Notes: generated from the sequence alone by a model not told the origin. Positions 1 to 64,000 are shown, numbered from the stretch's first letter. The stretch: 64,000 bases of DNA from Alphaproteobacteria bacterium (GCA_965222575.1 OZ244958.1:512001-576000), one strand, 5' to 3'. Numbers and translations: made by a program.

Positions 1-1228
1 CACTCATCTGTAACACACTACAAGCAGTATGCAAATTGTGCGTCGCAAAACAGGGATACAATCGATCCCTTAACCGTAACAACTCCTGACTACACACAAG
101 ATAACTGATATCCGTATAGCACTTACGCGTAAACACCGCATAATCCCTTAATCCTAATTCCTGATAATGCTTAATCTCTGTGTCCCAATAAGCCCCTTTT
201 ACCAAACGCGGCATCAATCGACGCTTGGTTTGTTGCGCTATTTCCTCTAAATACCGCACAACCGCTAACCCACGACGCTGATACGATTGTAGCGCTACCC
301 CAAACCCTTCCCAATCCTTCAGTTTCTTATCCTTACACACCTCAGAAAATACCCCTAAAGTAAGATGAAGCCTGTCCGATTCCTCCGCATCTATGCATAA
401 AGGGACATTGTAAACACTTGCTAAACGCGCAAGCTCTAGTACCCGCGGCACCAATTCCTCATACACACGCTCCCTTTGTAACACATCAAAACGAGGATGA
501 ATCGCTGACAATTTAATCGATAACCCATGATTCCTTTCACTTCCCTCCCTCCCAATAGCCTCAAGTGCTTCCATGTACCGCGAAAAATACTTCTCCCCAT
601 CCTTCCTAGTCCATGCTCCCTCCCCTAACATATCAAATGAACACACACAACCACTAGACTTCTTAAGACCTTGCTCTATTTCCTGCCCATAGATAAACTT
701 CTTCCCCATCAACGACACAATATGATTCATCACCCGCCTGATGATAGGACGGCTAAGACGATATAATAAAGAACGAAATAGCCCCTTCTTCCCTCTAAAC
801 CCTAGCACCCCTTTTGAACATAAAAGCCCCACTGTAGAGATGTCTAACCAAACATTCCCTCTCCATAAGTGTGATGTCCAATCTCCCCGCGCTAACTTAC
901 CGGCTATAAAGCTATGGGATGTTCTCTTATCTGGTATCCTAAGCAGTCCTTCCGCTAAACACATCAGTAGTACCCCCTCTTCAGAGTTTAAGTTATACTC
1001 CCTCATCACCGCCTGTATCACCCCCCCTCTCTCTTCCAGTACCCTCACTTTCTTCCCTAAAGCTGTAGACTGCTCCACTATGCCCCCTCTCTCTTTCGCA
1101 CTGAGTGACAATAGGGATACCAACTCTCTGATGAGCTCTTCCTCTTCCCTATCCCAACTAGCCCCTAAGGCTTGCGTCGGGGCATACACAGAGGTCTCTT
1201 TGTAACTTGGCACAACCCTTTGACTCAT
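1..1228 (-). CDS. putA: Bifunctional proline dehydrogenase/P5C dehydrogenase PutA, 5' part (runs off the window edge; absent from the ORF track)
   Basis: Manual minus-strand translation from ATG at 1228 gives EYNLNSEEGVLLMCLAEGLLRIPD, SFDMLGE, IDAEE, RLVKGAYWDTEIK, FATHN. Confidence 0.95.
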   Translation of the reverse strand, partial: MSQRVVPSYKETSVYAPTQALGASWDREEEELIRELVSLLSLSAKERGGIVEQSTALGKKVRVLEERGGVIQAVMREYNLNSEEGVLLMCLAEGLLRIPDKRTSHSFIAGKLARGDWTSHLWRGNVWLDISTVGLLCSKGVLGFRGKKGLFRSLLYRLSRPIIRRVMNHIVSLMGKKFIYGQEIEQGLKKSSGCVCSFDMLGEGAWTRKDGEKYFSRYMEALEAIGREGSERNHGLSIKLSAIHPRFDVLQRERVYEELVPRVLELARLASVYNVPLCIDAEESDRLHLTLGVFSEVCKDKKLKDWEGFGVALQSYQRRGLAVVRYLEEIAQQTKRRLMPRLVKGAYWDTEIKHYQELGLRDYAVFTRKCYTDISYLVCSQELLRLRDRLYPCFATHNLHTACSVLQMS

Positions 1229-1306
1229 TCTTTCATTGTAATCTCATTGTGACTTCTTTCACAGAAAGTATTATTATCTTCTCATCATAGTCACCGTTCC
1301 CTCACC

Positions 1307-3331
1307 ATGAAACAGAAATTTACTCTTTGGTCTATGCGTATTCCACTTGTTGCTACGCTCTGTTTCACAGCCCTTTTCTTCGTTGGCGCCTATTTCTCTT
1401 ATGACCCTTTTGTTGGGCCTTTTGTCTACAATGAGAGGCCTGCTCCTGATTTTTTTTCGCGTGTTTTACTCCTTTGGAAATGGGGTGCTGCTAGTTGTTA
1501 TCAAGGAATTGGTCTCACCTCTTTATTTCTAGCAGCAACTCTTGCTCTTTTAGGCATAAGAATAGGCCTTAAAGGAGAGGCACCTCCTCTGAAAGTGACA
1601 GTGCCTTTCTTGGTACTCTTTGTGTTCACCACGGCGTTAGCACTTGAAATCGTATATCCAAAACAAAATGTCTCAGGACTCTTAGGCCTCCTCTCTTTTC
1701 ACCTCTTATACACGCTCATTCCTGTGGGAGAAAATAGCCAAACAGGCACTGTTGCGCTCTTTTTTTCCCTCACGATTTCTTGCCTTATCTTTTTGTACTT
1801 TGGGGGGAAAAATATTTGGAAACAGCTTCTTGCAACCCTTTTCTCTCACTTCTCCTTTCAAAATCCTCTAAAATCTCAACGCCTTCGGCCCGCCTCTCGT
1901 AAAAAAATCCCCCTCACCCCGCCTCTTTCTCTCCTGAAAAAACCACAGCCTCAAAACACAGAGGCACACCAAACGGAAGTTAGGAATCGTATCCAACCTC
2001 TGAAAAAAGCCCTCAGTGATTTTGGCATCAAAGGGGAGATTATTGATTTCTCCATCGGGCCTGTGGTAGCAGTTTACAACTTCTTCCCAGCCCCGGGTAT
2101 CAAGGCTTCACGCATTATCTCCCTAGCAGACGATATCGCCCGCTCCATCGGCGCTCTCTCTTGCCGTATCGCCCCTATTCCGGGCAAGCAGTCTTTAGGC
2201 ATCGAAGTCCCACTGCAAAAACGACAACCCGTCCTCATCCGATCCCTCATCCAAGACCCAGCCTTCACAAAAGTGCACCATGATACCCTTACCCTTGCTA
2301 TGGGACAAACCATAGATGGGAAACCCTTCTATGATAATTTAGAAGATATGCCTCATCTTCTCATTGCCGGTACTACAGGTGCCGGAAAATCCGTTGGCTT
2401 GAATGCAATGCTGATTTCTATCCTCTATAACAGAACCCCACAGCAGTGCCGTTTTGTCATGATTGACCCCAAAATTTTAGAACTCTCCCTCTATAATGAT
2501 ATTCCACACCTCCTCACCCCCGTCGTTACAGACCCCAAACACGCATTAAGCGCTCTTAAATGGCTCGTCAATGAAATGGACCAACGATACCAGAAAATCG
2601 CAGACCTCGGCGTGCGCGACATCTCAGGATATAATCAAAAAGTCTCACACGCTACTAAAACAGGCAAAATGAGTACCCTCTCCTCTTTTCAGCGTACCCC
2701 GCTAACCCCTCTCCCGAGAATCGTCCTCGTCATTGACGAATTTGCAGACCTCATGATTATCGCACGCAAAGACGTTGAAGATTGTATCCAACGACTCGCT
2801 CAAAAAGCCCGCGCCTGCGGTATGCATATGATACTAGCTACCCAGAGACCTTCCGTAGATGTTATCACAGGAACTATCAAAGCTAACCTCCCAACCCGTA
2901 TGACCTTCAAAGTCGCCTCCAAAACAGATAGTCGCGTTGTCATGGGACAGAGCGGTGCGGAACAACTCTTAGGACACGGCGATATGCTGTATATCCCAAG
3001 TGCTTCAGAAATTATCCGTCTCCACGGCGCTTATGTTTCTGATACAGAAGTGACCGCTGTGGCAAAATTTTGTAAAGCTCAACAAAAACCAGATTATATC
3101 ACTATCCCCTCAACACCCTCTCAATACCCTTCCGCACTGCCGCAAGAAGAAGACCCCCTCTATCAACAAGCTGTGGATTGTATCTTGCAACAAAAACGAT
3201 GCTCTACTTCCCTCCTGCAAAGACGATTTAATATCGGGTACAACAGAGCCGCTAGAATGGTCGACACCATGGAAAAAAATCAGGTTGTCTCTTCTCCTGA
3301 CCACACAGGAAAACGCTCCATTCTCCTATGA
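1307..3331 (+). CDS. ftsK: DNA translocase FtsK
   Basis: N-terminal TM helices, MPHLLIAGTTGAGKS Walker A, IDEFADLM, ATQRPSVDVITG, gamma domain LQRRFNIGYNRAARMVD. Confidence 0.97.
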   Translation: MKQKFTLWSMRIPLVATLCFTALFFVGAYFSYDPFVGPFVYNERPAPDFFSRVLLLWKWGAASCYQGIGLTSLFLAATLALLGIRIGLKGEAPPLKVTVPFLVLFVFTTALALEIVYPKQNVSGLLGLLSFHLLYTLIPVGENSQTGTVALFFSLTISCLIFLYFGGKNIWKQLLATLFSHFSFQNPLKSQRLRPASRKKIPLTPPLSLLKKPQPQNTEAHQTEVRNRIQPLKKALSDFGIKGEIIDFSIGPVVAVYNFFPAPGIKASRIISLADDIARSIGALSCRIAPIPGKQSLGIEVPLQKRQPVLIRSLIQDPAFTKVHHDTLTLAMGQTIDGKPFYDNLEDMPHLLIAGTTGAGKSVGLNAMLISILYNRTPQQCRFVMIDPKILELSLYNDIPHLLTPVVTDPKHALSALKWLVNEMDQRYQKIADLGVRDISGYNQKVSHATKTGKMSTLSSFQRTPLTPLPRIVLVIDEFADLMIIARKDVEDCIQRLAQKARACGMHMILATQRPSVDVITGTIKANLPTRMTFKVASKTDSRVVMGQSGAEQLLGHGDMLYIPSASEIIRLHGAYVSDTEVTAVAKFCKAQQKPDYITIPSTPSQYPSALPQEEDPLYQQAVDCILQQKRCSTSLLQRRFNIGYNRAARMVDTMEKNQVVSSPDHTGKRSILL

Positions 3332-3918
3332 AACTCCTGCCGCTCTTGACCCTCTTTCTTGTTTGCTCCGCCACCGCCCAAACACAACCCCAAAAACAAA
3401 CAGAACAACAGGTACTCTCCCTCTTACAAGACCTCCTCCAAAATGACGAAAAAGCCCTCTTCTCTCCCTTTACGCAACAGGACCAAAAAGGAACCTCCAC
3501 CGGTACCCTAATCCTCTCAAGTCAAGGACGATTTCGCTTTTCATACCACCATCCTACCCCTATGACTATCATCTCAGATGGAATCTGGATAGCCATAGAA
3601 GAAGACGGCTTCCTGCAACGCTATCCCCTCTCCTCTTCGCCTCTCTCCGTCCTCAAACGCAAAGATATCAAGCCCTTTATCAAACAATTCTCTTTTCATG
3701 AACGCCTCGTTACCATTCTCCTCGCCCACCCCAAAGACCCACAAGCCCCTTCCGTCACCCTCAATATCGAAACTTCCCCCCTTACACTCCTCTCATGGAC
3801 CATCAATACCCCACACCCCATCATTGTCTTACTGACAAACCCCACAATCTCTGATGCCAAAACCCTCCCTATCTCTACTTTTTTCATTGACTACGATAAG
3901 TATTTCCACGAAGAGTAA
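3328..3918 (+). CDS. lolA: Outer-membrane lipoprotein carrier LolA family protein
   Basis: Signal peptide, FTQ..GTLIL..GRFRFSY..IISDG..YPLSSSPL; directly after ftsK as in other alphaproteobacteria. Confidence 0.75.
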   Translation: MKLLPLLTLFLVCSATAQTQPQKQTEQQVLSLLQDLLQNDEKALFSPFTQQDQKGTSTGTLILSSQGRFRFSYHHPTPMTIISDGIWIAIEEDGFLQRYPLSSSPLSVLKRKDIKPFIKQFSFHERLVTILLAHPKDPQAPSVTLNIETSPLTLLSWTINTPHPIIVLLTNPTISDAKTLPISTFFIDYDKYFHEE

Positions 3919-3951
3919 CAATACCCAAAGAGAAAAAGTATTTTTTTAACC

Positions 3952-3980
3952 TTGTCTCTTTCCAAACTTTATGCTATAGT
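3952..3980 (+). promoter_or_regulatory. Sigma70-type promoter with no downstream CDS
   Basis: TTGTCT-N17-TATAGT with extended -10 TG. Confidence 0.55.
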
Positions 3981-3986
3981 CAGCTT

Positions 3987-4148
3987 CATATCGTGGGTAA
4001 GCGTGTGCTCAATATTAAGGGACGATTCTTGGTTTTCTCTTTCTCTTTTTCCGATCTCTTCTCTTTGAAAAGCATTGTGCACACCGGAAGCTTAAACCTG
4101 TAAGAGCGCCCTAGAGAGTTCTCTAAGGCGCTCTAATGTGGGGTTTTT
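3987..4148 (+). ncRNA. Candidate structured small RNA
   Basis: Promoter upstream; GTGTGCTCAAT (4003-4013) pairs with ATTGTGCACAC (4074-4084); TAAGC pairs with GCTTA; second hairpin followed by a T-run. Confidence 0.4.
4103..4148. terminator. Strong hairpin, possible terminator between converging transcripts
   Basis: AGAGCGCCCTAGAGA-gt-TCTCTAAGGCGCTCT (one mismatch), with TTTTTT shortly after. Confidence 0.55.
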
Positions 4149-4197
4149 TATTGCAACAAAATGACCCCCTTATGGTTTTACCTTATCCTCCCCCCCC

Positions 4198-4218
4198 CGG
4201 AGAGAGGGATTCAACCCC
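4198..4218 (-). repeat. Degenerate copy of the tRNA-Ser 3' end
   Basis: CGGAGAGAGGGATTCAACCCC versus tRNA CGGAGAGAGAGGGATTCGAACCC at 4299. Confidence 0.65.
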
Positions 4219-4298
4219 CTTAGTTTTTGCTCAGTGTGGAGGAGAGACGGATGAAAATGACCAAAAGAGACGCAATTGATGTCCAGAATTGAGGAGCC

Positions 4299-4386
4299 CG
4301 GAGAGAGAGGGATTCGAACCCTCGAAGGGCTTATCACCCTTACTCCCTTAGCAGGGGAGCGCTTTCAGCCACTCAGCCACCTCTCC
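4299..4386 (-). tRNA. tRNA-Ser(GCT)
   Basis: GGAGAGG/TCTCTCC acceptor stem, CT-GCT-AA loop, long variable arm, GGTTCGAATCC; CCA not encoded. Confidence 0.96.
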
Positions 4387-4514
4387 TTAAGACCAATTTT
4401 CCCTGAAAGTCTGCCTTACGGATTTCTTCCTTTAGGCAAAAATCTTAACGTAATCTCTTCACAACTGCAATTCATTCCTGTAAAATAGAGCTTTCTTGTA
4501 TTTCATCTCTTACG

Positions 4515-5828
4515 GTGTCTGAAACTTTTTATATCAAAACTTATGGCTGTCAGATGAATCACTATGACTCTGACAAAATCTCTGATATTCTCCTTCTCAT
4601 GGGATACCATAGAGTCGATTCCTATCTCAAGGCGTCCATCATTGTGCTTAATACCTGTCATATTCGTCACAAGGCTACGGAAAAAATGTATTCGAAGCTA
4701 GGGGAGGTGAGAAAAAAGACGCGCCCCCAGCGCCTTTCGCCTCTTATCATTGTTGCCGGGTGTACAGCTCAAGCAGAGGGACAGCTACTCTTTCAACGCA
4801 ACGAACAGGTGCGTATTGTTGTGGGCCCGCAAGCCTATCATCAATTGCCGCAGCTGATTAAGCGCGCGAAAGTGTGTAAGCAACTAGCTCTTGATTTCAA
4901 GGTTATTGAAAAGTTTGACCACTTGCCTAAACCTGTTACTTCAAAGTCTTCCGCTTTACTTTCTATTCAAGAAGGGTGTGACAAGTTTTGCTCTTTTTGC
5001 GTGGTGCCCTATACCAGAGGGCCAGAGCTGTCAAGACCTGTTCGTCAGATTGTAGCGGAAGCGACACAGCTTTCGCGGAAAGGAGCACTTGAGATTACAC
5101 TCCTTGGGCAAAATGTCAATGCGTATAACGGACAGGGATACGATGGAAAGCCCTGGACACTTGCACAACTTCTCCACCTTCTCCACAAGACCTTACCGCT
5201 CAAACGTCTCTCCTATATGACCTCTCATCCCCTTGAGATGACCCAAGACCTCATTACGGCTCATAGAGATATTCCTGTGCTGATTCCCTACCTTCACCTC
5301 CCCGTACAATCAGGTGCTAATCGTGTTTTGAAGGCGATGAATAGACGATATACTGCCCAACAATATGCAGAGATTATTGCCCAAATGCGTAGCCTCAGAC
5401 CAGACATGGCCATCAGTTCAGACTTTATCGTTGGCTTTCCGGGCGAAACCGAAAAAGAGTTCCTCCAAACCATAAGCCTCGTCGAGAAGATTTCCTTCTC
5501 CCATAGCTTCTCTTTTACCTTTAGTCCAAGGCCGGGGACAAAAGCCGCTACCTTAGAAAACCCCGTACCTGAACAAGAAAAACGTAGACGACTCCTCTTC
5601 TTGCAAGAAGTCCTAGCCAAACAAGCCTACAACTTTAACAAATCCTTTGTAGGGAAAACCCTTCCCGTGCTCTTCCAATACAAGGATACGAAAAAACAGC
5701 TGCTGAAAGGAAAATCCTCCTATATGCACAATGTCCATCTTCCTCTCAACTCAAAATACTTAAACAAAATCCTGCCTGTGCAAATTACAAGTACCTCACA
5801 GCATGCTCTTAAGGCAGTCCTTACATGA
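4515..5828 (+). CDS. miaB: tRNA methylthiotransferase MiaB
   Basis: KTYGCQMN, LNTCHIR, QEGCDKFCSFCVVPYTRG, DFIVGFPGET. Confidence 0.96.
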   Translation: MSETFYIKTYGCQMNHYDSDKISDILLLMGYHRVDSYLKASIIVLNTCHIRHKATEKMYSKLGEVRKKTRPQRLSPLIIVAGCTAQAEGQLLFQRNEQVRIVVGPQAYHQLPQLIKRAKVCKQLALDFKVIEKFDHLPKPVTSKSSALLSIQEGCDKFCSFCVVPYTRGPELSRPVRQIVAEATQLSRKGALEITLLGQNVNAYNGQGYDGKPWTLAQLLHLLHKTLPLKRLSYMTSHPLEMTQDLITAHRDIPVLIPYLHLPVQSGANRVLKAMNRRYTAQQYAEIIAQMRSLRPDMAISSDFIVGFPGETEKEFLQTISLVEKISFSHSFSFTFSPRPGTKAATLENPVPEQEKRRRLLFLQEVLAKQAYNFNKSFVGKTLPVLFQYKDTKKQLLKGKSSYMHNVHLPLNSKYLNKILPVQITSTSQHALKAVLT

Positions 5829-6307
5829 CTCACCACCACCATAGCATAATGGTAAAAATTGATAAAGATACCCACAATTGGGCTTTTTGTAGAGCCCTCC
5901 TTCAGAACCTTTCTCCTACCATTTTAGGCTTTCTGCACCAACGTGTCCCCCAAGGATTCAGTGCGGAACTTTCTATCTGTTGTGTAAGCCCTCAAACCAT
6001 CACACACCTAAATCATACCTACAGAAACCAAAAGTCCCTCACCAATGTTCTTGCGTTTCCAACCCAGTTTACACACGCTCTAAATGACCAGCACCCCCTC
6101 TTGCCCCTTCCTCTTGGCGATATTGTGATTTCTCCTCATAAAGCTTGTTGTGAAACCATGGCTTTACAGACCTCTTTTGTAGCACACTTTGCCCACCTTA
6201 TCTTCCACGCTCTCCTCCATCTCTTCGGGTACCAACACAATAACAAAGCCGCTGCCCATAACATGTCTCAACTTGAACAACAATTGCTTGATAAAGCAGG
6301 TCTATGA
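5825..6307 (+). CDS. ybeY: rRNA maturation endoribonuclease YbeY
   Basis: TNVLAFP, LGDIVIS, HALLHLFGYQH metal motif. Confidence 0.92.
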   Translation: MTHHHHSIMVKIDKDTHNWAFCRALLQNLSPTILGFLHQRVPQGFSAELSICCVSPQTITHLNHTYRNQKSLTNVLAFPTQFTHALNDQHPLLPLPLGDIVISPHKACCETMALQTSFVAHFAHLIFHALLHLFGYQHNNKAAAHNMSQLEQQLLDKAGL

Positions 6308-7104
6308 AGTCTCTTCTCAAACTGATTCAAAGATACCGCTCTCAAAATCAACCGCAACAGGCCTCTCTCAAAAAAAATGTCCAAGAGCAACAGAAATTCA
6401 TCAAGCTCAATGTGGAAAAACTCCCCTATTCCTCAGTTTCCTCCATTATGATCCCAAGACCCGAAATTGTCGCTTTTGATAGGAAATTGAAAATCCCAGA
6501 TATCATTCCTATTCTTCAACGCACCCCTCATGCCCGCTTTCCCCTGTATGACAAAACCCTAGACCATGTCATCGGCATGCTCAGACTCAAAGATATTGTC
6601 GCTTCTCTGTTGCTACAACAGCACAACAAATCCCTGAAGCACTTTTCCAAAAAAGTGCTGTTTGTGCCAGAAAGTATGCTCGTGACAGACTTGCTGGTGG
6701 AAATGAAAAAAACCGGCATTCATCTCGCTATTGTTCTGGATGAATATGGCGGTACGGAAGGACTTGTGACAATATCAGATGTCACAGACGAAATTACAGG
6801 GGAAATGAGAGAAGGTATTGCATATCAGATTCTCAATAAGCCCCTCAAGTCCCTTCCAGATGGATCACTGGAGATTGATGCCAAAACGCCGCTTGAAAAA
6901 GTGGAACAGTGGATGGGGCGGAAAATCATACACGATAATCACGATGTTCATACCATCGGTGGGCTTGCTTTTGAACTCAACGGCGCTGTCCCAGATATAA
7001 ATGATGTTGTGAAATATGAAGACTTTGATATTCACATAATAAAAGCCGATAAACGCTATATTAAAGTCGTGAGATTGACAAAAAAAGACCCACTTGTCTC
7101 TTGA
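6304..7104 (+). CDS. corC: CBS/CorC-HlyC domain protein (CorC/hemolysin C family)
   Basis: IMIPR, HARFP, AIVLDEYGGTEGLVT, TIGG; after ybeY. Confidence 0.85.
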   Translation: MKSLLKLIQRYRSQNQPQQASLKKNVQEQQKFIKLNVEKLPYSSVSSIMIPRPEIVAFDRKLKIPDIIPILQRTPHARFPLYDKTLDHVIGMLRLKDIVASLLLQQHNKSLKHFSKKVLFVPESMLVTDLLVEMKKTGIHLAIVLDEYGGTEGLVTISDVTDEITGEMREGIAYQILNKPLKSLPDGSLEIDAKTPLEKVEQWMGRKIIHDNHDVHTIGGLAFELNGAVPDINDVVKYEDFDIHIIKADKRYIKVVRLTKKDPLVS

Positions 7105-7134
7105 AAGTTTGTACAGTACACTCTTTAAGTTGTA

Positions 7135-7206
7135 TCCTCGGTAGCTCAGCGGCAGAGCAAGCGGCTGTTAACCGCTAGGTCGTTGGTTCGAATCCAACCC
7201 GGGGAG
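7135..7206 (+). tRNA. tRNA-Asn(GTT)
   Basis: TCCTCGG/CCGGGGA acceptor stem, CT-GTT-AA loop, GGTTCGAATCC. Confidence 0.96.
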
Positions 7207-7235
7207 TGCTACAGATAAAGTAGAAGACAGCTCTT

Positions 7236-8030
7236 ATGCCCTTTTCCTCTCCCGTTTCCATTGTTATTGTTGGCTATGGACGCATGGGGAAAGCCGTAGG
7301 GAAAGTCTGTGAGGAACAAAACCTCTCTATTCAAAGTATCTGTCATTCCCTAGACGAACTAAGAGCGGCAACCTTTAAGCAACCAGCTGTTGCTGTTGTG
7401 TTTACGACCTCTCCTACCCTTACCCCTACACTTGAAGTGATTGCACAACATCATATGCCTATGGTGTGTGGTTCCACAGGGTGGCAGGAAACAAAGCCAC
7501 AAATACAAAAGCTCATCAAGGACTATGGCATTCCTTGCGTGATGGATAGTAATTTTTCACTAGGGATTCATCTCTTAAATGAAATGGCAACCCTAGCAAC
7601 CACACTAACAGACCCGCACAATTATAAGATTGCTATCAGTGAAATTCATCACCGTCATAAGAAAGATAAGCCTTCAGGGACAGCACTTAATCTCGTACAG
7701 CGGATACTAGCCTATAGTCGGTCTAAAACCTCCTTTTCAAAGGGTTCAGTGCGTAACTCCCACCAGAAGATTGCCCTCTCTTCTCGGCGCCAAGGCGCAG
7801 GGTGCGGGACGCATCGGGTTTCTTTTTCTAGCACTTATGAACGGCTTGAAGTGAAACATGTTGCCCTCCATAGAACACTCTTCGCCCAAGGGGCTGTCCG
7901 CTCTGCTCTTTGGCTTTATGGCAAGAGGGGTCTCTTTTCTTTCAGCGATGTTGTACGGCAGGAAGCCCACTTTCCCCCTAGGGGGTTGCCCCTAGGGGCT
8001 AGCCCCCCCAATAAAGTTCGTGGGGAGTAG
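7236..8030 (+). CDS. dapB: 4-hydroxy-tetrahydrodipicolinate reductase
   Basis: GYGRMG, GSTGW, SNFSLG, EIHHRHKKDKPSGTA, FAQGA. Confidence 0.93.
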   Translation: MPFSSPVSIVIVGYGRMGKAVGKVCEEQNLSIQSICHSLDELRAATFKQPAVAVVFTTSPTLTPTLEVIAQHHMPMVCGSTGWQETKPQIQKLIKDYGIPCVMDSNFSLGIHLLNEMATLATTLTDPHNYKIAISEIHHRHKKDKPSGTALNLVQRILAYSRSKTSFSKGSVRNSHQKIALSSRRQGAGCGTHRVSFSSTYERLEVKHVALHRTLFAQGAVRSALWLYGKRGLFSFSDVVRQEAHFPPRGLPLGASPPNKVRGE

Positions 8031-8075
8031 GGTTTTTTCCCCCTAGGGTTTTTTTTCCCCCTAGGGGGTTTTTTC
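7971..8075. repeat. Cluster of CCCCTAGGGG-type palindromes and three TAGGG-Tn-Cn units starting at the dapB stop codon
   Basis: CCCCCTAGGGGG, CCCCTAGGGGCTAGCCCC, then TAGGGTTTTTTCCCCC-like units. Confidence 0.8.
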
Positions 8076-8105
8076 TTGACAAAGGGCTTGGAATTGTCCT
8101 ATTAT
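8076..8105 (+). promoter_or_regulatory. Sigma70-type promoter for the 8156 gene
   Basis: TTGACA-N18-TATTAT; AGGAG just before the start. Confidence 0.5.
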
Positions 8106-8155
8106 ATAGGCAACCCGTCTATAGTATAGATGAGTTATATAATCTAAACAGGAGC

Positions 8156-8932
8156 TTGGTAATCATGGAGAGAAGAAAGACGTACTTCGGTACTGCAAGA
8201 GAGATATATGTTAGTTTTCTGACAGTAGGGGTTGTTCTATTAGGAGTATTAGGAGGGACATTCCTCTTAGCGCAAAGTTCCGCCGTTGTTGATCAACCTT
8301 CCATTACAATAGATGAACACCTAAACTTTGGGGCTTATACTGTGACCCCGATGCAACTGAATAACGGGGAAAAGATTGAGTGTAACTTAAAGAGTAATGG
8401 AAACACAGAATGTAATAATGCCACTCCTGTTGGTAACTGGGCACAGGTAGGGGAATTCACTATTATACCGGAGATTTCGCCCATCATAAGTACCGATCTC
8501 AATACGGGGAACCCTTACACCACCTATGAACCTCTTGCATTTATAAAGGTTTCATATATTGAGGGGTCTTTTAATTTGAAAAAGTTGAAAGAGGCGGGAG
8601 TGGAGTTAGTGTTCAGGTTTCGCAAAAAAAGCGGCCCGGCGGGCGATCTGAAGAAGTCCACTGGGACTAGTAGTTCGAATGTTGCTGACCTGACGGTGTT
8701 TAATCCCCTTGAGTCACCAGAGGCCTATATGATATTTGTCGGTGACACTTCGGTATCAGTGGCGGCAAACGTTAATAAGAGCCCAAGGGTATTCAAAGTT
8801 TATGGGAAGTTAATAGTGAGTGACCCGGTGAAGTTTTTTGCTTACAGAACAAAGCATAATATTAAAGATGCCTCGAAAGTACTAGGCACATTGAACTTTA
8901 AGGTTGCTACTACGCGGGCAGGGACTGATTAG
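8156..8932 (+). CDS. Secreted or membrane-anchored protein, DUF4402-like
   Basis: N-terminal hydrophobic segment, SITIDEHLNFG motif followed by a Cys pair, beta-rich sequence; family assignment by eye. Confidence 0.6.
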   Translation: MVIMERRKTYFGTAREIYVSFLTVGVVLLGVLGGTFLLAQSSAVVDQPSITIDEHLNFGAYTVTPMQLNNGEKIECNLKSNGNTECNNATPVGNWAQVGEFTIIPEISPIISTDLNTGNPYTTYEPLAFIKVSYIEGSFNLKKLKEAGVELVFRFRKKSGPAGDLKKSTGTSSSNVADLTVFNPLESPEAYMIFVGDTSVSVAANVNKSPRVFKVYGKLIVSDPVKFFAYRTKHNIKDASKVLGTLNFKVATTRAGTD

Positions 8933-8946
8933 TAACGAACCGCGAC

Positions 8947-8978
8947 AAGCTTAAGCTTCAAGCTTCAAGCTTTTAAGC
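8947..8978. repeat. AAGCTT microsatellite (4 copies plus partial)
   Basis: aagcttaagcttcaagcttcaagcttttaagc. Confidence 0.85.
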
Positions 8979-9010
8979 ACACTTAGGGTGCGTGGGGGAC
9001 TTTCTTGACC

Positions 9011-9050
9011 TTTAGGGGGGGGGGCTAGCCCCCTAGCCCCTAGCCCTGGG
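9011..9050. repeat. G-tract plus GGGGCTAGCCCC/CTAGCCC repeats
   Basis: Same GGGGCTAGCCCC palindrome as at about 7995, on the other side of the 8156 gene. Confidence 0.7.
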
Positions 9051-9073
9051 CAGTGATACAGAGGCGGGGCTTC

Positions 9074-10237
9074 TTACGAATAGCCGTGCTCTTTGAGTAC
9101 CCAGTCTATCCATGGAAGTGCGCGGGCAATGTCTTCTTCCTCTATGGTAGGGCCTGCCCAGAGCCGAAGACAAGGCGTTGCTTTGTGGTGATTGATTACA
9201 TCACACGCCCCCTGATGGCTTTCCAGTAAATCCCCTATGGAGTCTAGTTGTTGCCATTTCTCCTTCTCTGTGAGAGGCAAAAAGGCTTTGTGCGTCAGGC
9301 GTATGGTGAGGGCTAGCGGACACCGGCTTGCAGGCTCTTTAGCGAGAAAATCCAGTGAGGGATGACGGAGTACCCAGTTATGTATTATCTCTGCATTGGC
9401 GTGGGTTTTCTTCACTAAGGCGTCCAAGCCTCCTATGGACTCTGACCACTTGAGGGCGGCGTACATGTCAAGGGCTGCTAGCATGGACGGCGTGTTGAGA
9501 GTCTTGCCTGCGAAAAACCCTCTTAAGAGCGACTCCTCTCGCGGTAACCCTAAAACCTTAGGAATCCCCCAAGGCGGACGATAAGACAAAAGCCTCTTGA
9601 TAGCGCGCGGAGACAAAATACACATACCAAATCCCCCTTCACTTCCTAGGGCTTTTTGCCAAGACCAAGTGGTAACGTCTAGTTTTTCCCATGGAATATT
9701 GTTCATCCCGAACACGCCGCTTGTGCCATCGCAAAAGGTCAAGCCCTTACGCTTGTGTGATATCCAATCAAAGTCCGAAACCATCACTCCAGAGGTCGTA
9801 CCATGGAGGGTAAACACAATATCGTGATTACTGTTTGTGCGGGAAAAATCTGGTAATACCCCGTAATCTGATAGAAACACATTGGGATTGAGGGCTAATT
9901 CTTCCTTGATGTCCTTAATCCATAACTGCCCAAAATAGTCCCAAGCACAGACATCTACAGGCAGGACGCCGAGCAAATTCCAAAGTGCCATTTCAAAAGC
10001 CCCGGTAGCGCTTCCCGGGGTTATCCCTATTTTGTAGTCGTGAGGAAGATTGAGAAGTTGATGACTTTTGTTTATAATGTCTTTTAGGAGTCTTTCTCCT
10101 GCTTTTGAGCGGTGAGAGCGATTGAGAACGCCGTAAGGGTCTTGATAGGAGTCGCTGATGGAAGCGGCTTTAGCGGTGGGGCCTGAGGAAAAGAAAGGAC
10201 GCCGGGGACGTTGTAGGGGCTTTGGGGGCAGACTCAT
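9074..10237 (-). CDS. serC: Phosphoserine aminotransferase (alphaproteobacterial/Methanosarcina type)
   Basis: FSSGP, RSHRS, TGAFEMALW, GTTSGV, SWQKALGSEG, NTPSML, LRLWAG. Confidence 0.93.
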   Translation of the reverse strand: MSLPPKPLQRPRRPFFSSGPTAKAASISDSYQDPYGVLNRSHRSKAGERLLKDIINKSHQLLNLPHDYKIGITPGSATGAFEMALWNLLGVLPVDVCAWDYFGQLWIKDIKEELALNPNVFLSDYGVLPDFSRTNSNHDIVFTLHGTTSGVMVSDFDWISHKRKGLTFCDGTSGVFGMNNIPWEKLDVTTWSWQKALGSEGGFGMCILSPRAIKRLLSYRPPWGIPKVLGLPREESLLRGFFAGKTLNTPSMLAALDMYAALKWSESIGGLDALVKKTHANAEIIHNWVLRHPSLDFLAKEPASRCPLALTIRLTHKAFLPLTEKEKWQQLDSIGDLLESHQGACDVINHHKATPCLRLWAGPTIEEEDIARALPWIDWVLKEHGYS

Positions 10238-10299
10238 GGAGAGGAAGCGGGGGGGTATAGGGGGTTGAGTAGAATTATTATCTTGGTATTGAGGGACGA

Positions 10300-11163
10300 A
10301 TGCAACAAAAAGGACTAGTGACTTCTACGACTGAAAGGATAATCACCTTACAGTCAAGTGAAGCGGGGGCAGTAGAGGAGTTTTTACAGGCTCTTCTTAC
10401 TGTTCGTGTAGAATCTGTGCCAAGGTGGAGTTATTTATTATTACCGCAGGGGAAAATTCTGTATGAGATGTTGCTTTTCCCAGTGGGGAAAGCGTGGTGG
10501 CTTTATAGTCCTTATGAGTGTCAAGGACTTCGAGAGAAGCTTTTGTTTTATCGTTTGCGTCGTCCTTTGGAGATTGGGGTGAAGGAGGTGGGACTCCATC
10601 GTTTTTGGGGTTTAGAGGAGGGTATGGTGCTTCGGGAACTGAATGTGGGGGGGGGTATGATTGCTTTGTTTGGGGATCCGCGTTGTGAGCGCTTGTGTTT
10701 TTGGGGTGTTGGGGAAGGAGAGCGGGGGGGGTGGGGGTATAGGCAAGAGACGTTAGAAGCCTTTCAGCGGTGGCAAACTCGTGTGGGCATTCCGGCGCTT
10801 GGTCAAGATTTTGACAGTGGCAAAGTCTTTGCTTTAGAAGCGGGTGGCGTGGTGTGGCGGGCTGTGGATATTGATAAGGGGTGTTATCTTGGGCAAGAGG
10901 TTGTCACGCGTATGCAGGTACGCAATTTACAAAAGAGGGGCTTTATTTCTGTGCGGTGGAAGGGGGTGATACCGGCGCCTGGCCAAGAGGAAATTCTCCA
11001 AGGGTCTCCTGATGAACAACCCTTGTGTATTGGGCATTTGCGTTCCTATTGGCAAGAGAAGGACAGCGGTGGTGGTCTTGCGTGGGTGGACTTAAGAGCC
11101 ATGAGAAAAGACTCCCTTTTTTTTCTAAAAAAGCATAGCATTATGCTTGAGGTAGAAAGATAG
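10300..11163 (+). CDS. ygfZ: Folate-binding Fe-S repair protein YgfZ
   Basis: FLQAL, LLPQGK, KGCYLGQEVVTR signature. Confidence 0.9.
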   Translation: MQQKGLVTSTTERIITLQSSEAGAVEEFLQALLTVRVESVPRWSYLLLPQGKILYEMLLFPVGKAWWLYSPYECQGLREKLLFYRLRRPLEIGVKEVGLHRFWGLEEGMVLRELNVGGGMIALFGDPRCERLCFWGVGEGERGGWGYRQETLEAFQRWQTRVGIPALGQDFDSGKVFALEAGGVVWRAVDIDKGCYLGQEVVTRMQVRNLQKRGFISVRWKGVIPAPGQEEILQGSPDEQPLCIGHLRSYWQEKDSGGGLAWVDLRAMRKDSLFFLKKHSIMLEVER

Positions 11164-11194
11164 GATTGCAAAATGGAGACAAAGGCGTTATATT

Positions 11195-11707
11195 ATGGGC
11201 ATAAGCGGAGATGATCTGTTTTTTAGGGAGCTTTTATCCAGTGCTCTTAAGGGGGAGGGTTACGGGGTTGTTTGCGTCCGAATACTGCGTGGTAGAAAGC
11301 CGGTTTTTCAATTGATGATAGAGAGGCTGGATAAGAAGCCGGTTGGGTTGAAGGATTGTCAAAAGGTGAGCTGTTATGTCTCTACGATTTTGGATGTAGA
11401 AGACCCTATTGCGGGGGCTTTTTCTCTTGAGGTTTCGTCTCCGGGGGTGAACAGGCCTTTGGTGACCAGTGCGGACTTTTCTGCTTACGAGGGCGAGAGA
11501 GTAGAGGTAGTGATTCGATTCCCTAGGGAGGGACAAAGAGTCTTCCGGGGTATCCTGAGGGGGAAAGAAGGGGAGTGTGTCTTGTTGCAAGAGCAGCAAC
11601 TAGGCTTGACGACTCTTCCGTTTTCGGAGATTACGAAGGCTTGTCTTATGCCCTGTGATGTGCATTCGACGGGGGAACGGGAACTAATGGAGGGTGAACA
11701 ACGGTGA
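11195..11707 (+). CDS. rimP: Ribosome maturation factor RimP
   Basis: LDVEDPI..LEVSSPGVNRPL; upstream of nusA. Confidence 0.95.
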   Translation: MGISGDDLFFRELLSSALKGEGYGVVCVRILRGRKPVFQLMIERLDKKPVGLKDCQKVSCYVSTILDVEDPIAGAFSLEVSSPGVNRPLVTSADFSAYEGERVEVVIRFPREGQRVFRGILRGKEGECVLLQEQQLGLTTLPFSEITKACLMPCDVHSTGERELMEGEQR

Positions 11708-13230
11708 ATTGGACAGAAATTGAACTGCTTGCTGATGCGATATCTGCTGGGAAAGCCATTACACTTGAGAAGGTGTTGGAGGCTATGGAGGAAGCGTTGG
11801 GGAGGGCGGCTTATCAGGAGTATAAGGGCCCTGTGAAGGTGACATTGGATCAGAAGAAGAAGACGGTGTCTTTTCAACGTATCTGGGAGGTGGTGGAGGC
11901 ATTTCCTTTAGGTGAGCATAGGGATAAATTCCTATTGCTTGACGAGGCACGAAAGAAGAAAAAGACGGTGAAAGTCGGGGATATTCTAACGGAGGATGTA
12001 CCGCCTATTAAGATGACGCGGGTGGGGGCACAGCTTGCTAAGCAAGTGTTATTTGCCAAGGTACGGCAAGCGGAGCAGGAGAGTCAATATCAGGAATTTT
12101 CTGCTCGTGCGGGCACTTTGATTAATGGTGTTGTGCGCAATGTAGATTATGCTGGCGTGGAAGTGGATGTTGGGGGGAATGCGGAGATTTTTCTCCCGCG
12201 CAAGGAGATGATACCGCAGGAAATGTTTCGACAAGGCGATCATATTTGCGCTTATCTTACGGAGGTTGAGAGTGAGAATAAGGAGAAGGATAATAAAATT
12301 ATTCTTTCGAGAACGCATCCGCAGTTTTTGGTTCATCTTTTCGCTCAGCAAGTGCCGGAGATTTATGAAAACATTATTGAAATCAAGGCGGTAGCGCGAG
12401 ACCCTGGGAGTAAATCTAAAGTTGCTGTTCTGTCGAATGATGCGAAGTTAGACCCTATTGGGGCTTGTGTTGGCATGCGCGGTAGCCGCGTCCGGTGGAT
12501 TACCAGTGAGCTACAGGGAGAGCGTATTGATATTGTCCCGTATTCTGATAGTATTGTCACTTTTGTGGTTAATGCCTTGGGGTTATCGGAGGTGACGAAA
12601 GTGATTTTTCCGGAGGAAGAGGGGCGTGTTGAAGTGGTGGTGCCGGAGAATCAGCTATCTCTTGCTATTGGGAGGCGGGGGCAAAATGTGCGGCTTGCGC
12701 ATCAGTTAACGGGCTTTTATATTGATATTCGTACTGAGGAGCAAGAGGCGAAACGAAAAGATGAAGAGACGACTAAGTACGGCGCTCTTTTCGCTGCGGC
12801 TTTGGATGTGGATGAGATTATGGCGCAGTTTTTTGTGACGCAAGGATTTCGCTCCGTTGAAGATATTGTAGCTGTAGGCGAAAAGGACTTGATTGCCATG
12901 GACGCACTGGACGAAGAAGTGGCAAAGGAGCTTTATCAACGCGCTTCAACGTATCTTGCGCAACGTGAAGCGAAAGATAGGCAGTGGGTGAAAGAACAGG
13001 GCATGGAAGAGAGCCTCTTTGAGTTGCCTCATCTTTCTGCTGCTATGCTACGTTGTCTTGCGGAGGCAGGCATTTTGACACTGCAAGATGTCGCAGCACT
13101 CGCCGGCTATGAATTAAGTAGTAAGCAAGGGGGCATTTTGAAAGATTTTGATTTGTTGGAAGAAAAAGCCAATGAAATTGTCATGGAAGCCCGCAAGCCT
13201 TGGTTCACTAACTCCCCCCCGTCTAAATGA
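11704..13230 (+). CDS. nusA: Transcription factor NusA
   Basis: S1/KH domains: ARDPGSKSK, DPIGACVGMRGSR, SLAIGRRGQNVRLA. Confidence 0.97.
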   Translation: MNWTEIELLADAISAGKAITLEKVLEAMEEALGRAAYQEYKGPVKVTLDQKKKTVSFQRIWEVVEAFPLGEHRDKFLLLDEARKKKKTVKVGDILTEDVPPIKMTRVGAQLAKQVLFAKVRQAEQESQYQEFSARAGTLINGVVRNVDYAGVEVDVGGNAEIFLPRKEMIPQEMFRQGDHICAYLTEVESENKEKDNKIILSRTHPQFLVHLFAQQVPEIYENIIEIKAVARDPGSKSKVAVLSNDAKLDPIGACVGMRGSRVRWITSELQGERIDIVPYSDSIVTFVVNALGLSEVTKVIFPEEEGRVEVVVPENQLSLAIGRRGQNVRLAHQLTGFYIDIRTEEQEAKRKDEETTKYGALFAAALDVDEIMAQFFVTQGFRSVEDIVAVGEKDLIAMDALDEEVAKELYQRASTYLAQREAKDRQWVKEQGMEESLFELPHLSAAMLRCLAEAGILTLQDVAALAGYELSSKQGGILKDFDLLEEKANEIVMEARKPWFTNSPPSK

Positions 13231-15548
13231 CACAAGACCAAAAAAGACCAACGCTTTCACTTTCTTCTAGCCGCGAGGGGGCTGAAAAATCGAAACGTAA
13301 AGGAACGATAGAAGTGGAAATCCACCGTAGAAGCTCTTTTTCAAGCGGAAAATCTTTAAATCCCGTGGTGTCTTCCGCTGTTCGTCCCTTACCCTCTTCT
13401 TCTACTAAGAAGATAGGCATTAGTCTCTCCACTCTTCAAGAAAGGCAACGACAATTAAAGGAGAAACAAGAAACAAGTCCTTCCGTTTCTGTGAGTTTTA
13501 TCAATCAAGTTGTCAAGAAGAAGAGTATGACAAGCACAAAGAGCGCGAAACAGAAAAAGCCCGCTCTTAAAGCGGCAGGCAAAAGAGAGAAAAAGCTTGC
13601 CGGTGCGGGAAGCCGTAAGGCGTTGACAGTGGTAGAAGTTCTCAGTCCTGTTTCTTCACAGGAGAAGACCTATTCCTTAGCGTCACAGAAGAGGCGGCAT
13701 GAGAAGATGGGGTCGGTTGTGGAGTCTTCTCCGCTGCCACCGCTACCGCCTCCGCCGTCGTCTGTACAGAAGGTTGTGCGGGATGTTGTCATATCGGGTC
13801 CTATGACGGTGGCGGATTTGTCTAATAGGATGGCGGAAACGAAAGGGGAGGTGGTCAAGAAGCTTATGGTTTTAGGGGTGATGGCTTCTGTGACGCAAAC
13901 CATTGATGCGGATACGGCGCAGTTAGTGGCTGAGGAGTTTGGGCATCGGGTGAAACGTGTGGATGAGGCGCTGATGGAGGAGGCGTTATTAGCGGAGCGT
14001 GATGTAGCGGAGCAGTTGGTGGAGCGTTCTCCTGTTGTGGTGATTATGGGACATGTTGACCATGGGAAGACGACGTTGTTGGATGCGTTGAGGCAGTCTT
14101 GTGTTGCTACTAGTGAGAAAGCTGGGATTACGCAGCATATTGGGGCGTATCAGGTGGCGGTACGGAAGAAGTTGGTGACATTTATTGATACGCCGGGTCA
14201 TGCGATTTTCACGCGGATGCGGGCGCGCGGAACGGAAGGAGCGGATATTGTTGTGTTGGTGATAGCGGCGGATGATTCGGTGAAGCCTCAAACGCGAGAA
14301 GCCATAGCCCATGCGAAAGCGGCAGGCGTTGGGTTTGTGATAGCGATTAACAAAGTGGATTTGCCGGGGGCTGACCCGAGCAAGGTACGTCAAGACCTTT
14401 TACAGTGTGGGATAGTGGACGAGTCTTTGGGGGGTGATGTACAGAGTGTAGAGATTTCTGCTACAAAAAAGACCAATCTTGATGGGCTTATTGAAGCGAT
14501 TTTTTTACAATCGGAAGTGATGGAGTTGAAGGGGAACATGGCGGGTCGTGCGCGGGCGGTTGTGATTGAGACCTCTCTGAGTTTGGGGCGTGGACCTGTG
14601 GTGACGGTGTTGGTGAAGAAGGGTGTGTTGAAAAAGGAAGATATTTTTGTTGTAGGGTCGAAATGGGGGCGGGTGCGGGCGTTGCGGGATGATAAAGATA
14701 GAGAGATACCGCAAGCGTCTCTTTCCATGCCTGTTCTGGTGTTGGGGGTATCGGGTCTTCCTAAGTGTGGCGATCTCTTGATGGTGGTGGAAACAGAGGC
14801 GTTGGCTAGGAGAATTGCGGAGACTAGAGAGAGACAGGAAAAAAATCAACACCTTGCTCTGCGCAGTAAAAAACCTGACAAAGAGGAAGACGCCGCTGCT
14901 TCTCCTCAAAAGAAGACCTTACCGATTATTGTGAAAACCGATGTCCATGGGTCTATGGAAGCGATTGTAGGGGCCTTAGAGAAAATGCAAAATGAGGAAG
15001 TGTCCGTTTCTATTCCCCATGCGGCTGTTGGCGAGGTGACAGAGACTGATGTGTTGCTAGCGAAAGCCACGGGGGCGAATATTTTCGCTTTTAACATTAA
15101 AACCTCTCCTCATGGGGCAGCGCTAGCCATGAAGGAAAAGGTCTCCATTAAACGGTTTAATGTGATTTATGAGCTAGTAGAAGAGATTGCGGACGAACTC
15201 GGCTTCATGCTAACGCCCGCTGTGACCTTTGAGAAAAAGGGACAGGCGCTTGTGAAAGAGGTCTTCGGCATGAAAAAAGGCAAAGTGGCCGGCTGTATTT
15301 TGGAAGACGGAGAAATCACTCATGATGCACTCCTAACAGTTAAGCGCGGAGAAGAGGAGTTGTTCAGAGGAGTTGCTAGCTCTTTGAGGCATTTTAAGGA
15401 TGAGGTGCGCTCTGTTGGGAAAACCAGACAGGAGTTTGGGATTGTGCTGAAAGATTTTCAGGAGTTCAAGGAAGGGGATATTATTGAAGCTTTTGAAGAA
15501 AAACACAGCCCTAGAGTGTTTCAGGAAACCCGCTCCTCTCCGTCATGA
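13227..15548 (+). CDS. infB: Translation initiation factor IF-2
   Basis: MGHVDHGKTTLLD, GITQHIGAY, DTPGH, NKVD. Confidence 0.98.
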   Translation: MTQDQKRPTLSLSSSREGAEKSKRKGTIEVEIHRRSSFSSGKSLNPVVSSAVRPLPSSSTKKIGISLSTLQERQRQLKEKQETSPSVSVSFINQVVKKKSMTSTKSAKQKKPALKAAGKREKKLAGAGSRKALTVVEVLSPVSSQEKTYSLASQKRRHEKMGSVVESSPLPPLPPPPSSVQKVVRDVVISGPMTVADLSNRMAETKGEVVKKLMVLGVMASVTQTIDADTAQLVAEEFGHRVKRVDEALMEEALLAERDVAEQLVERSPVVVIMGHVDHGKTTLLDALRQSCVATSEKAGITQHIGAYQVAVRKKLVTFIDTPGHAIFTRMRARGTEGADIVVLVIAADDSVKPQTREAIAHAKAAGVGFVIAINKVDLPGADPSKVRQDLLQCGIVDESLGGDVQSVEISATKKTNLDGLIEAIFLQSEVMELKGNMAGRARAVVIETSLSLGRGPVVTVLVKKGVLKKEDIFVVGSKWGRVRALRDDKDREIPQASLSMPVLVLGVSGLPKCGDLLMVVETEALARRIAETRERQEKNQHLALRSKKPDKEEDAAASPQKKTLPIIVKTDVHGSMEAIVGALEKMQNEEVSVSIPHAAVGEVTETDVLLAKATGANIFAFNIKTSPHGAALAMKEKVSIKRFNVIYELVEEIADELGFMLTPAVTFEKKGQALVKEVFGMKKGKVAGCILEDGEITHDALLTVKRGEEELFRGVASSLRHFKDEVRSVGKTRQEFGIVLKDFQEFKEGDIIEAFEEKHSPRVFQETRSSPS

Positions 15549-15898
15549 CTTGGATTCCTTCAAAGAAGCCCTTTGCCCGCCCCACCTCGCGACGCTTTCA
15601 ACGTATGGCAACACAGATTCAACGCGCTCTCGCCTATAAAATGGAACGCGGGGACTTTGAGCCGCTCCCTGCTCTGACTATTTGTCGCGTACAGGTTCGT
15701 CGGGACTTGCGATTCGCTACCGTCTTCGTTAGACCAAAAGAACACCTCCAACAACTTCACAAAGTCGAACACGCTCTTGAAGTCCTCCCTCCTATAGCCC
15801 GAAAAGCCTTAGCGGAAACCCTAGCGCTTCGGTATGTGCCTAAACTCTCCTTCCAAATAGAGGCTTCCCATGACCTTGTCCGGATGGTTAGTGAGTGA
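15545..15898 (+). CDS. rbfA: Ribosome-binding factor A
   Basis: DLRFATVF, LRYVPKLSF; between infB and truB. Confidence 0.85.
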   Translation: MTWIPSKKPFARPTSRRFQRMATQIQRALAYKMERGDFEPLPALTICRVQVRRDLRFATVFVRPKEHLQQLHKVEHALEVLPPIARKALAETLALRYVPKLSFQIEASHDLVRMVSE

Positions 15899-16751
15899 TA
15901 AACCATCAGGCATCAGCTCTTTTGATGTGATTAGAACCTTAAAGACGTTCTATCAGGGAAAAGTCGGCTATGTTGGTACCCTAGACCCTTTGGCTACGGG
16001 CGTTTTACCCTTAGCCTTAGGAGAGGCAACAAAATGTATTTCCATGGTCATTGAAGGGCGAAAAACCTATGAAGTGACCGTGAGATGGGGGGTGAAAACG
16101 GATACAGGGGATTGCGAGGGGAATAAGCTCCTCACAAGTCCGCACTCACCCACACAGCAAGAGGTCGAAAGGGTAGCGACCTCCTTTTTAGACCGCCAGT
16201 ACTGGCAAAGGCCTCACCCTTTTTCTGCTGTTAAAGTCAAGGGCAAACGCGCCTATCAACTAGCAAGAGCCGGCAACCCTGTGACTCTCCCCCCGCGTGT
16301 CGTGAGTCTCTTTTCCTTCTCCTGTTCGTCTCCTTCCTCTTTCTCTTTGCAATGCTCAAAAGGATTTTATGTCCGCTCTTTCGTTGAAGATTTAGCCAAA
16401 CCCTTAAACACCTATGCCCATATCACGGCTTTAAGAAGAATTGAAGCCGCCCCTTTTCATATTAAGCAGGCCTTCTCTCTTCAGAAAAACATGACACTTG
16501 CGCACCTTAAAACCCTTGTGATGCCTATAGAAGCCGCTCTCTGTGAACACTGTGCGCTGACTGTTACGAGGCAACAAGAGAGGGATTTATGCCTTGGGAA
16601 AAAAGTGAAAGTGACAGCAGTGCGCACAGGGGGCGAAAAATCCTTTTATGGATGGGCTAGAGGAGAAGAAGGAAAATGTGTTGCACTTGTTACAGGTTTA
16701 CTGCACACTGATGGTATTGTGCTGATTCCTAAGTGTGTGTTGGTGAGGTAG
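15870..16751 (+). CDS. truB: tRNA pseudouridine-55 synthase
   Basis: DKPSGISS, GTLDPLATGVL, FSAVKVKGKRAY, CSKGFYVRS. Confidence 0.95.
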   Translation: MTLSGWLVSDKPSGISSFDVIRTLKTFYQGKVGYVGTLDPLATGVLPLALGEATKCISMVIEGRKTYEVTVRWGVKTDTGDCEGNKLLTSPHSPTQQEVERVATSFLDRQYWQRPHPFSAVKVKGKRAYQLARAGNPVTLPPRVVSLFSFSCSSPSSFSLQCSKGFYVRSFVEDLAKPLNTYAHITALRRIEAAPFHIKQAFSLQKNMTLAHLKTLVMPIEAALCEHCALTVTRQQERDLCLGKKVKVTAVRTGGEKSFYGWARGEEGKCVALVTGLLHTDGIVLIPKCVLVR

Positions 16752-16808
16752 GCGTTTGAAATGGGGGGTATGTAAGATAGGGATATGAGATAGGAGATAG
16801 GATAAAGG

Positions 16809-17078
16809 TTGAGAAACGTGGCAGCAACGACACAAGAGCGGGTAAAGGAATTTGGCAACAGTTCAACGGACACAGGGGCTTCTTCAGTTCAGATAGCGCT
16901 TCTTACGGATAGGATTTTAGCGCTTACCTTACATGTGCAACAGAATAAGAAGGATAATGCGACGAAGCGCGGGCTTTACCGGTTGGTGAATCAGAGGAAA
17001 AAACTTCTCTCTTATTTGAAGAGGAAGGATGTAGAGGGGTATCAGAGTGTGCTTGGAAAACTTAAGTTAAGAAAATAA
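16809..17078 (+). CDS. rpsO: 30S ribosomal protein S15
   Basis: DTGASSVQIALLT..RGL..LV.QR.KLL.YL. Confidence 0.96.
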   Translation: MRNVAATTQERVKEFGNSSTDTGASSVQIALLTDRILALTLHVQQNKKDNATKRGLYRLVNQRKKLLSYLKRKDVEGYQSVLGKLKLRK

Positions 17079-17099
17079 AATAATAGATGAGGAAAGTAG

Positions 17100-19178
17100 A
17101 TGAAAGTGTATAAAGAAGAAGTGTCATTTGGAGAGGAATCTTTGTTTCTTGAGACGGGGAAAATTGGTCGACAAGCTGATGGGTCTGTGATGGTGAGATA
17201 TGGAGAAACGGTTGTATTGGTGACGGTTGTTGTGGGTTCGGAAGTGGAGGAACAAGATTTTTTGCCTCTTGCTGTGACCTATCAGGAAAAGACATTTGCA
17301 GTGGGGCGTATTCCCGGGGGTTTTTTCAAGCGGGAGGGAAGACCTAGTGAGCATGAAACCTTGGTCTCAAGGTTAATTGATAGGTCTATTAGGCCTTTAT
17401 TTCATGAGGATTTTTCCTCTACGACTCAAGTTTTGTGTACGGTGTTAGCCTATGATATGAAGCATGATCCGGCTTTAGCGGCTATGATTGGGACATCGGC
17501 GGCGCTTCAGATAGCGGGGGTTCCTTGGAATGGGGTTATTGCAGCCGCTAGAGTTGGGTATCAGGAGGGTAAGTTTGTGATAAATCCTGATTTAGACAAT
17601 CTCAAGGAGTCCTCTTTAGACCTTATAGTAGCAGGTGGGAAGGAGGCGGTTTTGATGGTTGAGTCCAAAGCGCAGGAATTAAGTGAGAAGGAGATGATAG
17701 AGGCTGTGATGGTGGGGCATAAGGCTTTTTTACCGGTGATTGAGGCTATTGAGCGGTTGGCTTTGAAGGTTGGAAAAGCGCCTTTGTCTGTGTCTTTGCC
17801 GAAGGCAGCGCAAGATTTTAGTACGCGTGCGGAAGCGGTAGGAGACAAGATAGAAAAAGCTTATGCTTTGTCTGTGAAGCAGGAACGGGTGGTGCAGTTG
17901 AAGGCAGTGCTTGAGGGGTTTTTGGAGACCTTTGAGGAAGAAGAGAGAAGCGAAGCGAAAAAAGCCTTCAAAAAGGTGGAAAAACAAAGAATGCGCCGTG
18001 ACATTCTTAAGGGGAAGAAGCGTATTGATGGAAGAGGGATGGACGAGATTCGCACTATTGAGTGCGAAGTAGGATTTTTACCGCAGGTACATGGCTCGGC
18101 TTTATTTACGCGCGGTGAAACGCAAGCACTAGTGGTAACGACTTTGGGGACGGGCGATGATGAACAGCTGGTGGACGCTCTTGAGGGCGTTACGAAAGCG
18201 AATTTTCTCCTGCACTACAATTTTCCGCCTTATTCCGTAGGAGAAACATCCATGCGGCTTGGCCCGGGAAGACGCGAAATTGGACATGGAAAACTCGCAT
18301 GGCGCGCCCTACAACCGCTGCTGCCCCCTGAATTCCCTTATACCATACGCATTGTGGCAGAAATTACAGAAAGCAATGGCTCTTCCTCCATGGCGACGGT
18401 CTGTGGGGCTTCCCTGTCCTTAATGGATACCGGTGTTCCTCTTAAAGCCCCCGTGGCTGGTATTGCTATGGGACTCGTCAAAGAAAAAGACGAATTTGTT
18501 GTCCTCTCCGATATCTTAGGCGATGAAGACCACTTAGGGGATATGGATTTTAAGGTTGCAGGCACCGCTGAGGGCATTACCGCTTTGCAAATGGATATCA
18601 AGATACATGGCGTTACGCAAGGCATTATGGAAACCGCTCTGGAACAGGCAAGAGTGGGGCGACTTCATATTTTGGAGAAAATGAGCCAAGTTGTCTCGAC
18701 CGAACGGAAAACCATGCGCGATACCGTTCCTAGAATGGTGAAATTCCAGATTCCTGAGCCTAAAATTCGCGAAGTCATTGGCGCTGGCGGAAAAGTCATT
18801 AAGGAAATTTGTGCTTCCACTGGCGCGAAACTGGATATCGAAGACGATGGGATGATTACTATCTCTTCTGCTAATGCTCAAGGCCTGAAAGATGCGAAAC
18901 AATGGGTTATGGATATTGCTATGGACCCAAAAGTCGGCGGTATTCATAAAGGGAAGGTCGTCAAAACACTGGATTTCGGCGCCTTCGTCTCTTTTGGCAT
19001 AGGAAAAAAAGATGGCTTAGTCCATATTTCTCAACTGGACAATAAACGGGTAGGCAGAGTCAATGATGTCGTAAAAGAAGGAGACGAAGTCTTTGTGAAA
19101 ATCCTCAATGTAGAAGACAATGGACGCATCAGACTTTCTATGAAAGAAGTCAACCAAAAAACAGGAGAGTCCTTTTAA
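17100..19178 (+). CDS. pnp: Polyribonucleotide nucleotidyltransferase
   Basis: IPGGFFKREG, RREIGHG, SNGSSSMA, GDMDFKVAG, KH and S1 domains. Confidence 0.98.
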   Translation: MKVYKEEVSFGEESLFLETGKIGRQADGSVMVRYGETVVLVTVVVGSEVEEQDFLPLAVTYQEKTFAVGRIPGGFFKREGRPSEHETLVSRLIDRSIRPLFHEDFSSTTQVLCTVLAYDMKHDPALAAMIGTSAALQIAGVPWNGVIAAARVGYQEGKFVINPDLDNLKESSLDLIVAGGKEAVLMVESKAQELSEKEMIEAVMVGHKAFLPVIEAIERLALKVGKAPLSVSLPKAAQDFSTRAEAVGDKIEKAYALSVKQERVVQLKAVLEGFLETFEEEERSEAKKAFKKVEKQRMRRDILKGKKRIDGRGMDEIRTIECEVGFLPQVHGSALFTRGETQALVVTTLGTGDDEQLVDALEGVTKANFLLHYNFPPYSVGETSMRLGPGRREIGHGKLAWRALQPLLPPEFPYTIRIVAEITESNGSSSMATVCGASLSLMDTGVPLKAPVAGIAMGLVKEKDEFVVLSDILGDEDHLGDMDFKVAGTAEGITALQMDIKIHGVTQGIMETALEQARVGRLHILEKMSQVVSTERKTMRDTVPRMVKFQIPEPKIREVIGAGGKVIKEICASTGAKLDIEDDGMITISSANAQGLKDAKQWVMDIAMDPKVGGIHKGKVVKTLDFGAFVSFGIGKKDGLVHISQLDNKRVGRVNDVVKEGDEVFVKILNVEDNGRIRLSMKEVNQKTGESF

Positions 19179-19190
19179 GCCCACCCCGCG

Positions 19191-19294
19191 CACACTCCCC
19201 CGGGGCACTGGGAGAGGAGGCAACACGCACTCCCGCACACTGAGGGGAAGAGAGGGTGTACGCACTCCTCTGCACACTGAGGGAAGAGGGGGTA
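19191..19294. repeat. Three degenerate 35-bp tandem units between convergent pnp and mltG
   Basis: CGCACTCC..GCACACTGAGGG.AAGAG at 19226 and 19261; diverged copy at 19191. Confidence 0.85.
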
Positions 19295-19351
19295 TCTGTA
19301 TAGCTAGGGGTGACCCCCTAAGGGGTGAAGCTTACAAAAGAGTCTTGTTGC

Positions 19352-20281
19352 TTATTTTCTGAGGGCGCGAATATTGTTGATATGGTCTTTTAGGGTTTCT
19401 GAGAAGAGGTGTCCGCCTTTTTTGTCAGCGACGAAATAGAGGGCTTTTGTTTTTGCGGGCTGTAGAACGGCTTTGATGGAGGCTTTGCCGGGATGACAAA
19501 TAGCACCGGGCGGTAAGCCTTTGAACACATAGGTATTAAAAGGGTGGGGGGTTTTGAGTTTCTTTTTTGTCAGCGGCGGCTGTTCCTTATATAAAACGGA
19601 AGGGTCTGATTGTAGTAACATGCCTTTGCGTAAGCGATTGTAGAAAACGCCGGCTATCCTGTAGCGTTCGTGTTCACGTGCGGTTTCTTTTTCCACTAGA
19701 GAGGCTAAAATGACAGCTTCTTGAGGCGTGGTGATAAGGTCTGAGAGGGCTTCTTTGTTGCGGTTTTCCCAAGCGGTATTGAGAAACTCCTCTTGTGCCG
19801 TTTTCAGTCTGGTAATCACTGAGGATACAGGAGTTTGGTGTTCTATGTAATAGGTTTCAGGTAAAAGGCTGCCTTCAGCGAAAGCAGGCGGGGTATCTTG
19901 TCTTAAAAATGGACTCTTCTTGAGGAGAGATAAAATCTCTTCAGAGGTTAGTCCTTCTGGAATCATCAGGGTGGTAATTTCTGTTTGTCCTTTGATGAGG
20001 CGGTATAAAATGCTTGCTCCTAGCGTCCCTTTCTCAAAGGAGTAAGTCCCTGCCACAATGCGTTTGTCTTGCCCTAAAAGGCGCGTATAAAAAATAAACA
20101 GCCGGGGAGTGGCGAGATTGTCCTCAAAAGACGACACAATGGACTTCAGAGATTGACCGTATGCAATGTTAAGGTGTACAGGTACCTTAATGGGAAGAGC
20201 AAAGGCTAGGAGGAAAAGGCCTATCTGGCTTACCACAAGTAAGACAATGAGGACGATTAAAGTTTTTTGAAAATTATACAC
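19352..20281 (-). CDS. mltG: Endolytic transglycosylase MltG
   Basis: IPEG, EGSLLPETY, LASLVEKET, LQSDP, GLPPGAI, LYFVAD. Confidence 0.94.
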   Translation of the reverse strand: MYNFQKTLIVLIVLLVVSQIGLFLLAFALPIKVPVHLNIAYGQSLKSIVSSFEDNLATPRLFIFYTRLLGQDKRIVAGTYSFEKGTLGASILYRLIKGQTEITTLMIPEGLTSEEILSLLKKSPFLRQDTPPAFAEGSLLPETYYIEHQTPVSSVITRLKTAQEEFLNTAWENRNKEALSDLITTPQEAVILASLVEKETAREHERYRIAGVFYNRLRKGMLLQSDPSVLYKEQPPLTKKKLKTPHPFNTYVFKGLPPGAICHPGKASIKAVLQPAKTKALYFVADKKGGHLFSETLKDHINNIRALRK

Positions 20282-21453
20282 CCATTAGTTCCTCCAAAAC
20301 CAAACGAATTAGACAGTACTGCCTTGAATTTTCCTCCTTCTCTCGGACTGAGCGGTACCAAATCAAAAATGTTACTTTGCGGTGGTGTTTCGAGATTCAA
20401 AGTCGCAGGGGCTATGCCAGTTCTTAAGGCTTGAATGGCAAAAATGGCTTCCAGCCCCCCTGCTGCCCCTAACAGGTGGCCTGTTGCGGATTTTGTAGAG
20501 GACACCAAGGGGCGTTTTGTTTCTTTTCCCCACAATTTTGTTAAGGCTTTCAATTCCGTTTCGTCCCCTAAAGGCGTGCTTGTAGCATGGGCGTTGAGAT
20601 ACCCGATATCTGATAAACGAAGACCGCTGCTTCTAAGGGCTTCTTCCATAGCACGCCGCCCTCCCTCCCCGCTAGCCTCCGGTGCCGTGACATGATACGC
20701 ATCGCAACTTGCTCCATACCCTCCCACTTCAGCCAATATCTCCGCTCCACGCTTCAAAGCGTGGTCATAAGACTCTAAAACCAAAACCCCAGCCCCTTCA
20801 GACATCACAAACCCATCACGCTTCACATCCCAAGGCCTAGACGCTGCTTGCGGATCCTCACAATAACCCCGGGATAAAGCACAAGCCGCCTGAAAAGCCT
20901 CTAACCCAAAACGACACAAAGGGGCTTCACTGCCTCCTACTACTACAGCATCACAACGATTAGTCCTAATTAACCAGTACCCTTCTCCTATACTATGCAA
21001 CCCCGTAGAACAGGCTGATGTAATCCCTATGTTAATGCCCTTAAAACCATACCGAATCGATACCAACCCGCCGCACATATTCCCTAACAAACCCGGTATG
21101 GTAAAAGGACTGAGCTTCTTGCCTCCTCTTGAACTCCCCTCCTCCATCCCCTTAAGATTCCCTAAAGCACTCCCTATCAGAACGCCTACTCTTTCCGAGG
21201 CTTCCACGCCGCTTTGCTCTATGGCTTCTACACTTGCTGCTAACCCATAGTGAATAAACGAGTCAAAACGGCGCGCTGTCTTTTTATCCATAAAATCGAG
21301 CGGCGAAAAATCCCTGATTTCCCCACCGTAAAAATCCTGATGTGACAGGCAAACAATACCGCTCTTCCCCGATACAAGAGCCTCCCAACTCCGCTTAACC
21401 CCTATGCCAAGAGGATTAACCGTCCCCATCCCTGTAACCACAACACGGTGCAT
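20257..21453 (-). CDS. fabF: 3-oxoacyl-ACP synthase II
   Basis: RVVVTGMG, SACSTG, NAHATST, KSATGHLLGAAG, SNSFGFGG. Confidence 0.96.
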   Translation of the reverse strand: MHRVVVTGMGTVNPLGIGVKRSWEALVSGKSGIVCLSHQDFYGGEIRDFSPLDFMDKKTARRFDSFIHYGLAASVEAIEQSGVEASERVGVLIGSALGNLKGMEEGSSRGGKKLSPFTIPGLLGNMCGGLVSIRYGFKGINIGITSACSTGLHSIGEGYWLIRTNRCDAVVVGGSEAPLCRFGLEAFQAACALSRGYCEDPQAASRPWDVKRDGFVMSEGAGVLVLESYDHALKRGAEILAEVGGYGASCDAYHVTAPEASGEGGRRAMEEALRSSGLRLSDIGYLNAHATSTPLGDETELKALTKLWGKETKRPLVSSTKSATGHLLGAAGGLEAIFAIQALRTGIAPATLNLETPPQSNIFDLVPLSPREGGKFKAVLSNSFGFGGTNGCIIFKKL

Positions 21454-21468
21454 GCCTGAAAAAAAATA

Positions 21469-21711
21469 TTATGGTAAATTCTCTTCAATATATGTAATCA
21501 CAGACCCTACCGTTAACAGCTTCTCCGCTTCCTCGTCTGATATCTCACACCCAAACTTCTCTTCAAACGCCATCACAAGCTCCACCACATCTAAACTGTC
21601 TGCCCCTAAGTCTTTCATGAAGGCCGCTTCAGCCTTGATTTCTTCTTTCTTCACAGACAAATTATCACAGATAATCTCCGTTACAATATTCGTAATTTCT
21701 TTTCTATCCAT
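21469..21711 (-). CDS. acpP: Acyl carrier protein
   Basis: [18 protein letters not shown]. Confidence 0.98.
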
Positions 21712-21755
21712 TGTTCGTTGCTTTCTTTATCTTTCACTCAAAGTTTATTATGAGT

Positions 21756-23078
21756 TTACATGATAAAAAGCCAAGAGAAAAGAGCAAAAATTGGTCCCAA
21801 AAATAGCGCCGCCCACAACATATAACTGAAGAAATCCGGCATTTTTACTCCGTGTTTCTTCGCAATGGACTTCACCATAAAATTAGGGGCATTCCCAATA
21901 TAAGAGTTTGCCCCCATAAATACAGCCCCAGCAGAAATCGCAACCAACGTTGTCTTTTGTGCACCCATCAAGGTCTCTGGGTCACCACCAGCTGCATTGA
22001 AAAACAAAAGATAGGTCGGCGCATTGTCTAAAAAAGACGAAAGCACACCGGTTAACCAAAAATACACAAGAGGATTATTTTCTCCAGTTGATGTTGTTAA
22101 CGCCACAAATAAACTTCTAAATGGACCAGATTGTCCCATCTCTAAAAATCCTATCACCGGCGCAATGGTGATAAAAATTCCCGCGAAAATTTTTCCAACT
22201 TCCAAAATCGGCTCCCAGTCGAATTCATTTTGCTCTCTGATGCTTTGCGGCGTCACAAGGAAGGAAATCACGGCTAAGGTTATAAGACTTGCATCGCGCA
22301 GGAGAGAAGACAAATCCACATGATAGGATGACAGAATCGGTAGCTCATAAGACCAAGTCGTGCTGAGTAAAATGCTCCCAATTAACAGTCCTAAAAATCC
22401 TATGTTATAAAGCCCTTTTAAGCCTTTCTCTTTGCTGCCGCCTTGGTGGGAACGTATGGCGGGGTCTTCTTTGCGCCAAAAATATGTGTCTAGTAGATAA
22501 AAAATCCCTAATAAAATACTGCTGATGAAGACCATGGGTAAGAACAGGTGAACAGTAGGCCAGAAAAAATCCACCCCTTTCAAAAACCCTAAAAACAAAG
22601 GCGGGTCTCCCAAAGGAGAAAGAGAACCTCCAATGTTAGAGACTAAGAAAATAAAAAAGATGACAAGATGAACGCGGTATTTCCTGTACTTGTTAGCGCG
22701 CAGTAAAGGCTTGATAAATAAAATAGAGGCGCCAGTCGTCCCTGTTAAAGAGGCTACCGCTGTCCCCATTGAAAGATATTTTGTGTTGTGAAAAGGAGTC
22801 CCATGACTGCTACCCGCTATCATGATACCGCTTGCTATCACATAAAGAGACGATATCAACACAATAAATGGTAGGTACTCTTCTAAGAAAACATGAAACA
22901 GGAGACTTGCAGTCTCTCCGCTGCCTATGAGGAGAACTTGGGGAACCAACATCAGTCCCGTCCAAAACAAGACGATTTTCCCATAATGATGGTGTATGGT
23001 ACTTGGCAACACCAATAAACCTAGCGCAATGCTTAGCAACAAGCCAGCAAACGGAACGCACCAAAGAAGAGAAGACAT
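21756..23078 (-). CDS. Putative sodium:proton antiporter (IT superfamily membrane protein)
   Basis: About 12 TM helices, GTTGAS, SNIGGSLSPLGDPPLFLG, LSSFLDNAPTY, YIGNAPNFMVK. Confidence 0.85.
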   Translation of the reverse strand: MSSLLWCVPFAGLLLSIALGLLVLPSTIHHHYGKIVLFWTGLMLVPQVLLIGSGETASLLFHVFLEEYLPFIVLISSLYVIASGIMIAGSSHGTPFHNTKYLSMGTAVASLTGTTGASILFIKPLLRANKYRKYRVHLVIFFIFLVSNIGGSLSPLGDPPLFLGFLKGVDFFWPTVHLFLPMVFISSILLGIFYLLDTYFWRKEDPAIRSHQGGSKEKGLKGLYNIGFLGLLIGSILLSTTWSYELPILSSYHVDLSSLLRDASLITLAVISFLVTPQSIREQNEFDWEPILEVGKIFAGIFITIAPVIGFLEMGQSGPFRSLFVALTTSTGENNPLVYFWLTGVLSSFLDNAPTYLLFFNAAGGDPETLMGAQKTTLVAISAGAVFMGANSYIGNAPNFMVKSIAKKHGVKMPDFFSYMLWAALFLGPIFALFSWLFIM

Positions 23079-23090
23079 AACCCTTTTGAT

Positions 23091-24128
23091 TTATTGAGAT
23101 GAGAGAAAAAATTGACGGCTAAGACGCAATCCTTGACCTTGATAATGAGACCCAAGGGCAGCACCATATGGACGAGCAACCGCTTTGTTCAGAGGATAAA
23201 ATGTCAACTGACCCACCACTTGCTTGTGAGATAACAACATAGGCGTTTCATGTACGCGTATCTCTAAGACAGCACGCGAGGGTACCCCTAGACCAAAGCC
23301 CGGGTCAAAAAACCCAGCATAATGTAAACGATATGCCCCTAAACTATGTTCATAAGGACATAACTCTGCTGTCATTGATAAAGGAATGGAAACACTCTCA
23401 TGACTCCGCAAAATATAAAAATTGTCTGGCAATAAAGACAGCCAACCCTCCTTTGCCTTCACAGGCTCCCAAAAATCCTCCGCCCGATAACGCCCAACAG
23501 AATCAAACACTAAAGGCCTTGTAACCGCCTTCTTCGCAACCCACCCCACAACCCCTCCTTCTTCCTCCAAACTCATCCGTATAGGCATACGCTCTATAGT
23601 CTTCTGTTTCACTGATTTCTTCGCAAAACGTATCTGATTAAGCGTGTCTCCTGCTTTGAGAACAATATCAAAACTCCGGGACGAAATTTCCGCATATAAT
23701 GACCCCTCATAACCAAAAGGCGTCCTATCATAACAGGCTATCTCCTTACCAGATTCACACATCAAACGCACAAACATATCTAAGCGCCCAGACGAACTCT
23801 TCGCATTGCTAATACACAGAACTTCTTCTGGTAAAGATAAAGACTCCATCAACGGCACAATATACACATGAGACTTCTTGAAAAGCGCACCATCCCCTTC
23901 CAGATTCAACACTTCATCACTCAAAGACTGTAAAGCCGATTGCAAAGGACAATCCTCCGATGGAAGAAAACTTCCCCGCACAGCATAGGCTTTCTTCCCA
24001 AGACGTAAATCTAAACTTGCAGGCTGTTGCTGTCCCGACTTGAGAGGATGGACAGCATGTACCCATGAAAGCGTGCGCTTCTCCAGTGATAACATCTCTA
24101 ACATGTCATAAAACATAAACCGCCTCAA
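23091..24128 (-). CDS. dcd: dCTP deaminase (alphaproteobacterial long form)
   Basis: QPASLDLRLG, KSSSGRLD, HYAGFFDPGFG, AVLEIR, SHYQGQGL; exact start uncertain. Confidence 0.88.
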   Translation of the reverse strand: MRRFMFYDMLEMLSLEKRTLSWVHAVHPLKSGQQQPASLDLRLGKKAYAVRGSFLPSEDCPLQSALQSLSDEVLNLEGDGALFKKSHVYIVPLMESLSLPEEVLCISNAKSSSGRLDMFVRLMCESGKEIACYDRTPFGYEGSLYAEISSRSFDIVLKAGDTLNQIRFAKKSVKQKTIERMPIRMSLEEEGGVVGWVAKKAVTRPLVFDSVGRYRAEDFWEPVKAKEGWLSLLPDNFYILRSHESVSIPLSMTAELCPYEHSLGAYRLHYAGFFDPGFGLGVPSRAVLEIRVHETPMLLSHKQVVGQLTFYPLNKAVARPYGAALGSHYQGQGLRLSRQFFLSSQ

Positions 24129-24210
24129 ATCGTAAAAAAATACCTGTTATTACTATAGACAATTTCTATCTTCAGGGAAAAGAATTAAAAGAAAGCCAAT
24201 GAGAGATTCT

Positions 24211-24507
24211 TCTTGTCAAAGGCTAAGGGAAACCAGTGAAAGTAGGGCGTGAGGTTGGCGGATTGTCTTTAGTCTCTTGTCAAAGGCTAAGGGGAAACCA
24301 GTGAGAGTAGGGCGTGAGGAGGTTGGCGGGTTGTCTTCAGTCTCTTGTCAAAGGCTAAGGGGAAACCAGTGAAAGTAGGGCGTGAGGTTGGCGGGTTGTC
24401 TTCAGTCTCTTGTCAAAGGCTAAGGGGAAACCAGTGAAAGTAGGGCGTGAGGTTGGCGGATTGTCTTCAGTCTCTTGTCAAAGGCTAGGGGGAAACCAGT
24501 GAGAGTA
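24211..24507. repeat. Tandem array A: 4.5 copies of about 65 bp, including the prfB 3' end
   Basis: Units start at 24211, 24275, 24343, 24408, 24473 (TCTTGTCAAAGGCTAAGGGGAAACCAGTGAAAGTAGGGCGTGAGGTTGGCGG...). Confidence 0.97.
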
Positions 24508-25592
24508 AATAGGCTTCTAAGAAGCCATCTATTTTTCCATCTAAAACAGCCTTACCGTTTCTGTTTTCATAGTGTGTGCGTAAATCTTTCACCATTGTAT
24601 AAGGGTGAAAAACATAAGAGCGTATCTGGTGTCCCCATCCTATATCCTCTAATTTTCCGTAGTTTTTTTGTTTATCATCTAGGACTTTTCTTTCTGATAG
24701 TTCGTAGAGTCTCGCTTCTAACATTTTTCGCGCTTGTGCGCGGTTGCGGTGTTGAGAGCGGCTATTTTGGCATTGAACGACAATGCCTGTTGGGTAGTGT
24801 GTCAGACGAATGGCGCTGTCTGTGCGATTGACGTGCTGTCCTCCTGCTCCAGAGGCGCGGTAAGTATCAACGCGAATATCTTTTTCTTCAATTTTGATCT
24901 CTAAACGTGATTCTACCTGTGGATAAACCTCTATGGACGCAAAAGATGTATGCCGTCTCTTGCCAGAATCAAAGGGGGATATCCTCACCAAACGGTGTAC
25001 ACCAGATTCCCCTTTTAACCAACCATAGCTATACCTTCCTTTCATGCCCAAAGTTGCTGATTTAATACCAGCCTCTTCTCCATCTGTACGATGCACAATC
25101 TCACAGCCCACGCCTCGTCGTTCCGCCCACCGACTATAAAGACGCAACAACATCAAAGCCCAATCCTGGCTCTCCGTACCGCCAGCCCCCGCATGAATCT
25201 CAAGATAGCAAGACTCCTCATCACACTTCCCCTTCATCAACGATAACAAGGCTTCATGACGCGCCTCCGCCTGCACCTTCAACAAAGACTCCGCTGTGGC
25301 TTTTTGTAAGGACAAATCACCATCCTCCACAGCAAGCCTGTATAATTCCTCTAAGGTTGTCTGCTCTTCCTTCAGAGACTCATACTGTTTAATGCGTACC
25401 TGCAAGCGCTTTAAGGCCTTTAACTCTTCTTTTAAGACCTGCCCGCCTCCTGCATTCCACAGCGTTTCATCCTCTAGCTTCTCTAACCGACTCTTTAAGT
25501 GTTCCTTGCACTCAGGCCAGTCAAAGACACCTCCTGAGAATCCCTAAGGAGCTATTGAGAGATTTTAGACTGTTTTCAATATCAATTCTCAT
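24485..25592 (-). CDS. prfB: Peptide chain release factor 2 (programmed +1 frameshift)
   Basis: ATG at 25592, 23 codons to CTT-TGA-C, then the +1 frame joins the ORF carrying SPF and GGQ. Confidence 0.97.
25520..25535 (-). promoter_or_regulatory. prfB autoregulatory frameshift cassette
   Basis: AGGAGG-TGT-CTT-TGA-C. Confidence 0.95.
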
Positions 25593-25611
25593 GAGGCTTT
25601 GGGGTAGAGTT

Positions 25612-27990
25612 TTAGTGATAGGGCGGTAGAAAAGACGAAGGCTTCGGCCAAGTGAATTCTTTGAAGCTCTTTTCATCCAATTCTTCCCAGCGCGGGCCTG
25701 TTCCCCCCCTTCTCTCCTTTTTAACGGGAATGAAAAGAATCTCCTTAGGGATGGGAAAGGTGCTTTGCGTTGACAACTCTTCAGTTTCTTGTATTGTGTT
25801 CAGCAAATCCTGAAAAATAGGAACCATGGTGTTAGAGGCCGCGGTCTTTTTCCCTAGACTCGTTGGGAGATCATATCCCATATAAAGCCCTATGGCTAAG
25901 GAAGGCGTCAAGCCTATGAACCATAAGTCCTGACTATTGTTTGTTGTGCCAGTCTTTCCAGCGAGAGGAAGGGGGATACGATTCAAGCGGGCAGCTGTTC
26001 CTCGATGGACAACCCCTTTGAGTAAGGATAAAACCTGATAGGCTACGGCAGGGGAGAGAATCTGCTCTCTTTTGTCCACCACGCGCGGGAGCTGGTCGCC
26101 TCCTTTCTCCCAAGGCAACTGCTTGTCTTCAATTTCAAAGGGCGAGTTCACAAGGAGCGTTTTCCCTTCTCTATTCTGTACACGCGAAATGAAGACAGGC
26201 GTTACTTTCTTCCCTCCGTTGACAAAACTAGCGTAAGCTGCTGTAAGCTTTAGTAAGGTCGTCTCAACAGACCCAATAGCCAAAGAAGGCGTTAAAGACG
26301 GATTCTGATTCAGTTGAAAATCCTGTACCCTTTGACCTATTTTGTCCAGACCCACCGCAAGCCCTAGACGAATGGCCATCAAATTATGGGACTGCTCTAG
26401 TCCTTGTCTTAAGGACTTCTCTCCTTCAAAAAAGCCGCTATAATTCCTAGGACGCCACAGCATAAAGTCTCCTTGCTCCATGACAAGAGGCATGTTGGAG
26501 AGGCGCGATAAGGAGGTGTACCCTTGCTCAAAGGCTGTGGCATACACAAAGGGCTTGAAAGCTGAACCGGGCTGGCGTTGTGCCTGTGTCGCCCTGTTGA
26601 AATGCGATAACCCAAATTGCCACCCCCCAATCAATGTTAACACTTCTCCTGTGTGGGCATTCATTATCACTAAGGCACCATTCACTTCAGGGACCTGCTC
26701 AATATGCCACGTCCCATCAACATTCACCCCTACAGTAACCAAATCTCCAACCTGTAGAACCTCATCTAAGGAGGTAAGCGGCTCTCCTAAGGTACCCTCA
26801 CTATCCAGTGTGCGCATCCAGTCTAAATTTTCCTCCCATAAAATTCCCTCTTCCTCTTCTTCTCCATAAAATTGTAGCTTGCCACCTCTCTCTTCTACCA
26901 CGGATAAACGCGCAAATCTCCAACCCGCTAGTAACCCCTCCGGCGGACGGAGACTCCCCCAGCCCAATGCAGACCACTCCTCTTCTGAAAGATGGCCTAT
27001 AGCCCCCCTGTACCCTCTCTTCCTGTCATAACGCCGAAGTCCAGCTTGTAAAACACTTTGACCCTCATATTGTCGTTGCGTATCCATTGTGCCATATAAC
27101 ACAAGACCTTCCTTGTACAACCTTTTTGACCCATAAGTCTTAAGCGCCCAACGACGAACTTCTTCTGTAAACCACGCCGTTGAAGCAGACCTAGCGGTAC
27201 GCTTTTGCTCCGTAACCTCTATAGGAAAAGACACAGCTCTCTTGAAAATATCTGCCGTGATATACTCATTTTTTAACATCTGTTCCAACACCCAACGCCT
27301 CCTCTCTAAGGCCCGAGCAGGGTGCTTAAGCGGGTTAAACAAGTTTGGACCCTTAGGCAAAGTCGCTAAAAACGCACACTCCTCCAATGTCAATGCTGAC
27401 ACACTCTTATCAAAATACGCCAAAGACGCTTTCCCAATCCCCCATGCTCCAAACCCAAAATAAATCTCGTTAATATACAGTTCAAAAATCTTTTCCTTTG
27501 ATAAAATCCTCTCTATACGCAAAGACAAAATCGCTTCCTGTATCTTCCTATCCAGTGTTCTTTCCCGACTCAATAGAAAATTTTTCGCCACCTGCTGGGT
27601 AATCGTTGAAGCCCCTATTAAACGCTCCTTGCGCACCTTACGACCAATATTCTTCAATCCCGCTACAATTGTACTGACTATGTCTATCCCCCCATGAGAA
27701 AAAAATCTCTTATCCTCCGCTGAAATAAAAGCTTTCACTAACAAAGGCGGTAGACTCTCATAAGGCAAATATACCCGGTGCTGATAAGCAAAATCCTCCA
27801 ATAACTCCCCCTGCCGACTGTAAAGACGACTGATGGTATCTGTCTGGTGATTGAGAAGATCACTGTGTGACGGCAGACGCACACTGTAATACAGAAAAGT
27901 CCCCAACCCCAACAACACAAAACACAAACCCCCTGCTAGCAACAGATACAGAACAAAACGACCCCTCAAAAATCGCAAAGAAAAGGACAT
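25612..27990 (-). CDS. mrcA: Penicillin-binding protein 1A
   Basis: AEDKRFF, GASTITQQ, RKIQE, QPGSAFKP, SHN, GKTGTTN. Confidence 0.95.
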   Translation of the reverse strand: MSFSLRFLRGRFVLYLLLAGGLCFVLLGLGTFLYYSVRLPSHSDLLNHQTDTISRLYSRQGELLEDFAYQHRVYLPYESLPPLLVKAFISAEDKRFFSHGGIDIVSTIVAGLKNIGRKVRKERLIGASTITQQVAKNFLLSRERTLDRKIQEAILSLRIERILSKEKIFELYINEIYFGFGAWGIGKASLAYFDKSVSALTLEECAFLATLPKGPNLFNPLKHPARALERRRWVLEQMLKNEYITADIFKRAVSFPIEVTEQKRTARSASTAWFTEEVRRWALKTYGSKRLYKEGLVLYGTMDTQRQYEGQSVLQAGLRRYDRKRGYRGAIGHLSEEEWSALGWGSLRPPEGLLAGWRFARLSVVEERGGKLQFYGEEEEEGILWEENLDWMRTLDSEGTLGEPLTSLDEVLQVGDLVTVGVNVDGTWHIEQVPEVNGALVIMNAHTGEVLTLIGGWQFGLSHFNRATQAQRQPGSAFKPFVYATAFEQGYTSLSRLSNMPLVMEQGDFMLWRPRNYSGFFEGEKSLRQGLEQSHNLMAIRLGLAVGLDKIGQRVQDFQLNQNPSLTPSLAIGSVETTLLKLTAAYASFVNGGKKVTPVFISRVQNREGKTLLVNSPFEIEDKQLPWEKGGDQLPRVVDKREQILSPAVAYQVLSLLKGVVHRGTAARLNRIPLPLAGKTGTTNNSQDLWFIGLTPSLAIGLYMGYDLPTSLGKKTAASNTMVPIFQDLLNTIQETEELSTQSTFPIPKEILFIPVKKERRGGTGPRWEELDEKSFKEFTWPKPSSFLPPYH

Positions 27991-28059
27991 AAAGCTTGGC
28001 TTGTCTTGATTGATGACTATACTATAAACTGAAAAGACCTACGTGACAACAATCCCATC

Positions 28060-28446
28060 ATGTCTAACACATTTTCTTCCTTTGCTACTATCCTAACGAA
28101 GGAAAAAAAACGACACTTCCACACCCATGATAAAGCCTTTTACGCCCTTCTGAAACATTGGGAAAAATGCGCACCAAATACCATTAGGCAAAACACAAGA
28201 CCCCTTGCATTGAGAAAAGGAATCCTCACACTCGGCGTCCACCCGCACGCTTCCTTGATTGTACGGTATCAACAAGGAAAACTCCTTCTTGCTCTACAGA
28301 ATTTTTTTCGTTCCAAAAAAATTGTGAGCATTAAACTTGTGCCACTTCCTTTGCAAGACACCCTAAAGCCTTGTGCGGGGGAAAAGTTTGAACCCAACAA
28401 GGGGGGGGAAGGAAAGCCTAAAGTCTTGTGCGGGGGAAAAGTTTGA
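28060..28446 (+). CDS. dciA: DUF721/DciA family protein; C-terminal ~28 aa encoded by array B
   Basis: LLKHWEK..TRPL..GILTL..L...Q..LL..L..FF...IVSIKL pattern. Confidence 0.7.
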   Translation: MSNTFSSFATILTKEKKRHFHTHDKAFYALLKHWEKCAPNTIRQNTRPLALRKGILTLGVHPHASLIVRYQQGKLLLALQNFFRSKKIVSIKLVPLPLQDTLKPCAGEKFEPNKGGEGKPKVLCGGKV

Positions 28447-29039
28447 ACCCAACAAGGAGGAGCGGAGGGTCTAAAGCCTTGGGAAAGTTTGAACCCAACA
28501 AGGGGGGGGAGGAAAGCCTAAAGCCTTGTGCGGGGGAAAAGTTTGAACCCAACAAGGAGGGGGAGGAAAGAAAGCCTAAAGCCTAAAGCCCTGTGCGGGG
28601 GAAAAGTTTGAACCCAACAAGGAGGAGCGGAGGAAAGCCTAAAGCCTTGTGCGGGGGAAAAGCTTGAACCCAACAAGGGGGAGGAAGGAAAGCCTAAAGT
28701 CTTGTGCGGGGGAAAAGTTTGAACCCAACAAGGAGGAGCGGAGGGCCTAAAGCCCTGTGCGGGAGAAAAGTGCGGGGGAAAAATTTGAACCCTAAGGGGG
28801 AGGAAGGAAAGCCTAAAGTCTTGTGCGGGGGAAAAGCTTGAACCCAATAAGGGGGGGAGGAAGAAAGCCTAAAGCCTTGTGTGGGGGAAAAGTTTGAACC
28901 CAACAAGGGGGGGAAGGAAAGCCTAAAGCCTTGTGCGGGGGAAAAGTTTGAACCCAACAAGGAGGAGCGGAGGAAAGCCTAAAGCCTTGTGCGGGGAAAA
29001 GTTTGAACCTAACAAGGAGGAGCGGAGGAAAGCCTAAAG
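28362..29039. repeat. Tandem array B: about 12 copies of about 55 bp between convergent genes
   Basis: CCTAAAGCCTTGTGCGGGGGAAAAGTTTGAACCCAACAAGG plus one of two purine tails; right end is the TAG of the 29034 gene. Confidence 0.97.
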
Positions 29040-29351
29040 AGGGGAGTGAACCAGTATTTTCAGGTCTCCCGGACTTGTTGGCAGGATAGTATGGTGATTA
29101 TTTTCATCTAGAAAGGCCACTTGGAACCACCACTCGCCTTCCTCTGTGAAGGTGTGTAATTCTACGGGGAAAACAATGGTGTTTTTTCGCACTGTGCCTT
29201 GGAGGCGTGCGATTTTTGTCGGGTCTTTCCTCAGGACTAAACGCCCGGTGATTTTTGACAAGCTTGAGAGATTGTCATACCCCTTAAGTGTGATAATAAG
29301 GGGTGTTGTATCGCCAATACAGCGGTTAGGAATTGGGGAGAAGTCACTCAT
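29034..29351 (-). CDS. Hypothetical protein resembling the phage baseplate BppU N-terminal domain
   Basis: GDTTPL, EGEWWFQVAF and TILP..GDLKILV pattern; similarity judged by eye. Confidence 0.5.
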   Translation of the reverse strand: MSDFSPIPNRCIGDTTPLIITLKGYDNLSSLSKITGRLVLRKDPTKIARLQGTVRKNTIVFPVELHTFTEEGEWWFQVAFLDENNHHTILPTSPGDLKILVHSPL

Positions 29352-29529
29352 GGATTTTTTCGTCTTGGAGAGGCTTATAGAGGGCTATGGTGCCATGGGG
29401 GAGTGCAAAGGCAATGGTCATAGAAGGGATGAAGAATGTTATGGTGTTTTTCTTTTGAAGTGTGTGATGCAGGATTGTTCTGCGGGGAGAAGGCAAAGAA
29501 AGCGGAAATGTTGTTGGGAGATTTACCAT
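29344..29529 (-). CDS. Small hypothetical protein
   Basis: 61 aa; stop overlaps the start of the 29034 gene by 8 nt. Confidence 0.3.
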   Translation of the reverse strand: MVNLPTTFPLSLPSPRRTILHHTLQKKNTITFFIPSMTIAFALPHGTIALYKPLQDEKIHE

Positions 29530-29697
29530 GGAGACGTTTTATATCTATGAGGGGTATGATACTGAAAAAGTGCATGGGGTTTTTAGAGTAACTTTCCCCT
29601 TTTCCTCTTTAACAAGTTGCTCTACAGCTGGTGTTTCCGGTAACCTTATGCCTTGTACATTGTTTTTAAGGGAGAAATATGCTTATGATAAGGCGTG

Positions 29698-29769
29698 GGG
29701 TCCGTAGCTCAACGGCAGAGCTGGCCGCTCATAACGGCTAGGTTGTAGGTTCGAATCCTGCCGGACCCA
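29698..29769 (+). tRNA. tRNA with CAT anticodon, probably Ile2 (TilS substrate)
   Basis: GGGTCCG/CGGACCC-A acceptor stem, GGCCG-CT-CAT-AA-CGGCT arm; lacks initiator features. Confidence 0.9.
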
Positions 29770-29801
29770 CTGACAGAATGCTTCTTTAATCTTACTAGCT
29801 T

Positions 29802-31088
29802 ATGACTGAAAAAACACCCCCCTTGCTTTCTCGTGAGAACTTATTTTCTTCTCCATGGACTGTTGTGGTTGGGACGCAGTGGGGTGATGAAGGCAAGGGG
29901 CGAATCGTTGATTACCTTTGTTCTGCTGTTGCGGGTGCGGTCCGATATCAAGGGGGGCATAATGCTGGGCATACCATTGTCATAGAGGGGAAGACTTATC
30001 AGTTAAGCTTACTGCCTTCCGCTGTAGCTTATGAGGATAAAACCCTTATGCTAGGGACGGGCGTGGTCATTGACCCCCGCGCTTTAATGCGAGAGATTCA
30101 CTCCTTAGAGGCTGTTGGTCTCTCAATCCGGAATCGTCTGTTCATTGCCCGAAGTTGTGCGTTAATCCTTCCTCTTCATTCACACCTCGATGGCTTTCGC
30201 GAAGAGCGGGCAACACACCCTATTGGTACGACACGTCGCGGCATTGGGGCTGCTTATGAAGATAAAGTCGCTAGAAGAGCTGTTAGAGTGTGCGATTTGC
30301 GTGATGATAAGCTCTTAAAAGAGCGTCTTGCCAACCTTTTAGAACACCATAATCCCTTGCGGCTAGGACATGGAAAAAAACCCCTCACCCTCAAACAACT
30401 CTGGGATTTCTTAGACCCCTATAGACCCCACTTATTGCGCTTTTCCGCCGATATCCAGCACATGCTCCTCGCCGCTTGGGAGAAAAAAACGCCCCTTCTT
30501 TTTGAAGGGGCTCAAGGGACAATGTTAGATCTAGACAGCGGCTCCTACCCTTATGTTACCTCTTCTCATACCTTAGCCGGCAGTATCTATACAGGTGCGC
30601 CCCTCCCGCCTAGTGTCACCCCTTCTGTCCTAGGCGTCACCAAAGCCTATACCACCCGCGTAGGAGAAGGCCCCTTCCCTACAGAAATACCCTCCCATCA
30701 CCCCGTAGCTCAACACTTGTTTCACAAAGGAGAAGAAAGAGGAAGCGTGACAAACAGACCAAGACGTTGCGGCTGGCTCGATGGCGTCATACTGAAATAT
30801 GCCTCTAAAATTAACGGACTAGATGGACTTGTCCTCACAAAACTTGATGTCCTTGACGGACTCGAAACCATAGAGATCGCCGTAGACTATAACCTGCACG
30901 AGATATCTGAACAACATATCTCCTATAAAACCTTCGCAGGATGGCAAAACAACACAGAAGATATCACGCAAAAACAAAAACTCCCACCCCAAGCTAGAGC
31001 GTATATTGATTTTATTGAAGAATTTTGTAATGTCCCTATAAAATATGTCTGCACAGGCCCCCAAAGAAACGCCATTATCCAGTGGTAA
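29802..31088 (+). CDS. purA: Adenylosuccinate synthetase
   Basis: QWGDEGKG, GGHNAGHT, EGAQG, YPYVTSS, RRCGWLD, TKLDVL. Confidence 0.97.
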   Translation: MTEKTPPLLSRENLFSSPWTVVVGTQWGDEGKGRIVDYLCSAVAGAVRYQGGHNAGHTIVIEGKTYQLSLLPSAVAYEDKTLMLGTGVVIDPRALMREIHSLEAVGLSIRNRLFIARSCALILPLHSHLDGFREERATHPIGTTRRGIGAAYEDKVARRAVRVCDLRDDKLLKERLANLLEHHNPLRLGHGKKPLTLKQLWDFLDPYRPHLLRFSADIQHMLLAAWEKKTPLLFEGAQGTMLDLDSGSYPYVTSSHTLAGSIYTGAPLPPSVTPSVLGVTKAYTTRVGEGPFPTEIPSHHPVAQHLFHKGEERGSVTNRPRRCGWLDGVILKYASKINGLDGLVLTKLDVLDGLETIEIAVDYNLHEISEQHISYKTFAGWQNNTEDITQKQKLPPQARAYIDFIEEFCNVPIKYVCTGPQRNAIIQW

Positions 31089-32013
31089 ATCCCCCTTCAA
31101 TCCACAAACACTTGCCTTGTATCGTGAGTGGAAAGACTCCCTCGCCGCACGCGCTCTTTCTTGCCATACACAACAAGCCTACAGCTTTGATGTCCTCGCC
31201 TTCGCCTCTTTCATGACAACTTACTTAGGACAAAAAATAACCCTCACTACCCTCAAAACCCTCACCGTTTCCCACATGCGCGCCTGGCTTGCCCATCGCG
31301 CTAACAACTATCAACCCGCTTCCACTACCCGCGCCCTCGCCGCCGTGAGACACTTCTTCTCCTTTAGTAAAAAAAACCTCCACACCATCTCTCTTGCACC
31401 GCAAGTCGTCTCTTCTCCTAAAAAACAACAACTCCTCCCTCGCGCCCTAGAACAAGAACAAATCCAACGCCTCCTCAATTTCCCGCACACAACTCGTACC
31501 CCCACTTGGATTGTCGCTAGAGATAAAGCTCTCATCCTCCTCCTCTATGGACAAGGCTTGCGAATCACTGAAGCCTTACACCTCACCTGTAAACAACTGG
31601 ACTCACCCCTCCTCACTGTCATGGGAAAAGGACAGAGATACAGACAAGTTCCTCTCATGAATACAGTCTATAAAGCCTTGAAACTCTACCTCTCTGAACG
31701 CAAAAAATTCACACGCACAAAACCAACAGACCCACTTTTCATCGGCAAAAGAGGAAAACAACTACAGCCAGCTGTAGTACAACGATTCTTCAGAACCTTA
31801 CGCTCCACCTTGCACCTCCCCCCCTCCCTCACGCCCCATACCCTAAGACATAGCTTCGCAACTCACCTCCTAAATGAAGGGGCAGACCTAAGAAGCATAC
31901 AAAAACTCCTAGGACATCAAAGCCTCAAAACAACTCAAGTCTATACACAACGACAGACCAAAGCCCTCCTCAAAGTCTATGACGCCGCTCACCCTGCCAT
32001 GAAGAAAAAATAA
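31045..32013 (+). CDS. xerC: Tyrosine recombinase XerC
   Basis: RD.AL..LLYG.GLRITE, GKG, TPHTLRHSFATHLL..GADLRSIQ.LLGH..TTQVYT; start uncertain. Confidence 0.9.
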   Translation: MSAQAPKETPLSSGKSPFNPQTLALYREWKDSLAARALSCHTQQAYSFDVLAFASFMTTYLGQKITLTTLKTLTVSHMRAWLAHRANNYQPASTTRALAAVRHFFSFSKKNLHTISLAPQVVSSPKKQQLLPRALEQEQIQRLLNFPHTTRTPTWIVARDKALILLLYGQGLRITEALHLTCKQLDSPLLTVMGKGQRYRQVPLMNTVYKALKLYLSERKKFTRTKPTDPLFIGKRGKQLQPAVVQRFFRTLRSTLHLPPSLTPHTLRHSFATHLLNEGADLRSIQKLLGHQSLKTTQVYTQRQTKALLKVYDAAHPAMKKK

Positions 32014-32016
32014 AGG

Positions 32017-32082
32017 TTAGTTGTTTCTAAAAAGATAAGGCAAATCCAAGTGAAACTCTTGCGCACAGGCAACAGCAGGAGG
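32017..32082 (-). repeat. In-frame duplicate of the hutU 3' end after its stop codon
   Basis: Reads [21 protein letters not shown] versus the gene end [14 protein letters not shown]. Confidence 0.92.
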
Positions 32083-33749
32083 TTAGTCTCTAAAAAGATA
32101 GGGCAAATCTAAGTGAAACTCTTTAGCGTCCTTGTAGCCAGCACTACTGTGACGCATCACGCCCGTTGCCGGGTCGTTGAACAAAACCCGCCCTAAGGCT
32201 TCTTCCGCTAAAGCCGACCCATCACAGACCAACCCTATGCCAGCATGTTGACTATAGCCCATGCCAACACCCCCCCCGTGGTGTAAACTCACCCAAGTCG
32301 CCCCACTAGCACAGTTCAACAGACCATTTAATAATGGCCAATCCGATATGGTATCAGAACCATCTAGCATGCCTTCCGTTTCCCTGTTAGGCGATGCCAC
32401 AGAGCCACTATCTAAATGGTCACGTCCTATCACAATCGGCCCCTTTACCTCCCCACGGCGTACCATTTCATTAAAAGCTAAGCCTAAAGCCCTCCTGCCT
32501 CCTAAGCCTATCCAGCAAATACGCGCGGGAAGACCTTGAAAGGGTATCTTCTTTTGCGCCATGCTTAACCACTGCTGTAGGGATTTATCATCAGGAAACA
32601 TCTCCTGTGCCTTAGCGTCTGTAGCGGCGATATCTTTAGCGTCTCCTGAAAGGGCTATCCAGCGAAAGGGCCCAATACCACGACAAAATAAAGGACGTAT
32701 ATAGGACGGAACAAAGCCCGGAAAACAAAAGGCCTCTTTTAACCCTGCTTCAAAAGCCATCTGGCGAATGTTGTTGCCATAATCTACCACCGGCACCCCT
32801 TGTTGATAAAATCCTATCATAGCCTCAACCTGTTGCTTCATAGACGCTTTCGCTGCTTGCTCTACGCTTTTAGTATCCTTCTTTTGCGCACACCGCCATT
32901 CCTCTAGCGTCCATCCAGCCGGTAAATACCCGTAAATAGGGTCATGCGCCGCCGTTTGGTCTGTCACTAAAGACGGCCAAAAATCCCCTTGGTAAATTAA
33001 GGGATAAATCTCTGCCGCATTGCCTAAAAGACCAACTGATACAGGAGACCCAGACGATAACCCCTCTTGAATATACCCTAGTGCTTCCTTAAGTGTCGTC
33101 GCACTCTTGCTCAAATAACCGCTCTTAAGACGCAAAGATATCTTCAAAGCATCACACTCCACCACCAACACAGAAGCCCCCGCCATAGTACCAGCTAAAG
33201 GCTGCGCCCCGCCCATGCCCCCAAGACCAGCCGTTAAAAGCCATTTCCCCGCATAAGACCCTCCATAATGCTGCCGCCCAGCCTCTGCAAATGTCTCATA
33301 AGTCCCTTGTATGATTCCTTTGCCCCGATGTACATCCAAGACCCTGCTGTCATCTGACCATACATCATGAGACCTTTCTTATCCAACTCATGAAAATGCG
33401 ACCATGTACACCACTTCGGAACAAGATTCGAGTTCCCAAGCAACACACGCGGGGCACGCACATGCGTCCGAAACACCCCAGCCGCACGACCAGACTGTAC
33501 CAGCAACGTCTCATCCTTCTCTAACCGCTTCAATACTCCCAGTATCACCTCTAAATCCTCCACAGACCGCGCCGCTTTCCCCATCCCTCCATATACCACT
33601 AAAGACTCAGGCGATTCCCCTACATCTTTATGTAAGGTATTCAGCAACATGCGAAAAATCCCCTCCGTTTGCCAACTTCTACACACGCGTCTCTTATTGC
33701 GAATATTCTCCTCGTAATGAGACAAAAATGAAGGCAACATCCTCATCAT
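32083..33749 (-). pseudogene. hutU: Urocanate hydratase split by a 1-nt deletion (pseudogene or sequence error)
   Basis: ORF1 ends [13 protein letters not shown] and ORF2 resumes [10 protein letters not shown]; one base missing near 33320. Confidence 0.88.
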
Positions 33750-34552
33750 CTTCCTCCTCCTGTTGTTCCTAATAGGTCAAGAAGACCCGCTAGTAAAGAC
33801 CCTAGCCTCTTGCGCAACGCCTCAAACGCCTCTTTGCGGTAAGCGTGGGTGTCTTCCTCTAAATAAAGCCGTTGTGCTAGCTCTATCTGTAGTGCCTCAA
33901 TCCCATGAGAAGGAGTCCCGTAATGACGAATCGTATAGCCGCCATGAAATCTTTTGTTCGTGACAACCTCCTCACCAGAAAATCCCTCGCGGACAAAAGA
34001 GACAATGTCTGTACTACAAGACTTTCCATGATAAGAACCAAGATTTACCGCTGCGATCTTCCCCTGAAATAAATACGGCAAATGGGACTTAATAGAATGA
34101 CAATCTAGGAGCAAGAGTCGGGGATGATGCTGTTTTAGCCTATGAATCTGGTAGGTAATGGCTTGGTGATAGGGTGCATGAAAGTGCCGCTTGCGAAACC
34201 TTAGTGCCTCTTCATTGGGGCTGTCTTCCTTATACAACTTTTCTCCGCGAAAAGTTGTGAGCGGACACAGTGAGGTGTTGTTATATTGCTCATACAACGC
34301 CTCATCGGTAGGAGGGCGATTCGCATCTATCAGATAGCGGTGAAACTGCGCCTGCACAATGGTGATATCGGGATGTAGACCTTCATAGAGTTTATCAACA
34401 TACCAGTCTGTGTCCTCAAGAGCTTTCCCTTTCTCTGTGAGTGCGTTCAGAACAGAGGAGGGCAGATAAGTGCTTGTGTGGGGAAAGGTAAGAATGAGAG
34501 GGGCTGTCCCTTCTTTCACGTAAGCGGCGGCGGGATGTGTGGCTTTTATCAT
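33746..34552 (-). CDS. hutG: N-formylglutamate amidohydrolase
   Basis: [36 protein letters not shown]; ATG overlaps the hutH stop. Confidence 0.92.
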
Positions 34553-36060
34553 AGCAGGTCTTTTGGTAAGTTGGGAGGAGGTGCAGACCAAAGCAGGCGT
34601 TGTGCTGCTTTTATGTCTGTGGCCATATAGCGGTCTTCTTTGAGAAAGGGCACTTGAGACCGTAAGTGTGTGATGAGTTTTTGTACAGGTGGGGATGTTG
34701 TCAAAGGAGAGCGTAGTTCTACAGCTTGGACGCCCATCATCCACTCTATGGCGAGTATGTAGGAGAGGTTTTTCAGCATTTTTTGAAGCCGTAAGGCGCT
34801 CCCTGCGGACATGGACACATGGTCTTCCTGATAGGCGCTTGTAGGCGTGGTATCAAGGGAGCAAGGGGAGGCTAGGTGGCGATTTTCTGCCATGAGGGCT
34901 GCCGTGGTGACCTCAGCCATCATAAAACCGCAGTTCAATCCAGCATTAGGGGCTAGGAAGGCTGGTAGACCATAGTTCAAGGAAGGGTCTACTAACAGAG
35001 CGCTGTGCCGTTGGGATAATGTCCCTATGGTGGAGAGGGCAAGGGCGAGTTTATCGGCTGCAAATCCTAGATACTGACCATGAAAATTGCCTTCAGAGGC
35101 AATACCATCAGATACAAGCACTGGATTATCTGTGACGCTATTGAGTTCAGTTTCTAGAGTTTTCCTGACTTCTTGTAAAAGTTCCCAACTAGCCCCTAAC
35201 ACTTGCGGCATACAACGCAAAGAGTAAGGGTCTTGTACTCTTGTATCCTCATGGCGGTGACTTTCTCTGATGGCAGAGCCTTGTAAAAGGGAAAAGAGGC
35301 ATTTTCCTACTCTTTGTTGTCCCTCGTGTGTTCGTGGTGCTAAGGCTTCCTGTTGAAAAGGGCTATCAGCACCGCACACACCCTCCACGGAAAGCGCCCC
35401 TAGTGCTACAGACCATTTCAATAAGTCATCAGTCCGCTTAAGTGCCAACATCACAAGCGCTGTTGAGACTTCCGTTCCATTGATGAGCGCTAACCCTTCC
35501 TTTGCGTACAGAGTCATTGTTGAAAGACCGCAAGCCTTTAAGGCCTGCTCAGCGGGCAACCTGTCATTATTCTCCGTTAGCACATATCCATGGCCTATTA
35601 AAACAGCTGCTAGGTGCGCTAAAGGTGCTAAGTCTCCTGATGCCCCCACAGAACCTCGCGAGGGAATCAACGGATGCACATGGTGCGTCACCAACTTTTC
35701 TAGCCCTTCCAGTACCTCCCATCTCACCCCTGATAACCCTTGTCCTAACGATAAAAGCTTAAGTCCTATCACCAGCCGTACCACAGGCTTAGACAAAGGC
35801 TTCCCAACCCCGCTACAATGCGATAGTACCAAGTTCTCTTGAAGCTTCTGAAGATTCTTAGAGGAAATCAACACATTGCCAAGCTTGCCAAATCCCGTTG
35901 TGAGACCATAGACGACTCTTTTTCCTTGTAACACAGCCTCTACTTTCTTGCGCCCCTCTAAGACAGCACTCTGAGCACTCCTGCACAAGTGAAAAGACTC
36001 CCCCTCAAGTAACTGAAATGCCGCCTCAATGGACATCTCTTTCGGTTTCAACACAATCAT
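34549..36060 (-). CDS. hutH: Histidine ammonia-lyase
   Basis: YGLTTGFG, GSVGASGDLAPL (MIO-forming ASG), QDPYSLRC, QEDHVSM. Confidence 0.97.
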   Translation of the reverse strand: MIVLKPKEMSIEAAFQLLEGESFHLCRSAQSAVLEGRKKVEAVLQGKRVVYGLTTGFGKLGNVLISSKNLQKLQENLVLSHCSGVGKPLSKPVVRLVIGLKLLSLGQGLSGVRWEVLEGLEKLVTHHVHPLIPSRGSVGASGDLAPLAHLAAVLIGHGYVLTENNDRLPAEQALKACGLSTMTLYAKEGLALINGTEVSTALVMLALKRTDDLLKWSVALGALSVEGVCGADSPFQQEALAPRTHEGQQRVGKCLFSLLQGSAIRESHRHEDTRVQDPYSLRCMPQVLGASWELLQEVRKTLETELNSVTDNPVLVSDGIASEGNFHGQYLGFAADKLALALSTIGTLSQRHSALLVDPSLNYGLPAFLAPNAGLNCGFMMAEVTTAALMAENRHLASPCSLDTTPTSAYQEDHVSMSAGSALRLQKMLKNLSYILAIEWMMGVQAVELRSPLTTSPPVQKLITHLRSQVPFLKEDRYMATDIKAAQRLLWSAPPPNLPKDLL

Positions 36061-37250
36061 TACACAATCCTTCCGTCTTTCACTCTAGCGTGTAAAGGAT
36101 TATGCCCTAACTTATAGGCAATCTCATTGATATTCTCTACATTCCATATGGCGCAATCGCCCGCCTGCCCAACTGCTAGCCTGCCCCCCTTCCATCCTAA
36201 GGCTTGCGCTGCCACTGAGGTGACCCCTAGTAAGGTCTCCCAAGGACTAAGACCGAATAAGACCATAGCCATGTTCATGGCTATCAGTAACGACTCAACA
36301 GGAGAAGACCCAGGATTGCAATCCGTTCCTATGGCGAGCGGTACCTTGTATTTCCTTAAAGCCTCAATCGGTGGCCGCTTAGAACCTCCTAAATAATAAA
36401 ATGCCCCGGGCAATAACACTGCAACAACCCCCGCTCTCCCCATGGCCTTCGCCCCTTCCTCATTCAAATACTCAAGGTGATCCGCACTCAAAGCCCCCTC
36501 TTCAGCAGCCAATAGACCTCCCCCCTGATCCGATAACTGGTCAGCGTGAAGCCGTACAGGTACCCCTAAGGTTTTCGCATAACGACACAATGTTCGCGCT
36601 TGTGAGGGCGAAAATCCGATGTTGTCACAAAAAATATCCACACAATCCACTAACCCCTCTTTCACCGCTACCGGTAATACAGCCCCTGCTAAAAACTCTA
36701 TGTAATCCTCAGCACTCTCATAGTCAGAAGGCACGCAGTGCGCCCCTAAAAATGTTTGAAAAATCCGCACCCTTCTCTCCGCTTTGAGTCGCTTTGCTAC
36801 CCGTAACATCTTAAGCTCCGTTTCAAGGTCTAAGCCATATCCAGACTTTATCTCCAACACCCCAACGCCGCTTGCTAACAAATTGTCAACACGCATAAGC
36901 GCCGATGCTAATAGCTCTTCTTCCGATAAAGCCCGCGTCTTACGGCATGTAGACATAATACCACCCCCTCTTAACGCAATCTCTTCATAAGAAACCCCTT
37001 TTATCCGCTCCTCAAATTCCCACGCCCTATGACCCCCATAAATAACATGAGAATGACAATCTATCAAAGACGGCGTTATCAACCGCCCCTCCATATCATA
37101 CACTCGTCCCCCTCTTTTGATAACAGGTAACTCCTTTTGTGCCCCTAACCACGCAATCTTCCCCTCCTCCACAACTAAGGCACCCCTCTCAATCACCTCT
37201 TCGGCTCTCTCACATGGTGAAATCCGCACGTTTCGAAACACCGCTCTCAT
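36060..37250 (-). CDS. hutI: Imidazolonepropionase
   Basis: DCHSH, GGGI, EIKSGYGL, HADQL, SADHLE, TDCNPGSSP. Confidence 0.96.
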   Translation of the reverse strand: MRAVFRNVRISPCERAEEVIERGALVVEEGKIAWLGAQKELPVIKRGGRVYDMEGRLITPSLIDCHSHVIYGGHRAWEFEERIKGVSYEEIALRGGGIMSTCRKTRALSEEELLASALMRVDNLLASGVGVLEIKSGYGLDLETELKMLRVAKRLKAERRVRIFQTFLGAHCVPSDYESAEDYIEFLAGAVLPVAVKEGLVDCVDIFCDNIGFSPSQARTLCRYAKTLGVPVRLHADQLSDQGGGLLAAEEGALSADHLEYLNEEGAKAMGRAGVVAVLLPGAFYYLGGSKRPPIEALRKYKVPLAIGTDCNPGSSPVESLLIAMNMAMVLFGLSPWETLLGVTSVAAQALGWKGGRLAVGQAGDCAIWNVENINEIAYKLGHNPLHARVKDGRIV

Positions 37251-37316
37251 TACTTAAATCCCTCTTCCCTCTCTTAAACATGCTACACTTAGGCTACTAT
37301 ACTATCTCAACACAAC

Positions 37317-38684
37317 ATGACGCTCCCTGTCAAACCCTCCCTCTTTGCCCCTTTGGCTTTCCTGCCAGAAGGATGGAGAGAAAATGTCCGCATCCGTATA
37401 GATGAAGACGGCAAAATCCTGCAAGTCAAGACAGACACAACCCCCTGCCCACAAGACCTCCACCTCCATCATCGTGTTTTATTGCCTGCTCCTGCTAATC
37501 TCCACAGCCACGCCTTCCAAAGAGGGCTTGCAGGCCTCACAGAAACTAGAGGCCGTCAATCCGACTCCTTCTGGACGTGGCGTCAAAAATTATACCGATT
37601 CGCACAACTGCTCAACCCGGAGGATGTAGAAAACCTCACCGCACTTGCCTATATGGAAATGATGGAGGCAGGATACGCTTCTGTGGCGGAATTCCATTAC
37701 CTACACCATAGACCTTCAGGAAAACCCTATGACCTGCCAGAGGAACTTTCCTTACGCGTGTGTGCGGCGGCCGGTCAGGTTGGCATAGGACTCACCTTGC
37801 TCCCTGTCCTCTATTCCTATGCTTCTCTCAATCAAGACCCGCCTCATCCCGCTCAACGGCGCTTCATCAATCAGAGGGACTCCTTTCAAAAACTCATGGA
37901 AAACTGTACCGCACACTTGCCTCTCCTGCCCCCCGATACCGTCCTAGGCGTAGCCCCGCACTCCCTGCGTACTGTTGCAACAGAGGATATCATTTCTTTC
38001 ATTTCCTCTCTCAACTGCCCTATTCACATACATGTCGCTGAACAACAACAGGAAGTGAAGGAAGTAAAGCACACTCTGAAAACCTCCCCTGTTCAGTGGC
38101 TTTTAGACCATACCTCTTTGGATAAGCGCTGGTGTCTTATCCATTGTACGCACGCTACTAAAAGCGAAGTCACTCAACTAGCCAAACGCAACTGTGTCGT
38201 CGGACTCTGTCCTGTCACAGAAGCCAACTTAGGCGATGGTATCTTCAATGCTAGCGACTATTGCCAAAATGGCGGAATCTTAGGCGTTGGTACGGATTCA
38301 CAGGTTTCTATCTCCTTTACGGAAGAGGTGAAAATGTTGGAATATGCCCAACGGTTGCAAACACAACGCCGTTGCGTGCTGGCTTCACCGCAAACTCCCT
38401 CCTGTGGGCGTTTTTTGTTTGAAGCAGTCTTGACCGGCGGGGGACAAGCCTTAGCTCGAAAAACAGGCCGTATCCAACAACACTTCTGGGCAGACCTCCT
38501 CACACTCAAACCGCTCTCCTCTTACAACAACCCCCATACCCTCTTAGACCAATGGGTCTTTACAGCACAGCTTCCCGTGCAAGAGGTCTTAAGCGCCGGA
38601 CGCCTCTGTGTCAAAAATGGACAGCACATCAAACGCCAAGAAATTCTTCATCGTCTCCACACAACCTTCAAAAAAATACTATAA
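37317..38684 (+). CDS. hutF: Formimidoylglutamate deiminase
   Basis: NLHSHAFQRGLAG, SFWTWR, AEFHYLHH, APHSLR, CPVTEANLGDG; divergent from hutI. Confidence 0.96.
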   Translation: MTLPVKPSLFAPLAFLPEGWRENVRIRIDEDGKILQVKTDTTPCPQDLHLHHRVLLPAPANLHSHAFQRGLAGLTETRGRQSDSFWTWRQKLYRFAQLLNPEDVENLTALAYMEMMEAGYASVAEFHYLHHRPSGKPYDLPEELSLRVCAAAGQVGIGLTLLPVLYSYASLNQDPPHPAQRRFINQRDSFQKLMENCTAHLPLLPPDTVLGVAPHSLRTVATEDIISFISSLNCPIHIHVAEQQQEVKEVKHTLKTSPVQWLLDHTSLDKRWCLIHCTHATKSEVTQLAKRNCVVGLCPVTEANLGDGIFNASDYCQNGGILGVGTDSQVSISFTEEVKMLEYAQRLQTQRRCVLASPQTPSCGRFLFEAVLTGGGQALARKTGRIQQHFWADLLTLKPLSSYNNPHTLLDQWVFTAQLPVQEVLSAGRLCVKNGQHIKRQEILHRLHTTFKKIL

Positions 38685-38771
38685 ATATATGTGCTTCTGT
38701 GTTAACATAGCTTCTCGGGTTTCTTTATCAAGGAAAATCCCCTAAAAAAATAATTTCAAGAGGGTCACACA

Positions 38772-40139
38772 ATGGCTGCAGTACAAAATCGTGGACACTG
38801 GGGGACACGCATAGGCTTTATTCTTGCTGTTTCAGGTTCAGCTGTCGGATTGGGGAATATTTGGAAATTTCCTTACAATGTAGGAGAAAATGGCGGTGGT
38901 GCCTTCGTGTTGATTTATCTTCTCTGTGTGCTTTTTGTGGGGCTTCCTCTTATGATAGGGGAATTTGCTATTGGGCGGGGCGCAAACTTAGACCCAGCAG
39001 GCGCCTTCAAAAAACTAAGCCCTAGAAAGTCTTGGGGGTGGATTGGACTCATGGCTGTGCTGGCTGCCTTTTTGATTATGTCTTTTTATAGCGTTGTTGG
39101 CGGATGGGCTCTTGCTTATACTGTTAAGTCAATTTCTCAATCCGTCACGTCTTTCACCTCACCTGAACAGGCAGCGAGTTACTTCAAAAATTTCGCGGCA
39201 AACCCTGTGCTGATTATCGGCTATACTCTTGCTTTCTTAGCAATTTGCGGCGCCATTGTCATAAAAGGGCAAAAAGGCATTGAACGCTCTTGCGATATCC
39301 TGATGCCGGCTCTTGTGATTTTTATGTTGATTCTCATCGTCCGCGTTCTGACCCTACCAGGGGCCGCTGAAGGGGTAAAATTTTACCTCATCCCTGACTT
39401 CTCAAAAGTTACTGCCGGTACAGTCTTGACCGCTCTTGGACATGCTTTCTTCTCTCTGTCCATTGCAGTAGGCGCTTTGATTACTTATGGAAGCTATTTG
39501 TCCAAAAAGGAAAACCTCCTCTCCGCTGCCGCTTATGTCACCTTCTTTGATACCTTTATAGCAATTATCGCCGGATTCTTGATTTTCCCTATTGTCTTTT
39601 CCATGGGGCAAGACCCAGCTTCAGGACCAGGACTGGTTTTCCATATCTTGCCAGCTTTCTTCTCCTCCTCTTCTTTCGGCGGATTCTTCTCCTTGCTCTT
39701 CTTCTTACTCCTCTCTATCGCTGCAATTACCTCCGGTATCTCCTTGATAGAGACTGTTGTCGCTTATTATATCGATGAGTGGAAGTTCTCCCGATTGAAA
39801 TCCGTTCTCGTGGTCGTCTCCACACTCTTCTTGGTGAGTATCCCTTCCGCTTTGTCTTTTGGTCTATGGAAACATATCACACTCTTTAATATGACCTTCT
39901 TTGACCATGTGGAAAATATTGCGGACAATTATCTTCTACCGCTAGGAGGCGTGATGGTTGCTCTCTTCATTGGATATGTCTGGAGCCCCCAAGCCGCTCA
40001 AAAAGAATTGGAAACCGGCGCTAAAGTCTTTACCTTCGCACCGCTTTGGGCTTTCTTAATCCGATATGTTATCCCTGTTTTGGTTTTGACTATTCTCTTA
40101 GCGAAAGTCTTCCCCTTAGCGAAAGCCATCATATCATAA
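38772..40139 (+). CDS. Sodium-dependent transporter, NSS (SLC6) family
   Basis: GSAVGLGNIWKFPY..GENGGGAF, FFSLS, TYGSY, GPGLVF. Confidence 0.93.
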   Translation: MAAVQNRGHWGTRIGFILAVSGSAVGLGNIWKFPYNVGENGGGAFVLIYLLCVLFVGLPLMIGEFAIGRGANLDPAGAFKKLSPRKSWGWIGLMAVLAAFLIMSFYSVVGGWALAYTVKSISQSVTSFTSPEQAASYFKNFAANPVLIIGYTLAFLAICGAIVIKGQKGIERSCDILMPALVIFMLILIVRVLTLPGAAEGVKFYLIPDFSKVTAGTVLTALGHAFFSLSIAVGALITYGSYLSKKENLLSAAAYVTFFDTFIAIIAGFLIFPIVFSMGQDPASGPGLVFHILPAFFSSSSFGGFFSLLFFLLLSIAAITSGISLIETVVAYYIDEWKFSRLKSVLVVVSTLFLVSIPSALSFGLWKHITLFNMTFFDHVENIADNYLLPLGGVMVALFIGYVWSPQAAQKELETGAKVFTFAPLWAFLIRYVIPVLVLTILLAKVFPLAKAIIS

Positions 40140-40293
40140 GATAAGCCTCCAACCAGCAGGAAGGGGAAAAAAGGGAGTACAGCTTGCGCGCGGGCGGGCG
40201 GCGGGTTAAGGAAAGTGAGGCCTTATCATAGGAAACCCTTGAGGAATGAAATTATTATCCCTTGTCGTTTTGGCGTAAGGAAACTCCTCTGCC

Positions 40294-40716
40294 TTAGCTC
40301 CATTGGAACCCTCCGCCCTCTAAAAGAGGAGAGAAAGGGTTAAAGGCTACTTCCCAAAGAGTCCCATCCGGATCCGAAAAATAACCGGAAAAACCACCCC
40401 AAAATGTCTCAGCACTCGGCTTTATCAACTGGCCTCCTGCTTCTACTACTTTTCCCAAGGTCTCCTTGACTGCCTCTTTTGACATGACATTATACGATAA
40501 CAGCACACTGCTATAAGTCCCTTTTGTTATGCGGCAGTTGGTTTCTGAAAAAAATTTCTCCAACGGATAAAGCGCTAACACCATATCAGGAAGATTATAG
40601 GCAATAATATTTTCCTCTTTCCCACTAGCCGCTTGCCAGCCTAGCCCATCATAAAACGCCCGCGCACGCTCAAGAGACTCAACACCGAGTGTTATCATAC
40701 TGATTCTTTGCTCCAT
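40294..40716 (-). CDS. VOC/glyoxalase family protein
   Basis: RISMITLGV..RARAFY..LGW, FWGGFSGYFSDPDG.LWEVAFNP. Confidence 0.9.
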   Translation of the reverse strand: MEQRISMITLGVESLERARAFYDGLGWQAASGKEENIIAYNLPDMVLALYPLEKFFSETNCRITKGTYSSVLLSYNVMSKEAVKETLGKVVEAGGQLIKPSAETFWGGFSGYFSDPDGTLWEVAFNPFSPLLEGGGFQWS

Positions 40717-40836
40717 TGCTTTCCCTGTCATGACTCCTCCTCCTCTTTGCTTTTGCTCTGGAAAATTTTATTTGTTATTATATTTCAGTTCTTTTATTAT
40801 AAGCAAAAGGATAAATCAACAATAGAGAGAAAAAAG

Positions 40837-41037
40837 ATGACTATGTTAGATAATTTCATCAAGCAGTGTCGTTGGCACGATATCGCTTTGATTAAACTTG
40901 CTGCTTTTGCCTTCGCTTTAATGCTTGCTAAGCTTTGGATGCCTCTTTTGAGTTTAGAGTGGTATTGGTATCTGGTAATTGTGATAGTGGCAGGCATTAT
41001 TCCTGGGTGGAAGCTCTGTTGCGTTAAAAGCAAGTAG
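40837..41037 (+). CDS. Small two-TM membrane protein
   Basis: 66 aa from ATG at 40837: WHDIALIKLAAFAFALMLAKLWMPLLSLEWYWY. Confidence 0.7.
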   Translation: MTMLDNFIKQCRWHDIALIKLAAFAFALMLAKLWMPLLSLEWYWYLVIVIVAGIIPGWKLCCVKSK

Positions 41038-41045
41038 CAGAATTG

Positions 41046-42674
41046 CTAGTGATAAAGGGGGGGTGTTAGAGGCGAGCGTTTTCCTCTGGTGTGAGAGGAG
41101 AGGAGTGAAAGCTTCAGTATCTTGAGAAAGGTTGGGAAGGCGTCTAGGAAGTCTTCTGCACTTGTGCCGGGGGGGAGTTTATGGAAGGCAGCGCTGTGAC
41201 ACCAGACAGCACTACAAGCGGCTTGAAAGGGGGGTAGTGATTTTCCTAGCCCGGCAGCAATAAGCCCTGATAAAATGTCTCCACTGCCAGCGATGGCTGC
41301 TGTAGGGTTGGGAAAGTAGTGTACGGAAACGCAGTCTTTTTTCGCTATAATAGTGGTTGCTCCTTTGTAGACCACAAAGGCACCTGAACGCTCAGAAGCA
41401 ATCTGTGTCGCTTCAATTTTATCACAGGTTTCTGTTGTTATTCCGAAGAGGTGTTCAAATTCTCCTCTGTGGGGGGTGAGAACCACGGGCTCTTTTTTCT
41501 TTTTAATGGCGCAAAAAAGCTCATCGGGACAAGAGGCAAACACCCTTAAGCCGTCTGCATCAATCACAACAGGGCAGGGAATGGATAAAACAGAGAGGAC
41601 ATCTTGTCTTGCTTTAGGGCTTCTTCCTAACCCGGGGCCTATGACACAGGCAGAGGCTTTTCGAAACAAGGGCATGGTTTTAAGCGGCCGTTTCTTAGTG
41701 TACCCCATGATGCTAAAGGGGACCTCTCTTCCCCCGCCCCCTACCAATGACACCACACCGCTTCCCATGCGATAAGAGGCTATGGAGGCAAGTGTGCAAG
41801 CACCAGATAAGGCTTCTTCTTCTCCGCCTACCACCACAACATGACCTTTTTGGTACTTATGAGCAAACCTATCCACAGCAAAAATCCCCGCACTCCACCA
41901 TACAGAAGGGTGATTCAAAAAAACGGCCTTCGGTATCCCAACTAAACCGATATCTGACATAATAGTCACACCGCACAATTTCGCATGGGGACTTAAAACA
42001 TGAGACCTTTGTAAGCAGGAAAAGGTGATAGTCTTATCAGCTTGAAAACCTCCGTAACGCCCTTTATACCTTCCTCCTAGTGGGAGATCGATACTAAAAC
42101 GGCGCAGGTCTAAATGAGACAAATCCTGTAAAAAGGAAAAAAAATCCCCCGATAACGCCCCAGAACCCCCCCTGCCGCAAAGACCTTCCACAAGAATATC
42201 TTCCTTACTGAAACGTTCAGAAGCAAAATCATAAGAAAAGGGCACAACAGAACCACCCCACTGTGATTGTGCTGCTCTTCCTTCCGCACTATGGCATGCA
42301 CCGCGGGAGTAGACCTTGACTTTTACCCCTTTCTGCTTGAGATAACACGCTGTAAGATACGCATCTCCACCATTGTTGCCACGCCCACACAGCACAAACA
42401 CGCACCCACCGCGAAGCCCTCTTAAAACCTCTTTCCCCACCGCCCGACCCGCTCGTTGCATTAACTCAAAGCGACTCACCCCCCCACTAAAGGTTGCCTC
42501 CTCTGATTGCTCCACTTCCTCCGGTGTTAAAATATACCCCCTACTCTTCAGTGACGGGATAACACTCAACACAACTAAAATTTGCCCGGTATCAACATGC
42601 GTAGTAACACAACATCTTTTCTGATGAAATGGTGATACAAGGCAAGTGCCGCATGTAACAGAATTAAAACCCAC
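41046..42674 (-). CDS. nnr: Bifunctional NAD(P)H-hydrate epimerase/dehydratase (true start probably near 42570)
   Basis: LMQRAG, CGRGNNGGD, HKYQKG, IGPGLG, VIDADGL, LTPHRGEF, AGSGDILSG. Confidence 0.92.
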   Translation of the reverse strand: MGFNSVTCGTCLVSPFHQKRCCVTTHVDTGQILVVLSVIPSLKSRGYILTPEEVEQSEEATFSGGVSRFELMQRAGRAVGKEVLRGLRGGCVFVLCGRGNNGGDAYLTACYLKQKGVKVKVYSRGACHSAEGRAAQSQWGGSVVPFSYDFASERFSKEDILVEGLCGRGGSGALSGDFFSFLQDLSHLDLRRFSIDLPLGGRYKGRYGGFQADKTITFSCLQRSHVLSPHAKLCGVTIMSDIGLVGIPKAVFLNHPSVWWSAGIFAVDRFAHKYQKGHVVVVGGEEEALSGACTLASIASYRMGSGVVSLVGGGGREVPFSIMGYTKKRPLKTMPLFRKASACVIGPGLGRSPKARQDVLSVLSIPCPVVIDADGLRVFASCPDELFCAIKKKKEPVVLTPHRGEFEHLFGITTETCDKIEATQIASERSGAFVVYKGATTIIAKKDCVSVHYFPNPTAAIAGSGDILSGLIAAGLGKSLPPFQAACSAVWCHSAAFHKLPPGTSAEDFLDAFPTFLKILKLSLLSSHTRGKRSPLTPPLYH

Positions 42675-43174
42675 ACCAGATACGTCCCCGAAATCCTATG
42701 CAAGCCTAAAAAAAATTTCCTCAATCCGCTCTCTGCCCATAGACCCGAAAACCATTGCTCATACAAGGGCACTATCAAAGACTTCATCTCCCAAACCCCC
42801 CACACTTCTATGCCACTCCTCAAGGAGAAATACCCGCTAATAGGCATGACAATCATTGCTAAATATAACAACCCATGCATACCACGTGCTAAGATATGCT
42901 CCAACTTATTGCGCGCTCCTACAGCGCGCGGCGTAGGGGTTAATAAACGCCACAATATTCTTAAAACCACCAGCACCAGTATCGTTAACCCAAAGGAGGC
43001 ATGGTAAAAGAAAACCAGCCGTCTCTCCGGTGCGGCCTCTTCAAGAAAAAAATGCCAATACACCATGCAAACATACGCCCCTAAAATCCCAAGGGCCATA
43101 CTCCAATGCAAGATAATAGCAATGAGACCGTAAAACTCTTTCGTGTTCTTAAAAGGAAGAGACTTCATAAACAA
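42575..43174 (-). CDS. Cytochrome b561 family protein
   Basis: LHWSMA, HASFGL, HGLLY..MPISG, LHAALALYHH. Confidence 0.9.
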   Translation of the reverse strand: MFMKSLPFKNTKEFYGLIAIILHWSMALGILGAYVCMVYWHFFLEEAAPERRLVFFYHASFGLTILVLVVLRILWRLLTPTPRAVGARNKLEHILARGMHGLLYLAMIVMPISGYFSLRSGIEVWGVWEMKSLIVPLYEQWFSGLWAESGLRKFFLGLHRISGTYLVWVLILLHAALALYHHFIRKDVVLLRMLIPGKF

Positions 43175-43193
43175 AATTTTAGCATATCACGAC

Positions 43194-43967
43194 TCATAAA
43201 CCAAATTGTTCCGCAATAATACGTTCTTCTAAACTGCGCCCTGCTCTACAAAGCAAACTCACATGGCGCTCAGTCTTCGAAATGGAAGCCTTCATCACAT
43301 GATGTACTTCATGAATGTCCGCCACCGCATGCACCGGACGCTTGTCTGTATGCTCCGCTATAATGTCAATGCGGACATCCATGGGCAATAAAGCCCCACG
43401 CCAATGCTTCGGCTCAAACACATTTATAGGCGTTAGTCCCAATATCCGAGACCCAAGCGGAATAATAGGCCCTCGTGCCGATAAATTATAAGCCGTACTC
43501 CCTGCAGGCGTACAGACTAGGATACCATCTCCATTGAGATGCAATCTCTTGCGCTCATTGATGTACACCACTAGATGCGCTGTCTTAGGCGTTGCACGCG
43601 TCAAAAAAATGTCATTAATCGCAAGTCTATCCGTGATAACGCCTCGGCTGTCCGTGGCTCTAATCCTCAAAATCGGCAGCTTTTCAATAACCGCAGACTC
43701 TATACTCGATAACAAATCTTCTTTCTCTCTCTCATAGCTGTTGAGCAAAAAGCCGCGACGCCCAAAATTCAATCCATACACAGGCTTAGACTCCCCCCTA
43801 TCAAGATACTGATGCAAACTATAGAGCAAAAATCCATCCCCCCCTAGTACCACTATCACATCAGCGTCTGACTCCTCTACATGACCATAACGTGAACGAA
43901 AATACTCCATCTCCTTAACAGCTAAGGGCTTCTGTGGATTGGCAACAAAACTCAAACGCATGGTCAA
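43194..43967 (-). CDS. nadK: NAD kinase
   Basis: LGGDGF, GFLLN, AIND, GDG...TPAGSTAYNLSARGPI. Confidence 0.95.
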   Translation of the reverse strand: MTMRLSFVANPQKPLAVKEMEYFRSRYGHVEESDADVIVVLGGDGFLLYSLHQYLDRGESKPVYGLNFGRRGFLLNSYEREKEDLLSSIESAVIEKLPILRIRATDSRGVITDRLAINDIFLTRATPKTAHLVVYINERKRLHLNGDGILVCTPAGSTAYNLSARGPIIPLGSRILGLTPINVFEPKHWRGALLPMDVRIDIIAEHTDKRPVHAVADIHEVHHVMKASISKTERHVSLLCRAGRSLEERIIAEQFGL

Positions 43968-44039
43968 ACTTTTTATCAGTCTATCAATATCTTCTTAAGA
44001 AGCATCCTTTAGTGTAACTTCTACCCCTTACAGAAAACA

Positions 44040-44537
44040 ATGCTTAAAATTCTCATGATATCTGTCCTTGCGAAACTTGATGAATCACTCAAACATGTTG
44101 GCACTATTTTAGGGTTAGAGGGTATCGAACTCAATGAAAAGGGCCAGTGTGTCCTGAGCTTTGATGAAAAAATTGTGGTACAGTTCCAAGCCAAAGAAGA
44201 AAAAGAACAGGCGGTCTTGATGTCCTTTATAGGGACTGTTAAAGGCGACTTGGAGAAAGGGTATGGCACACTCTTAGAAGGCAATTTTCTCTGGAGAGAA
44301 ACAGGTGGTGCTACACTAGCTCTTGAAGAGAAGGAAGAGCTCCCTCAAGTGGTGTTAGTAGAAAAACTTTCCCTCCCTCTCCTGAACAATGAAACCTTTG
44401 AGAAAATCCTAGAGCGCTTTGTGAATTGTGCAGAGCTTTGGATTGATAAACTCAACACACCCTTCGTTGCAGATTCACAAAATGTCACCACAGCAGAGGC
44501 AGACAAGAATCTGGAAGCGTTCGCTCTCAAAATTTAA
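44040..44537 (+). CDS. Type III secretion class I chaperone (CesT/Tir-chaperone family)
   Basis: Small acidic protein: LGL..L...GQCVL.FD, LLEGN..W..TGGATLAL, FE..LE.FVN.AE.W. Confidence 0.75.
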   Translation: MLKILMISVLAKLDESLKHVGTILGLEGIELNEKGQCVLSFDEKIVVQFQAKEEKEQAVLMSFIGTVKGDLEKGYGTLLEGNFLWRETGGATLALEEKEELPQVVLVEKLSLPLLNNETFEKILERFVNCAELWIDKLNTPFVADSQNVTTAEADKNLEAFALKI

Positions 44538-44674
44538 CGCCCCCCCCGTCTCCAACCCCCGCGCGCAAAAGGATAAAGATACCCTTCTTTACACGGCACA
44601 GTAAAAAAGGGAGTGAACAGACAGCTGAACAGACAGCTTTAATGCCCCCCGCAAAGAGAGTAAAATGCCCTTTC
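44533..44674. repeat. Degenerate duplication from the chaperone stop region plus a 12-bp tandem pair
   Basis: TTTAACGCCCCCC..GCAAAAGGATAAAGATACCCTT versus TTTAATGCCCCCCGCAAAGAGAGTAAAATGCCCTT; TGAACAGACAGC twice at 44614. Confidence 0.6.
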
Positions 44675-44710
44675 ATGCATCCTCCCTCTGATGGCTTGGG
44701 AGGCAACAGC

Positions 44711-45049
44711 TTAGCTGAGTTTCCTTTGGTTCTTTGCTGCTGGATTCTTCTTCGGGTCGTCGATGAAGGTTTCTGTTTTGGCTATGATGGGAAACCCTAG
44801 ATTTTTCAGTTTCTTTTTAATGTCTTTGAGGGTAACCACGTCATCGTCAAAGGCTATCACAATGATTTTTTTCTTCATGACAAAGCCTATACTTTCAACG
44901 CCTGCAGTTTTCTTGAAGCCATGGCGAATATCCGGGGGACATGAAACGCACAGGGGATTCTTCAATTCCATAGACACCATTTTCTCTTTTCCATAAGAGA
45001 AAAAAGGGACGAGAAAGAGACTAGCGATGATGCAAAATTGCTTGACCAT
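44711..45049 (-). CDS. Periplasmic heavy-metal-binding protein, MerP-like
   Basis: Signal peptide, CVSCP motif, HMA fold ending LGFP. Confidence 0.75.
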   Translation of the reverse strand: MVKQFCIIASLFLVPFFSYGKEKMVSMELKNPLCVSCPPDIRHGFKKTAGVESIGFVMKKKIIVIAFDDDVVTLKDIKKKLKNLGFPIIAKTETFIDDPKKNPAAKNQRKLS

Positions 45050-45070
45050 TTTAAGACCTCCTATTTTTTT

Positions 45071-45430
45071 TTAATTCCAAGGGTAAAATTTCCATGCTAA
45101 AGACAGCAAAACTATTATCAAGCCTATCCAAAGCAGTATTCTGTAAGTTGGTGTCCACCAGGGAATGGTGCATAAAGTGCCGGGCTTACAAGCCTTGGGG
45201 ACTTTATACTCACGCCAAAGAAGAAAGCCAAACAGGACTAAGCCTGCGGCTGCAATGTAAATCTGGTAAGGCGTAAACCATCTAAAGTACGCAAACCACC
45301 AAGCTGTAAAGCCCATCATGCCTAAAAGGAATGGGATGACGCAACAAATCAAGCTTGCTGTCATGACACCGACCAATCCAACAATAACAGCCCATGCCCT
45401 AGCAAGTGGCGTTTTTGAATCACTAGACAT
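45071..45430 (-). CDS. merT: MerT-family heavy-metal transporter
   Basis: ASLICCVIPFLL Cys pair in TM1, PY, ACKPGTLC loop, 3 TM helices. Confidence 0.8.
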   Translation of the reverse strand: MSSDSKTPLARAWAVIVGLVGVMTASLICCVIPFLLGMMGFTAWWFAYFRWFTPYQIYIAAAGLVLFGFLLWREYKVPKACKPGTLCTIPWWTPTYRILLWIGLIIVLLSLAWKFYPWN

Positions 45431-45588
45431 AAAAACCCTTCCTGTATCTACTTAACCCCCCATTATAGCAAATACGGGCGCGACTTTCAAGAACATCCTG
45501 ACTCTTTCTAACAGAAAACTTCTTTTCAAACCTTTCGTGCTATGATATTGATAAGCCATTCATTTCTTTTTATTGTCTTTATTTTACC

Positions 45589-46524
45589 ATGTTTGCTAGA
45601 GATGGCAATCCTCCGGGCAATGGCTATGCCTTAGATATTCGTAATGTCTCCAAGCGTTATGCGGAGTCTACTTTAGCGTTGGATGATGTGTCTTTACAGG
45701 TCAAGCCCGGCGATTTTTTCGCTCTTTTGGGCAAAAATGGAGCGGGAAAGTCCACATTGATTAATATTCTTGCTGGTACTGTGACGAAAACTGCTGGTAG
45801 AGTTTATGTTTGGGGCTTTGATTTAGATGTCAATGTGCGCCGCGTCAAAGCGCATCTCGGCGTGGTGGCCCAGGAGTTCGATTTAGACCCCTTTTTTGAT
45901 ACGCAAAGTATCTTACACTTTCAAGCAGGTCTCTACGGCGCGCCAAGAACGAAAAAGGATATCGCTAAACTCTTAAAGCTCGTGCAGCTTACCGATAAAG
46001 CGAAAACCAAAATGAGACAGCTCTCCGGTGGCATGAAACGACGCCTCATGATAGCCAAAGCCATGGTGCATAACCCCCCTATTCTTATCCTAGACGAACC
46101 CACAGCGGGTGTGGATATTGAACTGCGTTACCAGCTGTGGGAAACTATGACCAATCTCAATCAACAGGGCTGTACCATTATCCTCACCACGCACTATATC
46201 GAGGAAGCACAGGCTTTATGTAAAGATATTGTCATTTTAAGAAAAGGAAAACTTGTTCTTAATAAGAAAAAAGATGCCCTTTTCAGTCTTTGGAGTAAAC
46301 GACGACTGATTGTCAAAACACAGAACACCGAACCTAGTGAAAAAATCCAAGCCATAGGAGGACAACTTCTTGACCGCTTTACCATTGCTTTTCCTTTCAA
46401 TCATGAAAAAGAAACCATTGGGGGCATTTTAGAGAAACTCAAGCACCACAACATTCCTTTTTCTGATGTCAAAACTGAAGAAATTGACTTGGAAGAAATT
46501 TTTCTGCATTACGTACAATCATGA
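45589..46524 (+). CDS. ABC transporter ATP-binding protein (YadG-like)
   Basis: GKNGAGKST, LSGGMKRR, LILDEPTAGVD, TTHY; no adjacent permease. Confidence 0.92.
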   Translation: MFARDGNPPGNGYALDIRNVSKRYAESTLALDDVSLQVKPGDFFALLGKNGAGKSTLINILAGTVTKTAGRVYVWGFDLDVNVRRVKAHLGVVAQEFDLDPFFDTQSILHFQAGLYGAPRTKKDIAKLLKLVQLTDKAKTKMRQLSGGMKRRLMIAKAMVHNPPILILDEPTAGVDIELRYQLWETMTNLNQQGCTIILTTHYIEEAQALCKDIVILRKGKLVLNKKKDALFSLWSKRRLIVKTQNTEPSEKIQAIGGQLLDRFTIAFPFNHEKETIGGILEKLKHHNIPFSDVKTEEIDLEEIFLHYVQS

Positions 46525-46534
46525 CACGAAAACC

Positions 46535-46669
46535 ATGACAAAAAGACAATTCCAAAACACCTCAAAAGAACACAAGCTTACCTATAGGCGCTTTTATCGG
46601 TTGATTTTTATCACAGGGGGGTGTATTCTATTCCTCCTTTTGATAGGATTCTTACTCGTTGCTTTTTAA
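46535..46669 (+). CDS. Small single-TM protein
   Basis: 44 aa, basic N-terminus, C-terminal hydrophobic helix. Confidence 0.4.
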   Translation: MTKRQFQNTSKEHKLTYRRFYRLIFITGGCILFLLLIGFLLVAF

Positions 46670-46707
46670 GAAGAAGCAGTAGCAGACTTCAAGGTCTGTA
46701 GGGTACC

Positions 46708-47244
46708 TTAGCCTCCCGGTTTCCAGAGGATATCGTTCCCTTTATTAAAGTGGCGGGCGACAACAAAAAGATAGTCGGACAAGCGATTTAAGTACCGTAT
46801 CACCTCTTTGTTGAGTCCTTCTTGTTCTGATAGTGCTACGGCTAGGCGTTCTGCTGTGCGGACATGCGCGCGCCCTAAGTGACACCAACTAGAAGCAATA
46901 CTGCCTCCGGGAAGAAGAAAACTCTTCAAAGGCAATACTTTCAAACGGGACATATCTTCTTCTAATTTCTCCACATAATCAGCCGTTATCCTAAGTGCTT
47001 GCTCCTTCTTGGGGATACAGACATCTGCCCCTACATCTAGCAGATCATTTTGAATCCTCAAGAGTTTGCTGTCTTCCTTATGATTGCCCGTCTGTAACCG
47101 CAACAACCCTATCACAGCGTTCGTTGTGTCCAATTGCCCTATGAGTGCAATGCGTACAGTGGATTTCGATACCCTTGTGTTATCGCCTAACCCCGTGCTG
47201 CCATCGTCGCCCTTCTTTGTAGTGATGACGGTGAGTTTAACCAT
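46708..47244 (-). CDS. pduO: PduO-type cob(I)alamin adenosyltransferase
   Basis: TKKGDDGSTGL, IQNDLLDVGAD, FLLPGG, RTAER, YLNRLSDYLFV.AR. Confidence 0.93.
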   Translation of the reverse strand: MVKLTVITTKKGDDGSTGLGDNTRVSKSTVRIALIGQLDTTNAVIGLLRLQTGNHKEDSKLLRIQNDLLDVGADVCIPKKEQALRITADYVEKLEEDMSRLKVLPLKSFLLPGGSIASSWCHLGRAHVRTAERLAVALSEQEGLNKEVIRYLNRLSDYLFVVARHFNKGNDILWKPGG

Positions 47245-48997
47245 ACAATGCCTCAATTTCTTTTTGATAATAGGTAAAAATCTTGCGCCTTTTCATCTTC
47301 AAAGTTGGGGTTAATAGTCTATTTTCCAATGAAAAGGGTTCTTTGACAACAAAAAAGCGTCGGGGACGTTCGTAAGCACTTAAGGATTGACACACCATGG
47401 CCATGGCCGTTGATAACGCTTTGTGATAGACGGCTTCCCCTTGCTCTAACAGTGAGTCCGCAGGAACTAATAGTGCTACTAAAAATTTCTTATCGTTGCC
47501 AAACACACAGGCTTGGGCAATCTCTTCCTCTCTCATCAACGCTTCCTCAACGCGAACAGGAGAGACATTATCACCTCCTTGTAACACAATAATGTCCTTC
47601 AAGCGGTCCGTAATGGTCAGAACCCCTTCCTCATCTAAAGCCCCTAAATCTCCTGTTTTTAACCAACCCTTTTTCAGTACTTGTGCGCTCTCTTGGGGCT
47701 TCTTCCAATACCCCTGCATCACAGAACGACTGGATACAGCGATTTCTCCACCCTTGAGGATTTTCACCTTCACGCCGGGTAAAGGAGGCCCCACACTTCT
47801 AAACTTGCCGTCTAAGAGATTCCTTGGGTGCTGTACACTCACAATAGGTCCCGCCTCAGATAAGCCGTACCCCTGTAAAACTTGTACCCCAAGAGAGAGA
47901 AAAAACTCCACAATCTCAGGGTCTAGCGCTGCGCCGCCACAACAAAACGCACGGAGACGACCTCCGAAACGTTTGCGAAAACGCCGACGTACCAACTGCT
48001 CAAGAATAAAATCACCACACCTCTCCACTCCCCCTATCTTCTTCCCCCCTAGCCTTTTTCGCCCCAAGGCTAATGTCTTCAAAAAAAGATAACGACTCAG
48101 TTTGCTACTTTGCGCAGCCCCTTGTTGTATCCGTGAGCGCATCACCTCTAAAAGACGCGGGACAACTAAAAAAAATGTCGGCCGCGACGCTTGGATGTCT
48201 TTCGAAATACTTTGTAGCGACAGAACATAATATATCTTGTGTCCCAATAACAACGGTAACAATTGACCCACTGTTCTCTCATAAGCATGCGCTAAGGGCA
48301 AAAAAGATAAAAATACTTCCTGCTGGTGACCATATATCTCTCTTAATAAAGTTGCCGCCCCCCAACAGTTATGAAGTAAAGCCCCATGGGTTAACATCAC
48401 ACCACGCGGAACGCCTGTAGACCCTGAGGTATAAATTAAACAAGCCAAATCTTCTTGGCAAACCACAGGCGGAGGCAGTACAGACTTCTTCTTCCCTCTC
48501 TCTATGACCTCTTGTAGGGTGTAACGGACAACTTTACCACGCACCCCAACAGAAGAAGAAAGCCCCACAATCCATTCACAAGGGGATTGATGAAGGATTT
48601 TGCTTAAAGACTGCTCATACTCCGCACCGCGCACCACAATCCCCCGCGCACCACTATCCTTCAGTATATAAAGCCAATCCTCTGTAGGCGATACCGTGTA
48701 CACAGGAACACTCACCCCCCCAATGCTCATAATTGCCATATCAGTAAGTGCCCAAAGAGGATGATTTAGAGATAAAATCGCAACCCTATCCCCTTTACGG
48801 ACGCCTAAAGCCTGTAATCCAGACCCTAATGCCTTGACTTGCTGTGATGCCTCTGCCCAACTGAAAGCCTTATAAGACAGACTCTGCTCACGGTAAAACA
48901 GACACGGACTCTCTTTCAAACGATTAGCTGTGGCAAAAAAAGCCGCCGTCACAGAGGAAGCCTCTAACAAAGAATCAGTTTCTATAACCGGTTTCAT
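47237..48997 (-). CDS. fadD: Long-chain fatty acid-CoA ligase (AMP-dependent)
   Basis: YTSGSTGVPRGV, LPLAHAYE, QGYGLSE, GWLKTGDLG, LTPTLKMKR. Confidence 0.9.
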   Translation of the reverse strand: MKPVIETDSLLEASSVTAAFFATANRLKESPCLFYREQSLSYKAFSWAEASQQVKALGSGLQALGVRKGDRVAILSLNHPLWALTDMAIMSIGGVSVPVYTVSPTEDWLYILKDSGARGIVVRGAEYEQSLSKILHQSPCEWIVGLSSSVGVRGKVVRYTLQEVIERGKKKSVLPPPVVCQEDLACLIYTSGSTGVPRGVMLTHGALLHNCWGAATLLREIYGHQQEVFLSFLPLAHAYERTVGQLLPLLLGHKIYYVLSLQSISKDIQASRPTFFLVVPRLLEVMRSRIQQGAAQSSKLSRYLFLKTLALGRKRLGGKKIGGVERCGDFILEQLVRRRFRKRFGGRLRAFCCGGAALDPEIVEFFLSLGVQVLQGYGLSEAGPIVSVQHPRNLLDGKFRSVGPPLPGVKVKILKGGEIAVSSRSVMQGYWKKPQESAQVLKKGWLKTGDLGALDEEGVLTITDRLKDIIVLQGGDNVSPVRVEEALMREEEIAQACVFGNDKKFLVALLVPADSLLEQGEAVYHKALSTAMAMVCQSLSAYERPRRFFVVKEPFSLENRLLTPTLKMKRRKIFTYYQKEIEALYG

Positions 48998-49075
48998 ACT
49001 AGCTTTCTCAGTATCATCCTACTTTTCTGATAGTAAGGAGAAGTGTAGCATAACACGTTTCCTTCTGCACAATCA

Positions 49076-50049
49076 GAAAAAAACATTGTTACCAGCTTGA
49101 AGGACTTTGCGGGGGAGGTGAAACGGAGGGTGGCTGTTGGTGGGGAGGAAAAACATCGTTACCAGCTTGAAGGGCTTTGCGGGGGAGGTGAAACGGAGGG
49201 TGGCTGTTGGTGGGGAAGAAACACATCGTTACCAGCTTGAAGGGCTTTGCGGGGGAGGTGAAACGGAGAGTGTGCTGTTGGTGGGGAAGAAACACATTGT
49301 TACCAGCTTGAAGGGCTTTGCGGGGGAGGTGAAACGGAGAGTGTGCTGTTGGTGGGGAGGAAACACATCGTTACCAGCTTGAAGGGCTTTGCGGGGGAGG
49401 TGAAACGGAGGGTGTGCTGTTGGTGGGGAGGAAAAACATCGTTACCAGCTTGAAGGGCTTTGCGGGGGAGGTGAAACGGAGGGTGGCTGTTGGTGGGGAG
49501 GAAACACATCGTTACCAACTTGAAGGGCTTTGCGGGAGAGGTGAAACGGAGAGTGTGCTGTTGGTGGGGAAGAAAAACATTGTTACCAGCGGAAGGGCTT
49601 TGCGGGGGAGGTGAAACGGAGGGTGGCTGTTGGTGGGGAGGAAAAACATCGTTACCAGCTTGAAGGGCTTTGCGGGAGAGGTGAAACGGAGCTTGAAGGG
49701 CTTTGCGGGAGAGGTGAAACGGAGAGTGTGCTGTTGGTGGGGAGGAAACACATCGGAAGGGCTCTAACGGGGGATCAGTGAAACGGAGTTTCATACTAGC
49801 TGTTGGTGGGGAGGAAACACATCGTTACCAGCTTGAAGGGCTTTTCTGAGAGGTGAAACGGAGAGTGTGGCTGTTGGTGGGGAGGAAACACATCGTTTCT
49901 TGAAGGGCTTGCGGGAGAGGTGAAACGGAGAGTGTGCTGTGTTACCAGCTTTGCGGGAGAGGTTACAGGGCTTTGCAGAGGTGAAACGGAGAGTGTGCTG
50001 TTGGTGGGGAAGAAACACATTGTTACCAGCTTGAAGGGCTTTGCGGGGG
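49076..50049. repeat. Tandem array C: about 13 copies of 70-71 bp between divergent fadD and tsaD; right part scrambled
   Basis: GTTACCAGCTTGAAGGGCTTTGCGGGGGAGGTGAAACGGAG..CTGTTGGTGGGGA at 49088, 49158, 49228, 49299, 49370, 49441, 49511, 49582, 49651 and on to 50022. Confidence 0.97.
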
Positions 50050-50108
50050 GCGTCCTTTTGAGAATCACTGGTCTGTTTGTTTGTGAGAAATCCTGCTATC
50101 ATGGCGTT

Positions 50109-51125
50109 ATGACCATAGCACTTGGAATTGAAACTAGCTGTGATGATACGGCTGTGAGTCTCGTTCAACAGGAAGGGCGGCGCCTGTTAGCGAACTGTGT
50201 TGTGTCCACTCCTTCCTCTCATGAGACTTGGGGGGGTATTGTTCCGGAGCTTGCGGCACGTGACCATGTGGATTCCATAGATAGTGTTTTGAAGCAAGCC
50301 CTCAAAGAGGCTAATTTTTCTTTGGACAATATTGATATTATTGCGGCGACACAGGGCCCCGGGCTTGCGGGCAGTTTGTTGGTAGGCTTCTTATTTGCGA
50401 AAACTCTTGCCTTTTGCCTCAAGAAACCCTTCTTCGGTATCAATCATTTAGAAGGCCATGCCCTTTCGCCAAGATTGCTTCAACGCATTGATTTTCCCTA
50501 TCTCTTACTTCTTGTCTCGGGAGGGCACAGCCAGATTATACAGGTCAATGCTGTAGGGGATTATCTTTTGCATGGCACAACAGTGGATGATGCGGCAGGA
50601 GAGGCTTTTGATAAAGCGGCGCGGTGTCTTTCTTTACCGTTTCCGGGGGGCCCTGCCATAGAAAAAATAGCCCGCTATGGCCATGCTAAGCGCTTTGCTT
50701 TTCCCCGCCCCTTTCACGGGGAATCCCATTGTCATTTTTCCTTCGCTGGCTTGAAAACCGCTATGAAAAGACAATGCGATGCCTTAGGAACTTTGACCCC
50801 GCAGCAAACAAGAGACCTAGCTGCTAGCTTCCAAGCTGCTATGGTTGATTCCATAGTCCATAGAGTCAACAGAGCTTTTGACCTCCTGAAAACGCCTGTC
50901 AAGTCTTTTGTCATGGCCGGGGGCGTTGCAGCTAATCAGCGCTTAAGACAGACCTTAAAACGTGTTTGCGCACAACGGCGTTTGCGCTTTATCGCTCCTC
51001 CTGCTTGGCTTTGTACGGATAATGCTGCTATGATTGCTTGGACGGCGCTGGAAAAACTTCCCAACAATTCTCCTGCCCCATTAAATGCCTCTATTTATCC
51101 TAGGTGGCCGTTACAAACTCTTTGA
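50109..51125 (+). CDS. tsaD: tRNA t6A threonylcarbamoyltransferase TsaD
   Basis: LGIETSCDDT, GGIVPELAARDH, HLEGH, VSGGHS, DDAAGEAFDK, CTDNAAMI. Confidence 0.97.
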   Translation: MTIALGIETSCDDTAVSLVQQEGRRLLANCVVSTPSSHETWGGIVPELAARDHVDSIDSVLKQALKEANFSLDNIDIIAATQGPGLAGSLLVGFLFAKTLAFCLKKPFFGINHLEGHALSPRLLQRIDFPYLLLLVSGGHSQIIQVNAVGDYLLHGTTVDDAAGEAFDKAARCLSLPFPGGPAIEKIARYGHAKRFAFPRPFHGESHCHFSFAGLKTAMKRQCDALGTLTPQQTRDLAASFQAAMVDSIVHRVNRAFDLLKTPVKSFVMAGGVAANQRLRQTLKRVCAQRRLRFIAPPAWLCTDNAAMIAWTALEKLPNNSPAPLNASIYPRWPLQTL

Positions 51126-52669
51126 GGTCTATGTCTCAACTCTCTCTCAGAAGGGGCGTTTTTTCCGTTAGCTTGCTGACCTTTTTAAGTCGCCTGTTGG
51201 GACTGTTAAGGGATATTATCATTGCCACCTCTCTAGGGGCAGGATGGGCTTCTGATGCCTTGTTTGTGGCACTCAGACTCCCTAACATGTTTCGAGCTTT
51301 CTCGGCAGAAGGCGCTTTCTCTATGGCGTTTATTCCTGTTTATACAAGCCTACCCCCCCTCGCTGCCCAACGCTTCGCTATGATGATTCTCACCGCACTC
51401 CTGCCAATCCTTCTCCTCTTCCTTCTCGTCACAGAACTGCTCATGACACCTCTCATCACACACCTCATCGCACCGGGCTTCCAAGGAGAAACCCTCAACT
51501 TAGCCATTCACCTCTCCAGAATTACCATGCCATACCTCGTGTTCATTACCCTATGTACCTTCTGGATTACCCTCTTAAATGCCCACACTCACTTCGCTAC
51601 CAGTACCATCCCGCAACCGCTTTATAATGCCGCTATCTTGCTCTTTTTCTTTGTAAGTAGTAGCTTTTTTGTCTCTCCCGCCGTCACCATCGCTTATGCC
51701 GTCTTCTTCGCAGGGAGTATACAACTCCTCTTTATTCTATGGGCTGCCCGAAAACACGGCTTAAATATCCCTTCCCTCAAAACCCCCTCCCTCACCCCCC
51801 CTATGAGACGCTTCTTGCGATTCTTCAGGCGCTCTCTCATTGCAAGCGGTATCTTCCAATTTTATCTCCTTGTGGATATGATTTTCGCTTCTTTCATGGC
51901 GGCCGGTAGCCTTTCCTACCTCTTCTATGCCGAACGCTTAAGCCAACTCCCCATAGGCCTTATCGGCGCCGCTTTAAGCGTTGTAAGCTTGCCCCTCTTA
52001 TCAAAAACCTTTGCCCAATCACAGCACAAAGGCTTTGCACTCTTCAATAAAGCCCTACACCTAGCCCTCTTTTTGTCCCTACCCGCCGCCTTAGGACTCG
52101 GTCTCACCGCTGAGATGATTATCCGTAGCCTCTTTGCCTACAAAGCTTTTACTCTGCAAGCCACCACGCAAGTCACACTCATCTTGCAACTCTACTGCCT
52201 TGGCGTTCCCGGTATCATCCTCTATCGCTTGCTAGGTGCTACTTTCTCCGCACGCCGCTCCTTCAGAAAACCTATCCTCGCCGTTGCCCTTGGCACTTTG
52301 GCGAAAATCCTCCTAAGCCTCCTATGGTACCCTTATGCCCATTTAGGTCTTGCTACAGCTACTTCTGTCTCTATGTGGATTATGGCTATTGTTCTCATGG
52401 GGTTGCTCTGGAGAGAGGGATGGAGACCGGAAACAGGGGCGCTTCTCAAAGCCGTCAAATTTTTAAGTGCCCTTGTAAGTGTCGCTCTTATTGCTTGGGG
52501 CGGAAACCTTTGGGGACAAACCATTCAGTCTAGCGTCTTTCTCTTCTTACTGATGATAGGCGTTATCCTCTTGTCTATTTTTCTCTTTTTTCTCCTGTGT
52601 TTTCGCACGCAACTCCTGAAAAAACAAGACCTTCAAGAACTTTTTCTCCCCCCTTCCGCTTCACAGTGA
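51104..52669 (+). CDS. murJ: Lipid II flippase MurJ
   Basis: SRLLGLLRD, RLPNMFR..AEGAF..AFIP, YAERL.QLP; start may be 51131. Confidence 0.94.
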   Translation: MAVTNSLRSMSQLSLRRGVFSVSLLTFLSRLLGLLRDIIIATSLGAGWASDALFVALRLPNMFRAFSAEGAFSMAFIPVYTSLPPLAAQRFAMMILTALLPILLLFLLVTELLMTPLITHLIAPGFQGETLNLAIHLSRITMPYLVFITLCTFWITLLNAHTHFATSTIPQPLYNAAILLFFFVSSSFFVSPAVTIAYAVFFAGSIQLLFILWAARKHGLNIPSLKTPSLTPPMRRFLRFFRRSLIASGIFQFYLLVDMIFASFMAAGSLSYLFYAERLSQLPIGLIGAALSVVSLPLLSKTFAQSQHKGFALFNKALHLALFLSLPAALGLGLTAEMIIRSLFAYKAFTLQATTQVTLILQLYCLGVPGIILYRLLGATFSARRSFRKPILAVALGTLAKILLSLLWYPYAHLGLATATSVSMWIMAIVLMGLLWREGWRPETGALLKAVKFLSALVSVALIAWGGNLWGQTIQSSVFLFLLMIGVILLSIFLFFLLCFRTQLLKKQDLQELFLPPSASQ

Positions 52670-53472
52670 AGGGCAGGCGTTGTTTTCTGCTGTAAGGGGG
52701 CTGTGTGGTGAAGAGGCCCTCTGCCTTTGCCAATGCCGGGGGCTGAGGCAATGGCTTGGTGTACATACTCTAGGGCTTTTCGCGTCGCTTCTTCATAGGA
52801 TGCCCCATAGGCTAAATAGGTCGCAAGAGCAGCGGATAAGGTACACCCTGTTCCATGTGTATGAGGGGTGTAAAGGCGGCGGTTTCTAAAGACTGTCATG
52901 CCTGTATCGGTGAGCAAGATATCTACCACCTGTTTTTCCTTTCCGTGCCCGCCTTTCATCAACACATTTTGTACCCCTAGTTCTTTGAGGGCTTCCGCCG
53001 CCTTCATCATGTCTTGTTCGTTTTCAATGGAAAGACCTGTTAGCACAGAGGCTTCCGGTATATTCGGCGTCAAGAGCGTGCCATGAGGTATCACCGATTT
53101 CTTTAGCGCCGCTACCGCTACTGTCTTTAGCAAACACTCTCCAGACTTAGACACCATCACCGGGTCAATCACAACAGGGCAGCGTAATGACTGACAAAAC
53201 ACGCCCACAGCCCGCGCTATCACTGGGCGGTGTAACATGCCAATTTTCACACTATCAATTCCTATGTCCTCTTGAATAGCAGAAAGTTGAGCGTTCACAA
53301 ACCACGCAGGTACCTCTAGGACATTGTAGACTCCTTGCGTGTTTTGCGCAGTTAAAGCACTCACCACACTCATGCCATACCCTCCAAGCACCGTGATGGT
53401 CTTAAGGTCAGCCTGTATCCCAGCACCGCCACTACAATCAGACCCGGCAATGCTCAATACCCGCTTTAACAC
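52633..53472 (-). CDS. thiD: Hydroxymethylpyrimidine/phosphomethylpyrimidine kinase
   Basis: IAGSDCSGGAGIQADLK, DPVM, TPNIPEA, KGGH, HGTGCTLS. Confidence 0.96.
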   Translation of the reverse strand: MLKRVLSIAGSDCSGGAGIQADLKTITVLGGYGMSVVSALTAQNTQGVYNVLEVPAWFVNAQLSAIQEDIGIDSVKIGMLHRPVIARAVGVFCQSLRCPVVIDPVMVSKSGECLLKTVAVAALKKSVIPHGTLLTPNIPEASVLTGLSIENEQDMMKAAEALKELGVQNVLMKGGHGKEKQVVDILLTDTGMTVFRNRRLYTPHTHGTGCTLSAALATYLAYGASYEEATRKALEYVHQAIASAPGIGKGRGPLHHTAPLQQKTTPALHCEAEGGRKSS

Positions 53473-54830
53473 GCTCTCTCCTCAAGGCGCTTTCTCACCT
53501 CTTCCAGTACGCTTTGTACCAAAGAGGCCGTCTCCCCTTGCGCACTAATGCGTATCACAGGCTCTGTCCCAGACAGCCTGATGAATAACTCGCCGCCATC
53601 TGCTTCTAATTGTGCACGCTTTGCACTTATCATGTCAAAAAGTGCCCCTTTCTTCAGAAATCTTGCCTCTTTTTCCCCTTTTAACGGAACAGATACACAC
53701 CCTTGAGGCAACAACGGAAACAAATTAAACCCTTGACTGCTCTTCTTGATTCCTAGCCTTATCAAACTCATCATCACAGCAATCGCTGTTTTTAAGCCGT
53801 CTCCTGTGGAGTCAGTATGACCTAGTAAAATATGACCGCTCGCTTCTCCTCCTAGAGGGTATCCCTTCTCTTTCATACTGCTCATCACATGTCTATCCCC
53901 AGTGGGGCATAACACAACCTCTATGCCTTCTTTCTCCAAGTATCGTAAAAGCCCCTTGTTCACCCCTTGCGTGAGAACAATGCCTTGTAAGCCTTGATGC
54001 TTTAGAGCATCTTTCGCTAGTAACCCTAATACTTTCTCTCCCGGTACCTCTTGACCTTTTTCATCGCAAAACATTGCCCTGTCTCCATCTCCGTCTAAGG
54101 CTATGCCTATGGAGGCTTTATGCTTGCGGACTTCTTGAGACAATTTCTTCCTGTCCATAGACCCATACCCAAGATTAATGTTCTTGCCATTAGGATTACA
54201 GCCTATGGTGATAACATCGGCTCCAAGCTCCCAAAATAAATCCCCGCCTACGCGATACGCTGCCCCATTAGCACAGTCTAAGACAACCTTTTGACCCCTA
54301 AGCCCTGCTTCTTTCGGGACTTCCGCCTTCAAGAATTCTATGTACCGTCCTTTAGCATCCCCTAAGCGCTTCACTTTGCCTGTCCTCTCAGGCGATACCA
54401 CCACTTGCTTGCGGGAGGAGTAAATCTCTTCCATTAAATCCGCTAACTGATTTTGAGCGGACACATCAAGCTTCCTTCCCTCTTTGTTAAAAATCTTCAC
54501 GCCATTGTCCCAATGAGGATTATGAGAGGCAGAAATCATAACCCCTAGATTCGCCCGTAAACTCCTTGTGAGCATAGAAAGAGCAGGCGTTGGGATAGGA
54601 CCTAACAACAACACTTCCATGCCAACGGAGACAAAACCGGATACCAGTGCATTCTCAAGCATATAACTCGATAACCTTGTGTCCTTCCCAATGAGGATGC
54701 GGCCGGAAGAGCCTTCCCTAAAAAGGTGGCCGCTAGCCTGTGCAAGGGCAACCATCACATGTGCCTGTATAGGCCAGCAATTCACCCGCCCCCTCATCCC
54801 ATCTGTGCCAAATAGAGTTCTAAACGTCAT
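53466..54830 (-). CDS. glmM: Phosphoglucosamine mutase
   Basis: LFGTDGMRG, GKDTRLS, ISASHNP, DGDGDR, GGEASGH, RLSGTEP. Confidence 0.96.
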   Translation of the reverse strand: MTFRTLFGTDGMRGRVNCWPIQAHVMVALAQASGHLFREGSSGRILIGKDTRLSSYMLENALVSGFVSVGMEVLLLGPIPTPALSMLTRSLRANLGVMISASHNPHWDNGVKIFNKEGRKLDVSAQNQLADLMEEIYSSRKQVVVSPERTGKVKRLGDAKGRYIEFLKAEVPKEAGLRGQKVVLDCANGAAYRVGGDLFWELGADVITIGCNPNGKNINLGYGSMDRKKLSQEVRKHKASIGIALDGDGDRAMFCDEKGQEVPGEKVLGLLAKDALKHQGLQGIVLTQGVNKGLLRYLEKEGIEVVLCPTGDRHVMSSMKEKGYPLGGEASGHILLGHTDSTGDGLKTAIAVMMSLIRLGIKKSSQGFNLFPLLPQGCVSVPLKGEKEARFLKKGALFDMISAKRAQLEADGGELFIRLSGTEPVIRISAQGETASLVQSVLEEVRKRLEERAC

Positions 54831-55647
54831 GCCTTAAAAACGAGAGGAGTTGTAGCATTTGCTTTGTTTCCTTTATATCATGAACGCGGAGAATCTGTAC
54901 CCCCTGTAAAACGCCCCACGCCCCACACACAATAGACCCAATTAATCGGCTGCTTGGAGAAGCCGCACCGGTACAGACTTTCCCAATGAAGGACTTGCGT
55001 GAGACGCCTAGCACAACACCTGCTCCTAAGCCTTGAAAAGAGGATAAAGACTGTAACAGCAACCCATTGTGAGCCGTCTTCTTCCCAAATCCAATACCCG
55101 GGTCTACAAAAATCTTCTCCTTCAGTATACCACACTTCATTAGTCTTGCACATCTGTTAGATAACCACTGCCTCACTTCTTCCACAACATTCTCATACAC
55201 AGGACACGCCTGCATGGTCTTTGGGAGTCCCTGACAATGCATCACCACAGCATAACAGTCTTTATAGGCTCTCATCACCTCTAAAGATTTCTCATCTGCA
55301 CAGAAACCGCTGGTATCATTTATCATCTTGGCACCCTCCTCTAAGGCTAGCTGCATCACGGAGGCCTTGCGTGTATCAACGGATATCACCACCTCCTCCC
55401 CAAAAGCCTTGCGCACTGCCCGCAACACTGGCAAAAGACGCCGCTTTTCCTCTTGTGCTTCCACAGGCTCACTGCCAGGACGGGTGGACTCCCCGCCAAT
55501 ATCAAGAATGTTTGCTCCTGCTTCTACCATAGAGTGAGCGTGACGAAGAGCACGAGCAGGGGTGTTGTAAAGACCACCATCGGAAAAACTATCAGGCGTC
55601 ACATTCAAAACCCCCATAATTAACGGCTTTTTCTTGGGAAGGGTCAT
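54820..55647 (-). CDS. folP: Dihydropteroate synthase (in-frame alternative start at 55725 inside the array)
   Basis: MGVLNVTPDSFSDGG, DIGGESTRPG, DPGIGFGK, SRKSF, RVHD. Confidence 0.96.
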   Translation of the reverse strand: MTLPKKKPLIMGVLNVTPDSFSDGGLYNTPARALRHAHSMVEAGANILDIGGESTRPGSEPVEAQEEKRRLLPVLRAVRKAFGEEVVISVDTRKASVMQLALEEGAKMINDTSGFCADEKSLEVMRAYKDCYAVVMHCQGLPKTMQACPVYENVVEEVRQWLSNRCARLMKCGILKEKIFVDPGIGFGKKTAHNGLLLQSLSSFQGLGAGVVLGVSRKSFIGKVCTGAASPSSRLIGSIVCGAWGVLQGVQILRVHDIKETKQMLQLLSFLRHDV

Positions 55648-56353
55648 GTTCTCTGAGTGTGAGAGAGGGAGAGGGGTGGGGGAGGAAGAAAGGAGAGGTT
55701 CGGCTTTTTCTTTAGGAAAGTTCATGTTCTCTGAGTGTGAGAGAGGAGAGAGGTGTGGGGGAGGAAGAAAGGAGAGGTTTGGCTTTTTCTTTAGGAAAGT
55801 TCATGTTCTCTGAGTGTGAGAGAAGGAGAGAGTGTGTGGGGGAGGAAGAAAGGAGAGGTTTGGCTTTTTCTTTGGGAAGGGTCATGTTCTCTGAGTGTGT
55901 GAGAGAAGGAGAGAGAGGTTTGGCTTTTTCTTGGGAAAGAAGGGATGAGGTTTGGCTTTTTCTTTAGGAAGGGTCATGTTCTCTGAGTGTGAGAGAAGGA
56001 GAGAGTGTGTGGGGGAGGAAGAAAGGAGAGGTTTGGCTTTTTCTTTAGGAAAGTTCATGTTCTCTGAGTGTGAGAGAAGGAGAGAGTGTGTGGGGGAGGA
56101 AGAAAGGAGAGGTTTGGCTTTTTCTTTAGGAAGGGTCATGTTCTCTGAGTGTGAGAGAAGGAGAGAGTGTGTGGGGGAGGAAGAAAGGAGAGGTTTGGCT
56201 TTTTCTTTAGGAAGGTTCATGTTCTCTGAGTGTGAGAGAGGAGAGAGGGGTGGGGGAGGAAGAAAGGAGAGGTTTGGCTTTTTCTTTAGGAAGGGTCATG
56301 TTCTCTGAGTGTGAGAGAAGGAGAGAGTGTGTGGGGGAGGAAGAAAGGAGAGG
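55624..56353. repeat. Tandem array D: 9 copies of about 81 bp, each carrying the folP start region
   Basis: Minus-strand GAGAAC-ATG with ATG at 55647, 55725, 55804, 55885, 55977, 56058, 56139, 56220, 56299. Confidence 0.97.
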
Positions 56354-56383
56354 GTAGCAACGGGTGGGGGGATGCGGAGGCTA

Positions 56384-58285
56384 CTAGGCGGGTTTCGGCA
56401 CAAGTTTTTTTGTTGAGGGGATGAGGGAAAAGGGGGTTTTTTTTCTTGCTGGCTTTTTGCTAGGAGTGTATTTTTTCAAGGGTTGTCCTTTGAGGATTTT
56501 TTGAATCTCTTTTCCTGTGAGGGTTTCGTGTTCTAATAGAGCCTTTGCTAGGGCGTGGAGGGAGTTGATATCTTTTTTAATGATGGTGCGGGCTTTTTCC
56601 GTCGCCATGTTAATCAGTTTTTTGACTTCCTTGTCCACGATTTTGGCTGTGTTATCGGACATATTTTTTACTTTTGCTACAGAGTGGCCTAAGAAAATTT
56701 CTTCTGAGTCTTCGCTGTAACGGATGGGGCCTAATTCGTCGGACATACCCCATTCTGTTACCATTTTTCTTGCGAGACTGGTTGCCATTTTGATATCGTT
56801 AGAAGCGCCTGTTGTGACGGATTCGCAGCCAAAGACTTCCTCTTCTGCTATACGTCCTGCCATAGCAACAATGAGATTTGCTTTCAGTTGCTTTCGTTTC
56901 ATAGACAAGTGATCTTTTTCTGGCAACTGCATGACAAGCCCCAGAGCGCGTCCGCGCGGAATAATCGTCGCCTTGTGAATAGGGTCAGCTGCTGGAAGCT
57001 GTGTTGCTACCAGTGCATGACCTCCTTCGTGATAGGCTGTGAGTTTCTTCTCTTCCTCTGTCATAATCAACGACCGTCTTTGGGCCCCCATCATCACTTT
57101 GTCCTTGGCCTCTTCTAACTGCTCCATGAACACCATGCTTTTGTTCTTGCGCGCCGCTAATAAGGCTGCTTCGTTGACTAAGTTGGCTAAATCTGCTCCA
57201 CTGAACCCCGGCGTGCCACGGGCTATGTCTATAATGGAATTCTCAACCTCATCGGCTGTTTTAACGTCTCTTAAATGCACGCGTAAAATTGCCTCACGAC
57301 CCTTGATGTCCGGCGTCGGTACCACAATTTGGCGGTCAAATCGACCGGGACGTAATAAGGCAGGGTCTAGGACATCAGGGCGATTTGTTGCTGCTATCAA
57401 CACAATGGAGGTCTGCGTCGTAAACCCATCCATCTCAACCAATAACTGATTGAGCGTTTGCTCCCGTTCGTCATTGCCACCCCCAAGTCCCGCCCCACGA
57501 TGCCGCCCCACCGCATCAATTTCATCAATAAAAATAATACAAGGGGCACTCTTCTTCCCTTGCTCAAACATATCCCGCACGCGACTCGCTCCAACCCCTA
57601 CAAACATCTCTACAAAATCTGAGCCAGAGATAGAAAAAAACGCAACACTAGCCTCTCCCGCCACCGCACGGGCAAGCAATGTCTTCCCCGTACCGGGCAG
57701 ACCAACCAATAAACACCCCTTGGGTATCTTGCCTCCTAAACGACGAAACTTATGCGGATTCTTCAAAAACTCCACAATCTCATAAAGTTCTTCCTTGGCT
57801 TCCTCAATCCCAGCGACATCCTTAAAGGTCACCTTCTTCTTCCCTTGCGTCATTAACCGCGCCTTAGAACGACCAAATCCAAACGCTTTACCCCCACCCT
57901 TATTCATCTGACGCAAAAACAATAACGACATCCCTATCAGCAACAACATCGGTAACCAAGAGAGAAAAATACTCAAAAAAGAAATCCCCATCCCTCTTTC
58001 CTTCACTGATATCATCACCCCTTGCCCTCTTAAAGATGTCACCAAATTCGGGTCAAATAACGCTGTCGTCTTAAATACACGTCCATCCTTCGTATTCCCT
58101 TCTATTTTATTCCCTTCTATATACACCTCTTTGACATAATTCCCCTCAACAGCATCTAAAAAATCACTGTAAACCCACTGCTCACGACGAAAAAAATCTC
58201 CTCCATCCGATAGCATATTCATCCCTATGACCGTCAATAAAATCCCAATCACTATTAACGGAAAAAGAGGCTTCTTGGTTTTCAT
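56384..58285 (-). CDS. ftsH: ATP-dependent zinc metalloprotease FtsH
   Basis: 2 TM helices, [30 protein letters not shown]. Confidence 0.98.
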
Positions 58286-58339
58286 CTCGTAATCCCTTGT
58301 CTGCTACACACTAAAGATATGTCCCGATTATACTCTATT

Positions 58340-59710
58340 TTAACCCTTGAACTCAAGCTTTTTCCCTCCTTTTGAAAAAATCTCCCAAGGAGCAGAAAAA
58401 GGCGCCCGCACCACAACACTTTGCCCATACCCTGAAAGACAGCAATAACGGCTATGAGGCATGACCACAGGATGCCGCTTGTCATTCACAAGGACAGGCA
58501 GAGGGGCTAATAGACGTTGTAATAGCCTATTTCCTATGGGTTGAGAAGAAAAAAATCGACTGACAATTTCCTCTCTTTGATGAGAACACCAAGACCCATG
58601 CGACGACAGAAGACTTGAAAAAGGCACAATCTTCCCAGAGAAAGCAACAGGGGCAATCAGACGCCACTCATAACGCTTATCAAACACAACCGTACAGCCA
58701 ACACCCCTAAGACAGACAACCTCCACCTCGCGTAAATTACGCCCCTCTCGTAGTACTATCAACTGCTCTTTCTCCACAACAAAAAGATAGGCCCCGAAAG
58801 ACCCAACAGACCCAGACCTCTTCTCATACCGCAACAGCCCCTTAGCAAGCCTTTCAAAAGGGGCTATCTCTCCGCTTGCGCACATCAGTTGCAACACCCG
58901 CCACCTAAGAGCCGGGGGCAACCGCTTAAAAGGGGCTAAAGCACAGGAAAATACCCACAAAGAATCAAAACAACCATGCCGTTTTAAGAACGCCTCTCCT
59001 TTTTGTAGGAGCACTTGGTGGTCTTCTTCTAACCGCCGCGCTACCGTTCCTAGACGGATAAACAACCGCTCCTGCACCGGTACTAGACTCTCAAGCGCTT
59101 CACGTAACCGCACGCGTTCATACTGTTTATCACTATTAGAAGGGTCTTCAACCCATGACAGACCTTCTTGTAACAACGTCTCTTTCAGACGATAAGGCAT
59201 ATACTTCAACAAAGGACGCACAATAGGAAATCTCCCTCTTAAGGTACACATCTTCATGCCTCCAAGCCCTCTTGTCCCACTAGCGTGCGCAAGACGTATC
59301 AGAAAAGTTTCTGCTTGATCTCCTAAATGATGCCCAATCCAAAGGGACTTCAACCCAAAATGGTGACAGGCCTTCATCATCACCTCATAACGCGCACAAC
59401 GCGCCCATTCCTGCACAGAAGACTTAGGCGGCGGCCAGTGAGCCGTCTCTTTCAACCCATAAACCTCGCTCTCCATGCCAAAGGACGCAAGGCGACTTTG
59501 TGTCTTGCGAGCCTCTTCCAAGGAAGAAGTGCGCAACCCATGGTCAACACATAAGCCTCTAACTTCTTTCCCTCTGTAACGGTGTAACAAAAACGCTAAA
59601 CAAAGACTGTCCGCACCGCCGGATACCCCAACACCACAAGGAAATAACTCCTCTGGTACCCCACAGCTCTCAACAACTGAAGCAAATTCTTCTAGGCTAA
59701 TAACAGACAA
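58340..59710 (-). CDS. tilS: tRNA(Ile)-lysidine synthase
   Basis: VSGGADS, VDHGLR, GHHLGDQAET, RPLL, EDPSN..RVRLR. Confidence 0.94.
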   Translation of the reverse strand: MSVISLEEFASVVESCGVPEELFPCGVGVSGGADSLCLAFLLHRYRGKEVRGLCVDHGLRTSSLEEARKTQSRLASFGMESEVYGLKETAHWPPPKSSVQEWARCARYEVMMKACHHFGLKSLWIGHHLGDQAETFLIRLAHASGTRGLGGMKMCTLRGRFPIVRPLLKYMPYRLKETLLQEGLSWVEDPSNSDKQYERVRLREALESLVPVQERLFIRLGTVARRLEEDHQVLLQKGEAFLKRHGCFDSLWVFSCALAPFKRLPPALRWRVLQLMCASGEIAPFERLAKGLLRYEKRSGSVGSFGAYLFVVEKEQLIVLREGRNLREVEVVCLRGVGCTVVFDKRYEWRLIAPVAFSGKIVPFSSLLSSHGSWCSHQREEIVSRFFSSQPIGNRLLQRLLAPLPVLVNDKRHPVVMPHSRYCCLSGYGQSVVVRAPFSAPWEIFSKGGKKLEFKG

Positions 59711-59739
59711 CTTCCCTATAACAGCGACTCCACGCTAAC

Positions 59740-60567
59740 TCATTCGCAAGCCATACGCTTTTTCTCTTCCATCACCCTGTCCTCCACCACTAACTCTAAC
59801 GGCGCGTGATCCTCCTCTAGCTGTATCAACATCTTACAGGCCTCCTCTCCATGACCAAGACCCTTTAAGCTCATGGCTAACTTCAACAACATATGCGGCG
59901 CTTTCTGGGAGTCAATATAGCTTTTATACCCCTCTAAAAACACCTTTGCCGCTCCACCGTAATCCTGCTGTACATAGTGTGTTTCCCCAAGCCAATACGC
60001 AGCATTAGAGGCTAACGCATGGGTGGGATAAGACGATAAAAAGGCTGAAAAGGCTTCTTTTGCAGCTACAAAATTCAGATTGCGAATGTGATTATAAGCG
60101 TCATTATACAACTCTTCAGGCGGGGGCGGGTGAGCCTGCTCAACAGACTTTCTCTCAGGAGGTGCAGACTCTTCTTCCCTCTTAGGCGCCGGCACAACCG
60201 GTGGCTTTTCCGTTATGGGCATCGCCCTCTCAGGTGAGGCCAATGAGGGTTTCCCCTTTTTTAAGGTGAGTAGTTCGTTTTCTAGCACACCAAGACGCAA
60301 CTCAAGCTTTTGGAGAAACGCTTTCAGCTCTTCGCGTGTTACAAGCGTTTCTTGCAGTGTGCGCTCTAGTGTTTCTATGATAACGCGCTGGTCTTGAGAC
60401 AGAGACTCAAGACGCGTGTACAAAACCTCTAAAGTGGAGGACGGTAAGGCCTCTTCTTGTCCCCATACTACCCCCTCTCCTATGAGAAGAAGACCGACAA
60501 CACACAAAAAAAACTTATGACGCTTGAAATTCAACACTTTGACCACAACCACACTTTGATATTTCAT
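59740..60567 (-). CDS. cpoB: Cell division coordinator CpoB (YbgF)
   Basis: Signal/coiled coil plus TPR: F..FL..YP...LA.NA.YWLGE, KAP..LLKLA.SL...EAC; start uncertain. Confidence 0.9.
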   Translation of the reverse strand: MKYQSVVVVKVLNFKRHKFFLCVVGLLLIGEGVVWGQEEALPSSTLEVLYTRLESLSQDQRVIIETLERTLQETLVTREELKAFLQKLELRLGVLENELLTLKKGKPSLASPERAMPITEKPPVVPAPKREEESAPPERKSVEQAHPPPPEELYNDAYNHIRNLNFVAAKEAFSAFLSSYPTHALASNAAYWLGETHYVQQDYGGAAKVFLEGYKSYIDSQKAPHMLLKLAMSLKGLGHGEEACKMLIQLEEDHAPLELVVEDRVMEEKKRMACE

Positions 60568-60847
60568 TAGGATTCTCGAACACAAAACCTTGCCTAAAAT
60601 CATTGGCTTCAAAGGATATACGAACACCAAGAAGCCACATGACTGATTCTTTAGCTAGGAAAAAAGGAATACCATGAACTGAGACTTTTTCATCCCCCTC
60701 CTCCGGAGAAGAGACAAGGGTCATCTCATACAGAAAGCCAGAACATCCGCCCTTCTTCAAGGATAGACGAAAAGACTTGCCCCCATTGGATTTGAGCAGT
60801 TCTCTCGCGTGCACAAGAGCCGTAGGATTTAAACTCAACACTTCCAT
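60515..60847 (-). CDS. sufA: A-type Fe-S carrier (SufA/IscA)
   Basis: GGCSGFLY, FENPN..CGCGQS. Confidence 0.9.
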   Translation of the reverse strand: MEVLSLNPTALVHARELLKSNGGKSFRLSLKKGGCSGFLYEMTLVSSPEEGDEKVSVHGIPFFLAKESVMWLLGVRISFEANDFRQGFVFENPNEISKCGCGQSVEFQAS

Positions 60848-61224
60848 TATAACCCTGATATCATGCGTGCTTCTTCTGACATTTTCTCCTTACTCCACGG
60901 CGGGTCCCATACCAAGTTGACCGTTACGATACCGACTCCTTTTTGCGCCGCTAATACTTCTGCTACTGACTTTAATAGCTGGTCTGCTACAGGACAGAAC
61001 GGCGTCGTGAGAGTCATCTCCACCTGCACATCCCCTTGCTCCGCTTGAGAGAGGTTATAAATTAACCCCAAATCGTAAACATTCACAGAAAGTTCAGGGT
61101 CTTGTACGGTTTTCAAAGCCCCTACTAATGTCTCTTGAGCCGCTATAGACTCTCCTGCTACTAGCTTCTTGCCTGCTAGAACAGGGGGAAAATCATGATG
61201 AAACATGTCATGGCTTTGTATCAT
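60847..61224 (-). CDS. sufT: SUF Fe-S assembly protein SufT (DUF59)
   Basis: DPELSVNVYDLGLIY, MTLTTPFCP, VWDPPW..MSEEA. Confidence 0.9.
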   Translation of the reverse strand: MIQSHDMFHHDFPPVLAGKKLVAGESIAAQETLVGALKTVQDPELSVNVYDLGLIYNLSQAEQGDVQVEMTLTTPFCPVADQLLKSVAEVLAAQKGVGIVTVNLVWDPPWSKEKMSEEARMISGL

Positions 61225-61688
61225 TGACAGCTTACAACTCCTTTGTATAATCCATGCCAAGCCATTGTAGCACATTTTACACGCATAGGGAAGCGTGAAA
61301 CGCCTCCTAGGGCTTGTAAGTTATGGCGCGCTGCAGGGGGGAGCATGTGAAGGTGGGCGTCTATCTCTTCTGGGGACTGCTCTCCCTTACAAAAAGAGGT
61401 GATTGCTTGCAGAATTGTCTCAACATGACACAACGCAACACCCTGCATCAGTTCAGACATCAAAGACCCAGACGCAACAGAGATAGCGCATCCTTCTGCT
61501 ATTACTCCAATAATGTCCAATGTGGAATCAGGGGGGGGTGAGAGTTTCCCTGTGATGAGAACTTTGTCTCCACAGAGAGGATTGAACGCCTCCTCTTTGA
61601 AGTCTGCATCTTCCACCAAGCGTCTGTTGCGGGGGATTTTACTGTGGTCTAGCAGGATTTCCTGATACATGAAGTCTATGTCATCCAT
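61221..61688 (-). CDS. sufU: SufU (NifU-like sulfur-transfer protein)
   Basis: YQEILLDH, NPLCGD, GCAISVASGSLM, FPMRVKCA. Confidence 0.9.
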   Translation of the reverse strand: MDDIDFMYQEILLDHSKIPRNRRLVEDADFKEEAFNPLCGDKVLITGKLSPPPDSTLDIIGVIAEGCAISVASGSLMSELMQGVALCHVETILQAITSFCKGEQSPEEIDAHLHMLPPAARHNLQALGGVSRFPMRVKCATMAWHGLYKGVVSCQ

Positions 61689-61695
61689 GGCTTGC

Positions 61696-62925
61696 TTAGG
61701 TCTTACTTGATGAGGAGTGAAAAAAGCGGTAGGTTTCTTCTAGGGCTTGAGAGAGGAGGGTGATATGCGGAAGTGTGTTGTAGACGCCAAAGGAAGCGCG
61801 TACTGTTGCGGGGATTTTCAAGCGTTTCATGAAGAGTTGGGCACAGTGGTGACCGGCGCGCACGGCGATATGAAATTTTCCATCTAAGAAAGTTGCAACA
61901 TCGTGGGGGTGAACGCCTTCCATGAGAAAAGAAAGAGAGCCTGACCGATGCTCAGAGTTCGACTTCAGAACACGAATGCCTTTGAGATTGTCTAGGCAGT
62001 TGTGGGCATGAGAGAGAAGGGCTTGGTTATGGTGGGAGATGGTTTCCATGTTCAAAGACTGAAGGTAGGAAATGGCGGCTTTTAGTCCTATGGCTTCAAC
62101 GATAGGGGGAGTCCCGGCTTCAAAGCGTTCTGGCGGGGGAAGGTAAGTGGAAGAGTGAACAGTGACCTCTTCTATCATGCCGCCCCCTCCTCTTACGGGG
62201 GCCATAGTCTTGAGGTATTCCTCGCGTCCCCAAAGAACGCCAATCCCTGTGGGGCCATACATCTTGTGTCCTGAAAAGGCGTAAAAATCTACCCCTAAGG
62301 CTTGTACATCCACAGGAAAATGAGGCACTGCTTGTGTGCCGTCTACCACTACGACTACCCCTCGCTCATGAGCTATGGTCACAATCTCCTCAATAGGCAG
62401 GCGACTGCCAACGACATTAGAGACATGAGTGATGGCTAACACTTTGGTCTTAGCGTTCAAAGACCGCTTGATATCCTCTACTGAGACAAAGCAAGGGTCT
62501 TCTGTTTGGGCTAGCGTAATTGTTGCCCCTATGTCCTTTGCTACCAGTTGCCAAGGAACAATGTTAGAGTGATGCTCCAGAGGGGTTAGTAAAATTTCCG
62601 CTTCTTGACCTTTTTGTAGAGTCTTGCCATAAGAACAGGCTACGAGATTGAGGGCATCTGTTGCGTTGTGCGTGAAGATAATTTCGTTAGGAGACGGGGC
62701 ATTGATAAATTTTGCGACGGCGCACCGCGCTTGGTGATAGGCTTCTGTGGATTCTGCGCTGAGGCGATAGAGTCCTCTTTTGATGTTGGCGTACTGGGTA
62801 GTCATCATATTGGTCATAGCCTCTATCACGCAACGGGGCTTTTGGGCAGACGCTGCGGTGTCAAGGTACACTCCCCCTTTGGGGAAAATCGGAAATTCTT
62901 TTTGGACTTGAAGGAGACTATTCAT
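61696..62925 (-). CDS. sufS: Cysteine desulfurase SufS
   Basis: YLDTAASAQKP, EHHSNIVPWQ, FSGHKMYGPTG, RAGHHCA. Confidence 0.96.
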   Translation of the reverse strand: MNSLLQVQKEFPIFPKGGVYLDTAASAQKPRCVIEAMTNMMTTQYANIKRGLYRLSAESTEAYHQARCAVAKFINAPSPNEIIFTHNATDALNLVACSYGKTLQKGQEAEILLTPLEHHSNIVPWQLVAKDIGATITLAQTEDPCFVSVEDIKRSLNAKTKVLAITHVSNVVGSRLPIEEIVTIAHERGVVVVVDGTQAVPHFPVDVQALGVDFYAFSGHKMYGPTGIGVLWGREEYLKTMAPVRGGGGMIEEVTVHSSTYLPPPERFEAGTPPIVEAIGLKAAISYLQSLNMETISHHNQALLSHAHNCLDNLKGIRVLKSNSEHRSGSLSFLMEGVHPHDVATFLDGKFHIAVRAGHHCAQLFMKRLKIPATVRASFGVYNTLPHITLLSQALEETYRFFHSSSSKT

Positions 62926-64000
62926 GAAGTGCGTCTTCCTGAAAAGTCGCTTGAAAGACCTCCTCAACTGTTTGTTGCAAGGGTTTCCAGTGAGGCTCTT
63001 TTATCAGTGACAAGAAAAACGCTTTTAACAGGACTGTTTTAGCCTGCTTCTGTGGCAACCCTCGGGAAGTAAGATAAAATAAGGCATTGGGGTCTAAGCC
63101 CCCAATGGCTGCACCATGACCACAGCGCACATTATCAGAGGCAATTTCCAAAAAGGGCTTGTTGTAAATCTGTGCCTTATCCCCCTGCACTATACCGCGA
63201 CATGATTGCAACCCATCAACCTCTTCGATGTTCTTTTTCACAAAAATACCCCCTTGAAACACACTCTTAGAAGAGTCAAGGCCTATGATTTTACAGTGCT
63301 GGCGGCTCTGTGTTTGCGAGGCGTTATGGTGGACATTGTTCAAAAAAGCTAAGGCGGCATCCTCTTGGGCTAACGCCACTTGTTGATAGTCACAAACTGC
63401 CTCTTTCCCTTCTAACACAGTGCTAACGCGTATTAAGCTCTGGGGAGACCCAACGCCAAAGGCTTTGTGATAAAATGTTCCCCTCTCCCCAACGGACACC
63501 TCCGCAGAATAAGAAATCACGCAATTGCTATGGCGCGTTTGTTGGACGCTACTGTGTACCACCGCCCCTTCTTCCAGCACAACCCGCATACAGACATTTA
63601 AGCCATCACCTCCTTGGGCAGGGTCTAAAATTTCCATCAGATGTAAACAGCTTCCCTTGCCAACGACAATTTCATGACACAGACTGCCCTCGCCCTTGTA
63701 TTGTAAAGTGACCTCTGCCTCCGCCCCTGCCTTGAGTGAGAACCGCTCTCCTCCCCCCAACACCCCTAGTGACCAGAACATATCCTTTGAAACAACGTCT
63801 TCTAAAAACTGACTGTGCGCCAAGGGGGCTCTCGAGAGGCGGTTTCCTTCCGAGTAGAGTGTTTGTGCGCTATCAGGGGCTTCCTTCCATTGCTTCAGCA
63901 GTCGACTAAGCTGTGCAAGCCGTACATAACGCCATTGCTCCTCTTTCACAGACGGAAACGATAAACGAGACAGGGACTTATAGGCATGGGTTTTCAGTTC
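62918..64000 (-). CDS. sufD: Fe-S assembly protein SufD (5' end outside the window)
   Basis: Frame open to the window edge; FPSVKEEQWRY, VFQG, KPFLEI..DNVRCGHGA, LFYL.SRG. Confidence 0.9.
   Translation of the reverse strand, partial: ELKTHAYKSLSRLSFPSVKEEQWRYVRLAQLSRLLKQWKEAPDSAQTLYSEGNRLSRAPLAHSQFLEDVVSKDMFWSLGVLGGGERFSLKAGAEAEVTLQYKGEGSLCHEIVVGKGSCLHLMEILDPAQGGDGLNVCMRVVLEEGAVVHSSVQQTRHSNCVISYSAEVSVGERGTFYHKAFGVGSPQSLIRVSTVLEGKEAVCDYQQVALAQEDAALAFLNNVHHNASQTQSRQHCKIIGLDSSKSVFQGGIFVKKNIEEVDGLQSCRGIVQGDKAQIYNKPFLEIASDNVRCGHGAAIGGLDPNALFYLTSRGLPQKQAKTVLLKAFFLSLIKEPHWKPLQQTVEEVFQATFQEDALHE

What the first reader, a model, noticed from the sequence alone, without database searches (positions are those of the whole stretch)
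10240..58300. Kb-scale sawtooth GC skew whose upward flips coincide with the arrays
Seen by eye, not computed: the + strand switches abruptly from C-rich to G/T-rich at about 10240, 13750, 16700, 19200, 24200, 25600, 28400, 38750, 41040, 49080, 52680 and 55650. It then decays back to C-rich over 1-4 kb, often inside one gene (pnp, purA, mrcA, ftsH). Same-strand genes show opposite skew (central infB G-rich, xerC C-rich), so neither one replichore nor coding-strand bias explains it. Arrays A-D and the 19191 mini-array all sit on flips. Known: a C-to-G flip is the polarity expected at a bidirectional replication origin. Inference: many dispersed initiation or ssDNA/R-loop sites that also trigger local re-replication. 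This is the best candidate for an undescribed system here.
Basis: partly seen in the sequence, partly recalled or inferred. Interest (0 to 1): 0.8.

Follow-up and report, generated by a model that had tools for sequence, protein, structure and literature searches.

The report
Kilobase strand-skew mosaic in a bacterium
In this small bacterial genome the excess of G over C on one DNA strand swings between extremes every few thousand bases, even inside single genes; this looks mostly like a mutational footprint of which strand is left single-stranded during replication and at the starts of transcription units, not like many replication origins.

Summary
At fourfold-degenerate sites the + strand GC skew in the window swings between about -0.9 and +0.83 on a 1-4 kb scale, often inside one intact gene.

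The pattern is genome-wide and absent from a control genome and from 73 pnp orthologues.

The 300-bp signal splits into layers:
- replichore, 29%
- regional blocks, raising the explained share to 54%
- a pulse of non-template-strand G/T excess lasting roughly 0.6-1 kb at transcription-unit starts, raising it to 56-66% (83 up vs 17 down among 371 starts)
- about one third unexplained

The base signature (C and A lost, T and G gained on the G-rich strand) fits single-strand deamination.

Arrays lie on flips in this window. Genome-wide they add nothing beyond promoter-bearing spacers. Sharp downward steps are nearly as common as upward ones.

Dispersed replication initiation and re-replication are not supported. 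A role for ssDNA or R-loops at promoters is plausible but untested.

The parts
10028..12840 (+). G-rich (+ strand) island. Step-like onset at 10028, inside the first 70 codons of serC (- strand) and 272 bp upstream of the ygfZ start. It covers ygfZ, rimP and the 5' three quarters of nusA.
   Evidence: Edge fit: x0 = 10028, width 1 bp, w = 400 rejected by dNLL 10.4. HMM G segments 10034-10977, 11287-12447 and 12579-12840. GC4 skew 0.4-0.67.
13678..14843 (+). G-rich island wholly inside infB. Onset is 451 bp after the start codon. It ends 705 bp before the stop.
   Evidence: Edge fits at 13678 and 14843. Third-position letters are about 95% G in the centre. GC4 skew reaches +0.83.
16552..18124 (+). 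G-rich island starting in the 3' end of truB, 257 bp upstream of rpsO. It covers rpsO and the 5' half of pnp and ends sharply inside pnp.
   Evidence: Edge fits at 16552 (w = 1) and 18124 (w = 85). pnp GC3 skew is +0.72 in the 5' part and -0.19 in the 3' part.
19200..19763 (+). Short G-rich island. It begins in the convergent pnp|mltG spacer, which holds the 36-bp mini-array (19225-19293), and covers the 3' end of mltG.
   Evidence: Edge fit at 19200. TRF row 19225-19293. HMM G segments 19361-19763.
24172..24896 (+). G-rich island. The step lies in the spacer right of the dcd start. Then come array A (24211-24507, 65 bp x 4.5) and the 3' third of prfB (- strand), ending in a sharp downward step.
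   Evidence: Edge fits at 24172 and 24896. TRF. A weak + strand promoter-like site lies at 24156-24185.
28000..29600 (+). Upward flip at the divergent mrcA|dciA spacer. The G-rich stretch then covers the DciA-family ORF (28060-28446), array B (28362-29039, 55 bp x 12), an ORF of no family and tRNA-Met. It decays through purA into xerC.
   Evidence: Largest jump 0.71 at 28372 at all sites, and 1.47 at third positions. TRF. Pfam DciA. tRNA. GC4 skew falls from +0.71 to -0.87 by 31200.
33926..35374 (+). G-rich island over hutG and the 3' end of hutH (- strand genes), to the right of the split hutU.
   Evidence: Edge fits at 33926 (w = 203) and 35374 (w = 1). hutU is in two pieces.
40745..41727 (+). 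G-rich island starting at a 109-aa + strand ORF of no family and running into the 3' end of nnr (- strand).
   Evidence: Edge fits at 40745 and 41727. Pfam found no family for the ORF.
49026..50012 (+). Upward step 29 bp right of the fadD start. Then come array C (49079-49940, 70 bp x 8.7 plus diverged copies) and the start of tsaD. The skew decays through tsaD into murJ, with a sharp drop at 51337.
   Evidence: Edge fits. TRF. GC4 skew falls from +0.78 to -0.83 by 51800.
55616..57144 (+). The strongest flip. It comprises array D (55625-56353, 81 bp x 9, skew +0.73) at the folP start and the 3' third of ftsH (- strand). The decline is gradual (w = 400).
   Evidence: Jump 0.97 at 55616. TRF. 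Edge fit at 57144, w = 400.
61714..62164 (+). G-rich island over the 3' part of sufS (- strand), preceded by a rise from about 61200 over sufU.
   Evidence: HMM G segment. GC4 skew +0.42 to +0.65.
30536..31998 (+). C-rich stretch (3' end of purA plus xerC). Third positions are about 90% C among G+C.
   Evidence: HMM C segment, skew -0.68. xerC GC4 skew -0.86. Letters.
57413..59465 (-). C-rich on the + strand, that is coding-strand G-rich: the 5' half of ftsH plus tilS (- strand unit).
   Evidence: HMM C segment, skew -0.64. Letters.
25612..27990 (-). mrcA. Its coding strand runs from G-rich (5') to neutral or slightly C-rich (3').
   Evidence: Slope -0.34 per kb, p = 5.6e-7. Letters.

Best explanation
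The flips are a mutational footprint, not a machine. This lineage has a very strong strand-asymmetric substitution pressure of the deamination type. The strand that is more often single-stranded loses C (to T) and A (to G) and ends up G+T-rich. Fourfold sites reach G:C of about 5:1 overall and more than 10:1 locally.

Such a pressure records every lasting asymmetry, in four layers:
(a) the direction of the replication fork, which makes the window's + strand C-rich by default;
(b) regional blocks of several kb to about 75 kb whose skew does not fit their replichore, most simply relocated or inverted segments;
(c) a pulse of G/T excess on the non-template strand that starts within about 100 bp of the first start codon of a transcription unit and fades over roughly 0.6-1 kb;
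(d) further local islands that I cannot place.

In the window, layer (c) on top of layer (a) gives sharp upward steps at promoter-bearing spacers and slower declines inside genes. The arrays sit in such spacers and are themselves G-rich.

Shown: the layers, their sizes, the anchoring at unit starts and the base signature.
Inferred: that the pulse comes from exposure of the non-template strand (open DNA or R-loops) near promoters. Also inferred: that the G-rich islands over the 3' ends of - strand genes next to arrays mark unannotated + strand transcripts.
For: The skew is at synonymous sites and far above noise.
- The SD of 900-bp skew (third positions plus intergenic sites) is 0.29-0.36, against a binomial 0.077.
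- 69 of 457 genes show an internal trend at p<1e-3, where 0.46 are expected.
- A same-class control genome shows 0 of 178.
- 1 of 73 pnp orthologues shows a trend.

The state belongs to the DNA region, not to the gene's direction.
- Neighbouring genes on opposite strands correlate at +0.59 in + strand terms, against 0.70 for same-strand neighbours.

Layers of the reproducible 300-bp signal, fitted on one half of the sites and tested on the other half:
- replichore, 29%
- a +-5 kb regional baseline, 54%
- adding a uniform unit-start pulse, 56%
- adding a pulse with its own amplitude per unit, 66%

Anchoring at transcription-unit starts.
- First 700 bp vs 1000-2500 bp: 42 units are more G-rich at the 5' end vs 4 the other way at p<1e-3, out of 229 units. 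At p<1e-6 it is 20 vs 1.
- Unit start vs the upstream stretch: 83 up vs 17 down out of 371, and alike in co-directional, head-on, tandem and divergent settings.
- Tandem junctions with a gap under 20 bp give -0.039. Gaps of 100-250 bp give +0.184, with 12 large rises and no large fall.
- Divergent junctions give +0.21, with 25 large rises vs 2 large falls out of 109.
- The unselected profile over 179 tandem units is about 0 upstream, then +0.18 at 0-100 bp, fading by about 1 kb.

Base signature.
- On the G-rich strand, C/(C+T) falls from 0.45 to 0.215 and G/(G+A) rises from 0.47 to 0.70.
- The shift at unit 5' ends goes the same way: 0.412 vs 0.483, and 0.525 vs 0.49.

Sharp upward edges genome-wide: 34 of 44 lie where a unit start is expected. 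In tandem intergenic spacers there are 15 up vs 5 down.
Against: The unit-start pulse adds only 2-12% of the signal, and about 34% stays unexplained.

The average pulse is about 0.15. The window's swings are 1.3-1.6 units, so very large amplitudes specific to single units must be assumed.

Several co-directional - strand genes (prfB, ftsH, mltG, nnr, hutH) have strongly C-rich coding strands at their 3' ends. Neither the fork direction nor their own transcription predicts this.

14 of the 78 sharp edges lie deep inside genes: 6 of 44 upward and 8 of 34 downward. Sharp falls are almost as common as sharp rises: 89 vs 91 at z>5, and 44 vs 34 at z>6.

The ribosomal-protein region, which is highly expressed and co-directional, is only mildly skewed (map).

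The repair and R-loop genes I looked for are present, so there is no obvious cause for so strong a pressure.

The onset at the start codon could also point to a translation-linked cause.

Gene and unit calls are my own ORF-based ones. No transcript data exist.
Confidence: 0.5

Rival explanations
1. Mosaic by history. The kb-scale segments are tracts brought in or turned round by inversion, translocation or homologous recombination with lineages in which the same DNA is replicated in the other direction. They have not yet re-equilibrated.
For: Regional baselines explain 54% of the signal, against 29% for the replichore alone. Whole blocks at genome 141-152 kb and 189-266 kb have the wrong skew for genes of both orientations. 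Sharp up and down edges are about equally frequent, as expected for block ends. A review notes that inversions and transfer create pseudo-shift points (PMC3269016, passages read). The two tuf copies are 99.66% identical, so gene conversion does occur.
Against: Inversions cannot end inside intact conserved genes, yet 14 of 78 sharp edges are deep intragenic. The canonical rimP-nusA-infB-rbfA-truB-rpsO-pnp order is intact while the skew flips four times within it. History alone does not predict the 83:17 and 42:4 polarity at unit starts. Reaching opposite saturation needs donors that differ at most synonymous sites, and no close relative was found. Contigs from two other runs are collinear over 8993-21243, though these may come from the source sample.
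Confidence: 0.2
2. Many dispersed replication-initiation sites (for example R-loop primed) fire in both directions at the flips and cause local re-replication that builds the arrays. This would be a bacterial analogue of mammalian skew N-domains.
For: The polarity of the steps (C-rich to the left, G-rich to the right) is that of an origin. In the window, units of both orientations run from about +0.7 to -0.6 or -0.85 in coding terms, as in N-domains. Arrays sit at five flips. The island lengths cluster near 1.2 kb.
Against: The unselected profile at tandem unit starts has no mirrored dip upstream: 0.02-0.03 before and +0.16 after (100-bp bins). The rise is a pulse that returns to baseline by about 1 kb, not a step that lasts to a terminus. 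Sharp falls are as common as sharp rises. Arrays genome-wide give +0.087 (p = 0.15, 52 junctions), and the sign follows gene orientation: 12 of 12 positive at divergent junctions, mean -0.248 at convergent ones. The global V-shaped skew and the gene-orientation bias fit one main origin near genome position 577 kb. rnhA and recG are present.
Confidence: 0.06
3. Fixed lagging-strand priming sites. Within each Okazaki-sized unit, the time the template spends single-stranded rises with distance from the primer. This writes a sawtooth with a period of 1-3 kb.
For: The spacing of flips in the window is about 1.2-4.8 kb. The base signature is that of single-strand exposure. By my own derivation, the predicted polarity (sharp rise, slow fall) is the same in both replichores.
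Against: This predicts skew between zero and the replichore's own sign. The islands reach +0.8 against a C-rich default. It does not predict anchoring at transcription-unit starts or the dependence on spacer length. Fixed priming sites are, as far as I recall, not known in bacteria.
Confidence: 0.04
4. Selection on synonymous sites or on mRNA (codon choice, RNA folding, nucleotide cost) shapes the 5' to 3' gradient.
For: On average the onset lies at the start codon within 100 bp. The gradient follows the gene's own direction.
Against: Non-coding arrays and spacers share the state of their flanks. Opposite-strand neighbours share the + strand state. First and second codon positions shift too. 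73 pnp orthologues show no such gradient. As far as I recall, the range of 0.6-1 kb is far beyond known 5' codon effects.
Confidence: 0.04
5. Artefact of assembly or base calling.
For: None found. The genome is a single contig from a metagenome-like source, and its assembly history is unknown to me.
Against: The ORFs are intact and match their families end to end across the flips. Contigs from two other runs cover 8993-21243 in one piece with 7 and 13 differences; they may come from the same sample. The pattern follows codon position.
Confidence: 0.02

Closest known systems
Replication-associated GC skew of bacterial replichores (leading strand G+T-rich; established knowledge, recalled; reviewed in PMC3269016, passages read)
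   Same: There is a global V-shaped cumulative skew, with its minimum at genome position 576,990 and its maximum at 1,145,854. Genes lean towards co-orientation with the fork. The G+T excess matches a C-to-T type signature.
   Different: The replichore explains only 29% of the local signal. The skew changes sign many times within one replichore and inside genes. Local fourfold-site skew reaches +-0.8-0.9.
GC skew just downstream of transcription starts in eukaryotes: R-loop-forming human CpG-island promoters (PMC3787257, search listing and start of abstract only), and plants and fungi (Fujimori 2005 and Tatarinova 2003, seen only as references in PMC3269016)
   Same: The G excess is on the non-template strand, starts at the unit start and fades within about 1 kb. 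It mirrors at divergent promoters.
   Different: This is a bacterium with coupled translation. The skew lies at synonymous sites inside ORFs. Local amplitudes are far larger. R-loops were not tested. The review I read assigns skew shift points to transcription starts in eukaryotes and to origins in prokaryotes.
Skew N-domains of mammalian chromosomes: upward jumps at origins with a linear fall between them (recalled, not read here)
   Same: The window's shape is similar: sharp rise, fall through zero to the opposite extreme, and genes pointing away from the jump.
   Different: The scale is kb rather than Mb. The unselected average shows a one-sided pulse. Sharp falls are common.
Gradient of C-to-T and A-to-G substitution with single-stranded time in vertebrate mitochondrial DNA (recalled; PMC3269012 seen in a search listing only)
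   Same: The same pair of base shifts appears on the exposed strand: C/(C+T) falls and G/(G+A) rises. The skew is graded along the DNA.
   Different: The replication mode differs. Here the gradient restarts every few kb and is tied to transcription units.
Pseudo-shift points caused by inversion or horizontal transfer (PMC3269016, passage read)
   Same: This explains the blocks at genome 141-152 kb and 189-266 kb, and perhaps window 8-20 kb.
   Different: It cannot produce steps inside intact genes, or flips inside an operon whose order is conserved.

Membership tests
Bacterial chromosomal replication origin (oriC type) at each flip | Cluster of DnaA boxes with an adjacent unwinding element | tested here: inconclusive
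   Only the 8 kb around the global skew minimum was scanned in detail: it holds one box-like match. The densest 5-kb bin in the genome holds 3 of the 67 relaxed matches, and it does not lie in the window. The box motifs were recalled. The flip sites themselves were not scanned one by one.
Bacterial chromosomal replication origin (oriC type) at each flip | Two-sided skew switch that persists on both sides until a terminus | tested here: not met
   The unselected profile at tandem unit starts is flat upstream (0.02-0.03), then a pulse that fades by about 1 kb. The islands in the window are 0.4-2.8 kb long.
Bacterial chromosomal replication origin (oriC type) at each flip | Local rise in copy number in growing cells | not testable with these tools
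   The runs that hold the sequence are kept as contigs only, so depth is one figure per contig.
Replichore-type replication skew | One sign of skew per replichore, whatever the gene orientation | tested here: not met
   It holds only on average: R2 = 0.29 over 835 genes. The window changes sign more than 10 times.
Transcription-associated strand asymmetry anchored at unit starts | Excess on the non-template strand that begins at the unit start | tested here: met
   83 up vs 17 down among 371 starts. 42 vs 4 among 229 units. The step lies at 0-100 bp in 179 unselected tandem units. The units are my own calls, not mapped transcripts.
Transcription-associated strand asymmetry anchored at unit starts | Absent at junctions inside operons, present at spacers that can hold a promoter | tested here: met
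   A gap under 20 bp gives -0.039 (n = 275). Gaps of 100-250 bp give +0.184, with 12 large rises and 0 large falls (n = 61).
Transcription-associated strand asymmetry anchored at unit starts | C-to-T type signature on the non-template strand | tested here: met
   C/(C+T) is 0.412 at 0-300 bp and 0.483 at 1200-3000 bp. G/(G+A) is 0.525 and 0.49. Values are balanced over co-directional and head-on units. These are compositions, not observed substitutions.
Transcription-associated strand asymmetry anchored at unit starts | Strength scales with transcript level; R-loops or open DNA present | not testable with these tools
   No RNA run is listed. No DRIP or footprint data exist.
Skew N-domains (origin-bounded sawtooth) | Sharp rises only; falls are gradual | tested here: not met
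   Genome-wide the sharp jumps are 89 up vs 91 down (z>5) and 44 vs 34 (z>6). A step fits better than a broad transition in 29 of 34 falls. In the window there is a trend in favour: w = 400 is rejected in 6 of 10 rises vs 3 of 11 falls.
Inversion or transfer pseudo-shift points | Edges lie between genes, and whole genes carry the reversed state | tested here: inconclusive
   Met for the large blocks. Not met for 14 of the 78 sharp edges, which are deep intragenic, nor for flips within the nusA-pnp operon.

The most novel reading that the evidence does not exclude
One third of the signal is unexplained. It includes sharp steps deep inside genes and G-rich islands of about 1.2 kb over the 3' ends of co-directional genes next to unique tandem arrays. 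This part may mark fixed sites where a strand is displaced for long periods: stable R-loops or D-loops that may also prime DNA synthesis. The chromosome would then carry a kb-scale, promoter-anchored analogue of eukaryotic R-loop promoters or replication N-domains, written into synonymous sites.
Probability: 0.1. Interest if true: 0.85.

Novelty: new variant of a known kind. Interest (0 to 1): 0.55.

Why it matters
If the reading holds, base composition alone maps long-term single-strand exposure in an uncultured bacterium. It would show replication direction, displaced blocks and transcription-unit starts at a resolution of about 100 bp.

It would also show that a non-replicative asymmetry can locally override replication skew in a bacterium. 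That is a caution for predicting origins from skew.

It gives a natural system for asking how much transcription shapes mutation. The pressure is strong enough to change amino-acid usage as well: skew at first and second codon positions runs from -0.48 to +0.39 within genes.

The four paper searches I ran listed no report of kb-scale skew pulses anchored at transcription units in a bacterium. That is not proof that none exists.

Tried and rejected
- RNA evidence: no RNA holder is listed, so expression and antisense transcripts could not be checked.
- Depth and copy number: the runs are contigs only, so no local depth is available.
- Close relatives for a comparative test: none. The 30 'relatives' share only the class, with IF-2 at most 48% identical. 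The metagenome scan with PNPase gave at most 59% identity.
- Promoter scan of 18.8-29.8 kb: 15 sites against 11.3 +- 4 in shuffles, so not above chance.
- G-quadruplex-like motifs: 1 on the + strand and 6 on the - strand of the window, none at an array. Dropped as a cause.
- Shared array units: none. Each array is unique in the genome.
- HMM-segment widths of rises vs falls: no difference (27 vs 27, p = 0.99). The test is crude.
- Genome-wide counts at W = 450 were affected by windows with few sites. One search replaces them.
- Profiles of units chosen for a strong contrast show dips next to the peak. These dips lie in the stretch used for the choice, so I read them as selection effects.
- Loss of repair genes as the cause: family-1 ung is absent. 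A UDG-superfamily gene, mutS, mfd, recG, rho and rnhA are present.
- Annotation of the first genes of the strongest units as a stand-in for expression: not done.

Full report
Setting. The window is bases 512,001-576,000 of a single-contig genome of 1,215,846 bp with 45.7% G+C. The cumulative GC skew has its minimum at 576,990, just right of the window, and its maximum at 1,145,854. Skews over 20 kb reach -0.43 and +0.32. With the usual reading (recalled), the window lies just left of the main origin, and its + strand should be C-rich. NCBIfam names 45 of the 49 ORFs I submitted. Among them is the canonical rimP-nusA-infB, truB and pnp series on the + strand; Pfam adds rbfA and rpsO between them. 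For statistics I made my own ORF-based gene calls: 982 genes covering 87.6% of the genome. I joined same-strand genes less than 60 bp apart into 470 'transcription units'. These are working definitions, not mapped transcripts.

The observation. All-site 500-bp skew in the window runs from -0.49 to +0.70. At fourfold-degenerate sites the + strand skew in 600-bp windows runs from about -0.9 to +0.83, and it changes sign more than ten times. Per-gene coding-strand GC4 skew runs from -0.86 (xerC) to +0.88 (acpP). Third-position letters go from nearly pure G to mostly C within pnp, ftsH, prfB, hutH, nnr and mrcA. At third positions with arrays masked it is 0.88 against 0.34. None of 20000 random sets of 12 reached either value. 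The sites at 38750 and 52680 are weak, and so is 19200 at all sites. The five arrays are real and G-rich on the + strand.

The sawtooth shape holds only in part. Site-level fits show that 8 of 10 rises are step-like, and a 400-bp transition is rejected in 6 of 10. For falls the figures are 5 of 11 and 3 of 11. Sharp falls do exist, at 14843, 18124, 20641, 24896, 35374 and 51337. Genome-wide, sharp jumps number 89 up vs 91 down at z>5, 44 vs 34 at z>6 and 21 vs 13 at z>7.

How unusual it is. Genome-wide, the SD of 900-bp skew (third positions plus intergenic sites) is 0.29-0.36, against a binomial 0.077. The autocorrelation is 0.73 at 300 bp, 0.42 at 1.2 kb and 0.31 at 4.5 kb. Of 457 genes of at least 900 bp, 69 have an internal G-versus-C trend at p<1e-3, where 0.46 are expected. 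Of these, 50 have G towards the 5' end and 19 the reverse. Seven of the 44 genes at p<1e-4 lie in the window, and all seven run 5' G to 3' C. In 400 kb of a same-class genome of 1.4 Mb, 0 of 178 genes pass, and the SD is 0.144 against a binomial 0.118. The same script on genome 400-800 kb gives 24 of 148 and an SD of 0.47. Among 73 pnp orthologues from metagenome contigs (50-59% identical), the difference in GC3 skew between the 5' and 3' parts has a median of 0.03 and a range of -0.35 to +0.29. One of the 73 passes p<1e-3. The window's pnp has +0.72 against -0.19. The pattern is therefore not a property of the gene or the method.

What it is not. It is not a coding-strand bias. Mean coding GC4 skew is about 0: 349 genes lie above +0.15 and 309 below -0.15, out of 835. 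Neighbouring genes on opposite strands share the + strand state (r = +0.59, against 0.70 for same-strand neighbours). It is not the replichore alone (R2 = 0.29). States opposite to the replichore default take 6% of sites in co-directional genes and 7.8% in head-on genes, so head-on transcription as such is not the key.

Layers. I split third-position sites into two interleaved halves and asked what predicts the second half in 300-bp windows. The reproducible variance is 0.184 of 0.221. The replichore explains 29% of it. A +-5 kb regional baseline explains 54%. Adding a uniform pulse at unit starts gives 56%, and a pulse with its own amplitude for each unit gives 66%. About a third stays unexplained. 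The regional layer includes whole blocks with the wrong sign for genes of both orientations, at genome 141-152 kb and 189-266 kb. These look like displaced or inverted segments.

The transcription-unit layer. Averaging co-directional and head-on units cancels replication. What remains is a coding-strand excess of +0.14, +0.11, +0.05 and +0.03 in successive 300-bp bins from the unit start, then about 0. The replication term stays at 0.2-0.25, or 0.3-0.4 near the origin. In 179 unselected tandem-context units the profile is -0.03 to +0.06 upstream. It jumps to +0.18 in the first 100 bp, holds 0.12-0.17 to 600 bp and is near 0.03 beyond 1 kb. AT skew moves the other way, to -0.14 to -0.17 (300-bp bins). 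There is no mirrored dip upstream.

Unit by unit, the first 700 bp are more G-rich than 1000-2500 bp in 42 units and less in 4 (p<1e-3, 229 tested). At p<1e-6 the count is 20 vs 1. Against the upstream 300-1200 bp, 83 unit starts jump up and 17 down (p<1e-3, 371 tested). The ratio is alike in all four settings: 20:4, 14:3, 27:5 and 22:5. Junctions inside operons (gap under 20 bp, n = 275) continue the fall (-0.039). Spacers of 100-250 bp (n = 61) give +0.184, with 12 large rises and no large fall. Divergent junctions (n = 109) give +0.21, with 25 large rises vs 2 large falls. Convergent ones (n = 109) give -0.07, with 11 vs 17. Of the 44 sharpest rises, 34 lie where a unit start is expected. 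In tandem intergenic spacers there are 15 sharp rises vs 5 sharp falls. Profiles of units picked for a strong contrast show dips beside the peak, but these fall in the stretch used for picking. I do not read them as real.

Signature. In the orientation of the G-rich strand, fourfold sites hold A 0.18, C 0.085, G 0.42 and T 0.31. The mixed state holds A 0.26, C 0.225, G 0.236 and T 0.277. C/(C+T) falls from 0.45 to 0.215 and G/(G+A) rises from 0.47 to 0.70. The 5' ends of units shift the same way on the coding strand. This is the pair of changes expected from deamination of C and A on an exposed single strand (established knowledge for mitochondrial DNA, recalled). These are compositions, so the direction of substitution is inferred.

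Arrays. Each of the five arrays is unique in the genome. The genome has 121 arrays with a period of at least 20, with skew of either sign. Across the 52 gene junctions that hold an array, the jump in flanking third-position skew is +0.087 (p = 0.15). It is positive at 12 of 12 divergent junctions and averages -0.248 at the 15 convergent ones. Arrays therefore behave like any spacer of that gene arrangement. In the window, arrays A, C and D begin at or within about 100 bp of the start of a - strand gene (dcd, fadD, folP), and array B lies 372 bp from the mrcA start. They thus sit in promoter-bearing spacers and add their own G-richness. That explains why they coincide with flips.

- dnaA, at genome 69 kb, far from the skew minimum;
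- rnhA;
- recG, at 566 bits, under the curated cut-off of 659;
- a UDG-superfamily gene, while family-1 ung is absent;
- also mutS, mfd and rho.
The one-sided, short-lived pulse, the frequent sharp falls and the lack of a general array effect all speak against origins at the flips. Local re-replication could not be tested. The runs that hold the sequence are kept as contigs. What those contigs do show is that two other runs assemble 8993-21243 collinearly, with 7 and 13 differences, and break at array A. They may come from the source sample.

What remains open. The average pulse (about 0.15) is much smaller than the window's swings. Units of both orientations here run from about +0.7 to -0.6 or -0.85 in coding terms. 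G-rich islands of 0.4-1.5 kb lie over the 3' ends of the co-directional genes prfB, ftsH, mltG, nnr and hutH. One more lies inside infB. None has an annotated + strand start. I infer unannotated + strand transcripts. A weak promoter-like site at 24156-24185 sits on the step at 24172, but the promoter scan as a whole is at chance level. A displaced-strand structure of another kind cannot be excluded.

Comparison with the literature.
- The review PMC3269016 (passages read) assigns skew shift points to transcription starts in eukaryotes and to origins and termini in prokaryotes. It also warns of pseudo-shift points from inversions and transfer.
- PMC3787257 (search listing and start of abstract only) links GC skew at human gene 5' ends to R-loops.
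- My four searches listed no bacterial case of kb-scale skew pulses anchored at transcription units.

Limits.
- Gene and unit calls are my own.
- There is one control genome and one control gene family.
- No relatives closer than class level were found.
- There are no transcript, R-loop or copy-number data.
- Motifs and textbook mechanisms marked as recalled come from no call.

Noticed in passing
genome 776,981-819,307 (+), outside the window: A single open reading frame of 14,108 codons (42 kb). Its GC4 skew is only +0.12, although it is co-directional in a strongly skewed replichore. Its family was not examined.
   Followed up: no
window 32083-33749 (-): hutU (urocanate hydratase) is in two overlapping ORFs, matching profile positions 134-533 and 7-147. 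It is a likely frameshifted pseudogene inside an otherwise complete hut cluster.
   Followed up: no
window 28060-28446 (+): A 128-aa ORF of the DciA family (the ancestral helicase-loading factor) lies directly left of array B and overlaps its first 85 bp.
   Followed up: partly
window 44040-44537 (+): A 165-aa ORF matches the CesT family of type III secretion chaperones (E = 3.8e-19). This hints at a host-associated lifestyle.
   Followed up: no
genome 40,001-57,790 (+), outside the window: Five successive genes of about 2.8 kb each show the reverse internal trend (more G towards the 3' end, p<1e-4 each). This gives a period of about 2.5-3 kb in the skew map. They may be tandem paralogues that share an inherited internal pattern.
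   Followed up: no
genome 141-152 kb and 189-266 kb, outside the window: Large blocks in which genes of both orientations carry the skew of the other replichore. They are candidates for displaced or inverted segments, or for a second replication direction.
   Followed up: partly
genome 86,855-88,045 and 891,692-882,882 region (second copy 891,692-892,882): The two tuf copies are 99.66% identical and lie in opposite replichores. Both are on the + strand, and the copy I measured (86,855) has a G-rich coding strand. Gene conversion keeps them alike.
   Followed up: partly
genome 69,182-70,432 (-): dnaA lies about 500 kb from the cumulative-skew minimum. The minimum itself falls at a divergent junction, suf operon | + strand genes, with no cluster of DnaA-box-like motifs.
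   Followed up: partly
window 23283-24051: In run X2, 9 of the roughly 36 listed differences over 19.9 kb fall within 770 bp at the 5' end of dcd. That stretch is strongly skewed. The numbers are too small for a test.
   Followed up: no
genome 870-877 kb and 942-954 kb, outside the window: There are long arrays of 99-bp and 297-bp units (up to 31 copies) in places my gene caller left non-coding. The periods are multiples of three, which suggests large repeat proteins.
   Followed up: no
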